A DNA stretch of 63,825 bases, counting the filler, from Aduncisulcus paluster (taxonomy: Eukaryota), in the NCBI GenBank assembly GCA_024181965.1. It is 5 parts of 5 records of this genome, joined end to end, with 100 filler letters (N's around TTAATTAATTAA, not from the genome) between each part and the next. Parts side by side here need not be neighbours in the genome. Positions count along the whole stretch, not along the records: positions 33,809 to 59,119 come from BQXS01010984.1; 4 more parts are not named here. One strand, 5' to 3'. The notes below the pieces were generated by a model, which was not told the DNA's origin, ran no database searches, and saw only the letters and a list, made by a program, of their open reading frames with translations. Below are positions 1 to 63,825 of this stretch, piece after piece (the stretch's first letter is position 1; the number at the start of each line of letters is the position of its first letter). A program made the position numbers and the translations under genes.

Positions 1-1560
1 GTGTCATCTTGTAGAATCACAATACTTTTTGCTCCCAAGGAGGAGGATTCATGAACAATCACGGGATTTCCTTGTTCAAGAGCAGTTTCAGAAGGATGTG
101 AAGACTCCAAAATATTTGTTGGTCTTTGTTTCGAAGAAGAAGTCGTAGAAAAAGAACCAGATCTCCTATCAATTTCTTCCGGGATAATTTTATGTTGTTC
201 AAGCACTGATCCTTCGGTTTCGGTTGAAATACTATGGGTCCGAGTGGAGGTTGTTTCTTCAGCTTGTAATGATAATGGTAACTCTTTGAAGGATAGTAGA
301 CTGAAGAATTATTTCCTTCTCCACCTTTCTTTCTTTCTTCTTTTGCCGTTCACTTTCTTTTGATTTCTTGCGTTTCAGGGAAAAGAATGTTTTAATCCCG
401 CTTTCTTTTCCTTTCTTCTTCTTCTTCTTCTTTTCTCCTTTCTCTCTTGCAGACTTACTGTTAACAGTAATCAGCAACAATGCATTTTGTCGTAATTACT
501 ATCAATAGAATTGAATATCTGTCAAAATACTAATGTCCATTGATTATTTATGGGTTTTATCACCATTTAAAGCTCTATTAAGAATAGGCCATAAAAGCCC
601 GGGATCCCACAACAAAGAACCATCCAATTGTTTTTGCATTACTATTGTTTTTATGCAAGTGGCGGCAGTTTGTGCAATTTTGAGACAGTCTTTGTTAGTT
701 TTGTACCGGACAATGCAAGAAAGCAGCGAAGATACGATAACGGGTATTCTTGATCGTGTTTTTTGATCCTCTTCAGACTGAATTAATCTTTGGACAACAT
801 CTGGAAGGTCTCCCATGACCTTTGTCACTGACAACATCTTTTTGAGAAGGTCTAATTTTAGAATTGAGGCAAAACAAAGGAAAGATTACGAATCAAGAAT
901 CATCATCCAAGAATAAGATGATGTGACACACAGATTGGGGAATAACATTGATGTTATTGATGTGTTATTCGAGATTCAAATGAGTTAAGCGAGGGACAGT
1001 TGTCATTTTCTCAATTATTTTCAGAGACAATGGGTGGAAACCAGGAGCAACAAACAGAACCAGAAAGTTGAGTGTTTTTAGTTTGTAGCAGCATTTTAAG
1101 GAGTAGTATAGCAAATATCAAACGTTTAAGTTCAGTTTTATGACAATAAAAAAGAACAATAAGGTATCAAAAGGTTCGAGAATCAAACATATACCATTGA
1201 CACACAATAACAAGCAGTAGAGATAATAATGGCATGAACTTCGAATTGCAATTAGTTTAAACTAAGTTTTTATCGTGATATCAGGAATATTTGGAAAAAT
1301 ATTCTTAAGAGGTTGTACAAATGAAGAGGTAATGAACGACACAGTATAAAGAGGGGAATCAAATCAATAAAACCATGCCATTTGCTCCATGAGATGTTTT
1401 TGGCATGAAATTAGATCTTTTACCATGTTTTATATTCATATTCTCATTGCTAAAGAACTCACTCCAAGTTGGATAGCTCCAAGAAAACATATAAAACATC
1501 GGAATTCGCTGTTTGGAATATAATATTTCAGTTATCAACAACAGCAACAATTCATTTGAT
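1..1560 (-). pseudogene. Frame-disrupted large helical (HEAT-like) protein gene, running off the window start
   Basis: Protein-like blocks in different minus-strand frames (SNELLLLLITEIL; KTLNFLVLFVAPGF...LE*HINN...LFLDDDS*; SFLCFASILKLDLLKKMLSVTKV...KTHK*; a Lys-rich block; FFSLLSFKELPLSLQAEETT...) are separated by stops and frameshifts. I found no GTATGT-AG introns that repair them. Confidence 0.45.
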
Positions 1561-1820
1561 GATAATTACTTTCAATAAATTTTGTATATTGCAACAAAAT
1601 TAGCTTGACGAATCTGTGATGGATTTTAAGTACATAAAACATTATTATTGATGATATGGAAGATTTTATTTATTAAAAAATAGTAAAATTTGTTTGCAGT
1701 TTTTTGAATTATCATACTATCTATAATTGCCAAGATCCTTCAGATGAAGTCTGTCCTTCAAGGATCTCAAGTTGAGAGGCCTTATTTGGTCATAAGTGAA
1801 GCTTTATTGGTCATAAGTTG

Positions 1821-2550
1821 ATGTCATTTGATGTCATTACGCAGAAGATATTGGGAGAAGAGGCGATTTTTTTTGATCTGCTTGATAAAACAGATAGAAA
1901 ATTTAAAAAATTTATAAAGACTCGTTCTGAGATAAAATCTGCTATTCCAGGTATGTATTTTATTTTTAATGTATAATTTAACATTTATATATGCTTATTT
2001 CTTGTTGTATAATGTTCTTCCGATCAAAGAATTGAGAGAATCATTACTTTTAAAAAAAGATAAATTAACACAAATGCTGTCAGAAGAAGAATCTGATCTC
2101 ATTATTCAAAACAAAAAGGAAATAACGATACTTCAAGCAGAAATTGATTCATTGAAACAGGAAGTATGGGAATTGAAAGAACATAATGCAAAGGATAAAG
2201 ATGCAATTGAGAAATTGCGAAAAACTGAAGAGGAAACAGATAAAGCACACAAACTTGAGATCGAGCAGCTTTCAGCTGAATTAGAAAGGTGTTCTTCTGA
2301 ACGTTGTCTTCAAGTTGATCGCGTTGTTGAAGGTTTGAAATATACTTTTAGATTTGAGGATCAAACACCCTATTTCATACTTGGAACTAATAGAAATTTT
2401 GATAAATCATTCTATTTTGTTGAAGAAACGGATCCTTTGCTTGAAAAAAAATTGGTAGATAAAGCGGTTGAGACGCTCGATGAAACTGGAAAACTTGCTG
2501 CTTTTATTGAAACTATGCGAAGACTTTTCTGGAATAAAATATATCAATAA
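1821..2550 (+). CDS. SPC25: Spc25-like Ndc80 kinetochore complex subunit; exons 1821-1950 and 2030-2550
   Basis: ATG at 1821 and GTATGT...AAAG intron 1951-2029 join in frame (SAIP/ELRE). Long coiled coil followed by an RWD-like tail (LQVDRVVEGLKYTF...YFVEETDP...LAAFIETMRRLF) resembling the Spc25 C-terminus. Confidence 0.65.
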
Positions 2551-2632
2551 TACAAAGTCGCAATGCTAATCTCTTTCCAAATCAGACTCTCAGAGTAGAT
2601 CTAGCTGCAGTAGTAGCGACTTTCTTGCAAGA

Positions 2633-3058
2633 ATGTCCGGATTGGTGTGTCTATTGTGGTTTTTATTAATATTATTATTCATATCCTACTTTGTTTATGA
2701 AGTAAGGTGTATATTTATTTTGGATGACCTAAGAGAGGATAATTACAATTCTGTCGATGCCTGTAGAGACATTAACAAATATTTACTTGCTGAAATTATT
2801 TCATTGTGTTGCGTGACTGTTCTACAATTTATTATTGGAGGATATGTTGGTGGATTCTTAACTTTACTTATTTTAGGATTTTTCTTGTATAGATGGCGTA
2901 CAAAAGGAAATTTACGAGTTGATGCTGAGAATATATTTAGAATCATGGATGATGAACTCAAAGTACATGTTGGAAAAGCTGTAGTTGCTACGTTACTTTT
3001 TATCCATGCTCTGGTTTTGTTTTTGACAAGAATTGTCAGACTTCTTTCAAAACCGTGA
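2633..3058 (+). CDS. CNIH: Cornichon/Erv14 family ER cargo receptor
   Basis: 141 aa, three hydrophobic segments, and the motif LDDLREDNYNSVDACRDINKYLLAE matching cornichon DL..D..N..D.C..LN....PE. Confidence 0.8.
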   Translation: MSGLVCLLWFLLILLFISYFVYEVRCIFILDDLREDNYNSVDACRDINKYLLAEIISLCCVTVLQFIIGGYVGGFLTLLILGFFLYRWRTKGNLRVDAENIFRIMDDELKVHVGKAVVATLLFIHALVLFLTRIVRLLSKP

Positions 3059-3527
3059 TAATTGATATTTTTATTTCGTATTGAAATCGTTATATTCATC
3101 TTTCCCCCCAATTATTTAGCTATATCATCATATCCATCAACCATCTATCCTGTACTATACTATACTGTACCATAGGATAAATATTGCCAGCCAGTGGAAT
3201 TTATTTTGTTAAATTATAGAAATTATTATTTTATTATTAATTATTTGAAAATTGGACCATTAAATCCTTTCTGGTGAGCCATACTTGATCTCATTGACCT
3301 TTTCCACGATGTTATGCTATTGGATTGATTATCTTTGCTCTTTAAGGTATATCATTGGCCACAACGAAAACTTTTTTGTGTCGGACACATGTCTCGCACA
3401 AACATGGTATATTGTTGGGTCTAACCCAAAAAATAAATGGTCATGTCCAACTTGGATACTGTCCAAGTAATTTATTGATATCACGAATGGGTCACAACGA
3501 CACAAGAATAAATTCGAATGAGTAATA

Positions 3528-4223
3528 TCATTTCTTTGAATAATCACGTGCTCCAAAGATAGAAGACCCAACACGGACATAATCAGACCCATGTTGAATA
3601 GCCTCTTTATAATCTCCACTCATTCCCATTGATAACTTAAGAAGCCTAGGATCAAGCTTTAGAGAAGCACATACGGTTTCTTTTGTTTCAACCAGTTTCA
3701 CAAAGCCTTCCTCAGGTTTTAGGGGATGGCCAATCGTCATAAAACCAAAAAGATTAAGTTTTTCGCATGAAAGAATATATTTAGCAATTTCTATGGCTTC
3801 TTCATTCGTTGATACACCACTTTTAGATGTTTCAAGAGAAGTGTTAACCTGAATCATCACATTAATGGGTGATTCACGCTCTTTGGGAATCCTTTTTACG
3901 ATATCAGCTGTTATTTCAACAGAGTCTATTGTATGAATGCAGAAAAGATTGGGGATTTTGATAATTTTGTTGATATTTGATTTTTGGAGGTGACCAATAT
4001 AATGCCATTGAATGTCTGAAGGAAGTTCGGCGGCCTTTCTTTGCAACTCTTGCGCATAATTTTCACCGAAAGCTCTGTGACCCGCAGAATATGCAGCTTC
4101 AATGAGAGAATTGGGCTTGGTTTTGCTTACAGCAATTAACTCACAATGCTTGTCGTATTTCTTATTTTCAATCTCAATAGATTTACATATGTCATGAAGA
4201 TTCTCAATTACAGCAGCTTCCAT
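3528..4223 (-). CDS. PLPBP: Pyridoxal phosphate homeostasis protein (YggS/PROSC)
   Basis: Motifs LIAVSKTKP, FGENYAQEL, WHYIGHLQ, QVNTS...KSG, LSMGMSGDY and VRVGSSIFG; first ATG (MEAAV) at 4223. Confidence 0.93.
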   Translation of the reverse strand: MEAAVIENLHDICKSIEIENKKYDKHCELIAVSKTKPNSLIEAAYSAGHRAFGENYAQELQRKAAELPSDIQWHYIGHLQKSNINKIIKIPNLFCIHTIDSVEITADIVKRIPKERESPINVMIQVNTSLETSKSGVSTNEEAIEIAKYILSCEKLNLFGFMTIGHPLKPEEGFVKLVETKETVCASLKLDPRLLKLSMGMSGDYKEAIQHGSDYVRVGSSIFGARDYSKK

Positions 4224-4537
4224 TTGATATTCTAAGGCAAAACATAGATCTATGAAAAAAAATGATTTTGAATGGCCGTCCCCGCCGGCGGTTACCGGCT
4301 CGAATCTTAAAGGTTCTTCTAATCGGTAAATAAATAAACCATTGTGTTTATTTTCAAGAAGGTAGGTTTGATCTTTGATACTGAAGATCCTCAATCAATT
4401 CCCTAATAGCAGAGACAGTTAGAACGAAAACCACATGTTTTTTTGTTAAACGAACTAACTTTTGTTAGTTTATTCGGTATTTTTTGACAGGGGGTTATTC
4501 AATCACTCAATTCGGTATTTTTTGTTGATAGATAAAA

Positions 4538-4853
4538 ATGCCAAAAGAAATACAAAATCCAGAATTAACCCAGTATGTTATCTACATTTTTATTTTATTC
4601 ATATGTTCTTGATTAATATCTTTTTTCTCTTGTTAGGTTTGTTCGAAAAAGAATCTCTGTCAAAATGAACCAAGGACGTATGGTAATTGGTGTGCTCGAT
4701 AGATTCGATAAATACCTAAATATTGTCCTCACTGAAGCTGAAGAAATAAGAAAACCTGAAAACCCAGGTGATGATCCAATTATCATTTCTATTGATTCAA
4801 TATTCATTCGTGGTCAATCAATCATTACAATAGAACCACTTGATATGCTTTAA
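4538..4853 (+). CDS. SNRPG: Small nuclear ribonucleoprotein SmG; exons 4538-4572 and 4637-4853
   Basis: Removing the GTATGT...TTAG intron 4573-4636 gives MPKEIQNPELTQFVRKRISVKMNQGRMVIGVLDRFDKYLNIVL...IFIRGQSIITIEPL, with Sm1 and Sm2 motifs and an SmG-type N-terminus. Confidence 0.8.
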
Positions 4854-5020
4854 TGAGGATGGTTATGTTTATTTATAGGACGAAACTGGTTCTCATCTTC
4901 CGGTAGTACCACTGGTATCTCAGGGGCAATACCTAGCAGGAGTTTCGTCGTAGACCGGACAAAACTCATGTAAATATTGTAATACCACAGAAAGAATGAA
5001 AATAAAATAATTAGAGATCC

Positions 5021-5065
5021 TTTCTGAGAAGAATTAACAAGAAAAGAAATTAAGGTTTTAGGTGA
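5021..5065. repeat. Copy 1 of a ~45-bp dispersed element (copy 2 at 36960-37001)
   Basis: Shares tgag.agaattaa.aagaaaa..aattaaggttttaggtga with 36960-37001, including an exact 19-mer. Confidence 0.6.
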
Positions 5066-5246
5066 AGAATGCCATAAAATCATGATGGCTCTGCAAGGTG
5101 AATTAAGGTGTATTATAAAGGAATTAATGTAAATAAAGGTTATATATATATTTATGAATATAATCTCATGGTTTTTGTCAATATTAGTATCCGTTATAAT
5201 GGTGTAACAGATCATTCCTGTCTTTTTCCTGATTAATAACATAAAA

Positions 5247-8200
5247 ATGAAGGATTTTGTGTTATTTGAAAAGATCAATCGTGATATTATTGCCCCAGAT
5301 GTATATTTATGTCGAAAACAGCATTTCCTCTCTTTCTACGCATGTAAAGTAATATCAAAGGATTCTTTTGCAAAATATAAAAGAGAAGGGAGGTTTTTAT
5401 ATAATATTGCCAAACATCTTAATTCTAGTTCGACCTTTCACCCTAATATTTTAAAATTTATTAAATGGGCTTCAACTGAAGTATCTGTGTTTATTGTTAC
5501 CGAATATTGTCCTGGAGGCAGTTTACGTTCTGTAATAGAAACTGCAGGATTCTTAGGTGAGACTGGCTTAAAGTATTTAGCCCTTGGCATTGCTCGAGGT
5601 TTGTACTTTCTGCATTCCAAAAGAGTTGCCTTCACTGATCTTTCTCCTGATAATATATTTCTTACATCGAATGGAACTCCTAAATTAGCTGATTTTGGTG
5701 CTGCTTTTTTTGTTCGTGAACCATATACTATGTCACAAAGTTCCATTTCTTTTGGGAGTATGACTCCGAAAGAAATTCGATCCAGTCATTCGAAATCCAG
5801 ACCAACAAGTGCTGCAGACAAAGATTCTTCTGCCGATTCTTACCATACGCATCCCTTGAGCTCTCCCCTTCTTGGATGTGGGTCTCTTGTTATCCCGAGA
5901 GATACATCATTCCCTTCATACAATCCCTTTATTGCCCCTGAGCTTACTTTATGTTCACGTACTCCTTCTGCAACTCAATCTTTCGATAATGTCTCGATTC
6001 CTGGGTTCGCGAGTGATATGTGGAGTTTTGGGGCTCTATTATTGTATTGTAGTGGTTGGGGAGAGGTTATGGATGGATGGGAAAAACCTTCAATGCAGCT
6101 TAAAGGGCAGAAGCAGCGTGGTGAGATAGTGAGTGAAGCCTCAACTCATTCCCGTTTTGAGGTAGGATCTGAGGATGAAATGGAAGAAGAGATGCAAAGA
6201 GAGAGTCATATCGCAGAAGATGAGGAAGGAAGCAGTGTTATGGTTGAACGAATGCAACAATACGAGAAATGGCGTCAGTGGAAACAAAGTGAGTGGGAAC
6301 AAAAGCTCCCCGCTCCCCAACGATCTGATAATGATATATTCCTTCCTTCTTGTCTTCTCTCGCTGCAATCATCCGATTCCTTGAGTAGTTTCTTNNNNNN
6401 NNNNNNNNNNNNNNTTCTGCAACTCAATCTTTCGATAATGTCTCGATTCCTGGGTTCGCGAGTGATATGTGGAGTTTTGGGGCTCTATTATTGTATTGTA
6501 GTGGTTGGGGAGGGGTTATGGATGGATGGGAAAAACCTTCAATGCAGCTTAAAGGGCAGAAGCAGCGTGGTGAGATAGTGAGTGAAGCCTCAACTCATTC
6601 CCGTTTTGAGGTAGGATCTGAGGATGAAATGGAAGAAGAGATGCAAAGAGAGAGTCATATCGCAGAAGATGAGGAAGGAAGCAGTGTTATGGTTGAACGA
6701 ATGCAACAATACGAGAAATGGCGTCAGTGGAAACAAAGTGAGTGGGAACAAAAGCTCCCCGCTCCCCAACGATCTGATAATGATATATTCCTTCCTTCTT
6801 GTCTTCTCTCGCTGCAATCATCCGATTCCTTGAGTAGTTTCTTATTTGATGAGACCGATCCGCTTTTCTCCGTCTCTTCCTCTTCTCCCCCACTTCCATC
6901 TATCCCATTTCGTGGATTGCTCCATTCTCTTCTCTCTCCCACGCCCTCATATCGATGCACATGGTACGATATTGTCCAACTTGCAGACAAATTCCAGGGT
7001 TCTGAGGAAAAGAAAACATCAGAATCTATATCAAAGGAAAGACTTTCCTCAAAGACACCCCATGTATGGGCACATCTTGAGGAAGCAATATCCGACCTTA
7101 CGAGTGGTAAGGATATTCTTCATCAATATGATCGCTTGATGAATGATGATCGAATGAGGGAAAGAATGAAAAAGAGGGAAGAACGAAAATCTTACATTTC
7201 ATGGAAGGCTCAAGAAGAAAAGGAAAGAAAGATTAGGGAACGAATGAAAAGAGAATTCGAAGAGAAAGAAAAAGAAATCGAGGCACAAGAGAAGATATCG
7301 TCCGGACTTGAAAAAGAAGAAGCTGATGCTTCTTTTGGGAGCATTGAGGAACTTGTTGATGATTTCAAAGATATTTCTCGGATTCAACCTAAATCGCCTG
7401 AGATCGAAAAAGAGATAAAAGCGGAAAAAGAGCATGATGCCTTCTTTCCTGAAGAGAAAGATTCATCCGGCTATCTTGCTATTCCAAAGGCTCAGTTCTC
7501 GGTCACGTCGCCATGTATCCTTAATCCCAAAGATCTCTCCTCTTTTCTTCTCCACCTTATGTGTTCCCGCTCTGCTCTATCTTTTTCAGCTTCTCATTCC
7601 TCCTTGTGTCCATCCTTATCTTTTTCAGCCTTTCCACATTTTGATCATGATACAAATCTTGTCGTTGGGAGAATCGGAGTTAAATCTCTGATTAAGTCTA
7701 ATTTTAGAGACGTTGAAAATATTGGAAACTTGGTTAGGAAACGAATTGATGGCGATATGTCCAAAGATTCCAAGAAGAAAAATGTTACACAGTCGGACCG
7801 AGGTTCTCATTTTCAACCGCATAAACCTCTCGATGTGTGTAATATGAGCAAGAAAAGGAGGAGAGAATACTTCCAGGTGCTTATGTGTTTCCTTGGGCAA
7901 CAACAAACCTTGTCTGAATATTCTCAGATTCCTTTTATTCCTTCACGATTATCTTCAACTTTCAAACAATTGGTTGTGAAACATGTTCTCTCTATCGCTT
8001 TTACTGGGAATGCCTCAGTTTGTTTTGACATTGTTTATGTTGGATTACTTGATCTTATTGTGAAATGTGCCCTTCAAAGTAATGTACAAGCAACTGGATT
8101 GGAAACCGAACAGATCCTTAAGATATCAGGGATTCCTTATACACCAAAATATTCTAAAACACCTCCCAAAAGCGATTCATTAAAACGAGGAAATCGTGGA

Positions 8201-11200
8201 ATGCTCAATGCTTGTATATATTGTGTTGGAATCATTGGTTGCATTTCAAAGAAATGTTCTCAGATCCTAAAGGAACAAATTTCTCCAAATTGTCAAACTT
8301 CCAGGACAGTGCAGGATCCTTCCACGCCTCGAGGAGGAAAAAATGAGTATCCTGTTCGATCAACCTCACCATTTACACCCGGAATCGGTAGTCCCTTCAT
8401 TGTTCACACACCGGCTAGTGGTGCTTATCCAACATCGGGACGAACATCTCCCTATTCTGAACAAGCTAGAACCAGGGCTGATTCCCCCATTTTGTCCATT
8501 CATGGAACACCTCGTCCAGTTCCTTCCATTTTTCATTCTCAGACGATGCTAGTATCCAATTTATTTGATCTTCCTTGTGTTATGTCACATATTTTCCTGA
8601 TATCTTCAGCTTTACTTACTCTTTGTGCTTCCACGCCTTCTCTTCTTCCTTCACTCTCGATTTGTGCATGGACTATAGGTGAGTTAGCATCTGCTATTTG
8701 TATTGGTGAAGTTAAAGAAACGAAATTCCACCCTGAATCCGAAACTTTGTGTGGGTTACTCATAATTGATGTCATTGATGAGGTTGAAAGAAGTTGTTCT
8801 TGGAAATCGATGAAGAAAAAGGTGATTCAGACACCACAATCAAAAAAGATCCCAATTATTTCCACTCTCTTGTTATCTCTTGTCACTCGAATGTTCGTTC
8901 AACCTTCTCTTTCTTCGTTTATTTTGGAGGGTATCGTGCGTATTTGTGTTGATGTTGGGGCTGTGTGCACTCTCGAAGGTGGTAATTGGTCATCTGTTGT
9001 GTCAGAAGGAGGAGGAATATTGTCTGATCATGAATCAAAATCATCAAGGGAACTTTCCTCATCGAAAGCATTGACAAATATTGACCATTTATATTCTTCC
9101 ACCTTCTCATTATTAACGGCATATTTATGTCCCTTGGTTTTATCTAATCTGAAGACAGTACTTGCAGAGATGTCAAACACTGCTAAAAAACGAGCTTCTC
9201 AAAATCCTCAAACGAATATTTTACTGTTATCACACACCTGTCTTTGTTTGATTTGCTCTTCTCCTTTCTCCATTCCATTCATTTATTTAGATTTCATCGT
9301 CGAACTATGCATGTCGAAAGAATCTTGCATCAAAGATATTGGATGCTTATCATATTGCTTAAAATTGCTTCTTGTTGCTCCTGAATGCATTGGTCAGCAA
9401 ATAGTTTCGCAATATGAGCCTTTTGTCTCTTCATTATTCTCATCTTCATTACATGGTAAACGTGAAGCCCTCAAACCTTCCCTGGAACAAAGTTCCAAAG
9501 CATTATCATTCTCCCCTGAATCCTTATCTATCCTTGTTCAGTACTGTTCACCACTGATTTCTCTTCTCATGTTTGCTATTGTTATCTCCAAATTCCCTTC
9601 GGTTGCCCCGTCTCTCTTTGTTGCACTCTCTGAAGAATCTTTAACAAAACTTCATTCAATGTTCTCCTTTGAGTACCCAAATGAGTGTCTGACTCATTGT
9701 CAGAAAGGTAAGGATTCTGAAAAGAGGAAGGAAAAGAAGAAACGGGATTCAGGATCTCTATTGTCAGCTCTTTCAACCAGAAATGAAATGGAAAGAAGGA
9801 AGAAACCGAAATTGATTGGCTCATCATCTAAATTTGAACAGAAAGATATTCCTTCAGCTCAATCTATTACCTTTTCTCCATATCTCCTTGCTTCTTTCAT
9901 GTACGCTGCAATCTATTCCACTATTCCTGGCGTTAGCAGTGCCGTGTGGGCGTTGTGTGATTCGATATCATCCATTTTAACCCGCATTATATCACATCCA
10001 TTCTCGTTGCTTCTCTCATCATCATCTGCAGAATCTCCAGCACATACAAATCAACCATCTCCTGAACTTCTTCAACTCTCATTGCTTGCAGCTCATGCAA
10101 TGTTCTCTTCATCAAGTGATCTTACGAGTTTGATTATGTCAAAAGATATGTGCAAAGCAATTTGTGGTGGGGTCGCTAAAATATCTGAAATTCGACAATT
10201 TAGTGATTTTGAAAAGAAACATAAAACTCCCGAAATGAGGAAGACTCGTAAGGAAGCGTTTTCTGTTGAGCAATGTGTTTCTTTAATATTATCAGTGGCC
10301 AAACACACTGCTGGAACTGGATCCGTTGGTATCCTTGGTGAAACTGGTGGAATTTGTGCATGTGCAATCCATTCTATCGGATTAGTTGGGGAAGACCAAA
10401 CAGAACGGGGGATTGATGATAAAGTTCGGCTCTGTGAGATTATAGTGTCGTGTTTACATTCATTATTAACCCAAAAATATAATTATCAGCTCAAACCAGA
10501 TGATATACCTACGTTTAATGAAGATTCTCCTGGTTCTCTTAACAAAGTCTCGACAAACATCCCTGGTGTGTTCATGAAGCATGTATCACAGCGATACTTG
10601 AGCACATTATACATGAAAAAGCATGTGAAGCCTGATGTTAGACATTTCTTTGAATCAATTTTCTCTCCATATATTGTACCGATTCTGTGTGATCACGAGG
10701 CTGTGGCATCGATAGGGGCTTCCATATGTGCGATTGGTCTGAAGATTTTACCTGATATCATTGAAACATTCACTTCCTGTGGTGCCATTACATTCTTTGC
10801 TCATCATGCTTCCAAACAACATCCTTGTACAGCAGCTTCTGTTGAAATTTTACAAGCTGCCGTGGAATGCGGATTGTGTTGGAATGGTGTTTTCCCTGCG
10901 TGGAAAGATGTGACCGGTGTCAGCATAAAGGATGTATTAAAGGGTGTTTGGGAAGTATGTGAGAATATAGGTGGTGCTATATCTGTTAAGGGTCTTTGTA
11001 GAGCGGTTGTAGATGAAACTATAAAATCTCTCGAAGGAAGAAAGCAGAAAACTTACACTGGTGATGAATATGGGGAGAGTACGATGGTTGGCAGTGGCCN
11101 NNNNNNNNNNNNNNNNNNNCATCATGCTTCCAAACAACATCCTTGTACAGCAGCTTCTGTTGAAATTTTACAAGCTGCCATGGAATGCGGATTGTGTTGG

Positions 11201-11842
11201 AATGGTGTTTTCCCTGCGTGGAAAGATGTGACCGGTGTCAGCATAAAGGATGTATTAAAGGGTGTTTGGGAAGTATGTGAGAATATAGGTGGTGCTATAT
11301 CTGTTAAGGGTCTTTGTAGAGCGGTTGTAGATGAAACTATAAAATCTCTCGAAGGAAGAAAGCAGAAAACTTACACTGGTGATGAATATGGGGAGAGTAC
11401 GATGGTTGGCAGTGGCCCAATGAATTTAAGCATGATATCGGTGGCTATTATTGATCCGGAAGAATATGAGGATGAAGAAGACGAAGGATCTGAGGCTGAT
11501 GCTTCTGAACATGTGTCAAAGCGGAAAACAAGTTGTTCATCTCTTCTCAGAGATGCCTTGTTGGAGTGTGTACTTATTCTTGTTAGCATTGCTGCCGATT
11601 ATCGCTCAATAGACGTGTCGGAAATTCTTGATCGAGCTTCATATGCTCTGTCGACAGATCAGTTGCGTAGTTTTGTCAAACAGAAAACTCGCCTTGAGAC
11701 ATGTGTAGAAAGCCTGAAAAAGGGACAAACAGATGAAGTTTGTGGAAAAAATTATACTTCTGTAAAGAGTTTTATCCAAAAAATCATATCTTCACTTGGA
11801 GTTGATGCAAGTTCAATGGGGAACCTTGCACATTTTAGGTGA
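5247..11842 (+). CDS. ULK4: ULK4/RUNKEL-like (pseudo)kinase with long helical C-terminus; ~1940 aa after removing two gap-flank duplications
   Basis: N-terminus MKDFVLFEKI...HPNILKFIKW...EYCPGGSL...FTDLSPDNIFL...KLADFG resembles ULK4. ORFs 5247-6578 and 6467-11842 become one frame when the 449-nt and 318-nt artefactual insertions are removed. Confidence 0.7.
5966..6843. other. Assembly artefact: 5966-6394 duplicated at 6415-6843 around a 20-N gap
   Basis: Direct comparison of the flanks; one A/G difference seen (6064 vs 6513). Confidence 0.92.
10802..11417. other. Assembly artefact: 10802-11099 duplicated at 11120-11417 around a 20-N gap
   Basis: Direct comparison of the flanks; one G/A difference seen (10862 vs 11180, Val vs Met). 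Confidence 0.92.
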
Positions 11843-12056
11843 TCTCACTGTCCTATCTCATAGTATGGTATATTTTTATTTGACATTTCTTTCTTTATAT
11901 CCAATTGTTCATGACAATATAAAAGTATGTTCCCAATACAATGGAATATATATCTGTTTGAACCGTTGATATCATCTGATACATTTAATACTGAGCTTTG
12001 TGCTATTTCACCATAGATTGACAATGTGACAATCATGGAAAGTGATATCGTAGGTT

Positions 12057-12253
12057 TTTGAATTTGCAGTTGGAATGGGTATGGTTATCAGTGTTTGGGA
12101 TGAAGCCTTTCTTACATTAAGTGTTGGTGAAAGAGCCACGATTGTAATCAAATCGATCCTGATTATGTTTATGGTGCCCGTGGAGCTGGCGATTCTATTC
12201 CACTTGATTCCACTCTCATATTTGATGTTGAATTATTAGGAATCAAGAAATAA
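12057..12253 (+). pseudogene. FKBP-type peptidyl-prolyl isomerase, frameshifted 3' fragment
   Basis: Reads FEFAVGMGMVISVWDEAFLTLSVGERATIV, then a 5-nt duplication (gtaatcaaatcgat), then IDPDYVYGARGAGDSIPLDSTLIFDVELLGIKK*. No recognisable 5' half upstream. Confidence 0.8.
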
Positions 12254-12564
12254 CGCCTGAAAAGAACAAACGAATTGATTTTATTGGTTTTTATATATAT
12301 ATTCTCTTGCTCAGAAATCAAAGTTCTCAAAACCCGTTTGTGAATCTCTTTCTGGGACAATACATTGAATGCATCGCATTCGACTTCCATTTCCAACTCA
12401 TATGCCCTATGACTTATGGATTTTGTCCAACAATCTAGAATAAAGACCCCGGAAATAAAAACAGGTACTTATTTTTCATATATTCTTCACAATATTAGCA
12501 TTTCATACCATTTCTTGAATTATTTCCATGGAAGTAGAGATACTCATTCAGCTGCAATGGTTTC

Positions 12565-13626
12565 CTATGGCATAGTAAATACAAGGGAGTGTATCCAGAA
12601 ATATAGACTGTTCTTACTCCTCCACCTTCCTTTCCCTTCAATCTCACACAATACAACATTATCCAAATCAATAGGAAGGAAATGCCATTCATATTCATGT
12701 TCAGGTTCTGCGAATTCATACTTTTTGAATATCTTCTTACCATCACAATCAGTGAAAGTGAAGAGAAGAGAGGGGGAACAGCCATAGTCACTCACACAGA
12801 TATAAGCACCTTTCATTGGACTAGGTGATGGGAAAGGAATGGAAAGATGGGATAAGGATACTCTATCTTCCCCTTTTAACATTTTTTGTGCATTTGAACT
12901 CTGATCATAATACTCAGATTCCATACTAAACGCATCATTCTTGCACTTAACCATTGAGAATGAGGGATCTACTAGCTTTGGATTATCTCGTGGAATGGGA
13001 ATAGAATCTCTACCTTTAGATTTTCTATCTCCTTTCCTAACAAACTCTGGTTTCATAACTGGAGCTTCAAACCATAGTTTCTCTCTGGCTTCACGAAATG
13101 AGATTTCTTCATGGGTTTCTTCTCTACTAATGAAAACAAGGGTTTTGATTCCAAAATACTCTTCCTCTCTTCCTTTCCCTGTAATCTCACACAGAACAAC
13201 ATCAGGGAGATCAACAGGAAGGAAATACCAATGATAGCCTATAAATTCAGGAAACTCGTATTTCTTGGATGTTTTATCACCCCTTGAAGATGTGAGAGTG
13301 AAGATAAGGTGTGATGGCGGTGAATCCCAAGAATTACCACATAGACAGATATAAGCACCTTTCATTGGGGAAGATGAAGAGAAAGGAATGGAGATATTGG
13401 TAAAATGTCCACTATTACCCTCTCCTTTCATCATCTGCTGTGCTTCAAAACTCTGATCGTACTTTTCATCACCTTCTTCCTTGGTTCCATCTATTGCTTC
13501 GATAGTTGGAAACTCTGCACTCTTAATATTGGGAGCATCTCTAGGAATTGGACAGCATCTCTCATCTCTTCCATGAACAAACTCAGGTTCTACAGTTTGA
13601 ATAACAGCATCTGTGGATGAACTCAT
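12565..13626 (-). CDS. Multicopy lineage-specific protein, one unit of two homologous ~175-aa beta-rich domains
   Basis: 353-aa ORF with an internal repeat (PEFV..GD...PIPRD...SIPF.S.SPMKGAYIC...KKYEF...W.FLP.DL..VVLCEI.GKG...I.SLVF); paralogous to each unit of 22732-26349. Confidence 0.85.
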   Translation of the reverse strand: MSSSTDAVIQTVEPEFVHGRDERCCPIPRDAPNIKSAEFPTIEAIDGTKEEGDEKYDQSFEAQQMMKGEGNSGHFTNISIPFSSSSPMKGAYICLCGNSWDSPPSHLIFTLTSSRGDKTSKKYEFPEFIGYHWYFLPVDLPDVVLCEITGKGREEEYFGIKTLVFISREETHEEISFREAREKLWFEAPVMKPEFVRKGDRKSKGRDSIPIPRDNPKLVDPSFSMVKCKNDAFSMESEYYDQSSNAQKMLKGEDRVSLSHLSIPFPSPSPMKGAYICVSDYGCSPSLLFTFTDCDGKKIFKKYEFAEPEHEYEWHFLPIDLDNVVLCEIEGKGRWRSKNSLYFWIHSLVFTMP

Positions 13627-13650
13627 TTGAATAGAGATAGAATTTCTTAT

Positions 13651-13744
13651 CTAAAAAATAAAAACAAGCAGAATAATGAATGAATTCGGTTAAAATATTT
13701 CTTAATATACATTTAATAAAAGATATGACATATAGTAAACATAC
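13651..13744 (-). other. Probable 5'-UTR intron of the repeat-family gene
   Basis: GTATGT donor at 13744 and TTTTTAG acceptor at 13651; the same sites occur upstream of the paralogue (26597 to 26374). Confidence 0.55.
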
Positions 13745-13999
13745 GATTTGCTTGTTTGTCAAGAAATCGAAAAAATGGAGGACTGAACTTGCAACCCTTC
13801 AATAGATAAGATTGGAAATTTAAAAAAACACATATAAACGAATACAAGCCGATAAATGATAAAAACATGTTTTATTTTCATTTCCATGTTTATTCTCGAT
13901 AATATCGACGAAATTATCAAGTCGATATAAAAAAAATAATGCTGTGACATCACCAAGCTCCTCGTGACCACAAATCAAACATTTTCATTTTTATTACAT

Positions 14000-15600
14000 C
14001 TAGACAATGGGAACTTTGTATGCTTCAACAGCTCTTAATAGATCCTCCCCCCGAGTGGGAGCGTAATGTCTGACAACCTCATCAGGGTAACAAGCGTTAA
14101 TCCGTTGAACATGTTCAGCGAGTTCAGTTCCATGTTCAGGCTCCAATTCTTGGACTCTTTTTAAGCCACCACTCACGACAAATTGTTTTCTTGCCTCTGC
14201 GTTAGTTGGGAGAACTTTAGCATATTGAGCAATGACAAATTTAAGAATCTCAGCTGGAGCGGATTGGAGAAGAGGATCGAGAGCTGGGAGAAGGGTACAT
14301 TGTTGAACAATACTTTTACAGGCACGTTTGCACTTACTTTTAAGATCTGGAGATGATGTTGAGGAGGAAAAAGCAGCCACAAGCTTGGGGAGAACATTGG
14401 CTTCAACCACGGCTTTGGCATGATCAGACGAGTGACGGCCAAGTTGCCCTAAAGTCCAGGCAGAGGCAGCTTTGACATGATCCTCAGGTTCAACTGTAAG
14501 AGCATTCACAATGGGTTTGACACCATGAGCAACAATAACGGCACTGGCGAGTGTTTCAGAGAAGGCTCCAATAAATCCGAGAGCCATGATAGCCGGAAGA
14601 CGAGCGTTGCCAGTTGTACTGGATGAATATTCAACCAAGGCTCCAACACCACCGGCATTTGTAACGAGTTGAGCAAGCTCGGGAGTGTGTTTCACAACCT
14701 CACGAACAAGAACGGCAGCATTACGTTGGACCATAGGATCAGTATCTTTTAAACATATCAAGGCTCTTGGGAATACTTCGGCTTCAACGACCAGTTCGGC
14801 CAAATCAACAGAATGCTTCGAGATATGACCCAAACAAGCACATACTTGCCTCCTTAATTTGGCATCACGGCTTTCCAATAAAGGGGCAACAAACGCAACT
14901 CCACCAGCATCCACAACAGCTTGGGCAAGTTCAGGAGTATGTTTAGCGACATCAGCCAGGGAACTGACAGAAATACGTTTCAGAGGGAGTTCAGGTTCTT
15001 GAACAGCTAAGACAAGCAAAGAAACAGCTCCAGCATCAACAACATATTGAGCAAGATCAGGGGTATGTCTGGCAATGTATCCAACAGCCCAGGCAGCAGC
15101 TTCCTTAACCCCGGGATCAAATTCTTCAAGGCAGGTAACTAAAGCTTCAAGGGCACCAGCATCAACAACGGCTTGAGCAAGAGGGGCAGAATGCTTGGCA
15201 ACGGCTCTCAAAACGAAAGCAGCGGCTTTTTTATAAAAGCGCTAACAAAACACAACAGAAAATGTAAATAGCAATAAATAATTAACAAATAATAAAATAA
15301 TACATTGATACATACATTTTGATCACCAAGGGAAAAGACAAGCTGGGGAATAACATCATTAGCAACGACAAGTTCAGCCATGCCTTCACTATAAGAAGCA
15401 ATACGTCCTAAAGCAAGAGCAGCTGATTGTTGAATAGAGGGTACAGAATCAAGGAGTAGTGATCTACACAAAGGCACACCTCCCAGACTTTTAATGGCAC
15501 CAACATTTTGTGGGTGCTGAGACATTTCAGCAAGACCCTGAACAAATTCAACTCGGGCACGCTGAAACGCTTCAAAATGTGCGGTAACAAATTTCGACAT
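14000..15600 (-). CDS. SPAG6: Axonemal central-apparatus armadillo protein PF16/SPAG6; exons 15600-15316 and 15241-14000 (508 aa)
   Basis: Removing the GTATGT...TTAG intron 15315-15242 gives QN/RFYKKAAAFVLRAVAKHS; ARM repeats and CLEEFDPGVKEAAAWAVGYIARH are typical of PF16. Confidence 0.95.
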
Positions 15601-16201
15601 GATATATCAAAGAAAACAGCTATGGATTAATAAATTTTTGGAAGTTTCTTTATTAATAGAATTATTGCAATATTTTTCGACTAATTTTGATAGTTGAAGT
15701 ATATTATCCTTTTTTTGTGGTCATATTTTCATTTTACAAACTAAACTGCCGATTAAAGTGAAAGAACAGCGTTTCTACTATTTACAGAATTTCACAGGAT
15801 TTTTAAAAGAAAGGATCAGCATTACATATATGTAATAACAAGAATTTCTCACTAAACTTTCTGTACCCTATTTAGGTAAAGAGAAAAAAATACCTTTGTG
15901 TTTCCAGGGAAATTGGAGCTTTTTGGAACAAATAGTCAATTAATATTGTTTTATGATAATATTCCAACATATGTCTGTGAATTTATTTGCATTTATTCTT
16001 GAACTGCCTTGTTGAAAATGCATTTTTTTTATTCGAGATTGCAATAAAATAATTTATATTAAATGTGTAAAAGAAATAGAAAAGAGTATTATAAGCAATA
16101 TTTACTCTATGCACATCGTTTTAAGGGGATTTTTATACCCTGAGCCATTTGCCGGTTTTTTTAATTTTGGAACCCAATCCACTTTCCATAACAGGTTATT
16201 G

Positions 16202-18176
16202 ATGAAAAGAAGTGCAGATAGGAATAAGGGTGATGTTCCTGATGTGATATTTGACACCAATTCAGGTGTATCTTATAAGAAAGGAAAGCTTCTTGGGAAG
16301 GTATGTTCTACCCCTAGCATTATGTATAAAATTTAAACATAAATCATCATTTTATCTTATTCTTTGTATTTTATTTTAATTGCAAATATGCAATATCTAT
16401 TATATTAATTTTTTAATGGTTTAGGGAGGATTTGCCCGTTGCTATGAATTCAAAGATCAAAGAACCCAAATTACATTTGCAGGAAAAGTTGTTATGCGTG
16501 CAAGTTTAAAACCAAAATATGAAGACAAATTAAGAACAGAAATCAAAATCCATAAATCACTATCTCATCCCAACGTTGTTCGGGTTTACAACGTATTCCA
16601 TGATAGTGACGCTTATTATATTCTTATGGAAAAATGTTCTTGTCTAACTCTCTCAGAATGGAATCGTAATCGGCGTGGATTGACTGAACCTGAAGTTCGT
16701 TTTATCATGCGTCAATTAATTGCATCCGTACAATATATTCACAGCAAAGGGATTATTCACCGTGATTTAAAAACAGGAAATGTCATGCTTGATAGTGAAA
16801 TGACTGTGAAAGTTGGAGATTTTGGTCTGGCTGCCCAATTGCATTCTGATGACGAAAGACGGTTCACCATGTGTGGAACTCCTAATTATATTGCTCCAGA
16901 GATTATTGCAACACGTATGTCACAATATAAAGGGTCTCAAAAGAAAGTACCTCTGGTTGGTGCTGAAATGACACCCAAAACATTCTTCCACGGCGTCGGT
17001 GCATCTTTGCCACAAGGAGTAACCATGGAAACTCTTATCCGCGGCCATGGATATGCTGCTGATGTGTGGTGCATCGGAGTTATCATGTTTGTGATGCTTT
17101 ATGGCCGTGTACCCTTCGAGAGTACAAATATCAAAGAGATTTACAAGCGTATCATGCGTCTTGATTTCATGTTTCCATCATCTACCGAGGCTCCTGTTGG
17201 GGATGAAGCCAAGGACCTTATTCGGTGTCTATTAAAGATTAATCCTGCCGACAGACCCTCCCTCAAGGCTGTTCTTGCTCACCCTTGGTTCAAACAATGG
17301 ACCCCTGACCGTCTCCACCGTCGTTACTTGAAGGAACCTCCTGAATGGGCATCTGAGGAATATATCACTGCAGCTAACAGGCGTATCGAACAGGCAGCTG
17401 CCAAGAGACATGCCAGAATGAAACGGATTGAGCATGAGAAACAAGATATTCCCATTGAAGGCAGACGGAGCATTGATGATCGTCAAATCGATGATAGAAA
17501 GACCATTTCTAGACCTATCGTGAGTCGAGGCACTCGCAGACCTGGTGACGACTTCATTCCTATTCCATCCCCCACCAATGTTGCTCTTTGGATTGTGTCA
17601 TGGATTGATCAAACCACACGATATGGTCTCGCATACCAATTAAGCAATGGGAGTGTCGGAGTTCACTTCAACGATCATTCTTATGGTGTAGTGTCCCCCT
17701 TGGGATTGTATTTCCAGTATCATAGGCCGTCACATTTGCTAAATCCTGGTGATAACGCCGTTCTCACTGGAAAAATGAGTGACACTCACTACGTTGGGGA
17801 TGAGAGAAAGAAAGTGAAGCTTCTGAAGTATTTCTATGATCACATTGAAAGCCATTCTTTGTACCCCATTCCAAAGGAGAAGAGGGACAGGTGGAATCCC
17901 ACGACATCTACAAAAGCTTTGCCTCATGTGTGTAATTTAAAGCGTACAAGTGGATATCTTGCTTTCAGATTTTCGGATGCCACCACTCAAATCAATTTCT
18001 CCGATCATACCAAGATTATTCTTGGATATGATCGAGTTGGATATATCGATTCAAGAAGGAAACTGAGAAGTTATACACCAGATATGTATACAAAACCTTC
18101 CTTCTCATATCCTGAATTCGTAGAAAAGATGGAAATGGCAAGAGAAATCGCGCATCGTGCTTTCCATCTCGAATAA
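16202..18176 (+). CDS. PLK1: Polo-like kinase; exons 16202-16300 and 16425-18176
   Basis: Removing intron 16301-16424 restores LLGK/GGFARCYE. HRDLK, DFG and TMCGTPNYIAPE are present, plus polo boxes (WIDQTTRYGLAYQLSNGSVGVHFND; QINFSDHTKIIL). Confidence 0.93.
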
Positions 18177-18320
18177 CAGAAAAATATGATCTTAAAGAAA
18201 AACAATTTTTTTTCTGTATTCTGAGTTCCGAGTCAATTTTTAAAATAAAGTATTATAAATGTATTTCCTGCAAAATATCTGTGAAATTTTTACAGAATTC
18301 CGTGAGAAATAAAGGTTGGG

Positions 18321-19318
18321 TTGAACTCAGGAGCTCAATTCCTTCAGGAAAGGCTTCCCGAAGAAATCTTTGACACGTTCCCTTTTTTGATAGAGTTTGG
18401 CCGAGCTGCAATGAATCATCGGCGTTTAATTAAAACGTTATGCTTTGAATTAATAATATATAATAATTTACCCCTATATCAAAAAGCTATTTCAAAAATA
18501 TTACACATTTTACGAGAGAGAGCCAAAGATGAGATAAATAAGGAGGAACTTATCATAAAATATTCCCAATGGATAGCTTCCTGTCATAAAATAGAGTCAC
18601 CAGTCGAAGATATCACAGGTTTAATGCATTATTTAAAAAACGAATTACTTTCTTACCCAAAAGATCTTCTTTTTACAATGATGGAAGTACTTTCAGGTAT
18701 TAGAAATGGAGAATTGGTTCAATTATTTAAAACTTCTAGATATCCCCTTTCAATTGAGTGGATAGCCGAATGTGATAAGTTATTTCATACTCTTGATACG
18801 CATGGGTGTTATTCTCTCACAGAAGATCAATTAATTTTTTTATTCATGTCGATAGCATCTAAAGAATATAGTACTTGTTCTCCCCACGAGGCCCTAAATG
18901 AATTACGAGAATCTTTCGATCTTTTAGCTCCTTTTGAAGGCTATGTGCCGATATCACTTATTAAAAAGATGGTAGCTCGAACTGTTCCGTCCTTAGTTAC
19001 CCTTAAACATATTCATAACATGCTGGATTACTTGGTTCAATGTTCTGTTGATATAGTTCGAGATGAAATCACTTTGTCGATATCCTCTCCATCTTCCTCC
19101 TCCTCCTCTTCTTCTTCCTCTTTTTCCTCTTCTTCTTCCTCCTCGATCTCATCTTCCTCCTTGAACTCCGAGATTTTTGTGCCAGACATGTGGGTTGAGG
19201 CTGTAAAATCTATTCCCAGGGTTCCAATCCACGATCCGTTGTATGAATTCCTGTTGCAATACACCTTTGAGACACCTCTTGCCGGGGGAAGCGTCGTTCC
19301 ATCGCTGACTTTGTTGTC
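18321..19318 (+). CDS. Hypothetical protein with possible degenerate EF-hand pairs; start uncertain, 3' end cut by linker
   Basis: Open frame from ~18306 to the linker; LFHTLDTHGCYSLTEDQL is EF-hand-like; contains a poly-Ser tract; first in-frame ATG at 18411. Confidence 0.55.
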
Positions 19319-19418
19319 NNNNNNNNNNNNNNNNNNNNNNNNNNNNNNNNNNNNNNNNNNNNTTAATTAATTAANNNNNNNNNNNNNNNNNNNNNNNNNN
19401 NNNNNNNNNNNNNNNNNN
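19319..19418. other. Artificial contig linker (44 N, TTAATTAATTAA, 44 N)
   Basis: The same 100-nt spacer occurs four times and truncates genes on its flanks. Confidence 0.95.
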
Positions 19419-22177
19419 AAGAAGAGGAAAAAGAACAAAGAGTTCCAGACTATCATCACCCTCATGGTCATCATGGTCATCGTGACATTGACATTGATGT
19501 GGATGTTGTGAGTGCCAGTGCCATTGCCAAAGATATTTCATCCGATTGTAAAGTCAGTGTTGTCTCCGATTTGACCCATGATCTGGAAGAGGAAGACGAG
19601 GAAGAGGAAGAGGAAGAGAAAGAGGAAGAGGAAGAGGAAGAGAAAGAGGGGGATAGAAAAGATGTTACAGCAGACAACAACAAGCACGAGCACGAACATG
19701 ATGGACATGATGGACATGCTGGACATTCAAGAAGTGGGAGTGAATCATCGTACAGTGCAGTAGGATGTAGTGCTGTTGGTGAGAATGGAGGTGAAGAGGA
19801 AGAAGAGGAAAGGGAAGAGGATGAAGAAGAAGATGATGAAGAGGAAGAAGATGATGAAGAGGAAGAAGAACTGCCATCATCTTTCCATCTCAATGCAGAA
19901 GACGAAGGTCCTGTCGAACAAGAGTTACTCAGACAACAACAATCTGCATTACATTCACAAGGCTTTGAAGATGACACTATTGATGATATTGAAAATGATG
20001 TTGCGGATGTCTTAATGCACCGGTATACTAACGTTTCAAAGATAATCGCTGATACTTTCATTGATGACCATCCCGCGGTCACAGACGATCGTTTACAGCC
20101 ACAAATGGGGACTAGAATGCCTCATGCATCAACTACTTCAGCAGCAAGATCCACAGCTATCTCAGCCACAGCTATCTCATCCATATCTGCCTCAGGCTCT
20201 ACCTCTACCTCTGTGTCTGCCTCAGGCTCTGTGTCTGGTAATGCTACTGGTATCGGTGCTACTGGTAATGCTACTGGTAATGCAACCGGTAATGCAACTG
20301 GTATCGGTGCTTCTTCTTCAAGTTCTGGTGTTCCACCCATGACCTCTATGAGTTCATGCACAACCACTGGTCCAGCAGGTTCAAGTAGTGGTAATGATGC
20401 ACAAACCACACTTCCATCCACCCATACTGCATCATCATCTACTTCAACTTCTACTGCTCCAACATTCACTTCTCATCCTGCCAGTATCATTCATGGTATT
20501 AGTAGTACTACTCCAGGACAGTATGGAACAAATATGAGAGTTAAATCAACGGCATCTGCTGAAAGTCTTTTACCTGAGTCCTTAAGCTACGACCATGAGC
20601 TGCAGATCCATGATGAACTCTCGTCTAGTGCTATTATCAATGATAGTAGTCATGGTTTTGAAGAGGAACATATACATGGAGATATACATAGGGAGCATAT
20701 TATTCCGTCAGATGATCTATCTGTGTCCCCATTTGATGATAATGTTGATGATAGAAGAATGAGAGAAGAAAAGAAGGGTGATTTGAACAGCATGCAATAT
20801 AAACACAAAGAACAGCATCGCAAGGAAGAGACTGAAGAAGAAGAGGAAGGAGAAGAGGCTGAAGAAGAGGAAGGAGAGGAATTGGACACAAGAGAAGATG
20901 ATGAATACGATGATATATTACTTCCCACTGTACACAGCACCAGTGCTATTGATTACCCAGATTCTATTATCCATCGGAGTAGGTCAGAAACACCCAGTAT
21001 GTTTATGGAGGAAGATGATGTTCCCTATGAATCTCTTCACGATATGAGTGAACATCCAAGATATATGGCTCCCGGATATGATGGAGCACCAAAACAGAGT
21101 TATTTCAATCTTAAAGTTGTTTTTGATCCAACAAAGACTGGTTTTGAGGAGAAACCTGAGTTTTCTCCTATTATTGGAAGGACAGTCTTGTGTGGGAGGT
21201 ATCTTGTGGGCAAGAAATTGGGAGACGCTGCTTTCTCAACCACTTATTGTTGCGATGACTTGAAACGCCACAATCTAAAAGTATGTTTGAAAGTTATTAA
21301 GAATGATAAGGATTATTTGGATCAGAGTTTGGATGAAATACGAATGTTATCTTTTGTAAATAGAATGGATAAGGATGATACTCATAATTTAATCCGAATG
21401 CTTGATTTCTTTTACTGTAAAGAGCATTTATGTATTGTGTTTGAGCTTTTACATGAAAATTTGTTTGAATATTCATGTTTAACTAAAGATAATGGCATGA
21501 TTGGTACCTTTTTCTCTCTTGGTAGAATCAAAATAATCACAAAACAAGTGTTAAAGGCTGTTTCATACCTCCATAAGTTGAATATCATCCACTCTGATCT
21601 TAAACCTGAAAATATATTGATTAAAAACTTACATGAACCTCGTGTCAAAGTGATTGACCTGGGTTCGAGTTGTTTTGTAACTGATTCTCTCCATCCTTAT
21701 GTTCAATCAAGATCATACCGAGCCCCTGAAGTTCTTTTGGGGTGCAAATACGATGAGAAAATTGATATTTGGAGCATTGGTTGTATACTCTATGAATTGT
21801 TTTGTGATCAAGTTTTGTTTCCCAATGATACCGTGCAAACTATTCTTGCTCGAATCGTAGCCGTTTGTGGTCCTATTCCAACATTTATGATTGTTTCTGG
21901 GTCAGCTTCACACACGTTCTTCACAACAGATCTAAGAATATTCCAATGTTCAAAAGATCAGATTAGAGGAAATGTATGTCACTTGCTATTACCTAAAAGA
22001 ACGATAATGAAACGCAGAATTTATGAAAGAGCTCGTGAAATTGGTACTTTCTCAAAAGATATTATGCATGAACTTTCTCAATTTTCTGATTTTATATTAA
22101 GTTTGCTGACAATTTCCCCCATTGATCGGCCCAGTGCAGATGAAGCTCTTCAACATCCTTGGTTATCTGGGTTATGA
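19419..22177 (+). CDS. DYRK-family kinase (DYRKP-type) with low-complexity N-terminal region; 5' end cut by linker
   Basis: KTGFEE, LGDAAFS, CLKVIKNDKDYLDQSLDEI, HSDLKPEN and YVQSRSYRAPEV motifs; frame is open back to the linker; poly-Glu and GNAT repeats. Confidence 0.88.
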
Positions 22178-22254
22178 TAGAATAATAGTAAGTAAGTGTA
22201 CAAAAACGGTTGGGATAAGAAAGATCTTTTGATGCTGTGATTAGTATCAGTATT

Positions 22255-22296
22255 ATCTCATATCTTATCTCATATCTTATCTCATGAGCTCATGAC
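22255..22296. repeat. Short tandem repeat, unit about TATCTTATCTCA
   Basis: tatctcatatcttatctcatatcttatctcatgagctcatga read directly. Confidence 0.6.
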
Positions 22297-22731
22297 ATTT
22301 CTAAATCAAACACTTTCTCAATATCTAATTATAGAATGGGCAAACAAACAATCAGACTCAAACGAAAGAAAAAGGAACAAACTTAATGAACACGGACATA
22401 CCAAAAAAAGAAAAGTTTTTTGAAAAATGATTTTTGAAAATCAAACGGGAGAAAATTGTGATACTATTAAGCTGTCAATTTGAAGTAAATTTTAATACTG
22501 ATGGATAACATCATGCCACCGGCGATATGGCCGTCTCCTACCGATAACTTTTATTCATGATAAATTTGCTAGCCACTCCTCTCGGAGTCAATAATAATAC
22601 AAATCAATTACTAATTTGAACGTCTCCATCAGAAATCTGGTTCAGATTGTATTCATTCTGAACTTTCAGAGTTTGAAACTATCTTTCTTTTTCCAATCTC
22701 ACGCTCTTTGGAATGTATTTGGTAATTAATG

Positions 22732-25700
22732 TTATTTCCATGGAAGTAAAGATAATCGTTCAGCTGCAATGAGTTCTTTTGGAAATGTAGTAAAAACAAG
22801 GGAGCATATCTCGAACCATCGACTATTCTTAGCCATCCACCTTCCTTCCCCTTCAATCTCACACAATACAACGTTATCCAAATCAATAGGAAGAAAGTGC
22901 CATTCAAAAGGATATTTAGGTTCTGTGAATTCATACTTCTTGAATATCTTCTTACCATCACAGTCAGTGAAAGTGAAGAGAAGAGAGGGTGAACTGGAAT
23001 CCTTACCCACACAGATATAAGCACCTTTCATTGGACTAGGTGATGGGAAAGGGATGGAAAGATGGGATAAGGATACAAAATCTTTCCCTTTTAACATTCT
23101 TTGTGCTCTTGAACTCATATCATAAAACCCAGATTCCTTACTATATGCATCATTCTTGCACTTAACTATTGAGAATGAAGGATCTACAAGCTTTGGATCA
23201 TCACGTGGAATGGGAGAATCTCTACCCCAAGACTTCCAATTGCCTTCCTTAACAAACTCTGGTTTCACAACTGGAGCTTCAGACCATAATTTCTCTCTGG
23301 CTTCACGAGATTTGATTTCTTCAGGGGTTTCTTCTCTAATAAAAACGAGGGATTGGATTTCAAAATATTCAGTGTCGATTCCTTTCCCTGTAATCTCACA
23401 CAGAACAACATCAGGGAGATCAACAGGAAGGAAATACCAATGTTTACGTCTAAAGCCAGGAAATTCGTATTTCTTGGATGTTTTCTCACCCTTTGAAGAT
23501 GTGAGAGTGAAGATAAGGTATGATGGAGGTGATATCCAAGCTCCACCATCAAGACAGATATAAGCACTTTTCATTGGGGAAAATGAAGAGAAAGGAATGG
23601 AGATATGGGTAAAATGTCCATCATTACACTCTTCTTTCATCATCTTTTGTGCATTAGAACTCTGATCGTACTTTTCATGCCATTCTTCCTGAGTTCCATC
23701 TATTGCTTCAGAACTCTGATCGTACTCATGATCACCTTCTTCCTTGGTTCTATCAATTGCTTCGATAGTTGGAACTGCTACACTCTTAATATTGGCGGCA
23801 TCTCCAGGAATTGGACAACAATTGGAATCTCCTTCATGAACAAACTCAGGCCCCACAGTTTGAATAACAGCATCTGTGGATGAACTCATTTGAATAGAGT
23901 TTTCTTCTTCTTGTTCTCCTTCTTCTGTCACAGTTTTTGATGGCAAAGACAAAGTTGATGTGGGTGTCTTGGAGGAACTGGAAGGAACAGGAACAGGAGT
24001 AAGAAGAGGAGGAGAGGTGGGGATATCATCACCTCGAAGGAAAACAAGGGATTCGATGTAGAAACTTCGACTGTTCTTCTCCATCCACCTTCCTTTCCCT
24101 TCAATCTCACACAAAACAACATTATCCAAATCAATAGGAAGGAAATGCCATTCATATTCATGTTCAGGTTCTATGAATTCATACTTCTTGAATATCTTCT
24201 TACCATCACAATCAGTGAAAGTGAAGAGAAGAGAGGGTGAACTGAAAAGCTGATGAACACAGATATAAGCACCTTTCATTGGACTAGGTGATGGGAAAGG
24301 GATGGAAAGATGTGATAACCACACACTATCTTCCCCTTTTAACATTCTTTGTGCATCTGAACTCTGATCATACTCCTTAGATTCCTTACTAAACGCATCA
24401 AGCTTGCACTTAACTATTGAGAATGAAGGATTTACAAACTTTGGATCATCTCGTGGAATGGGAATAGAATCTCTACCTTCAGATTTATAATCTCCTTCCT
24501 TAACAAACACAGATTTTACAACTGGAGTTTCAGACCATAGTTTCTCTCTGGCTTCACAAGATTTGATTTCTTCAGGGGTTTCTTCTCTACTAATGAAAAC
24601 AAGGGAGAGGATTTTAAACCACTCTTCCTCTCTTCCTTTCCCTGTAATCTCACACAGAACAATATCAGGGAGATCAACAGGAAGGAAATACCAATATTCA
24701 CCTTCAAATTCAGGAAATTCGTATTTCTTGGATGTTTTCTCACCCTTTGAAGATGTGAGAGTGAAGATAAGATGTGATGGAGGTGGAATCCAAGAGTCAC
24801 CATATAGACAGATATAAGCCCCATTCATTGGGGAAAATGAAGAGAAAGGAATGGAGATATGGGTAAAATGTCCATCATTACACTCTTCTTTCATCATCTT
24901 TTGTGCATTAGAACTCTGATCGTACTTTTCATGCCATTCTTCCTGAGTTCCATCTATTGCTTCAGAACTCTGATCGTACTCATGATCACCTTCTTCCTTG
25001 GTTCTATCAATTGCTTCGATAGTTGGAACTGCTACACTCTTAATATTGGCGGCATCTCCAGGAATTGGACAACAATTGGAATCTCCTTCATGAACAAACT
25101 CAGGCCCCACAGTTTGAATAACAGCATCTGTGGATGAACTCATTTGAATAGAGTTTTCTTCTTCTTGTTCTCCTTCTTCTGTCACAGATTTAGATGGCAA
25201 AGACAAAGTCGATGTGGGTGTCTTGGAGGAACTGGAAGGAACAGGAACAGGAGTAAGAAGAGGAGGAGAGGTGGGGATATCATCACCTCGAAGGAAAACA
25301 AGGGAGATGATGTTGAACCATCGACTATTCTTCTCACACCACATTCCTTTCCCTTCAATCTCACACAATACAACGTTATCCAAATCAATAGGAAGGAAGT
25401 GCCATTGAAAAACATGTTTATGTTTTGTGAATTCATACTTCTTGGATGTTTTCTTGCCATCACAATCAGAGAAAGTGAAGAGAAGAGAGGGTGAACTGGA
25501 ATCCTTACCCACACAGATATAAGCACCTTTCATTGGACTAGGTGATGGGAAAGGGATGGAAAGATGGGATAAGGATACAAAATCTTTCCCTTTTAACATT
25601 CTTTGTGCTCTTGAACTCATATCATAAAACCCAGATTCCTTACTATATGCATCATTCTTGCACTTAACCATTGAGAATGAAGGATCTACAAGCTTTGGAT

Positions 25701-26349
25701 CATCTCGTGGAATGGGAATAGAATCCTTACCTTCAGATCCTTTATCTCCTTCCTTAACAAACACAGATTTTACAACTGGAGCTTCAGACCATAATTTCTC
25801 TCTGGCTTCACAAGATTTGATTTCTTCAGGGGTTTCTTCTCTACTAATGAAAACAAGCGATGAGATTTCAAAATACTCTTCCTCTCTTCCTTTCCCTGTA
25901 ATCTCACACAGAACAATATCAGGGAGATCAACAGGAAGGAAATGCCAATGAAAACCTTCAACTTCGGGAAATTTATATTTCTTGGATGTTTTCTCACCCT
26001 TTGAAGATGTAAGAGTGAAGATAAGGTGTGATGGAGATGAAGAGTCACCATATAGACAGATATAAGCCCCATTCATTGCACTTTTCATTGGGGAAGATGA
26101 AGAGAAAGGAATGGAGATATGGGTGAAATGTCCAGCATCATACTTTCCTTTCATCATCCTTTGTGCATTAGAACTCTGATCGTACTTTTCATGCCATTCT
26201 TCATGAGTTCCATCTATTGCTTTGATAGTTGGGAACTCTGCACTCTTAATATTGGCGGCATCTCTAGGAATTGGACAGCATCTCTCATCTCCTTCATGAA
26301 CAAACTCAGGTTGCACATTTTGAATAACAGCATCTGTGGATGAACTCAT
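22732..26349 (-). CDS. Multicopy lineage-specific protein, three fused units (six domains) with Pro/Ser/Thr linkers
   Basis: 1205-aa ORF; units start with MSSSTDAVIQ at 26349, 25143 and 23889; paralogous to 12565-13626. Confidence 0.85.
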   Translation of the reverse strand: MSSSTDAVIQNVQPEFVHEGDERCCPIPRDAANIKSAEFPTIKAIDGTHEEWHEKYDQSSNAQRMMKGKYDAGHFTHISIPFSSSSPMKSAMNGAYICLYGDSSSPSHLIFTLTSSKGEKTSKKYKFPEVEGFHWHFLPVDLPDIVLCEITGKGREEEYFEISSLVFISREETPEEIKSCEAREKLWSEAPVVKSVFVKEGDKGSEGKDSIPIPRDDPKLVDPSFSMVKCKNDAYSKESGFYDMSSRAQRMLKGKDFVSLSHLSIPFPSPSPMKGAYICVGKDSSSPSLLFTFSDCDGKKTSKKYEFTKHKHVFQWHFLPIDLDNVVLCEIEGKGMWCEKNSRWFNIISLVFLRGDDIPTSPPLLTPVPVPSSSSKTPTSTLSLPSKSVTEEGEQEEENSIQMSSSTDAVIQTVGPEFVHEGDSNCCPIPGDAANIKSVAVPTIEAIDRTKEEGDHEYDQSSEAIDGTQEEWHEKYDQSSNAQKMMKEECNDGHFTHISIPFSSFSPMNGAYICLYGDSWIPPPSHLIFTLTSSKGEKTSKKYEFPEFEGEYWYFLPVDLPDIVLCEITGKGREEEWFKILSLVFISREETPEEIKSCEAREKLWSETPVVKSVFVKEGDYKSEGRDSIPIPRDDPKFVNPSFSIVKCKLDAFSKESKEYDQSSDAQRMLKGEDSVWLSHLSIPFPSPSPMKGAYICVHQLFSSPSLLFTFTDCDGKKIFKKYEFIEPEHEYEWHFLPIDLDNVVLCEIEGKGRWMEKNSRSFYIESLVFLRGDDIPTSPPLLTPVPVPSSSSKTPTSTLSLPSKTVTEEGEQEEENSIQMSSSTDAVIQTVGPEFVHEGDSNCCPIPGDAANIKSVAVPTIEAIDRTKEEGDHEYDQSSEAIDGTQEEWHEKYDQSSNAQKMMKEECNDGHFTHISIPFSSFSPMKSAYICLDGGAWISPPSYLIFTLTSSKGEKTSKKYEFPGFRRKHWYFLPVDLPDVVLCEITGKGIDTEYFEIQSLVFIREETPEEIKSREAREKLWSEAPVVKPEFVKEGNWKSWGRDSPIPRDDPKLVDPSFSIVKCKNDAYSKESGFYDMSSRAQRMLKGKDFVSLSHLSIPFPSPSPMKGAYICVGKDSSSPSLLFTFTDCDGKKIFKKYEFTEPKYPFEWHFLPIDLDNVVLCEIEGEGRWMAKNSRWFEICSLVFTTFPKELIAAERLSLLPWK

Positions 26350-26373
26350 TTGAATAGAGATGGAATTTCTAAT

Positions 26374-26597
26374 CTAAAAAATAAAAACAAGCAGAATAAT
26401 AATAGTATTTGTGAACAAATAGAATAAATGCGAATTTCAAGGAGAACAGTCCGAGAAACAAAGACTAAACGAGCAAAACGAACAATACGAACAAGAAACG
26501 ACCACACAGCACAATATAGTTAGTATAATTGAATGAATCCGGTTAAAATATTTCTTAATGTACATCTAATAAAAGACGCAACATATAGTAAACATAC
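26374..26597 (-). other. Probable 5' intron of the repeat-family gene, with ~130 extra nt (26401-26530) relative to the paralogue
   Basis: GTATGT donor and TTTTTAG acceptor are homologous to 13744-13651. Confidence 0.55.
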
Positions 26598-27079
26598 AAT
26601 TTGCTTGTTTGCCAAGAAATCGAAAAAATGTATTTCGTCGAAAAACGGATCTGAACAAGCAATTCTTCGATAGATAAGATTGGAAAATTTAAAAAAACAC
26701 ATATAAACGAGTTAAATGCTGGTAAATGATAAAAATATGTTTTATTTTCATTTCCATGCCATGGTGTTAATTCTCGATATCTCAGGCTTTTGGAGACCCC
26801 TCAGGACTGGATATAGTTCCATTTCACGTGTTAAGAACATTTATGAACGATTTCAATGCTATTCAATAACATGGATATATTTCCATTTCATTTCTATCCT
26901 TATCCTTGCCTTTCTGTTCATTTTCACTTGCTTTTGCTTACAATCAAAAATATCAAGAACTCGGAATATGATGGTATACGTGTGTCTGTATACTGCTACG
27001 AATCTAATCCTCTGATGCTTCATGGAACACGACATTTCCCCGCAGTCAAATCCAACTTGGATTGAACTCCAATTCCAAC

Positions 27080-27179
27080 NNNNNNNNNNNNNNNNNNNNN
27101 NNNNNNNNNNNNNNNNNNNNNNNTTAATTAATTAANNNNNNNNNNNNNNNNNNNNNNNNNNNNNNNNNNNNNNNNNNNN
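27080..27179. other. Artificial contig linker
   Basis: 44 N, TTAATTAATTAA, 44 N. Confidence 0.95.
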
Positions 27180-28665
27180 AGGACTCGTGGAAACCAGAGC
27201 ATACGCAGCTATCAAGACACTTGTTCCTTTCCTCGTACGTGTCAAAATGTGATGTACTCTCCATGCATGATGACAATAGGAAGAGAATCCGGCAGAGCTC
27301 AGCACAAGGGGCGGACAGAGTGAAGGAACGGGATATCATCGAGATAACACACGTGTGAGAATGCAAGAGAGGAGATGTTCCCCTGCTTGGGGAAGAAGGA
27401 TTCTTTATGAGACTATCCACACGAACACCATGCACAAGCGGAAATACACCAAGAAGACGCATAGACTTATCATACACAGCCATACAAAATGAAGGATTAC
27501 TCGGTGATCCCGACTTCATGAAGGCAACACAGTCACCGTGTCCATCGTTCCAAGTTATTCGACAGTCACACAGTGCCAATATGTCTATTTTGGGACATGA
27601 AGCAGTATCCTTGAAATGAGAAGAATGGTAGAAAGAAGGGGAATTATATAAACTTGAGAGGTTCATGATGTGTTCACCGCAATCATTCTCAGAACAGGTC
27701 AAAATACCACCCATTTGGTGGAATATGGATGAAATGGACAAGAATGGTGGCAAAAATGGATACGATGGGAATGAAAGATGTTGACGGGGGACATGCACCG
27801 TAGACAAAGAATATTTGGGTCTATCGATCATGAATGAAGCCAATGATTTATCGGATTGGGGATAAAATGAGCCACCATTGGGAGAAAATGACTTCAAGGA
27901 TAAGTGATGTGGGTGGAACGGTGAGTTTTGGAGTAATTCTTTAGCAGGAACAGTTGGACCAGTAATTTGTTGTGATAAAAGTGTAATATCAGTTTGACGT
28001 TGAATTTTACGAAGTCTTTCAGCATTTCGACGAGCCTTCTCTTCTTCGGCACGTTTCTTCTTGGCTAATATCTGTTGAGATGTTTGAGGCTTTAACAAGG
28101 GGACCTCCATGGTCTTTGCGCTTGACTGTTTGCTAATTGGCTTTTGAGATTTCCATTTCTCTTCCTCTTTATCACGATGAGAAGAGACCGGTGGGGGTGT
28201 CTCTGGCCGCTGAGTTTCAATAATTCCAGATTTTTTTAATTGAATTTGTGATTGTTTTGGATCAGGTCCCAAATCTTCGGCCTTTTCCTCCTCTTCTTCT
28301 TCCAAAGATGTTTCATCTTCAGAAAGGTCAGTAATCTGATCATTTTTAGTTTCTATTTCTTCAGTAGGTGGAATTGGTGGCTTTTCTACAGCAGATTTTG
28401 GACGAATAATACAATTTCCAATGACTTTCCATCCTAATTCGCTTAAGGACACATTAGAGGCTATTTTCTTGCCTGGAGATGTCATACCCGGTTTAGAATC
28501 AATAAATTCGTATTTTTCTAAATCTGATTCTTTGAAGGCAGCAATTCTTCGAAACATTGAAGGTAATATCATTTCTATGGTTGAATTTGGATCTTTAACA
28601 GGAAATACCACCGGTGGAGCCGGTCTATCTTGTCCGATTCCCTGAAAAAAAACCTTTATAATCAT
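27180..28665 (-). CDS. Hypothetical protein (possible ubiquitin-like N-domain and PH-like domain); 3' end cut by linker
   Basis: Long open frame from ATG 28665 (MIIKVFF). Domain guesses come from sequence pattern only. Confidence 0.65.
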
Positions 28666-28960
28666 GATTTGGGTAAATAGGATCAACACGACGAAATTTG
28701 ACAAAATTAATCACAGAGCTTGACATTTTAAATAATAACAAAAAAAATAGAGATATAATACACTTTTAATTAAGAAATATTTTTTCTTTTCTTTATTTTA
28801 ATCCAAGAAATCCTGAAAAGAAAATATTTTGTTATCTCCCTTCTTTAGAAGATACATGCAAATTAAGATTTAAAATAGCATTTAATGCGCTAAGTGAAGA
28901 TAATATATCAATGATATTCAACTCTTAACGCGATAATTCTCACCTCACACGATTGTAATA

Positions 28961-30133
28961 TTATTTCTTGGGGCCATCTTTCAATTCAGCACTATCAAGA
29001 TCACCAATTTCCATTCCTTGGAGTTCATCGAGCATATCTTCATCCTCTCCAAATAACTGAAGAAGAGCTTTCCCAATGATCTCGGCTCTTCTGTTTCTCT
29101 CATCTTGATCCGTGCATTTTTTCATTTCTGCACGGATCTTTTTTGTAGCAGACATTAATTCATTTAACATGGCCATATCACCCAAAATATCAAGAGGTCC
29201 ATCTTCTCCAATCAGACTACAACCATCCATTTCATCGATAGCTCCGTCATCCGATTTCTTCTTGTCTTCTTTCACGTCTTCACCGGTTTTTCCCTTGTAA
29301 CTTCCTTTTGAAGCATCCTTTTCGGCATCTTCTTCTTTTTCTTCATCAATTGAACTTTCCTTGACCTTCTGATGTTCCATTCTATCCCTTTCTCTACAAA
29401 CGCCACTCATAAACAATTTCATGGCACAATCAAACTCATTTCCAGAGTTTTCCCACATCTGTTGTGACATACTATATAATAATCCTTTATACCCATATTC
29501 ATACACGTCGGTAGATCCAATCTTGGACTCAGATTCTTTCGATTCCTTATCATCATCGCCATCATATTTTTCTTCCTCAAATTCTTCTTCTGCATCACAT
29601 AATAATGGCCGGGATCCTTGTATTTTATCCTTTGAGGGAGCAGGAATATCCTCGATTTTATCTTCTTCATCCGACTCATCTGCAATAAATATCGCGACAT
29701 AATTCTCAGTACACCATCTCCTAGCATCCTCATGTAACGGTTCAGAACATACAATTGCCCTATAATCCAGGGTTGGAGATAGAATGGAGGAAATGGAACT
29801 AAGAGCTTCGATCGAGGGGGTTTTATCTGAAATTAAGATAATTCCATTTGACAATTCTGATATAGGTTCACTTGTTAATGAAACATGAGCAGTAAAATAC
29901 TTATTTCTTACAGTAATAAGAGCAGTAACAGTGTCATCTGCTGGAAGGGTGACATCATCATCATGTTTCTCATCAGATGATTTTTGTTCTTTTTCCTCAG
30001 TGAATTTGGCAAAACCAGAAGCAAAAACATCGATATCATCAGAAGAACGCTCACCTGTCGAATGAACAAAATCAGCACAATCTACACCAATAGAGCTATC
30101 CTTTAAAGCTAATTGTATCAAAATATGATTCAT
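28961..30133 (-). CDS. AAGAB: Alpha/gamma-adaptin-binding protein p34 (AAGAB/Irc6-like)
   Basis: ITVRNKYFTAHV, GYKGLLYSMSQQMW and C-terminal LNELM...DERNRRAE resemble the conserved AAGAB blocks. Confidence 0.65.
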   Translation of the reverse strand: MNHILIQLALKDSSIGVDCADFVHSTGERSSDDIDVFASGFAKFTEEKEQKSSDEKHDDDVTLPADDTVTALITVRNKYFTAHVSLTSEPISELSNGIILISDKTPSIEALSSISSILSPTLDYRAIVCSEPLHEDARRWCTENYVAIFIADESDEEDKIEDIPAPSKDKIQGSRPLLCDAEEEFEEEKYDGDDDKESKESESKIGSTDVYEYGYKGLLYSMSQQMWENSGNEFDCAMKLFMSGVCRERDRMEHQKVKESSIDEEKEEDAEKDASKGSYKGKTGEDVKEDKKKSDDGAIDEMDGCSLIGEDGPLDILGDMAMLNELMSATKKIRAEMKKCTDQDERNRRAEIIGKALLQLFGEDEDMLDELQGMEIGDLDSAELKDGPKK

Positions 30134-30496
30134 TTAATAATTAAAATTGGCTTAATGATTTCTAAAAGAATACTAAAAAGAATCAAGAATAGAAAGAGAT
30201 TATAAACATACATTGAACAAAGTCATAATATAAATTTCTATCATCACTCAAGGAAATGATATTTACAACGTTTGTTTCCATATGAGATCCGCCCAAAAAG
30301 CAGTCGAAAGCTTAATTTTGTGAAATAGCTACAGTCCAAATATTTTGCTGATTTCTTTTATTTTGAAATCCCGTATTAATAAGGTTTTTTGGTTAAAAGT
30401 TTCTTATAAAACCTCAATTGAAGATTTAGAAAATCATGGTGATTTAGGGTAGGTTTTGGCACAATTTAAGAGAAAAACGAAATTAAGAAAATTTAA

Positions 30497-31765
30497 ATGA
30501 CAGATAAACCTGAAAAATCGCCGCTTCATATCGCTTGTAATGATGGAAATCAAGAAGAGGCCTTATCTTTGATTACTACTGGTGCTGATGTTAAAACAAC
30601 AACATCATCTGGCCTTACGCCTCTACATTTCGCTGCAGCCAATGGTATGGTGTATGTTTGTCGAGCTTTGTTGTGGGCTGGCGCTGATGTTGATTCTGTA
30701 TCATTATCCGGAAATACACCTCTTCTCGAGATGATGCAGCGGGAAAGTATTCTTAAATTAAAGGAAGAAATTGGTTCAGATACTTTAACAGGTGCAGCCT
30801 TGTTGGCATCCCTCTCAGAACCTTCTGATAGTATGAGTGAAGAATCTGAGTCAGAAAGTACCGATTATAAGGTTTTATCAGTGAAATCAGAGATAGGAAG
30901 CGATGTAGATGTTGCTGAAGGTTATGATAAAGAAAAAGTTGATTCAGATCTCCCCCGTAAGGATGATATTATGGATAGAATTGATTCATTCGTTGATAAA
31001 CCAAAGTTATTTTCACGTGTTGCCGTAATTAAATGTCTTTTGAGACATAAAGCCAATATTAATCATAAAAATAATCAAAAACAAACAGCTTTACACATTG
31101 CCTGCAAACGCTGCCTTTTACAGTCATCATTGTGTCTATTATCTTATAAACCTGACGTTACCCTTCTTGATATTCATTCACATAGTGCCCTCCATTATGC
31201 TTGCGCATTTGAAAGGTTACATCGCGTGGTTTATAATATTCTTGCCATATCCTCTGATTGTATCGATTGTATCACTGTTCAAGGCAAAACCCCATTAATT
31301 ATTTCATGTGAAACTGGATCTCGCGATTCGACAAGAGAGCTTCTCCGGCATTCTCCATATTTAGATACATCTGACACTGATGTTGGCTCTGCTCTGCATT
31401 ATGCCACTCATCTTGGAGATGCCTTCATAGTGGCTGAGTTACTCCGAGCTGGGGCCAAAGTTAGTGCAAAGGGAGGCAGAAGCGGGAACACCCCGCTGCA
31501 TCTGGCCTGTCGTCATGGCAACCGTGGAATTGTGAGTGCCCTTCTCTACCATGGGGCTGATCCTAACGCTTTGAATAAGGATAAACGCACACCCATGCAC
31601 TTTGCAGCCGAGGATGGAGATCTCCGTGTGATTGAGATGCTCCTTGACAAGGGGGGAGATCCATTAGGTGGGAAAGTCAAGCCCAAGCCTGCCGATATCG
31701 CCAAGATCAAGGGAAATATGGATGCTTATGAGTTGTTGGGTGCTAAAAGTTGTACAATAATATAA
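30497..31765 (+). CDS. Ankyrin-repeat protein with C-terminal CaaX (CTII)
   Basis: Multiple TPLH.A/SALHYA ankyrin repeats interrupted by an acidic insert; ends KSCTII*. Confidence 0.88.
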   Translation: MTDKPEKSPLHIACNDGNQEEALSLITTGADVKTTTSSGLTPLHFAAANGMVYVCRALLWAGADVDSVSLSGNTPLLEMMQRESILKLKEEIGSDTLTGAALLASLSEPSDSMSEESESESTDYKVLSVKSEIGSDVDVAEGYDKEKVDSDLPRKDDIMDRIDSFVDKPKLFSRVAVIKCLLRHKANINHKNNQKQTALHIACKRCLLQSSLCLLSYKPDVTLLDIHSHSALHYACAFERLHRVVYNILAISSDCIDCITVQGKTPLIISCETGSRDSTRELLRHSPYLDTSDTDVGSALHYATHLGDAFIVAELLRAGAKVSAKGGRSGNTPLHLACRHGNRGIVSALLYHGADPNALNKDKRTPMHFAAEDGDLRVIEMLLDKGGDPLGGKVKPKPADIAKIKGNMDAYELLGAKSCTII

Positions 31766-32034
31766 TATGATTCGATGATTGTTTTAAAAATTATTTTTAT
31801 ATTTAGAATATTCCTTGTCATTTTCTGTTATTCCCAATGTTACAATCCACCACGAAAGAGCTTGCAATCGATATAAGCACGCTGTGATGGAGCTATAAAT
31901 AGATATAAATATTAATAGAACAGTATTATTGACACATTTTGACCATCATTGCTTCTCTTCCTCACTTGAGATTTTTTACTTTCTCATTTTCCCTCTCGAA
32001 CAAGTTGAGACGGTTTCTTGGACGGAGACAGGAC

Positions 32035-32061
32035 ATTATTATTATTATTATTATTATTATT
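32035..32061. repeat. (ATT)9 microsatellite
   Basis: Read directly. Confidence 0.9.
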
Positions 32062-32800
32062 TTCAAAATTCATGTAATTATTTTCCTTCTCCGTCACATT
32101 TCAATCGTTCTTATTCCGACCTGTTGTCCAATCAAACAACACATGCATGCACTCAGTTCAGCTTGTGGAGGTGTTTTAAGATTAATTCTACGCACGCCCT
32201 GTCTGTTTTTTTTGTTGCTTTGTTTCACATTCATATTTTATTATTTATTATTCTATATCATGATTTCCAAGAGATTCTCCCACTCAAATCTCAGAGAAAT
32301 GTTGTTTTATGTGCAATTCGAGCAGTAATAATGAAGAATACGGCCAGGCCACTCCGTTTCGTCCAGATTTCATAATGTAATACTTCTGACTCAGGTATAG
32401 ATTCCATAATTGTATTTTCAATTTATTTCCCTTTTTTTAATTTCTCTATATCTTTTTTTTTTCTGCGTGAAATTTTTTTTTTTTGTGATCCATAATCCTG
32501 CTTTTTTTTAGTGTTTTTAAAAATATTCAAATAAATATGTTTACTTTAAAATTATTTTTGAAGTTTTTTTCCATATTACTTGTTGAGAAGAGCCCAAAAC
32601 CTCCTTATCCGGATTCTTAAATATTGACGAATTGATCTTGGAGTAAATTGATAAGAAACCTCATTTTATTATTTCTAGATAATCTTCCTTCCTTTTTACT
32701 AATATATCCCCAATGTCAATTCACGATTTCTATTTTTAGAAATATCAATGATCATCATTTCCTTTCTTTGTTACTTCCGTCTCCCAGGATCAAATTCATC

Positions 32801-33708
32801 ATGTCCAACAAGATTATTGCTGTTAAAGCCCGTCAGATTTTCGACTCTCGTGGTAACCCCACTGTTGAGGTTGATGTTAAAACCGAAAAGGGTCTTTTCA
32901 GAGCTGCCGTTCCTTCTGGTGCTTCCACTGGTGATTACGAGGCTCTTGAGCTTAGAGACAAGATCCCCACTGACTACATGGGAAAGGGTGTTCTCAAGGC
33001 TGTGTCCAACGTCAATGATATTCTTGCCCCCGCTATCATCGGTAAGGAAGCCGAGCTTGAGGGTATTGACAAGATCATTCTTGCTCTTGATGGAACCAAG
33101 CACAAGTCTAAACTCGGTGCCAACGCTATCCTCGGTGTCTCCATGGCTGTCTGCAGAGCTGAAGCTGCCGCTATGGATCTTCCTTTGTACAAATTCATTG
33201 CCAAGAAATTCGGTACCGAGCAAATCAGTGCCCCCGTTCCCTGCATGAACGTTATCAACGGTGGATCTCACGCCGGTAACGCTCTCCCTATGCAAGAATA
33301 CATGATTGCTCCTGCTGGTGCTAAAGATTTCGTTGAGGCTATGAAGATGGCCACTGAAACATACCACCACCTCAAGAGCATCATCAAGGCTAAGTACGGT
33401 CTCGATGCCACCAACGTTGGTGCTGAGGGTGGATTCGCTCCTCCTCTTCTCGATGTTGAAGAGCCTCTTCGTCTCCTTGTTGCTGCTATTGACAAGGCTG
33501 GATACACTGGAAAGATCAAGATCTGTATGGATGTTGCTGCTTCTGAATTCTACGTTGATGGAAAGTACGATCTCGGAAAGTGGGCCGACAAGCCTAACAT
33601 TGTTACTGGTGAGGAATTGACTGCTCTTTACCTTGACTGGACTGAGCGTTACCCCATTGTTTCTATTGAGGACCCATTCGATCAGATGGATATCAAGAAC
33701 TGGGCTCA
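32801..33708 (+). CDS. ENO: Enolase; 3' end cut by linker
   Basis: [52 protein letters not shown] and SIEDPFDQ motifs; strong codon bias. Confidence 0.97.
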
Positions 33709-33808
33709 NNNNNNNNNNNNNNNNNNNNNNNNNNNNNNNNNNNNNNNNNNNNTTAATTAATTAANNNNNNNNNNNNNNNNNNNNNNNNNNNNNNNNNNNN
33801 NNNNNNNN
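33709..33808. other. Artificial contig linker
   Basis: 44 N, TTAATTAATTAA, 44 N. Confidence 0.95.
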
Positions 33809-34607
33809 TGATCAAAAGATAGAAATTGAAGGAGAAGAGAAAATAGAAGAAGAGGAAGAGGAAAAAGAAGAAGAAGAGGACGAAGAGGACGAGGAAGAAG
33901 AGGACGAAGAGGAAGAGGAAGAGAAAGAGAAAGAGGAAGAGGAAGAGGAGAAAGAGGACGAGGAAGAAGAGGAGGAAGAGGAAGAGGAAGAAGAGGAAGA
34001 GAGCGAAGTTTCTGAAAAGAAGGAAAATATTGTGGTGTCTAATGAGTCTTCAAAGAGCGATGAAAAGGAAATTGTGTTCGCAAATAGAATAGAAAAAGAA
34101 AGAAAAGCCAAAGATGATTCTTCAGATGGAAAGACAGACGAAAAACATATTCAAGAAGAAGATAAGGAGCATAAAGTTGTTATTTATGAGGATGTTACAG
34201 ATGAAAGATCACCATCGAGAGACACTCATTCTCATGATGAAAATAGAAATGCTGAGAAGGAACTCTCCCATGGTATTTTTAATCCTGATGTGTCCGAAGC
34301 CACTGTTGGAGGTCCTATTCCCGTTCCTGGATCTCCGATGGCCATTGTTGACGATTCGGGTGAGAGATCCCTGCCCTCCGTGCTTCCCAAGGTTTGTTCA
34401 AGGGGGTCAAGCAGTGTAAGCATCCTTGACGAACCCAGTGATCCAGCCCTCGATATTGCTGACGTTGGACTTGATCAAGCAGATCTCGATGAGCTTCAGG
34501 GGGAAGATATTCCCGTTGGGAAGAAAGATGAGGTGACAACGAAAGAGGATGAGGTTGAAATGGGTCAAACTCTTGGAGGTAAGGATAAGGGATGTGCATG
34601 TTGTTAG
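33809..34607 (+). CDS. C-terminal fragment of a Glu-rich protein ending in a lipidation-type motif (KGCACC*); 5' end cut by linker
   Basis: Frame is open from the linker through a poly-Glu tract to TAG at 34607. Confidence 0.7.
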
Positions 34608-35041
34608 AGATTTTTGAGAAAGTTTTTCTTTTTTCAGATGTATCAAAATAGAAATCTATTTTCTATCATTTTTTATTTCGCTTCTTTTTGGGAATTGTAT
34701 CAAAACTCAATTGAATGCAATTGACAATATTCTTGTCGAATAATCTAGGTTAAATTTGAAATTTTATCAATAATTTCATTATCCCTGATTTAAATTCATT
34801 TCGTAATAAACTTCGTTCTTCATACCACATGGACATTAAGATATCTTATGATAAACGGCAGGAATGGTTGGAGGATTACCGGGGGGCACTTGATTCATTC
34901 ATGGACAGGTCAGACACGGTAAGAATACTATCGTGCGTGGCGTGAAGAGGAGCGGCAGATCGTCCGTCCACGGGCTGGGAATCTTGGAGAAGTATTTATG
35001 ATAAGAACAATTTTATATAATATTTTCAAGCAAAAATAAGG

Positions 35042-35884
35042 TTATTTTTTTCTACAATCAAGAATTATTTCCGATCCAGCAGAACAATCCACAACTTGGG
35101 ATGGAAAGGCTTTTCTAATTTCACTACAAATTGTATGATCGGTACAATGATTCATTCCTATAATATCAACATCTTTAAGTAGGGATTTTATGCTTGAAAT
35201 ACGTGATATATCGTGATGTTTGAGATGAGTACCACCAATAATAGCAAAAATATGATGACACGTAGTTATCTTTTGAATATATGAGATAGTGTTTGAAAGT
35301 CCAGAGTGACAACACCCTAAAATGATGATTAATCCCCGAGGAGAAACACAATAAAGAGCCTGATCGTCCATAACATCATCAATAATTCTACAATCCTTAT
35401 CTTTGAAGAAGGTGCTTGTATCCGCTTCATCGGGTATTTCTCTAGGAATTTCACCAGTACAATATATTCCAGGTATAATTTCACTCACAGATCTTTGTGT
35501 ATGCCATCCAATTTTATGAGCTAGAAGTTTTGAACGAACCTCGGCTGGGATTGCAATGCTGTGAAGATGTCCACGAGATGTAGACCATTTTTCTTCAATA
35601 GCTGTCGGGTGAAAATATATTTGAGGGCTCTTAATTTGGCTTAAAGCATAAGAAAGCCCACCTGTATGATCATAATGCCCATGGCTCAAAACTATGGCTG
35701 AAGTATCAGATAGATGGATTTTTAACTTTTTTACGTTATTTTTGAAGGCAAGGCCCTGACCAGTATCAAATAGAATGTTTCCGTGGTCTGATTCTATCCA
35801 AAAAGATAACCCGTGTTCTGCCAATAGTCCAGATTTTTTAACACAATTATCAACAACGACGGTAATTTTTAGAGAGGTGAGCAT
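35042..35884 (-). CDS. Prokaryote-type MBL-fold metallo-hydrolase (DHPS-like/MJ0448 group)
   Basis: ITVVVDN, AEHGLS, LFDTGQ, VLSHGHYDHTGGL, DDQAL, GCCHSG, IGGTHL and HCT motifs; intronless; ATG at 35884. Confidence 0.88.
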   Translation of the reverse strand: MLTSLKITVVVDNCVKKSGLLAEHGLSFWIESDHGNILFDTGQGLAFKNNVKKLKIHLSDTSAIVLSHGHYDHTGGLSYALSQIKSPQIYFHPTAIEEKWSTSRGHLHSIAIPAEVRSKLLAHKIGWHTQRSVSEIIPGIYCTGEIPREIPDEADTSTFFKDKDCRIIDDVMDDQALYCVSPRGLIIILGCCHSGLSNTISYIQKITTCHHIFAIIGGTHLKHHDISRISSIKSLLKDVDIIGMNHCTDHTICSEIRKAFPSQVVDCSAGSEIILDCRKK

Positions 35885-35975
35885 GTAAATGAAATTTTTC
35901 ACTATTACAAATCAAAAATTTCATTCCGCTCCGTGACGGCTTGAAGCCCTGTCTGATTAGTTTCAAATATAAAGT

Positions 35976-36800
35976 TTATTCGTTTAGCTCTCCACGAAGT
36001 AAAGATATCTTTTCCCTCATTTCCCTATCATCGTAGATATATTCGCCCTTTTCATCCATAAGCGATCCTGTGGCTTTTGAAAGCATTGAATTGGCCTCTG
36101 AGTTTCTTTTAGCTCTAAGGCACACTATAGCATAATTTATACGTACTAAAGCACAGTCTGACATGCTGATTGACCTTCTGAATGCATTATTAGCGTTCTT
36201 ATGATCTCCAAGACGACTTACAGCAATACCAAATAACATTAACAGAGCAGGATGGTTAGGTTTCAATCCAATGGCAGCACTTAACTGCCGGAAAGCATCG
36301 ACATCACGCTCACAGAACAAGCATACGAGACCTAGGTTATATCTAATCCGCCAATTCAAGGGCGCCAAGGTTGAAGCCTTGAACAAACATCCAAGTGCAC
36401 GTAAACTATGTCCTTTACACACAGAAGGGTTTGATTCATTTTGGCGACATAGACCATAGTAACCCATACCAATATTGTTCCAAATAAAGGGATGTTCAGG
36501 GATATGGAAGATAGATATACGATATTTCGACAAGGCTGGCATGATATCTCCCTTTTGTTGAATAATACATGCGGCCATAAACGCACATTCAGGATCACTA
36601 GGGTTTCGAGTGAGGGCATTTCCAATAAATTGAAAGGCTTCAGAACTCAACCCCATTTGGAGGCAACACTTTGCAGCTTCTCGCAATGGAGCTATGCTAT
36701 GCGGTTCAGACGCAGCAGCTTCTTTAAATTGAGCAAGACAATTCTGGAAGTGTAAATTATATTGCTCTGTATCTCCTTTTCTATTCGCTGCATCGGCCAT
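35976..36800 (-). CDS. BBS4: BBS4 (BBSome TPR subunit), C-terminal part only; homology extends to ~36957 across an in-frame TAA
   Basis: AFQFIGNALT, ALSKYR, WNNIGM, APLNWRIRYNLGLV, AFRQLSAAI and INYAI match BBS4; first in-frame ATG at 36800. Confidence 0.75.
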   Translation of the reverse strand: MADAANRKGDTEQYNLHFQNCLAQFKEAAASEPHSIAPLREAAKCCLQMGLSSEAFQFIGNALTRNPSDPECAFMAACIIQQKGDIMPALSKYRISIFHIPEHPFIWNNIGMGYYGLCRQNESNPSVCKGHSLRALGCLFKASTLAPLNWRIRYNLGLVCLFCERDVDAFRQLSAAIGLKPNHPALLMLFGIAVSRLGDHKNANNAFRRSISMSDCALVRINYAIVCLRAKRNSEANSMLSKATGSLMDEKGEYIYDDREMREKISLLRGELNE

Positions 36801-36959
36801 AATAAAATAAAGATGGCCAAATTCTATATATGTTTGAAGTTTTCGACCCAAAGACAATGCTTTGGACAAGAAATAAGATGCTTTGGGATATTAATAATCC
36901 TTCAGAGCAACCCATGAAATTCCAATAAGATGATGAATATGCCAATTAGAAACCGTTTC

Positions 36960-37001
36960 TTTTGAGCAGAATTAATAAGAAAAAATTAAGGTTTTAGGTG
37001 A
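36960..37001. repeat. Copy 2 of the ~45-bp dispersed element
   Basis: Matches 5021-5065. Confidence 0.6.
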
Positions 37002-37093
37002 TTCTGGCGCCGGTAGATAGATCTACTATTTTCGTTTCCGTTTTGATGCCTTACAGAAATATTAAAGAATTTATTATATAACATATTTTCATA

Positions 37094-37906
37094 ATGCCAA
37101 AAGGGTCCAAAGAAAAGTTTGAAGATTACCTCGCAAAGCATAATATTCCTATATTCCTTCAAGATAGCCTTCTCGTTCTATTGCAAAACAAACCAAAAGA
37201 TCCCATCGAATTTCTCTTTCATTATTTTGATGCTGTTGTTATGGGTTTTGAGCATATTGACAAAGCATATCGTCTAATCTCTCTCTCAAAGTTTGGTGAT
37301 GATGATTTTTTAAAAAATGTATCTTCCGCCTTTTTTGTACTCAGTGAAGCACCTGATGGACTTGTTGGGAAATCATTAAATTTAATTTTAGATATAATAT
37401 TTAAAGATATTGATGTTCGTTGGGATAAGAGAATCCATGATTCTCTGTATTTACCCGAAGAAGAAAAATTAACCTTACCAATTTTTATTAACTCAATATG
37501 TGCTGCATATTCCCTTCTTGAAACCATTACTCTTTCAAAGCTTGTTTTTGATGGCCTTGATACGGCTGGAATGGGATTGCTCTCAAAAGATATGCAAACC
37601 GAGCTCTCGAGTTTGGTTGAAGATTCCATTGATATTGGAACAGCTGCAGCTGTTCTTCCAAGATCTATTCATCCTTCAAGGGATAAATATTTCGATGATA
37701 GTTCCATAACTGATGTGGGACAAATTGAAAGTGGGAAAGTTAGGGTTCCGTGTAACCAATTTCAAAAAATATTTGAACTTGATTGTGGATTAATGCAAGA
37801 TATGATTGATGAACTTGCGAGTGACAAACAGAAGACTACAACCCAAACTCATACTTGTACCGAACAAGTTTATACAAGAACGATTATAGATTCACTATTT
37901 GAATAA
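37094..37906 (+). CDS. TPGS1: Tubulin polyglutamylase complex subunit 1-like protein (RIIa/DPY30-type dimerisation domain)
   Basis: YLAKHNI..FLQD.L..LL..KPKDPIEFL.HYF followed by FLKNVSSAF..L...GLVG, as in TPGS1. Confidence 0.6.
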   Translation: MPKGSKEKFEDYLAKHNIPIFLQDSLLVLLQNKPKDPIEFLFHYFDAVVMGFEHIDKAYRLISLSKFGDDDFLKNVSSAFFVLSEAPDGLVGKSLNLILDIIFKDIDVRWDKRIHDSLYLPEEEKLTLPIFINSICAAYSLLETITLSKLVFDGLDTAGMGLLSKDMQTELSSLVEDSIDIGTAAAVLPRSIHPSRDKYFDDSSITDVGQIESGKVRVPCNQFQKIFELDCGLMQDMIDELASDKQKTTTQTHTCTEQVYTRTIIDSLFE

Positions 37907-38165
37907 AATCTTCTTACTTATCCCTTGTTTAAATTACCATAACACTGGATTGTGGAAAGATGAAAATCATTTTTCAAGAGATAAACTAGTTAGTAACTTT
38001 TTCAAGACTCTTGAATCAAGAGCTTATAGCACATCACAAATGAATAAAGTTGAAAATTACCATTTCATCTTCAGAGTACTCATTTTCTCTTCCGGTAGGG
38101 CCGGTAAATGCCGAACTCCCCAATTCAATTGGCTTAATTCATGATTTTTCTTTGAAACTCACAAG

Positions 38166-39221
38166 ATGTACGAAGAATACTCTAGTTCTTCAAGTTCTGA
38201 TGAGGAGATTCCTTTACGCACATATCGAAGTGGATATATCCCGATAATTTTGAAGTTTCAACCAGGGGGACTAATTCCTGGTAAATCCTACTTCCTAAAG
38301 ACATCTTCCCACCCAATGCCGATTGAAGTGATGACTTACAAAGTCAAAAGAAAATTCAAGGGGTATTATTGTCCTATTATTGCACCCTCAACAGAAATAC
38401 CAATTTTTGTGATCAACAGCGAAGGAACACGAATTGTCGATGCACTAAACGGAATTTATGGAGTTAAATATAAGAAAGAAATTGGAGAATATGTTTTAAA
38501 TCCAAGAAAATGTGCAAAGGTTTCCTCTTGGAGCAAACTATCCTCTTGTCTTCATTATGAAGATGTGGTTCCCAAAGAAATTATTCAGTTTTGGAAAAAT
38601 GAATGTATATCCAGTGAAATCAAAGCGGAAATTACAACATTTGAGTCATTTTTGCATTCTTTTTGCTTCAAAATGAAACACGGAATAACTAAAGAATTAT
38701 TATCTTCCTTTCATATTAAGTTTGGTGCCAACAAAGTTGAAAAACCACAAACTCAAGAAACCTCTCCACCAAAAGAAAGAATTTCAACACCCTTATTAGA
38801 CATTGACTCTTCCTCTCCAAAATCAGATTCCCCGGGTCCAATAGATCATTCCCCAACGCCTAAACTCAAAAAAAATGAAGACATCTCCGGTATCTGTGAA
38901 ACCAAACCCTCAAAAACACCAGATTCTTTGAAAGTGGAGTCCACAAAACTACAAAGTGGAATATATGATGAAGTCGAAGAAGAATCAACTTCCATCATCT
39001 CTTCCTCTTCTTCAGAACCCCGAGCGCCCCCCCTCAAACCCAAAGAAAATGGAGGAACCGACCCCACCGATTCTATTATCCTCGATTGTCGTTCCGACAG
39101 AAGAACTGTCTTCATCAGATTCTGTTCCTGTCCCAAATCCTATCCACGAGCATCATATTCAAGTTCAAACCACCAGCGCAACAACATCAGCAAAGTCTTG
39201 CATTGTTACAAACCTCGATGA
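38166..39221 (+). CDS. Segment 1 (N-terminus) of giant midasin-like AAA+ gene
   Basis: 351-aa ORF overlapping the next ORF; coding sense appears to switch +1 near the C7 run at 39027-39033. Confidence 0.55.
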   Translation: MYEEYSSSSSSDEEIPLRTYRSGYIPIILKFQPGGLIPGKSYFLKTSSHPMPIEVMTYKVKRKFKGYYCPIIAPSTEIPIFVINSEGTRIVDALNGIYGVKYKKEIGEYVLNPRKCAKVSSWSKLSSCLHYEDVVPKEIIQFWKNECISSEIKAEITTFESFLHSFCFKMKHGITKELLSSFHIKFGANKVEKPQTQETSPPKERISTPLLDIDSSSPKSDSPGPIDHSPTPKLKKNEDISGICETKPSKTPDSLKVESTKLQSGIYDEVEEESTSIISSSSSEPRAPPLKPKENGGTDPTDSIILDCRSDRRTVFIRFCSCPKSYPRASYSSSNHQRNNISKVLHCYKPR

Positions 39222-40365
39222 AGAGTCCTCTAGTTCTTATTCCAGTTCTATCATATCATCATCCGAACCTGAAACAACTACTTCACATCCAATTTACCAT
39301 TACATTAAATCCGATGAAATTTATGGGTTTGATTCATATTCTCCAAATTTCTGTGTTATTGATGTTATCGTTTCTGGAGATTTATCCGGATATTATCTGG
39401 TGTCTGCCCTGGATAATTGGCAAGGAACTCAAGGTATGATAGGTATTGCCGAAGGAAACTCTCATTTCAAATACCCAATGTTGATAAAATTCAATCCAGA
39501 TTTTGTTGAAGGAGAAGATATTTTGCAATTTAAGCTATACAATACCGATAAAGATGATTGGAAAACAATTCATGATGACCAGTCTTTTCCAATTGCTTTG
39601 CATAGCGAAACCTCAAATAACAGTGTATCATTAGCCCTTATTCACGCAGAACAGCAAAGATCAACCGAGATTTATTCCCCAACAACTCATATTGATCGAA
39701 TCATGTCATGTTTTGCTCAACGAACTCTTGGCTTGAGATCTCTCACAATTCCTTTCTTTGAGTGTGATTTCTTCTCAATGTGGTATGAATCCCTTGTTGA
39801 AGCGTTGATTCTTCTTTGTATCGATTTCTTGACATTTATGCCTAAGAAAAGAAAAGTTGAAGAATTTATGAAATTCTTGGATACATTTTTCTTCAAACTC
39901 TCTCTTTCTGAAGATGATTTCGGATGTATTTTTGTAAATGACGACGAATATAAGAAATTAATTGAAAAAGTATTTTTTCAAGCCAAAAATATCCTAAAGG
40001 TCAAAAAGAAGGACAAAACCCACAAGATTGCGCTTGAGAACTTGCGAAGCAAAAAGAGAGCTGAAATAGTACAGAGAAAAAAATCACAAGTATCAAAAAA
40101 ACCAAATTATGCTCTGAATCTAAATTTGGACAATACATATCTCCTTCTTCTAAAAATCCCTTTTCAACAATATTATCCGTCTCTCAAGGGAAAGCAAAAC
40201 GAGCGAAAAAACAACTTTCTAAAGAACAACTCTTTGATAAAGAAATGGAACTTTCTTGTTTTGCTTTATTTCCGTCCCATCCAGTTTCTGAGTCGCTCCT
40301 TCGTCAAAAGCAAGAGACTATTCGTCAAGAAGTTTCTTGGGATGTTTCAACAGCTTCCCAATTAA
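38956..40365 (+). CDS. Segment 2 of giant midasin-like gene, with a possible carbohydrate-binding-module-like domain
   Basis: YYLVSALDNWQ...LQFKL....DDW pattern at ~39350-39570; coding sense appears to switch -1 near the A7 runs at 40077-40101. Confidence 0.55.
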   Translation: MEYMMKSKKNQLPSSLPLLQNPERPPSNPKKMEEPTPPILLSSIVVPTEELSSSDSVPVPNPIHEHHIQVQTTSATTSAKSCIVTNLDEESSSSYSSSIISSSEPETTTSHPIYHYIKSDEIYGFDSYSPNFCVIDVIVSGDLSGYYLVSALDNWQGTQGMIGIAEGNSHFKYPMLIKFNPDFVEGEDILQFKLYNTDKDDWKTIHDDQSFPIALHSETSNNSVSLALIHAEQQRSTEIYSPTTHIDRIMSCFAQRTLGLRSLTIPFFECDFFSMWYESLVEALILLCIDFLTFMPKKRKVEEFMKFLDTFFFKLSLSEDDFGCIFVNDDEYKKLIEKVFFQAKNILKVKKKDKTHKIALENLRSKKRAEIVQRKKSQVSKKPNYALNLNLDNTYLLLLKIPFQQYYPSLKGKQNERKNNFLKNNSLIKKWNFLVLLYFRPIQFLSRSFVKSKRLFVKKFLGMFQQLPN

Positions 40366-43249
40366 TTCCTTGTTCTTTGGACTCAGAAATAGCATATTTC
40401 CTCCCGATATCACTTGATAATACATATTTTCATCTGAGAAGTGCTGAAGTTCAAGAAAAAGAAAAAAAAGATGATCAAATGGAATTGGAAAGGTATAATA
40501 TTCCCCCCATTTCTTCGAGAAAAATGAAAAAAATAGACTCTCATTCATTGAAAAATAACATGGGCATGCCTTGTTTGATTGTTTTTATTCCATCAAGTGC
40601 ATTTTCATTAGATTCTTTTTTGTCAGAAAAACAATTTTCTTTTTTCCAAAGGAATTGTTTTTCATACATCACCATTGAGTATACTCAGAGCCCATCCATT
40701 TCCTCTCTCTCTGCCAAATTGATTTCTTCAATTCTATATCAATCTCTCAAAAAGAAGAAAGGAAATGTTTCAGCCATTATGGGGCAATTTTCAAAAAACC
40801 CATGGAAATCTCCAAATCAATACCTAAAATCCATAAAAAGTTTGATTTTTGCTGAACTTGACAAGGTTGAAACTACTCTTGATACGGAAGTGTCTAGAAT
40901 TTGGAATTGTAACATTATGCCAAATCCCACCTGTTTCCCAAATATCCAGGACATTTCTTCAAGTCATTTAGAAAAAATACAGATTCTTTCACTCCAAAAT
41001 GTTGTTATAGGTGAGATTTGTGATCCTCATATCAGTTCATTCTTCAAGATGATTTGCTCTCTCCTTGAAAATGAATGGTGGTATGTAAGAATTTGTGTAA
41101 AATATAAATCTGTTGACAAAGAAAGAGGCTCAAGAAAAGAATCCTGTGCTTTATCATCAAGTTTGGTCATGAAAGCTTCTTCTGAACCATTAGTACCAAG
41201 TTCTTCCAGTATTCGAAAGACCTTACAGGTCGAAAAATCAAAATATCATTCAGTGAATACTGATAATATTGAACAATTGCCATCAGTTGACCATGATAAT
41301 GTGAGAATTCGAATGTGTGAATTCGACGATTCAAAACTTGGAACAGATTTTATCCTCACTGAGAAAGCTAAAAAACGTATCCAAACAATCATAACTTCAA
41401 TTGAATGTGGAATTCCTTTATTATTGGAAGGAGACACTGGTACAAGCAAAAGTTTTAGTGTTGAGGCGACTGCTCAGGTTCAAGGTTTGAGTTTGTCAAG
41501 TGTTAAAACCAAAATCGAAGAAGAACGTGAAAATGCAGATGGAAAACCTATTCGTCGACTTCTACGTTTTAATCTCTCATCTCAAACAACAAAAAATGAT
41601 CTCATTGGGCGAGAAGAGTGGTGTGGAGATGCGATCCAACCATACCAATTCAAAAAGGGGGCTTTTCTTGAGGCTTTCGAAAATGGACATTATATTCTTT
41701 TAGATGAATTAAATTTAGCACCCGATAGTGTTTTACAATGCATTGAGACATGTTTGGATAGTGGATCATTGTGGGTTAAACAACTCGATGAAACAAAAGA
41801 ATATATTATGCACCCAAATTTCAGATTAATTGCAACTCAAAACCCTCCTCGTGGAATGTTTAGTGGAAAACGAAAAGAATTAAGTTCTCAATTCCTTTCT
41901 CGTTTTCGAAGAGTAACGTTCAGCAATTTGACTGTGGAGGAATGTGAAACGATCGCTCAAAGATCAAATCCAAAATTATCATCTCATCAAAGGAATTTAC
42001 TTGCAAGAGCTCACACATTTCTATGCTCCATGAATATTCCCTTGTCAATTCCAAATGTTTATACATTGAGAGATATGATTGGAGTTGCAAAAGCAATTGG
42101 GATTGAGCACGATGATTCAAGGTTTTCTTTTGATAAAATTCTGTTTTTATATTATCTTGGAGCATTTTCAAAGGGTGAATTGAAGCAAATCCTCGATATT
42201 TCGAACGCACCCGACTATTTGACTAGTACATTTTATGCTCTCACGGCTGAAACTTCACCTAAACCTGCGATAGCATCTTTAATCCATGTTTCTTTCCCAA
42301 TCATTGAATCAAATCGAGAAAGACAAAGATGTCTGAATGACTTTGATGCAAAGTGTGAAGCTGAGAAAAAAGATCCTTCTCATTCGCACCTATTTTCAGA
42401 AAATAGTGTACTTTCTCATGTTTCTCCTATTTCCTATTCTTCTGTGAAGATAGAATGTTATATGTTGTCCCGGCATGAAAAACTCATTCAAGATGCAATT
42501 GATGGTGCTATTTTGGGTCGACACGTTCTATTTGTTGGACAGCCGAATAGTTGTCTCTCTTTCCTTGCTACTGAAGCTCCATATCGATACAAAATGGGTC
42601 ATGGAACACCTTATCTTATTCCTTTTACCTCCGATACTGATATCTCTGTGATGCTCGGTCAATCATTACCAATTACAAAAATGAGTGATGGAAAAAGAAT
42701 TCAAACTGTTGAGTGGCAAGATGGACCGATTGTATCAGCGCTAAGATCCGGAGATGTATGTATTCTCGACAATGTTGATCGAGGTGATCAAACGATTACT
42801 GAGAGATTAAATCCAATCCTTGAGAAAAATTTGAGGATGGAGGAAAAAGGTCGGGTATTTGAGCTTACAGAGGCTCCAGATGATCATCAAGCCGTTGAAA
42901 TTGATTCATCTTTCCGTTTCTTTGGGACTGCCTCCATCACCGATCGTGGTTTGAATTTATCTCCTGCGTTCCTGAATAGGTTCCTCGTAATCCGTGTTGA
43001 TCCTCTTTCAAAGGCAGAATTTTTAGATTTTGTAAAGAGTATTGTACTTGTTTGGAATTCTATCCTCACAAAATTACTTTTAGAATCACCATTGGAAGAA
43101 ACTGAGTTGGAAGAAGAAGAAATGTTTGAATCTTCCGATGAAATTGAAGATGAACTTCTTAATTCTAATTTCATCAAAAAGAAAACATCAGATTCCCCTT
43201 CTCAAGATGAGAAACAAAAAGAAAAAGAGGAAGAAGAAGAGAAAGGAGC
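40245..43249 (+). CDS. Segment 3 of giant midasin-like gene: AAA modules 1-2
   Basis: PLLLEGDTGTSKS, RFNLSSQT...DLIG, ILLDELNLA, HPNFRLIATQNP, LSRF; second module has a degenerate Walker A plus ILDNVD and LSPAFLNRF. Frame is open from ~40065. Confidence 0.85.
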
Positions 43250-43454
43250 NNNNNNNNNNNNNNNNNNNNCTCACAAAATTACTTTTAGAATCACCATTGG
43301 AAGAAACTGAGTTGGAAGAAGAAGAAATGTTTGAATCTTCCGATGAAATTGAAGATGAACTTCTTAATTCTAATTTCATCAAAAAGAAAACATCAGATTC
43401 CCCTTCTCAAGATGAGAAACAAAAAGAAAAAGAGGAAGAAGAAGAGAAAGGAGC
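43065..43454. other. Assembly artefact: 43065-43249 duplicated at 43270-43454 around a 20-N gap
   Basis: Direct comparison; removing 205 nt fuses segments 3 and 4 in frame. Confidence 0.92.
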
Positions 43455-46400
43455 AAAGGAAGAAGAAGCAAAGGAAGATCATGATGAACAAGAAGAAGAG
43501 GAAGAAGAAGATATATTTTCTGATTATTTTGGCTCTGAAGAAGGATTTGGCAAATGTCTTGATGACATTGATTCTCAATCTCAAGAATTGTCCTCGATTG
43601 GATATGATGATGAAAATTCTGAATCATCACATCAGAATCTTTCTGATGAGTTTAGCAGAGAAAAAGATGAAGATTTGAGAGGAAGTGAAGTTCAATCAGA
43701 TTCTTCAAAAAGATATGAAAATGTGTTAGCAATCGTCAAATCTTTTTCAAATCCGTCATTCCGTTCCAAAATCTGTGAACTTTGTGAATTTTGTTATAAA
43801 TTATATGATGAAATTGCTCCAATCAATGACACTCCCATCTTAATTTCTCTCTTAAGAACTTGTGTTGGGCTCATTCAGTTTTCTCGAACTAGAAATTCTT
43901 CCTTATTCCCCGAATTTTGTTCCGATGAATTCACTTCCTTATCAAATGCTTCATTGCAGGCAATTTTTGATTTGATTGCTCCCTTATTCATCCCATCTTT
44001 TTCCCCTAAGAACCCCGAAAACATTATTTCCCTCCAAAAATCTCTCAATTCGATAATTTTTTCACCTCATGACGAAGAATTTTCTGCCCGTGACGATCTT
44101 GAATTTCTTCATCAATCCCATTTCGTAATTACTCCATCAACTAAGATCAATATTGAGAAATTGACACCAGCAATAATTGCAGGAACGCCTATTTGTATTG
44201 TTGGTGAAGCTCTAAGTGGGAAAAGTGCATTGGCTAACTATTTGGGAGAGAAAAGAAAATCAGTCTTTCAACCAATCGAGTCATATTCATCTTCCAAAAT
44301 TGAAAGATTTCAATGCAACCAAAATTCTGAAAAAGAATCGTTGTTTGGTTCTTTATCTCTCTCTAATTCCTTTTCTTATGAATTAGGACCTCTTTCGAAG
44401 GCCATTCAAAACGGTTGGACATTTATTCTAGAAGATGCACACTTGCTTGAACCATCAGTTCTCCAACAAATAGCAAATGTCCTCTCTGTGTTGCCAGGTC
44501 AAAGAATCCCACTTCCCAATAGTATTTCGAAATGCGTGAGGAGGCATATAAATTTCACTTTTATTTGTACAACTCGAAAACCTTTAGAATCAACTTTTCC
44601 TTATATTCCTCATTTATTCATTGAAAAATTCAATATTAAGGATATTGCTTCAATCTGTGATTTCTACAAAAGTCATTGTAATGTTGGAATGAGATATTGC
44701 GACAAAATCTCTTTGTTATTATCTCAATTAATCGAAAAGAATGAAACGTATTCGTACTCGGTAAAAGATATAAATACGATCCTTCTCCGAATTTCATACC
44801 TTGAGAGAACAAATTGCTTTGACAAATGTTTGGTTGATGAGTTTGGAAGGCAAAAGTTTTTATTAGATGTTGTACCTGCCAGGATTGCTACCCTTCTTCT
44901 GGTTAGTACTATTCCAATTGCTAAAAGGGATGAATTATGCCCAAATATTTTTTCGGTTATTGATGATGTTTTTGGATTGATTGATTCTAAGTTTTTAAAC
45001 TCGAAGGAATGGCTTGACTCTGAAGTTACTGTGGAAAAACTCCATCAAACAATACAAAAGGGATGCCTCTCCATTCCCTTTTCAGCCCCAGTTCTCTCAC
45101 AGAGTAGTATACATCCTCGAATCCTCCAGTTATTGTATTCTTTGGAATGTACAGCTCCAAATGAGCATATTCTTCTGGTTGGTGAGACCTGTTACAAATC
45201 AAAGGCCTTATCAGATTGGTTGAATAATATTCCATCCAAAGATTGCAATATACCCCTTTTTGAATTTTCAAGAGAAAGTGAGATATCTTCTATTCTTGGT
45301 GCTGAACAATTACACACTTTGAAACAAGTTGAAGAAACTTATAAATCAATGGAAGAATTTCTAAAAAATATTGAAGAAGAAGGAGAAATCGGAAGTTCAA
45401 TCATGTTTGAATATATTCAACAGTTAAAAAAGATGAAAAGGAAGAAAGAAAAAGATTTGAAAGCTAGTTTAGCCGAAAATGGGGAAGATATCAGTGCAGC
45501 TTCTGGATTTAATAAGTATTGTATGAATTTTGTTCCAGCTTCACTCCTTTGTAGAGCTAGTATCGGAAGGCCAGTTCTAATCAAGAATATTGCCTTGCCT
45601 CCCGCTTCTGTTGTTGAAAGTTTATGCCCCTTATTACATCCAAATGGACCAATATTTGACATTCCCAAGACAATATTCTTCCAAAATAGAAATGGGTCCC
45701 CAAAATCAATTCCAAATTGGGCAAACCACGCTTCTAGAGGTGAGCGTTTTGTTCTCTATGCCACATGTCATCCTCAAAGTTATGATAAACTATCACCCGC
45801 GATTCGAACAAGAATGACAGTTATGCATGTTAATTCATATAACACTGATGATAGAAAACTTGTTATTTCGAATCAATTTATCCATAACATGAAAAAATAT
45901 CCTCCTAAACAACGCCTTGATCACTCTGAAATGTTAAAGTTAGAAACAATTCTCTTGGAAATATATGAAAAAGCTTCTGATTATATCTCGATTGCGTTTA
46001 GATCTTTAATTCTCTGGGTTGACTCAACCATGGCCATGTATTGCCAAAAAGGAGATTCACAAACGTCTCCAACACATTGTGTATCCTATGCCTTTGTGAG
46101 ATCAGTGGTTGATGGATTGGAAGATGATACCCGAGATAGTTTGATAAGAATGCTTTGGGAAGATAAATATCTCCCAGATTCATTTTTAGAAATCATTCCT
46201 GACAGAGTTGGAAAAGAATTATGCTCCAAAGAATCATCTAGTATCGGAACATTCAATGATTTCTTCACTATAAAGTTGTTAAAACAAAAGCATTCAAATA
46301 GATTTATCCATATCAAAAGCAAGGTTTCCCAAATATCTTTCAATTTCCCAGTTTCGAAAAAATATACTATTCCCAAGTCGATTCATGAATTTATTTTTGT

Positions 46401-49400
46401 TCCAACTCTTGTTCATATGCTTGATGCATTTCTCACAGCCGCAACTTGCAATTGCCCAGTATTTATTGAAGCAGCTCCAGGAATTGGAAAGTCAGCTTGT
46501 GCTCAAGTTATTGCTGAACTTTTGGATCTTCCTTTCAAGAGATTCAACTTTTCCAATTCAACCTCTCTTGATGATCTCTTTGGGAGATATCAGAGTTTTA
46601 ATGAGAAAAATGATGATGGAACTGAAGGAGTATTACAGTTTAAACGTGGTGAAGGGGCATTATTATCTGCAATTGGTACCAATGAGCAGTATTCTCCCGT
46701 TTCTTATCCAACAAGAATCATACTATTTGATGAAACAAATCTTGCCCCCCCTGAAGTTCTTGATGTACTTCTTCCGATGTGTTCAATGACAAATCGGAAT
46801 GTCACATGTCCTGATGGTTCTATCATTGATTGTTCTCACGTTCTTGTCTTCGCCACTCTTAATCCAGCAAATATTTCAGGATCAAGAAATCCTATTCCAC
46901 AATCTCTTCAACAATCTGTATTTTATCTGAATGTTCCACAATATTCCAACGAAGAATTGTTGCAAATTGCACAAAAGAAGTTGGCCTCCTTGCCAAATGT
47001 ATCAACCAATGCTGTTTCTCAACTTATCCATGCCCATGCAACAACGATGCTTTTTACAAAGAAACTTGGAAATACAGACTATTCCTCACTTAGGGAGATT
47101 ATTAAAGTCTCTGAAATCTATTTGGCCGCTATTGAAGCCAACGCTCCACTTTCTTTTGAATTTGTCCTGGATTTGGTTTATTTCTCGCGATTTGATCCAA
47201 CGATGCGAAGTGAACTTTTACGAAATGCCAAATTGCCTTCATTTTCATCTGGTATGATGGATTTACAACCATTTAGACAAAGAACTGAAGATTCTCGACT
47301 CTTGCTTCAGATTGGGCGAGCCAAAATTGATTGTACAAATTGGTTATCCCCTACTGACAGATCTATACTTGGGAGACTACCACCTGGCCAACCAATACCC
47401 ATCCAACACTCCTTATCCTCCCAGCAACTTGTTGTTATGGAAAAAATTGGAAGTATTATCCCGACTAAACGGGCTATTCTGCTTCTTGGTGGAAGTGGAT
47501 CTGGAAAGTCGTTCTTGGTTGAAACAATGGCAAAACTATGTGGTAAGAAACTTCATGTCATCCAGCTAAACAGTGAATCTGATATCGGAAGTATTGTTGG
47601 TAGATTGGAACCGACTCCGCCATCCGGACAAGAAAAGCTAACAAATACAATTGTGAAAACAATTCAATCGGTTCTTCAGGGAATGATGGCTGTTAAAACG
47701 AAAAAATCAACGAGAGAAAAATTTTTGAGGCTTCAAAGATACATTCCAGCATTATTAAACCCCAATTTTGCGAAGCGGAAGGCCACTCTCATTGAATGCT
47801 CTCTAGTTTTCCCACAATTTAAAATTCCTCTTGAAGAATGCGAAATATTTCTTCAAAAGGCCAAAGCCAATTTCAAATTTATCAAGTCTACTCTCATTAA
47901 AGCCATGGAAGATGGAGATTTCTTCCTCCTTGACAATCTTCAAGCAGCTCCATCTGATGTGTGCGAGAGATTGAATTCGTTGATCGAAGAAAACCAAAGA
48001 TTATATTTATTCGAAAAAGATTCAGAAACGGTTTATGTTGAAAATCCAACAAAACCTGGAGAAAAACAGATTTCTAAAGATTTTAGATTATTTATGACTG
48101 CCGATCCGAATCGTGTCGGCGCTCACGCGATTCCTCCAAGTTTTATGTCAAGATGTATCGCAATTTCAACATCTTCTCTCGTTCCGAAACTCCAAAGTTC
48201 CCATGATTCTTCAATTTCCGAACAAATTGCAGTCAAAAATCTTGTTGAAATAGCAGGACGTTCTTTATTCAATGATTCTGGAGTTTTTGCAAACAAGAAA
48301 CAATTATCACTTGATTTCGGAGCTGCTATTGCTTGCGCCTTTGCCAATATGTATAAGCTATGGACCTTTTCACCACCATCTTCGATTACCACCCAATTTA
48401 GTGTTCGATCTTTCTTCCACACTTTGAAATCTTTCGATATTATTGTCAGAAAACAGAAACTTCTTCCTCCACATGAACAATGTGATCATATTGCTATTCT
48501 CAAATTTGTGTTATTCCATCATTATGAGAAAATGAGCGATGATCAAAGCTATCGGAGAATGGCACAACAATCTATCATTGAAAAAGTTGTCACTGGCTAT
48601 TCTGCTCTAAAAACTGTCAACTTCTGTGAAAAACATGACCATTTTATTGAATTGGAACGTAATATTGCCTCTTTTGAACATATTTGTTTAAACTCTTTAA
48701 TTAAAGAAGAAGATAGCCAGGATTTGGCAAAGAAATTATTCTGTTATGTTGATGGATTCAAAAATTCTTCCGATTTCATACATATTGATAAACTTAGAAA
48801 TGGTAAATCCGGGAAAAATTCTGGTAGATTTGAGCGTTTGTTGCAACTTCAGGCTCCACAATCTTCCTTAAATGAAAAAATCCAACATTTACGAACTATT
48901 ATTATGAGTTTACTGAATGATATCATACAACTCTCTATTTCTAAATCTGATTTTAATATCCGGTATTCTGAACTTAAAACTTTCACCTTCTCGTATTGTA
49001 GTTTGTGTGCTAAGGAATCTATCCTCTCCGATCTTGTCAAAGAAATTGGGTCGCAGCTGTTTCCTACGTTCATCTTTACAGATTATGTACTTCGGCAATT
49101 TTCTTCCCTTCAAATGGATATGAAACATGACAAAATTGATGATGAAAATGATGAGAACGATCAGGGATACAATGATAGACAACAGCTAAAATGGTGCATC
49201 GAAACTTATTCCTTGTCTGATTCACCAAAAAACAAACCTTTACTTCCACAATCTTTCCATTGGTATCCTTTATTGTATTCTTCGATTCAAATGGCATTTG
49301 AAATTTTGAAGCAGAATTCCAAACCTTCTAAGTCCTTCAAAATAGAATCCCATTATAATGCCATTTCAAATGCTTTGGCCGGCTCATTTGTTAATCATCA

Positions 49401-52400
49401 GTGTGTGGATAATTTACGGCGTGAAGGAATATCAAATGCTCAATATTGTGGAATATTGATTTCTTTATATTCTAGATACTTTTATTATAATCCAAAATCA
49501 AAATTCAACCCCTTCCACTCACTACAGGCAATTCTTGAAATTGCCGAAGCTTTAATCATCCTTTCTCACCATGGGATTAACAATGTGAAAATTAAGCCAA
49601 GATTATATGAACGAGAAAAACCACAACCAGGTACCGTTCTCATTGAACAACGGGAATCCAAACTCACTCATGTGCTTTTCTTGAGGGATAGTTCAAATGG
49701 CGATGGAAATGTTTGTGATAATGCTAAGATAAAAATATCACCAGTTCATTTTCTTCGATGCGCAGCTTTCAATTTAGTTCGTCAGAGTTCTAAACTAAAA
49801 AAGAAAGAAAAGACATCCAAACCTCATAAAATATCAGTTCCTAACACTGCCTTTGATCGAGAAGAACAGAAAAAATTACCAACAAATTATCTTGAAAGAA
49901 TTCCCAAAAAAAATGATTTTTTTTTCCCACTTGCCATTATTGAAAATCCTAAGAAATCTCGTCAGGGTTCAAAACCCAAACTTTCTCAATCCATGCAATT
50001 ATGGAATATTCGCGACTTCTTCTCAATGATGTGCTTTATTCCTCAAAATAGGTGTAGCCTTTTCCACCATCTTTTAGACCCTGCCTTTATTCATCCGATG
50101 CACCGAGAATTTCAAGAATATATCCATCATTCTGTTCAATCGTTATCATTTTTAGAGTTAATCAAATCCTCTTGTTATAGAAAATTGATTTTCAAGATGC
50201 CAACTGAGCTACTTCAGATATCCCAGCAAATTAATATTGATAATTATCGGTTGATCCTTAATTTATACATGCAAAAAGAAGAATTTTTGAGTTTAGATCG
50301 TAAAGATCCGAAATGGAAATCACTAATTTCCAAAATTTTCCACTCTTCTCTACAACAAAGAGTGATGCAAATAAGACAATTAGAAGATTGTACAAAACAT
50401 TCTAAAGGATTTTTCAATAATTTTGGGTTCAAATCTATGTCTTATGATGTAATAATTGGATTACTGGATAAATTAAAAGGAGAATCCGATGCTGAACAAT
50501 TCGAATCTATGAAAATCTCAGAACAGACACGGAAAGTTGGAGAAGCTTCACGACAATTGAGGAAGAAAATTGATACCGTCAGAACTCAACTCCCTTGTAA
50601 CCGAGCAGTTGAAAACCTTGTTCAGATGTATGAACGGGGATTAGCTCCCAAAATCGAAAAATTGATCCAAGATGAACATTCTCGAAACGAAGTCTTTGAA
50701 GGGCTTGCCGAAACTATCGACGAGTACAAGAGAAAATGTGAAAATATGTCAATTCAGTTGGATATTATATTTTCGGATCATTTTAAGAAGGACCAAGCTA
50801 TGTCTGAAAAGAAAGTTGAGCTGGGTGTTTTGTGGAAACTAATTAATGAGCAAATTAATCGTAAACATAAGGTTTACATTCCTCAAACACCAATAACTCG
50901 AATGTTTGAAATGCTTTATAGATATTGTAAGATTAGATTCCAAATTCAGACTTTCTTAAAATCTATCTCCAGCAAAACCACTCCAAATGAAATGAGAATG
51001 AGAATTGTAAATTTGCTTGAAAAAATGAGAGGATTAGATATTAATGGCAAGGCAATTGATTTTTTAATTGACTTTGTGATGGATTATTATATCAAAGATG
51101 AATTTGTTCATGACGCTTGCAAATCGATTATTAACTGGATTTCATTAATATCAATAATTTCTTTGAATGAACAACTTTCAGAAATTGTTACAGTTGATAA
51201 TTTTGCATCAGAAATGGCCAAATTTGAAAATTTAGTGTCGTTATTACAATTGGCTCACTATATCTCGCCCTATGAAACTAATGTGAACAATGTTGATTTT
51301 TTCATCCATATTGAAAATATTTCAATCGATTCTATTGCTCAACTTCTGATATTTATTTCCCATCAACAATTTGGATCAGCGATGGGTCAACAAGTTTTGA
51401 CTGCATTAAGAATAGTTTCTCTGGATGACGAATCAAATACTTCGAAGCTTGAAAATCAATATAAGCAATATTTAGATAATTGTTCATTAATTGTACGTCA
51501 ATTTCCCGATAATTTAGCGGATTCAATATTCTTGAGATTGATTTGCGCTCAAAATAACATCCCAATCTCATATATAAATCATAATTTCTCCGAAAATATT
51601 CCTCATGGATTTCCTATAACTCTCTGCGCTCTTTCTGGAGTTTTACAAATGTCAAAACATTCTATTGAGCGTCTTTGTGACTCAAAAAGCCTTCAAAAAA
51701 GATGTTGTTCAAAAATTATGATGGAATTAAGTCGTTCTTCCTTGATTTCTCCGCATGAATCCCTATACTTTTCTTTATTTTATGAAAAACCCATATGTAA
51801 TGGAGATAACCTGTTTTATTTTTCATTATTTAACGAGTTGATCAGCAGTTTCGAGGTCCAATTACGTGCGTTTGAAAAAGCGAACAAGAAAAATGTTAAA
51901 TTTCAACAATTTTTGAAATCTCATACTCCAATCATTAAAAATCAAGCTCTGATTGAATTTGAAAAAATCTTGCATGATCCAAGTATTTTGTCATCTCTGA
52001 CTTCGGACGGAGAGAGTTCTGATAATGATCAATTCATTTTATTTTATCCATCAAAAGTAGTATCTTTGATGTACAAAGAGTTTCTCCGCTCTGAATTGCA
52101 AAATATCCATGAACATATCCAAAGAAATTCAATTGAAAAAGAAAGGTTGCAAGAAGAATATAATTCTCAAAAAATGATAATCTTCGAATTTCAAGATGAA
52201 TTATCCAAACAATTTTCTTCTTGGGCAGATACTTTGTATCTTCGAGCACAAGAAAAATATGAAAGGGAAAGTGATCAAAGGAAGCTTCGAGAATGTTGCA
52301 AAAATATCCATGAAATTCGAAAATGGTGGAAAAAGGGGGAAAGAGATCTTGATCTCCAACATTTAAAAGTAGATTTTAAAGTCTCAAAACATGCTTGTAA

Positions 52401-52590
52401 AGTGGAGATCAAACCAGGTGCAAAATGGAAAAGTAAGGATAAACAATGCATGTTTTCCACATTTTTTTCTCCATTCCATTCACTCTCTTATGAATTAATT
52501 AAATCCAGATGGTCAATGATGCTTCGCGATACAACTTCTTTTATTTGCATAATGCCAAAAATTCCGTTTCAGTCTTTATATCGAATTTAA
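43270..52590 (+). CDS. Segment 4 of giant midasin-like gene: acidic tract, AAA modules 3-6, long helical linker
   Basis: Walker A-like GEALSGKS (44203), GETCYKS (45181), AAPGIGKS (46471) and GGSGSGKS (47488), with ILFDETNLA, LLDNL, ERLNSLIE and FRLFMTADP. Confidence 0.85.
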   Translation, partial: LTKLLLESPLEETELEEEEMFESSDEIEDELLNSNFIKKKTSDSPSQDEKQKEKEEEEEKGAKEEEAKEDHDEQEEEEEEDIFSDYFGSEEGFGKCLDDIDSQSQELSSIGYDDENSESSHQNLSDEFSREKDEDLRGSEVQSDSSKRYENVLAIVKSFSNPSFRSKICELCEFCYKLYDEIAPINDTPILISLLRTCVGLIQFSRTRNSSLFPEFCSDEFTSLSNASLQAIFDLIAPLFIPSFSPKNPENIISLQKSLNSIIFSPHDEEFSARDDLEFLHQSHFVITPSTKINIEKLTPAIIAGTPICIVGEALSGKSALANYLGEKRKSVFQPIESYSSSKIERFQCNQNSEKESLFGSLSLSNSFSYELGPLSKAIQNGWTFILEDAHLLEPSVLQQIANVLSVLPGQRIPLPNSISKCVRRHINFTFICTTRKPLESTFPYIPHLFIEKFNIKDIASICDFYKSHCNVGMRYCDKISLLLSQLIEKNETYSYSVKDINTILLRISYLERTNCFDKCLVDEFGRQKFLLDVVPARIATLLLVSTIPIAKRDELCPNIFSVIDDVFGLIDSKFLNSKEWLDSEVTVEKLHQTIQKGCLSIPFSAPVLSQSSIHPRILQLLYSLECTAPNEHILLVGETCYKSKALSDWLNNIPSKDCNIPLFEFSRESEISSILGAEQLHTLKQVEETYKSMEEFLKNIEEEGEIGSSIMFEYIQQLKKMKRKKEKDLKASLAENGEDISAASGFNKYCMNFVPASLLCRASIGRPVLIKNIALPPASVVESLCPLLHPNGPIFDIPKTIFFQNRNGSPKSIPNWANHASRGERFVLYATCHPQSYDKLSPAIRTRMTVMHVNSYNTDDRKLVISNQFIHNMKKYPPKQRLDHSEMLKLETILLEIYEKASDYISIAFRSLILWVDSTMAMYCQKGDSQTSPTHCVSYAFVRSVVDGLEDDTRDSLIRMLWEDKYLPDSFLEIIPDRVGKELCSKESSSIGTFNDFFTIKLLKQKHSNRFIHIKSKVSQISFNFPVSKKYTIPKSIHEFIFVPTLVHMLDAFLTAATCNCPVFIEAAPGIGKSACAQVIAELLDLPFKRFNFSNSTSLDDLFGRYQSFNEKNDDGTEGVLQFKRGEGALLSAIGTNEQYSPVSYPTRIILFDETNLAPPEVLDVLLPMCSMTNRNVTCPDGSIIDCSHVLVFATLNPANISGSRNPIPQSLQQSVFYLNVPQYSNEELLQIAQKKLASLPNVSTNAVSQLIHAHATTMLFTKKLGNTDYSSLREIIKVSEIYLAAIEANAPLSFEFVLDLVYFSRFDPTMRSELLRNAKLPSFSSGMMDLQPFRQRTEDSRLLLQIGRAKIDCTNWLSPTDRSILGRLPPGQPIPIQHSLSSQQLVVMEKIGSIIPTKRAILLLGGSGSGKSFLVETMAKLCGKKLHVIQLNSESDIGSIVGRLEPTPPSGQEKLTNTIVKTIQSVLQGMMAVKTKKSTREKFLRLQRYIPALLNPNFAKRKATLIECSLVFPQFKIPLEECEIFLQKAKANFKFIKSTLIKAMEDGDFFLLDNLQAAPSDVCERLNSLIEENQRLYLFEKDSETVYVENPTKPGEKQISKDFRLFMTADPNRVGAHAIPPSFMSRCIAISTSSLVPKLQSSHDSSISEQIAVKNLVEIAGRSLFNDSGVFANKKQLSLDFGAAIACAFANMYKLWTFSPPSSITTQFSVRSFFHTLKSFDIIVRKQKLLPPHEQCDHIAILKFVLFHHYEKMSDDQSYRRMAQQSIIEKVVTGYSALKTVNFCEKHDHFIELERNIASFEHICLNSLIKEEDSQDLAKKLFCYVDGFKNSSDFIHIDKLRNGKSGKNSGRFERLLQLQAPQSSLNEKIQHLRTIIMSLLNDIIQLSISKSDFNIRYSELKTFTFSYCSLCAKESILSDLVKEIGSQLFPTFIFTDYVLRQFSSLQMDMKHDKIDDENDENDQGYNDRQQLKWCIETYSLSDSPKNKPLLPQSFHWYPLLYSSIQMAFEILKQNSKPSKSFKIESHYNAISNALAGSFVNHQCVDNLRREGISNAQYCGILISLYSRYFYYNPKSKFNPFHSLQAILEIAEALIILSHHGINNVKIKPRLYEREKPQPGTVLIEQRESKLTHVLFLRDSSNGDGNVCDNAKIKISPVHFLRCAAFNLVRQSSKLKKKEKTSKPHKISVPNTAFDREEQKKLPTNYLERIPKKNDFFFPLAIIENPKKSRQGSKPKLSQSMQLWNIRDFFSMMCFIPQNRCSLFHHLLDPAFIHPMHREFQEYIHHSVQSLSFLELIKSSCYRKLIFKMPTELLQISQQINIDNYRLILNLYMQKEEFLSLDRKDPKWKSLISKIFHSSLQQRVMQIRQLEDCTKHSKGFFNNFGFKSMSYDVIIGLLDKLKGESDAEQFESMKISEQTRKVGEASRQLRKKIDTVRTQLPCNRAVENLVQMYERGLAPKIEKLIQDEHSRNEVFEGLAETIDEYKRKCENMSIQLDIIFSDHFKKDQAMSEKKVELGVLWKLINEQINRKHKVYIPQTPITRMFEMLYRYCKIRFQIQTFLKSISSKTTPNEMRMRIVNLLEKMRGLDINGKAIDFLIDFVMDYYIKDEFVHDACKSIINWISLISIISLNEQLSEIVTVDNFASEMAKFENLVSLLQLAHYISPYETNVNNVDFFIHIENISIDSIAQLLIFISHQQFGSAMGQQVLTALRIVSLDDESNTSKLENQYKQYLDNCSLIVRQFPDNLADSIFLRLICAQNNIPISYINHNFSENIPHGFPITLCALSGVLQMSKHSIERLCDSKSLQKRCCSKIMMELSRSSLISPHESLYFSLFYEKPICNGDNLFYFSLFNELISSFEVQLRAFEKANKKNVKFQQFLKSHTPIIKNQALIEFEKILHDPSILSSLTSDGESSDNDQFILFYPSKVVSLMYKEFLRSELQNIHEHIQRNSIEKERLQEEYNSQKMIIFEFQDELSKQFSSWADTLYLRAQEKYERESDQRKLRECCKNIHEIRKWWKKGERDLDLQHLKVDFKVSKHACKVEIKPGAKWKSKDKQCMFSTFFSPFHSLSYELIKSRWSMMLRDTTSFICIMPKIPFQSLYRI

Positions 52591-52603
52591 AATATCTAAA
52601 TAT

Positions 52604-55600
52604 TTGCGTCGTCAAAATATTGTAAAATTCTCTGGTTCTCTGTCTGATGGGATTTTTGTAATTCCCCACAGCGCTGAAAGGAGCATTTTCCAATCTATTC
52701 AATTAAATGGAGCAGATGAATTGTGTACTGAACTTCCTTTTGAAAATATCCCTATTAATCTTGAAAATATTGAAATTTTCCCATTATTCTTCCCCAATGA
52801 TACCTATAGTTTTATGCGATCACAATCTCGCTATCGATCCCCACCTCCTCCTCGAAAGATCGAGCTTCCAAGAGAATTCTTACCATTTTCCGAGGGAAGT
52901 TTGTATGAATATTATAATGATCTTCTTAGAGTGATAAATTCAAAATATGATTCTTTACGAAAGGAAATTATGTTTCCTTGTATTGAGAAAAATGATCTTA
53001 AAAAATCAGAAGCACAATTTCACGATCTTGAAAAGAGAATTTCCGTATTGAAGAGTGATGAGAGAAAAATTCAGGATATTCTTCCCGAACAAATATATCC
53101 AGATTTTTCTCATGAAATCGATTTTGTCAAAATCCCAAAATTTTCTCTTAACGTCGATCATTTTCAACCAAATCCACAGATAATTAATTCATCTTTTAAT
53201 TGTGAATCAATATTCATTCCTCTGAAACCAATAATTAGTGGAACTTATGTATCTGGACCCATTTGTACTGTGAAGATTGAAAATTTCTCCTCGTTAAATA
53301 ATATTACCTTTGCATACCAAAAAGATGACCATTCTCCTTTCTCCCCTCTTTTCTCATTTTCTTTAAAATATGCCTCAGCTCAAGTGCTCGAATTAAGGAT
53401 TAATTTCAATTGTAGTTCAATCCCTGTCGTTGAGAAAGAACAACAATATCTTGAAACACATCATCTATGTGTTGATATCGATGAATCTCCCGCTATTCTT
53501 CCAATATCATTACAATGCTGTATTTTACCCAATCTTATTTGCATTGAATGTGATCAAGGAATGAGATATAACAAGGACAAACTGGTAGCGATTGGACCTA
53601 TGCCATTAAATGTGAAATATCATCGACCTCGAGGATATCCCAATCATTCATTCATTGTTCAACACATTCAAGCTGGATATGACAACAAATGTTCAGGTTG
53701 TCATTGGAATTTAAATAAGGATGCCTTCCAATTTCAGTCAGAAAGAGGGAAAGGTGGCGACATTTTAGCATTGTCAGATGTGAAGACTTGTTCCTTACCC
53801 AGCTTCTCAGTATATTGCGAAAAGTTGAAAAGTAGTACTCTCAGAATATTTGGCTTTTATCAATCCAAAAAAAATGTCTTGAGTGAAATGAAAATTGTCG
53901 AATTTTCTACTCGATTATTAACAAAACGGTTTCGAGTATTTATTTGGAATGGTACTGGATCATCAATTAAAACATCAATTAAACTTGCTAAGAATCCTCT
54001 TAAAGCCAAATTTCTCTCGAATGGATATAAGAATGAAATGAATTTATCAATGAAAAATAATTCATGGAACGAAATCGGATTACAAGTTGATATTCCAACA
54101 TACAGACAAAGTATCGAAAACAAATGGAACATTCATATTCTCGATAAGAATCAAGAAATTTTGTTCTGTATTAAAGTAGTTTATGTATATAATTCAAAGT
54201 CCAATAATCAAATCGAATGGGCTATTGGAAAAGTTGATAATTCTCCAAAGAAAGAAGTTGTATCAAAGGAATTGGATCGAATGGCTAAAGTCCTTAAAGA
54301 AGAGCATAAAAAACAATTGGATGCTTTCCCTCTTGATGAAGGAGAGAAATCACCTGCCTTGTACTATAAAAATAGAAAGCCAATTTTGAGTGAAGAGTTT
54401 GATAGATATGATTCAAGTTGCAAAGTAGACCTTTTCACTCCCAAGTTATCATTTTCTTCAATGGATGAAATTGAATTCTCTGCTCAAACTCTGAGAGAAC
54501 TGCAAGATTTATGCGATGTTGATTCTTTGAAACTCTTTTCTGGTATTCATGCTCTCTGGATGAAGTTATTATCCTGTCAACATAATTTGGATCGGTGCGT
54601 GTTTGCTATTCAAAGAAAGGAAGCTGAAGAAAAGCAAAGACTTCTTGAGATATTTGAAGAATATATTGGGTTCTTGAAATCTTTTTCTTGTATTCATCTC
54701 GTTCCACCTCTGAAGCAAATTATTGAATTGAAATTTAAGACTATCTCAATATCTATCGATCAAATTTGTTCAATATCTACTCCAACCCAATTTGTTGAAT
54801 TTCATCCATTCCAAATATCGTCAGGAGATGTTCAGTTTGATTCTATCCATCAACCGTCCATTCAAAACAGCAATTCTATTTCGAAATCACAAAAATCCAA
54901 TCCAATCAAACCTCAATTAAATGTAATGTATTTTTCAAAACCTTCGAAAGCTCAAAAAGCAAAGAGCAAAAAGCTTCATTTCCAATCAACTTCAGACCAT
55001 CAATCTCAAAGAAAAGTTGATATCCAGCATGCAACAATTAAATCTGATCAAAAATTGTCCGTGTTGACACCACATGATGAACTTGAGCTTCTTGAAGTTC
55101 TCGGGAAAGCTCAAATGTTTTCTCTTGATGTATTTGATTTTGCAACAGATGAACAACTTGAGAAGTTGAAAGAAGCAAAAGATTTGACATTGGAGACTGT
55201 TATATCAAAAGATCAACCAAAGAGGGGGGGCAGTGAAACATGTGATAAAGCCCAGAATCCTGATGAATATTATTCTCGTACTCTATCAATATTGAGCAGT
55301 ACTTACGCTAAAGAAAAGCCCTGGGCTATTTTACCATCTTTGGAGGTTTCCGAAATTGTGGAAAAGGAAGATTTAATCAAACTGATATCTTTTGATAAAA
55401 AAATCGAAAAAGAATTCATGGGTGGCTATCTTAAAGAGTTTGCTGCAACTTTCCAATCAATGATAGATAAAATTACTGGATTTGTCTGTGAAAAACGTAT
55501 GGAAGGAACAATATCGTATGATAAAACTGATGTTGTTCTTGCCGTTGATATTCACAAATATTTGAAGGAGGAGAAACTACTCGTGATCCATCTGGTTTTC

Positions 55601-58372
55601 CTCCTTGCATTATCTCTTCACAATCTAAAATTGAGATATTCGATTGTTCTTTTCGGTGATAGATTCAACCAATTTGTTGTAAAACGAATCGATGAACCTC
55701 ATAGTGAAATGGCATTGCAACGCTTTTTAGATGCATATTTTGGAGCAGAAAGTTCTATTTCCTTCCCGTTGGATGTTTTTCAATTCATCCATAATTCATG
55801 TGGTTTCCACGATGACGATAATGACTTGTCAATTTCTTCATCCACTCGTGGCAAATTCTCGACAATTCTTATTAGTCCATGTCTCTCTCTCCAAGTAATC
55901 AATCCTAGTTGCCATAAAGATGGACAATATTCTTGGAACACTCACATGACTGGTGAATGTTTGGATATTATTGTTGTGAATTTATTGAAGGAAGCATCAA
56001 ATCGGACTAATCTTGATTTATGTCTTCAAAATATCTCCGATACCCACGTTCGTATTCATCCAATTGATAAAATTGATTTATCAAGAATATTCCTGGAAAC
56101 AACTCACTCTTTGTATCATAAACATGAAATCTTTGGCGATTTGTTGTGCAAATCTCTCAATAGGAAGTTAAAACCGAAAAGAATTATTGAAAAAAGCTGT
56201 TCAACTTTTATGGAATCACTATCGTCGAATGTTCGTGACTTACCAAGTGTGGTGTCTATTGAATCCTTGAATGTTTTTCATACCGCAACAAAACTCAAAT
56301 CCATGAAAAAGGTTGCCTTTCAAGGAGAAGAATCTGAAATCTTTTACATTGATAATGGTATTTCATCGATCAAACCTTCATGTCCTGTTCTTCGTAGTGA
56401 AGCAGTTCTGTTGCCAAAAAATGAAGATTTGCACCCAATTATTTCCAAAATTTGTAATACAGAAGGCATTGACCTCCATTCACTTTCTGAATTTCACCTT
56501 GTCACTTCTCATGCTCCATTTATTAATTCTCAAGCATCAACTTTGGGAAACTTGATAAAACCCAACAAGGCTACTTCAATGATTTCATCCAATTCTGGCT
56601 CTGAAATTGATTTCCACAAGTTATTCATGGCTCTAATGGGAAGTATGGAAACAAAGATATTTAAACGTAAGGCTGGAAATAAGATTCGTGTTTATTCTAT
56701 ATCTCTCGTCCTTGATCTTTCCCCAAGTTCAATATGTGAGGTTAACGTTTGTCACACATTTTTTTCTTTCGTATTTGCTCTTCATTTACTCTCAAGATTA
56801 TCTATTCCCCATGTTGATGTGATTCTATGTAGTGATAGACCTTATCTGGTTTTCAAAGATGAAAGACCTGAAAATATCATCAAACCTACATCATCTCTCT
56901 GGCCTATCATTTGCCACGCATATACCCTGGCTATAGACTACAAGAGTGATGTTTTTGCTCAAGGTATTGTGTGTGCGCTTTCCTTACAATCAAATCGGAC
57001 ATGCCCAAGTGCTTTGTTCTCTTTAGTTAGTCAAAAATCTATTTGGTGCTTCTCTGATGGCATTTTGGATCCATTATCAAGATGTATTATTCATTCCTGT
57101 CAAGCAAGAGCGTATGTTGTCGATGTTGATATTATTGGTATTGGTGTTGGAATTCAAGGATCAATTTGTTTGCAAGATACATTCCAAAAATGTTGTTTCT
57201 CACTCAAACCTGATGAAATTGGGGAGGCTCTGTGTTGTTTATACAATCCCAAATCAACTAAATCGAAAAAGGCAAATTTCTCAGTGTTATATTCGACTCC
57301 TCAATGCACATTTGATTCCAAATCCATTCTTGAGAGAAAACCTTGGAATGGTTTGTTGTCAGATTCCATTAGGATGCATTGTAATCGCCACAAAAGTAGA
57401 TTTGCAAGTGCCAGACTTAATCACAAAGCCTTTTCTGAGGAAGCTATCGGAGAAGGCAGAACTGACAATATTGATGGAGCAGATTTGTATCTTGATGGAG
57501 CTTTTTCTGGATTTTCCATCCTAGTCTGTATGTTTTATTTTGATTGTGAAGCGGACATCAATGAGGATGTTTTCATTAATGGAAAATCGCATTCTGGTTC
57601 CTCTCCATATAATTCTATGAAACAAAAAGGATTCTCGGTCACAATTACAAAAGATTACATTTCATCAATCCGTGAACTTAGATCTGGAAAACACTCAATT
57701 TGTATGATAATTTCTTCAACTGGAACCTCATCTTGTATTAAAGACACTTCACATTTATCTGAATTCATTCAAACAGTTGATAAATATTGGAAATTAGGAG
57801 GATCTCTTTTCCTATGGGTTGATAATGCTCCATTTTTTCACGAAGTCAACCTATTCCTTGCACAAGCTGTGTTTGAGACAGAAAGAGGATCAATTCCATG
57901 TAAATTCAGAATGGAGGGAAACTATATTGGGCAGAAATTTTTTTCCCCCAAGCTTCCAGTGTCTGGAGAGCTCCAAAGAGGATGTTTTAATGCAGAAAAA
58001 TTTATCACCGTTGGAAGTCGACAAATTCCTGCTTTTAGGGGAGGACTTAGAAAAATCTTTGAAGGCATTACCATAGCATTGTTCACTCAAAGAACCAGAG
58101 AAGGAATGTATCCTTTTGTCCCATTTGCTATGAATACAGCAACAGATCATATGTATTCTCCAGCGATTGCTTATCATATTTCAAATCCAGATTATACATC
58201 ACAAGGAAGTATAATAATTGATTCAGCCTTTACAAAATTATATTTTAACTATGATGAAGCGGGTACAGCCCGGTGGATTATAAACGCAATTTGTTTATTG
58301 GCAGAGAGGTTCAGTGAAAGAAAGTTTGACATGACAAAAGAAACTGAATCTCAAATGTCTCCATTCCATTAG
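52604..58372 (+). CDS. Segment 5 of giant midasin-like gene: beta-rich region, two VWA-like domains, C-terminal alpha/beta domain
   Basis: No ATG at the ORF start, frame open from ~52553. DVVLAVD...YSIVLFGD; YSISLVLDLSPSS (DxSxS)...WCFSDG...IIGIGVG; C-terminal DGAFSG...WVDNAPF...FEGITI...DSAFTKLY...AGTARW. Confidence 0.75.
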   Translation: MRRQNIVKFSGSLSDGIFVIPHSAERSIFQSIQLNGADELCTELPFENIPINLENIEIFPLFFPNDTYSFMRSQSRYRSPPPPRKIELPREFLPFSEGSLYEYYNDLLRVINSKYDSLRKEIMFPCIEKNDLKKSEAQFHDLEKRISVLKSDERKIQDILPEQIYPDFSHEIDFVKIPKFSLNVDHFQPNPQIINSSFNCESIFIPLKPIISGTYVSGPICTVKIENFSSLNNITFAYQKDDHSPFSPLFSFSLKYASAQVLELRINFNCSSIPVVEKEQQYLETHHLCVDIDESPAILPISLQCCILPNLICIECDQGMRYNKDKLVAIGPMPLNVKYHRPRGYPNHSFIVQHIQAGYDNKCSGCHWNLNKDAFQFQSERGKGGDILALSDVKTCSLPSFSVYCEKLKSSTLRIFGFYQSKKNVLSEMKIVEFSTRLLTKRFRVFIWNGTGSSIKTSIKLAKNPLKAKFLSNGYKNEMNLSMKNNSWNEIGLQVDIPTYRQSIENKWNIHILDKNQEILFCIKVVYVYNSKSNNQIEWAIGKVDNSPKKEVVSKELDRMAKVLKEEHKKQLDAFPLDEGEKSPALYYKNRKPILSEEFDRYDSSCKVDLFTPKLSFSSMDEIEFSAQTLRELQDLCDVDSLKLFSGIHALWMKLLSCQHNLDRCVFAIQRKEAEEKQRLLEIFEEYIGFLKSFSCIHLVPPLKQIIELKFKTISISIDQICSISTPTQFVEFHPFQISSGDVQFDSIHQPSIQNSNSISKSQKSNPIKPQLNVMYFSKPSKAQKAKSKKLHFQSTSDHQSQRKVDIQHATIKSDQKLSVLTPHDELELLEVLGKAQMFSLDVFDFATDEQLEKLKEAKDLTLETVISKDQPKRGGSETCDKAQNPDEYYSRTLSILSSTYAKEKPWAILPSLEVSEIVEKEDLIKLISFDKKIEKEFMGGYLKEFAATFQSMIDKITGFVCEKRMEGTISYDKTDVVLAVDIHKYLKEEKLLVIHLVFLLALSLHNLKLRYSIVLFGDRFNQFVVKRIDEPHSEMALQRFLDAYFGAESSISFPLDVFQFIHNSCGFHDDDNDLSISSSTRGKFSTILISPCLSLQVINPSCHKDGQYSWNTHMTGECLDIIVVNLLKEASNRTNLDLCLQNISDTHVRIHPIDKIDLSRIFLETTHSLYHKHEIFGDLLCKSLNRKLKPKRIIEKSCSTFMESLSSNVRDLPSVVSIESLNVFHTATKLKSMKKVAFQGEESEIFYIDNGISSIKPSCPVLRSEAVLLPKNEDLHPIISKICNTEGIDLHSLSEFHLVTSHAPFINSQASTLGNLIKPNKATSMISSNSGSEIDFHKLFMALMGSMETKIFKRKAGNKIRVYSISLVLDLSPSSICEVNVCHTFFSFVFALHLLSRLSIPHVDVILCSDRPYLVFKDERPENIIKPTSSLWPIICHAYTLAIDYKSDVFAQGIVCALSLQSNRTCPSALFSLVSQKSIWCFSDGILDPLSRCIIHSCQARAYVVDVDIIGIGVGIQGSICLQDTFQKCCFSLKPDEIGEALCCLYNPKSTKSKKANFSVLYSTPQCTFDSKSILERKPWNGLLSDSIRMHCNRHKSRFASARLNHKAFSEEAIGEGRTDNIDGADLYLDGAFSGFSILVCMFYFDCEADINEDVFINGKSHSGSSPYNSMKQKGFSVTITKDYISSIRELRSGKHSICMIISSTGTSSCIKDTSHLSEFIQTVDKYWKLGGSLFLWVDNAPFFHEVNLFLAQAVFETERGSIPCKFRMEGNYIGQKFFSPKLPVSGELQRGCFNAEKFITVGSRQIPAFRGGLRKIFEGITIALFTQRTREGMYPFVPFAMNTATDHMYSPAIAYHISNPDYTSQGSIIIDSAFTKLYFNYDEAGTARWIINAICLLAERFSERKFDMTKETESQMSPFH

Positions 58373-59029
58373 ATTATCAGATCCTACAACGATGACAAAT
58401 GATCGTTGGATCCAAGTAAGACCGATATTTCACTTAAATCCAGTGTGTCTCAATTCTCGTCATACTAGTAGTATTATTAGTAATAAAGATTATTTTATTG
58501 TTTTTAAAAAGTGATCATTTTACTTCCTAAGAGGACAAATTAGAATACTTCCTTCAATGGAAATGAATTTCAATTCCCTTGCTGTTGCACATTTCACTTT
58601 TCTGTGAATTACAGACTTCTTTACACTACCAATAACTCTTGGACAATACATATAGAATAAATTATAACCAGAAATTGAAACAACTGTGGCCAAACTAACT
58701 ATAATGCGGTCCAATTTATTAATAAACAGATCTCGAGCGAACCAATCTATTTTTAGAATGTCCCTGAGAATGGTCACCACATCCTCCTCTCACTTGAAGA
58801 GGTCATCTCATGGCCGAAACCCTGTTCTCCTCTTCGTGATCATTCTCTTGGCGTAAACAAGCAACTATTATTTAAGCAAACAACACTCTCAGATCCGTTC
58901 GTGTAGCATATACCGGCTACAGGCGGTATTCTGATCAAAATGGGCGCATGACGCATACAGCATCAATGCAAACATGAACACACACAATCACAATCAAATG
59001 GCGTACACACACTGGCGTTCCGAATAAAA

Positions 59030-59119
59030 GTATTACCATGGTAATACCATTCCAGAAATTTTTTATGGTAATACTACTAAAAATAGTGGTATTTCTTAAT
59101 GTATTACCATGGTATTACC
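59030..59119. repeat. Palindromic repeat cluster (GTATTACCATGGTAATAC) at a contig end
   Basis: Perfect 18-bp palindrome at 59030-59047, half-site at 59065-59074, near-copy at 59101-59119. Confidence 0.8.
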
Positions 59120-59219
59120 NNNNNNNNNNNNNNNNNNNNNNNNNNNNNNNNNNNNNNNNNNNNTTAATTAATTAANNNNNNNNNNNNNNNNNNNNNNNNN
59201 NNNNNNNNNNNNNNNNNNN
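59120..59219. other. Artificial contig linker
   Basis: 44 N, TTAATTAATTAA, 44 N. Confidence 0.95.
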
Positions 59220-59772
59220 CAGGGTTCTTTCCAACATCGACATCCACACAGCTTCCATCCTCGAGGACGACTGTTCCAACAAGATGAAGTGGAACAGTAG
59301 CCCATTGGTAAAGCTTAACTCCACCATAGTAGTGAGTGCGCATGACAGCCACTTTGGCATCTGAAGATTCCTTCAAGGGAGCAAGTTTAAGATCGAGACG
59401 AGGAGTGTCGAGGTGGGAACCAATCAACCGAAATCCATGGGTAACTGGACTTTCCTTACCAACTACAACAAGAGAAAATGACTTTTTCTTGTTTACATAG
59501 AGGAGACGAGTACCAGGAGGATATTTGCCAGAAAGATCAGCATCAGATCCTATCTCAATAACTTTGAAATCATATTTAGAAGTGGCGGCTTCAACAAAGT
59601 ATTTGGTTCTTTCTCTTTCAGTTCTAAAGGATTCACACCATAATCTATACGGTTCAGCAAACATAAACACAGATTCTTTTTCGTGGTCATTAAGTGTTTC
59701 CCAAACACTTTTCTCTGATTCAGTGAGTTCCTTTTCGCGGGATTCTTTCTTAATCTCCTTTTTTTCTTCCAT
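59220..59772 (-). CDS. M18 family aminopeptidase (bacterial ApeA-type); 3' end cut by linker
   Basis: RTERE, IGSHLDTPRLDLK and THYYGGVKLYQW motifs. Confidence 0.88.
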
Positions 59773-60216
59773 TTATGTTGGCAAAACAAGACAAATTATT
59801 GTTTCATCGGAGTTCATGACACAATTATATGTTCACCTCGGAGAAAAAAATAATAAAAAGCAATATACATCGGTGTGAAATAAATAATTTCCGGGTTTAC
59901 TAACTTGAATAATAATAGAATAACTATTTAGAGGATTTCGATTGGATTTTCTCTACTGGGTAGACTCATATGCAAATTATGCCATAAAATAGATAATAAA
60001 ATACTCTGCTTAAAAATATATTTGGGTCTATTCGGTTTGGGTATTGATTCTAGCTTCATGACCAAAAACAGCAAAAGCCATGCTCATTTTTAGGAGATCG
60101 CCCTAAAAATAAATCTATTTAATAGATTCTTTGTCATAATCGAAAGAATAAAGTCCGAATCTGAACAATATTTTAACAGAAGTGAGTTGGCAGTGAAAAA
60201 AAACCGTTTTGTAACA

Positions 60217-61531
60217 ATGAGAAGGGAAAAAGAAGAAGAGTGGGAAAAACCTGTGTTCCCAGAGATAGACCCCATGGAATATCACATATCCCAACAAATT
60301 GGTAAAGGTATGTCTATATATATTTGTTTTTTTTGGAATCCTTTTTGTTTATATCAACTGTTTATTTCACACTTCATTTTTATTATTTATTTGATCATTA
60401 GGAGCTTTTTCTCGAGTCTATCTTGCTTACACTCCAGACGGTGGTCAAGTTGCCATAAAAAGATTGAAATTGACTTCAAAGCCCAGTTCAATCCTTCGCG
60501 AGATTAATCTATTAAATAAGTTTATTGGAAAAAAGAATATTGTTCAGCTTCGTGATTTAATTGTAGATACAGCCACTTTGCAAACTACTGTGATCACTTC
60601 TTATGCTGATAGTGATGACTTTAAGTCTTGTTTACGTTTATATACCCCAAGAGATATCTGGAAGTACATGGAATCATTAATTACAAGTCTTGCAGAGTGT
60701 GAGAAACAAGGAATTATTCATCGAGATGTCAAACCTGGAAATTTCCTTTTTTCTCGGAAAACGGGGAAAGGATTGCTCATTGATTTTGGTTTGGCTCAAA
60801 CTCTTACTGAAGCCCGTGATTTCCAAAAGACTCGGATGAGAACCGACACCCCTGGACCTTCTCATGCGATCGGAAGTATGGAAACCCGGAGACAACGTCC
60901 CAATATGGCCCGTTCAAGGCCCCCTGACCTGCCCGCTGAGTGTCCCGGTGTGCCTGATATTGAGAGTAGGATATCTCTCCGTGCCCCTCTTCTACCAGCC
61001 CAACCAAGGAGTGGAACTCATGGATATAGAGCCCCTGAAATCCTTATCCCAACTCGCATCCAGACAACTAAGATTGACGTGTGGTGTGCTGGTGTTATCT
61101 TACTGTGTCTTCTTGTCGGACGTGGCAGTATATTCCGTGGTAGAGATACTGGGGATGCATACGAAATCATGGCCATTCGTGCTTTCTTTGGAACCGACGC
61201 CTTTTTGCATGGCGTTGCTTCTTTAGGGGCTGATATTTTTATCGCTGGAACAGATGTACCCAATCCCAGTGACATGAGCATGGGGAAAAGTGTAACAGCT
61301 TTGAAACGTGCTTGTGACAGGATAAATCCAGGATTAAAAGGTATAATGCCCGATTGTGCTTATGATTTGTGTATTTTGGCACTTACTTTTAACCCCGATG
61401 ATCGTCCAGCTGCTACCAGGTTACTTGATCACGAGTTTCTGCAGATGGACCCCATTTTATTGCCAGATTCGAGGCTTGACGGTGAGTTAGAAATTGATAT
61501 AAGTACTCAAATCATTACGCAAGGAGAGTAA
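60217..61531 (+). CDS. CDC7: Cdc7 (DDK catalytic subunit) kinase; exons 60217-60307 and 60402-61531
   Basis: Removing intron 60308-60401 gives IGKGAFSRVYLA. VAIK..KLTSKPSSILREI, HRDVKPGNFL, LIDFGLAQ plus an insert, RSGTHGYRAPE and QTTKIDVW are Cdc7 signatures. Confidence 0.82.
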
Positions 61532-61978
61532 AATCTCGATCTTGTCGAATCATTGTATATGGAAAACTTTTCCATAAATTGAATTGACTAGAAATATTGA
61601 GGAAATAGTGAAAAATAAATAGAAACTGGTGTAAAAGATAAACATTAAACACGAATTACTGTTTAAATGGATATAGCTTAGCATGGTAACTTCAAGTTAG
61701 AAGTTCTAATAAAAAAACAATCCTCTGTTTGCATGGACTATTGGTCTTTTTAATATTTTTATTAGCTAAATTTTACCATGTGACCAGTTTATTCGAAGGT
61801 AAGAGCTCATCTCGAGATGCAGGGTATTTTTTGTGCCTGATTATATTCCAAATGTTTGTTTTGGGCTTTTTTGCATATCTTGTTTATTTTTGAAGGTACG
61901 TTTGATTACAAACGAATATAATTATCATCTTTATCTCTAAATTTTCTCACTCCTTCGTAATATCTCTTCTCAAAGCAC

Positions 61979-62716
61979 ATGTCCACCGAAGTCAAGAAAT
62001 CTACCATAAAAGACACAACAATTGATGCTGTTTCATTAGTGATCACTAAAGTGATTACTGAAAATGAAAAATACATCAAAAAAATGGGTCTTGGATCTTC
62101 TTATAAGGTTGATAAGAAAACTATCGACTTATTCAATGATACTCCCGAGACTAGAAGATCTCTAAGAAAATATAGGGTGGGTAATAATCGAAAGGGTGTT
62201 CTGGATATGTCTTATTCAAAACAAATCAATCCTTTTGTTCCATCACAACAACAGTTGTTCAAAATGCTCAATAATATGTTGTATCGAACCCGTATGCAAT
62301 GTGAACTTGCCATCGCTGTTCTCGTTTACATCGATCGGCTCATTGAAAACTCTGGATTGGTTCTTGCATCCCATAATTGGATGACCGTGATCTGGGTCTG
62401 TGTTGTTGCGGCACAGAAACAAAACGATGATTACACGTATTCCCTTGCCGAATACAACAAGCTTCTACCGGGAAGAATTGGAGTTCAACCATATTGCAGG
62501 CTTGAACGGACATTATATAGTTTACTCGACTATAAATTGTTCATTTCTCCTTCGCTCTACACGAAATACAGAAAGCACTTAAGCACACTTTACAGTGCTA
62601 ATATTAGTGCAAAGGTTGTCCTTCCAGTGAAGCCACTTGCTGAATATATTGATGTGGATCATTGCCGTGATCACATTATTCCGGAGGCTTTTGGGGTTTA
62701 CATTAAAAGCAAATAA
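61979..62716 (+). CDS. Cyclin, cyclin-Y/Pho80-like group
   Basis: ELAIAVLVYIDRL...HNW...AQKQNDD...RLER...LLDYKLFISPSLYTKY cyclin box. Confidence 0.8.
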   Translation: MSTEVKKSTIKDTTIDAVSLVITKVITENEKYIKKMGLGSSYKVDKKTIDLFNDTPETRRSLRKYRVGNNRKGVLDMSYSKQINPFVPSQQQLFKMLNNMLYRTRMQCELAIAVLVYIDRLIENSGLVLASHNWMTVIWVCVVAAQKQNDDYTYSLAEYNKLLPGRIGVQPYCRLERTLYSLLDYKLFISPSLYTKYRKHLSTLYSANISAKVVLPVKPLAEYIDVDHCRDHIIPEAFGVYIKSK

Positions 62717-63141
62717 GTTCTCTGAATCAATCGTTAGAAGAGAGCAGATTCTAAAGGTATTTCAAAGTGTAAGGGCACTCAATTGAGATGAACCTTGTGT
62801 GAACTTTGAAGCATCCACTTCTACCTCTTCTTAATGAATAGTTGCAGTCAAAATCCCCCCTCATTAGGGAATAGTTTCCTAAAATGAACTTTAACTTAAC
62901 AAAGTTTATTCTATTGAATACTTGATCGCCTTTATCTCAAGAATGCTCTTTTTTTCGAGGAATATCCACCTCTCAGTTAATATATATATTTTTGTAATAA
63001 ATATAAATGCAAACTAACTTAATATCTTTCAGTAATTATTATATACTATCCCTATTTATCCCATGGAAGTATTCTATTTATAGATACTGACAAGTCTTTT
63101 GAATTTTTTAACTTTCGAGCAGATTCAAAACCTCTGGATTG

Positions 63142-63825
63142 ATGGACGCCATATTCAAACCCAATGTTGTTGCCATTGTTGGTGCTAGTGAAAGAGTAGG
63201 TGTTGGTAGAACTCTCGTTGAGAACATGCACCACCCAGATTTCAAGGGAGAGATTTATCCCATCTCCCTCAAGAGAGAAACTATTCTTGGTCACAAGGCC
63301 TACAAAACTGTTGGAGATTGTCCTAAAATCCCTGATCTTGTCATCATTGCCATCCGTGCTAAATTCGTTCCTGCTTGTGTGAAGGAATGCTGTGATCTCG
63401 GTGTCAAGGGTCTTGTCATCATCTCCGCTGGTTTCAAGGAAATGGGTCCCCCCGGTATCGCTCTTGAAGATGAAATCCTCAAGCATATCAAAAAGTCTGG
63501 AACTCGTCTTGTTGGACCCAATGTTCTTGGTGTCATGACCCCTAACTTTGGTCTCAATGCTACTTTTGCCGCCTGTATGGGAAACAAGGGACACATGTGT
63601 TTCTTATCTCAATCTGGAGCTATGTGCACTGCTATGCTTGACTGGTCTGAACTCACTGGTCTTGGTTTCAGTGCCTTTGTTTCTGTTGGTTCCATGCTTG
63701 ACGTTGACTGGGGAGACTTGATCCGTTACTTTGGTGATGATAAGGATACTAATGCCATCATCTGTTACGTTGAAGGTATCGGTGACGCTGCCTCTTTCTT
63801 CAATGCTGCCCGTGAGGTTGCCCCC
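63142..63825 (+). CDS. ACS: ADP-forming acetyl-CoA synthetase, N-terminal part; runs off the window and is absent from the ORF track
   Basis: My translation gives MDAIFKPNVVAIVGAS...IISAGFKE...RLVGPNVLG...LSQSGA...SVGSMLDVDWGDLI; strong codon bias. Confidence 0.9.
   Translation, partial: MDAIFKPNVVAIVGASERVGVGRTLVENMHHPDFKGEIYPISLKRETILGHKAYKTVGDCPKIPDLVIIAIRAKFVPACVKECCDLGVKGLVIISAGFKEMGPPGIALEDEILKHIKKSGTRLVGPNVLGVMTPNFGLNATFAACMGNKGHMCFLSQSGAMCTAMLDWSELTGLGFSAFVSVGSMLDVDWGDLIRYFGDDKDTNAIICYVEGIGDAASFFNAAREVAP

Follow-up and report, generated by a model that had tools for sequence, protein, structure and literature searches.

Layout and reading frame of the locus

The window analysed here is a stretch of 63,825 nucleotides joined from five parts of the Aduncisulcus paluster genome assembly. 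At 38145-58372 it carries five consecutive ORFs on one strand, as the original prediction had described, and their joined product of 6,666 aa plus stop agrees with the roughly 6,660 codons claimed. The ORFs (from an ORF scan) and the junctions between them are:

38145-39221, + strand: ORF1 of five
38166..39025, + strand: ORF1 segment, coding-like N-terminal part; codon-phase score best in its own frame
38932-40365, + strand: ORF2
38985..39086, + strand: J1, real +1 frame switch, C7 run near 39025; same in 2/2 runs (codon-phase interval)
40065-43310, + strand: ORF3
40094, + strand: J2, assembly error, one A missing; A present in 2/2 runs
43065-43269, + strand: J3, N gap with 205-nt duplicated flank, assembly duplication; skipped by 2/2 runs
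43084-52590, + strand: ORF4
52553-58372, + strand: ORF5
52557..52590, + strand: J4, real +1 frame break near 52570, ring and linker split from tail; X1 and X2 without gap or joint
58370..58372, + strand: stop codon; X2 record ends at 58388

The junctions were checked against contigs of two public runs, X1 and X2, both from one sample; rare or heterozygous variants drop out of such contigs, and X2 was taken as RNA by guess. Two of the four frame breaks, J2 and J3, are assembly errors, and ORFs 2-4 therefore constitute a single frame. J1 and J4, both +1, persist in X1 and X2, so that a single frame path through all five ORFs requires two real +1 shifts.

Frame-switch positions were determined with a codon-phase model. 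It places the J1 switch 130-230 nt upstream of the ORF1 stop, with a posterior of 1e-4 for a switch at the stop itself. An in-frame ATG at 39049 is a possible start of the giant ORF. Records of X2 have boundaries at 39040-39048, beside this ATG, and at 42347-42397, which we did not count as transcript ends. No homologue of ORF1 was found, the genome search matching only ORF1 itself and Pfam giving no match; it may be an ancestral N-terminus or a separate short gene.

Domains of the encoded protein

Downstream of the ORF1 segment the following domains were delimited:

39265..39600, + strand: small beta-sandwich, CBM20/CBM48-like by weak hint (ESM features)
41331..42160, + strand: AAA1, Walker A GDTGTSKS at 41430 intact, Walker B DE; most conserved site of the family
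42450..43063, + strand: AAA2, Walker A/B dead, Arg finger kept
43065..43700, + strand: acidic tract, contains J3; up to 43% D+E per 100 aa
44110..44990, + strand: AAA3, Walker A at 44203, Walker B degenerate in the window copy (ILEDA)
45100..46200, + strand: AAA4, degenerate, Arg finger kept
46381..47260, + strand: AAA5, Walker A at 46471, Walker B DE intact
47400..48530, + strand: AAA6, Walker A at 47488, Walker B DN, Arg finger kept
48530..55400, + strand: long linker, colinear with paralogue C10823
55500..56150, + strand: vWA1, metal site degenerate; hhalign to the MDN1 MIDAS profile 88%, E 3e-6
56555..57250, + strand: vWA2, midasin-type pre-MIDAS segment, DxSxS...SDG; hhalign 96%, E 2.5e-9, 187 columns
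57500..58320, + strand: GIFT / class I glutamine-amidotransferase-like fold; model pLDDT 87.6

Six AAA+ modules with Walker A motifs at 41430, 42537, 44203, 45181, 46471 and 47488 had been predicted, and all were confirmed; Pfam AAA_5 matches at the locus reached E 8.5e-27 and 1.9e-34. Also recovered were the long linker and, between AAA2 and AAA3, the acidic tract. Modules 2 and 4 are degenerate, as had been noticed, and AAA3 and AAA6 of the window copy also lack the Walker B glutamate. Among 18 rows of the family described below, Walker B DE is present in 18/18 for AAA1, 12/18 for AAA3 and 7/18 for AAA5, and in 0/18 for AAA2, AAA4 and AAA6, while the Arg finger is kept in 18/18 for AAA2 and 16/18 for AAA4. 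Judged by sequence, catalytic glutamates of the family thus occur in odd modules only, and AAA1 is the best conserved.

The N-terminal beta-sandwich gave an ESM hint for CBM of 0.92-0.93, with recognition below threshold. Its model is of low confidence (pLDDT 57), the best fold match (Z 5.6) is not significant and is to unrelated sandwiches, and no CBM is among the fold matches listed; a homologue lies in C10888. Within the linker a strand-rich pattern at about 53150-54300 appears Ig-like by eye. An Ig/Hydin-like identity of this segment failed a leave-one-out profile test.

Both predicted vWA domains were found. The second carries the motifs DLSPSS (block at 56705) and FSDG; the motifs of the first have degenerated to DIHKY and SPC in the window copy, versus the family consensus DxSxT...SDG. 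The approximately 300 aa noted behind them form the GIFT-fold domain. Since Pfam and PDB sequence searches of this tail gave no match, fold prediction, which had been suggested for each domain, was needed. The IFT52 N-terminal domain was matched with E 4e-6, and the best fold match showed Z 15.7 and rmsd 2.8 over 198 aligned residues. GIFT proteins (IFT52 N-terminus, OST48/Wbp1 and site-1 protease) are the top three fold matches with Z 15.3-15.7, ThuA-like and other amidotransferase-fold proteins being tied or close behind. Identity to known GIFT proteins is 7-14%, and unlike those the family's domain follows an AAA ring and has vWA domains on either side. The catalytic cysteine expected of an active glutamine amidotransferase is absent from the 60-row consensus, and the domain is therefore not an obvious effector. 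A third vWA domain, usual in the family, is absent from the window copy, and no remnant was detected 3' of the stop (best in-strand E 0.41).

A multi-copy family separate from MDN1

The locus belongs to a distinct single-chain six-AAA+ family of the MoxR/midasin clade, and its own copy is probably a recently broken one. The family layout comprises a variable N-terminus, six AAA modules, linker, vWA1, midasin-type vWA2, GIFT and usually vWA3. The six modules occur in order in 31/42 retrieved proteins of at least 4,000 aa with a GIFT region, a region found in 0/25 MDN1s. At least 150 aa follow GIFT in 48/52 long proteins whose GIFT core is complete (near-duplicates included); the remaining 4/52 end directly after it, so that loss of vWA3 is not in itself damage. 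Members exist as single ORFs in Kipferlia (6,414 aa), Tritrichomonas foetus (5,566 aa) and two further loci, L034 and L036 (6,644 and 6,709 codons). N-termini are swapped among members, being kinase-like in P0106 and P0056 and missing in P0031, and tails are variable. Elsewhere the GIFT domain is fused to kinase, Hsp70, TROVE, WWE and CH domains.

Members were found in fornicates, parabasalids, Blastocystis and on telomere-capped chromosomes of gut-ciliate type. The host genome holds at least four. Three paralogues are 71, 40 and 36% identical to the window copy in AAA5, and the closest contains a young LTR insertion that interrupts it, with identical 275-nt LTRs and a 4-nt site duplication. 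Paralogues with different C-termini, for which a search had been proposed, are thus present, and the layout belongs to a widespread family with multiple copies, not to one unusual locus, a point missed by the original prediction. One member from Tritrichomonas musculus branches within a set of members from gut metagenomes (support 95-98), whose close relatives lie on (CCCCAAT)n-capped chromosomes. This placement fits lateral transfer, and also hidden paralogy or compositional bias. Database labels of members are 'Midasin' (UniRef, for the Kipferlia member) or 'hypothetical', and a Blastocystis 'Midasin-like protein' is mentioned in the part of PMC9896827 consulted as a row of a SNP table. Our literature search found no paper on the family, although architecture tables in surveys of AAA+ and conflict systems may include members.

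The locus had been proposed to encode a midasin paralogue and not the ribosome factor, a view that would fail if it were the only MDN1 and branched within MDN1. A genome search located a separate canonical MDN1 on contig C10794, scoring 295-314 bits on MDN1 D3/D5 profiles versus at most 100 for any window module and carrying an acidic tail (56%). Its modules nest within MDN1 D2, D3, D5 and D6 (support 99). The window gene falls outside MDN1 in both the pooled module tree, which used 5 family members and left out six family members and seven MDN1s, and the concatenated ring tree, where 12 family rows separate from 7 MDN1 rows (support 100; gaps replaced the mis-cut modules 2-4 of Blastocystis and module 3 of P0151). 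P0158 is sister to the family ring. On a module-for-module descent of the ring from that of MDN1, AU tests with 4 family members rejected neither the pairings F1+D1, F3+D3 and F5+D5 (p 0.32-0.49) nor a single clade holding the odd modules of the family (p 0.30).

With MDN1/Rea1 the family shares six AAA+ modules in one chain, the long linker, odd and even modules forming two groups (support 98) and a MIDAS vWA, its pre-MIDAS segment included. Unlike MDN1, it has two to three vWA domains plus GIFT, variable N-termini and multiple copies, and no D/E tether ahead of the vWA, whereas in MDN1 the tether directly precedes a single terminal MIDAS. That the locus is nevertheless this organism's divergent MDN1 is suggested by midasin being the only six-AAA protein matched in PDB sequences (E 5e-31 and 2e-66), by the pre-MIDAS segment of vWA2 and by the UniRef label. 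Besides the canonical MDN1, however, the host genome contains two NLE-domain genes; D+E content in ORF5 is 23% at most versus 39-46% in three MDN1s; and AAA2 and AAA4 appear dead, although Mdn1 requires AAA2-5 according to a passage of PMC6920918. Unless C10794 is a contaminant this reading is refuted, and we consider it extremely improbable.

Other known systems are more distant. The next-best PDB matches after midasin were CobS, CbbQ and NorQ; RNF213 was not matched in PDB sequence searches with the window protein, and VWA8 was absent from a separate listing of 40 matches. Bacterial MoxR AAA+/vWA pairs (NorQ-NorD, CbbQ-CbbO, CobS-CobT, ternary conflict systems) likewise combine a ring with a MIDAS co-chaperone, a logic outlined in part of PMC7159879, but in the family everything is fused into a single chain of 5,000-6,700 aa, the modules differ from one another and a GIFT domain is present. 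RNF213 resembles it as a giant six-AAA chain in which some sites only are live, with an N-terminal extension possibly including a small beta-sandwich. In contrast to RNF213, the window protein has no C-terminal E3 module (RING/RZ) and no Pfam or PDB match to one, its tail being vWA-vWA-GIFT; a vWA tail does not figure in the RNF213 descriptions cited below. The live sites differ too, AAA4 of the family being dead in 18/18 rows.

Fate of the window copy and possible function

At J4 the codon-phase model does not resolve the switch from the stop, giving the last 9 nt a posterior of 0.39. The ORF4 stop lies at 52588-52590, and ORF4 ends ATT TAA A. Translation from the ATG at 39049 would end after the linker, at about 4,445 aa, and the whole vWA-GIFT tail would be separated from the ring. 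The NCBI model places an intron at J4 that starts GTTTCAG and would remove sequence aligning to the paralogue. Neither J1 nor J4 resembles an intron. At J4, X2, the run guessed to be RNA, shows no joint, and the donor is unlike those of the two real introns in the window, which start GTATG and are AT-rich. The public gene model of the locus thus rests on predicted introns absent from the run contigs.

Most likely the window copy is a recently broken family member. The region matching J4 is open in two paralogues, and the copy has lost the vWA1 metal site, the AAA3 glutamate and vWA3. The ORF stretches flanking J4 run without stop for about 3,100 and 1,940 codons; unless the gene is recoded, therefore, any inactivation must be of very recent date. 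A functional copy, through +1 ribosomal frameshifting at J4 (perhaps J1), an intact allele or two chains reassembling like bacterial MoxR and vWA proteins, is possible but rather unlikely. It would account for both real breaks being +1, with the J4 switch possibly at the stop, for the 20 kb free of other lesions and for a single record of X2, possibly RNA, covering 42397-58388, and overlapping-ORF breaks recur in 2/7 metagenome loci. It is harder to reconcile with the J1 switch lying well ahead of the ORF1 stop, with the open paralogues and with the first Met of ORF5 being 87 codons in, and we know of no programmed frameshifting in fornicates. Five independent genes, which the original prediction had named as an outcome that would overturn it, are very unlikely. 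The missing homologue of ORF1 points in that direction, as does, weakly, the X2 boundary beside the ATG, but J2 and J3 are assembly errors and relatives with a single ORF are colinear with ORFs 2-5; among the five, only ORF1 may be a separate gene.

By analogy with Mdn1 and MoxR/vWA systems, the family is likely an ATP-driven remodeller with a MIDAS grip-and-pull action. The six modules would close into a ring, with the AAA1/AAA2 interface as the main site of ATP hydrolysis and AAA3/4 and AAA5/6 contributing variably. Through its metal site, a tethered vWA would grip an acidic residue of the client, dock on the ring and pull the client out of its complex, with GIFT and the swappable N-terminus as putative binding modules choosing the target. 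Clients would differ from the pre-60S factors handled by MDN1.

In a more speculative reading, plausible but rather unlikely and mechanistically compatible with grip-and-pull, the family would serve cell-autonomous defence in anaerobic protists that feed on bacteria, as an analogue of RNF213: the variable N-terminus would be a sensor and the ring an ATP switch, and the tail would grip microbial or viral targets. The number and divergence of host paralogues, the disruption of both near-complete host copies, the swapped N-termini and variable tails and the other fusions of GIFT point to it, as does the weak CBM hint; RNF213 combines CBM20 with six AAA modules (PMC11549300, in part). Against it, neither an E3 nor a nuclease nor any other effector turned up in Pfam and PDB sequence searches, GIFT lacks the conserved cysteine, the sandwich has no significant CBM fold match, and the active-site pattern differs from the AAA3/AAA4 sites given for RNF213 in a section of PMC7311170. 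A still wider reading takes the family as another eukaryotic lineage of single-chain six-AAA motors, alongside dynein, midasin and RNF213, whose ring may consist of three live/dead module pairs in a row. Its core, partly lateral spread among unrelated anaerobic protists and fast turnover as an antimicrobial grip-and-pull system, is unlikely; combined with +1 read-through of the window copy it becomes very improbable.

In summary, few eukaryotic proteins hold a whole AAA+ hexamer in one chain, and the family adds another, reaching three eukaryotic supergroups. Its sequences suggest a different firing pattern, with AAA1 dominant and the even modules dead, and a putative new client-binding tail. 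The family also supplies new outgroups for the disputed origin of the dynein and midasin rings, for which parts of the literature argue for a common ancestor (PMC3495828) or for independent fusions (PMC5100056), and in protists of gut and sediment it is a testable candidate for a role in cell-autonomous defence.

Reading frame of the window copy

The window joins several contigs by N spacers, and the giant gene lies on one of them, C10984 (33809-59119), from a eukaryotic assembly of 29.6 Mb. PMC9933649 describes A. paluster as a free-living, microaerophilic fornicate kept in culture alongside food bacteria, and counts 11,743 predicted introns for it. The matching NCBI protein, P0002 (4,676 aa, Aduncisulcus paluster), is labelled 'partial'. 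Sequence and Pfam checks confirmed what the original prediction described: five ORFs, six Walker A motifs at the stated positions, the acidic tract and both vWA domains. The single frame path it proposed holds for ORFs 2-4 and needs +1 shifts at J1 (ORF1/2) and J4 (ORF4/5). We compared the junctions with contigs from two public sequencing runs of the same sample. Both runs show one A missing from the assembly at 40094 (J2, ORF2/3) and skip a gap with a duplicated 205-nt flank at J3 (ORF3/4), and a single record of run X2 covers 42397-58388 without a joint. At J1 and J4 both runs are identical to the assembly. The public gene model spans J4 by an intron starting GTTTCAG, unlike the two real introns in the window, which start GTATG and are AT-rich. 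Since the run contigs mend J2 and J3 and leave J1 and J4 unchanged, ORFs 2-4 form a single frame; J1 and J4 count as genuine +1 breaks as far as contigs, which hide rare alleles, can show. The stretch that the public model removes at J4 aligns weakly to the closest paralogue (E 4e-4), and a second gap of 966 nt in the public model lies within open frame. A codon-phase model put the J2 control at 40074-40116 and J1 at 38985-39086, distant from the ORF1 stop; the J4 switch was spread across 52557-52587, with no finer placement. We favor, with some reserve, a recent breakage of the window copy; recoding, an intact allele hidden from the contigs, or a split gene rank below it and, even taken together, are less likely.

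20-N gaps with duplicated flanks recur (window 6395, 11100 and 43250; contigs C10823, C12392, C10794 and C11133) and give the assembly spurious frame breaks and spurious tandem repeats. The genes at 16425 (+) and 15241 (-), probably a Polo-like kinase and a SPAG6-like gene, contain introns of the form GTATG...TAG, about 75-125 nt long. Two further features were mapped:

12565-13650 and 22732-26373, (-): a family of tandem-repeat proteins; one ORF has three units, another a single unit
35042-35911, (-): metallo-beta-lactamase-fold gene with an SHGHYDH motif, of what we take to be prokaryotic look; lateral acquisition is possible

Canonical midasin and paralogues

That the giant gene is not MDN1 was borne out: a search of the genome found a separate canonical midasin on C10794, and the ring tree splits the family from MDN1. 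The C10794 product scores 190-314 bits against the MDN1 D2, D3 and D5 profiles, its modules are placed inside MDN1 D2, D3, D5 and D6 (support 99), and its acidic tail (56%) continues past the contig end. This gene is interrupted by an assembly gap (G000:C10794:11999-12018), with the MIDAS beyond the contig. The genome also holds two NLE-domain genes, the type of Mdn1 substrates. Every window module clusters with the module of its own number from other family members (support 89-97), and a concatenated ring tree, unrooted and with long branches and compositional warnings, sets the 12 family rows apart from the 7 of MDN1 at support 100. AU tests reject neither module-by-module descent from MDN1 nor a separate ring origin. 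Among solved structures, sequence matches were to midasin, then CobS, CbbQ and NorQ only; RNF213 and dynein gave no match at E up to 1.

The assembly contains at least four family members (the window gene; C10888+C10823; C12392+C320+C11133; C10256/C12132), besides fragments. A paralogue with a different C-terminus, for which a search had been proposed, does exist: the closest one keeps an intact third vWA. Between its AAA2 and AAA3 sits a young LTR element with these repeats:

G000:C10888:5553-5827 and G000:C10823:407-681 (L024, L022), reverse in the closest paralogue: identical 275-nt TG...CA repeats

The element shows a 4-nt site duplication and a polypurine tract, and its repeat has 34 genome matches, many at 97-100% identity. 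A Pfam search with its gag-like ORF gave no match.

Tail domains and spread of the family

Both vWA domains match the MDN1 MIDAS profile, the vWA2 match taking in the pre-MIDAS segment. A search with the C-terminal 339 aa gave 350 relatives (E of 0.001 or lower). A model built from 60 relatives (pLDDT 87.6) matches the folds of the IFT52 N-terminal domain (Z 15.7; Foldseek E 4e-6), OST48 (Z 15.6) and site-1 protease (Z 15.3), a group that goes by the name GIFT (Pfam PF23355). Sugar binding is a proposed role for GIFT domains. Because cysteine is absent from the GIFT consensus, binding seems likelier than catalysis. GIFT-like domains are mobile modules, also found with Hsp70, TROVE, WWE/EF-hand, CH and protein kinase domains (P0046, P0085, P0032, P0102, P0036, P0088).

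Six modules in order occur in 31 of 42 fetched proteins of at least 4,000 aa with a GIFT region, a region carried by none of 25 MDN1s. In a count that includes near-duplicates, 48 of 52 proteins of at least 3,000 aa with a complete GIFT core extend at least 150 aa beyond it, 42 of these 48 with a DxS/TxS-like motif; the other four, the window gene's protein among them, stop right after the core. N-termini range from none to kinase-like to more than 1,000 aa. P0253 (JGI, 3,076 aa) is another tail variant, with a midasin-type double vWA followed by two further vWA, no GIFT, and Hydin/ASH-like Ig repeats. The six-AAA protein P0158/P0213 (JGI, 4,496 aa, on a 626,906-base contig) branches as sister of the family ring and gave no vWA or GIFT match.

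Organism names were looked up for 30 of roughly 250 proteins, and further names were added to these. Named members come from Kipferlia, Dysnectes, Chilomastix, Tritrichomonas musculus, T. foetus and Blastocystis, with a GIFT-vWA-kinase fragment in Streblomastix; the remainder looked up are mostly unnamed metagenome proteins. In this small sampling the named hosts are all known as anaerobes or microaerophiles. GIFT-like clusters are also present in rotifers and bacteria. Three of seven metagenome loci have (CCCCAAT)n at both ends, two of them being single genes of 6,644 and 6,709 codons; PMC6211341 reports this repeat for the rumen ciliate Entodinium caudatum. Frame breaks of the overlapping-ORF type were seen in family genes at L037 and L039; L039 is a contig of 11.6 kb that has telomere-like repeats at either end and aligns only to the part of the query after the ring. 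No description of the family architecture was found in the literature outside supplements and subscription papers.

Catalytic pattern and possible function

Of 18 family rows, AAA1 retains the Walker B glutamate in 18, AAA3 in 12, AAA5 in 7 and the even modules in none; AAA2 retains the arginine finger in 18 and AAA4 in 16. By AAA+ ring geometry, even modules would complete the ATP sites of odd ones. By analogy, the family is probably a remodeller that uses ATP to grip and pull clients other than ribosomal ones. PMC6920918 gives AAA2-5 as the needed sites of Mdn1, whose MIDAS extracts clients by docking on the ring, whereas the family has the glutamate in odd modules only, mostly AAA1. PMC7311170 gives AAA3 and AAA4 as live in RNF213 and AAA1 as the main site of dynein; unlike in RNF213, family AAA4 always lacks the glutamate (0/18). 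Multiple copies, swapped domains and recurrent breakage fit a conflict role of the family, but Pfam and PDB sequence searches for an effector domain found none, and we consider this role doubtful. There is a hint of an N-terminal CBM20-like domain. The interest lies more in the family than in the window copy.
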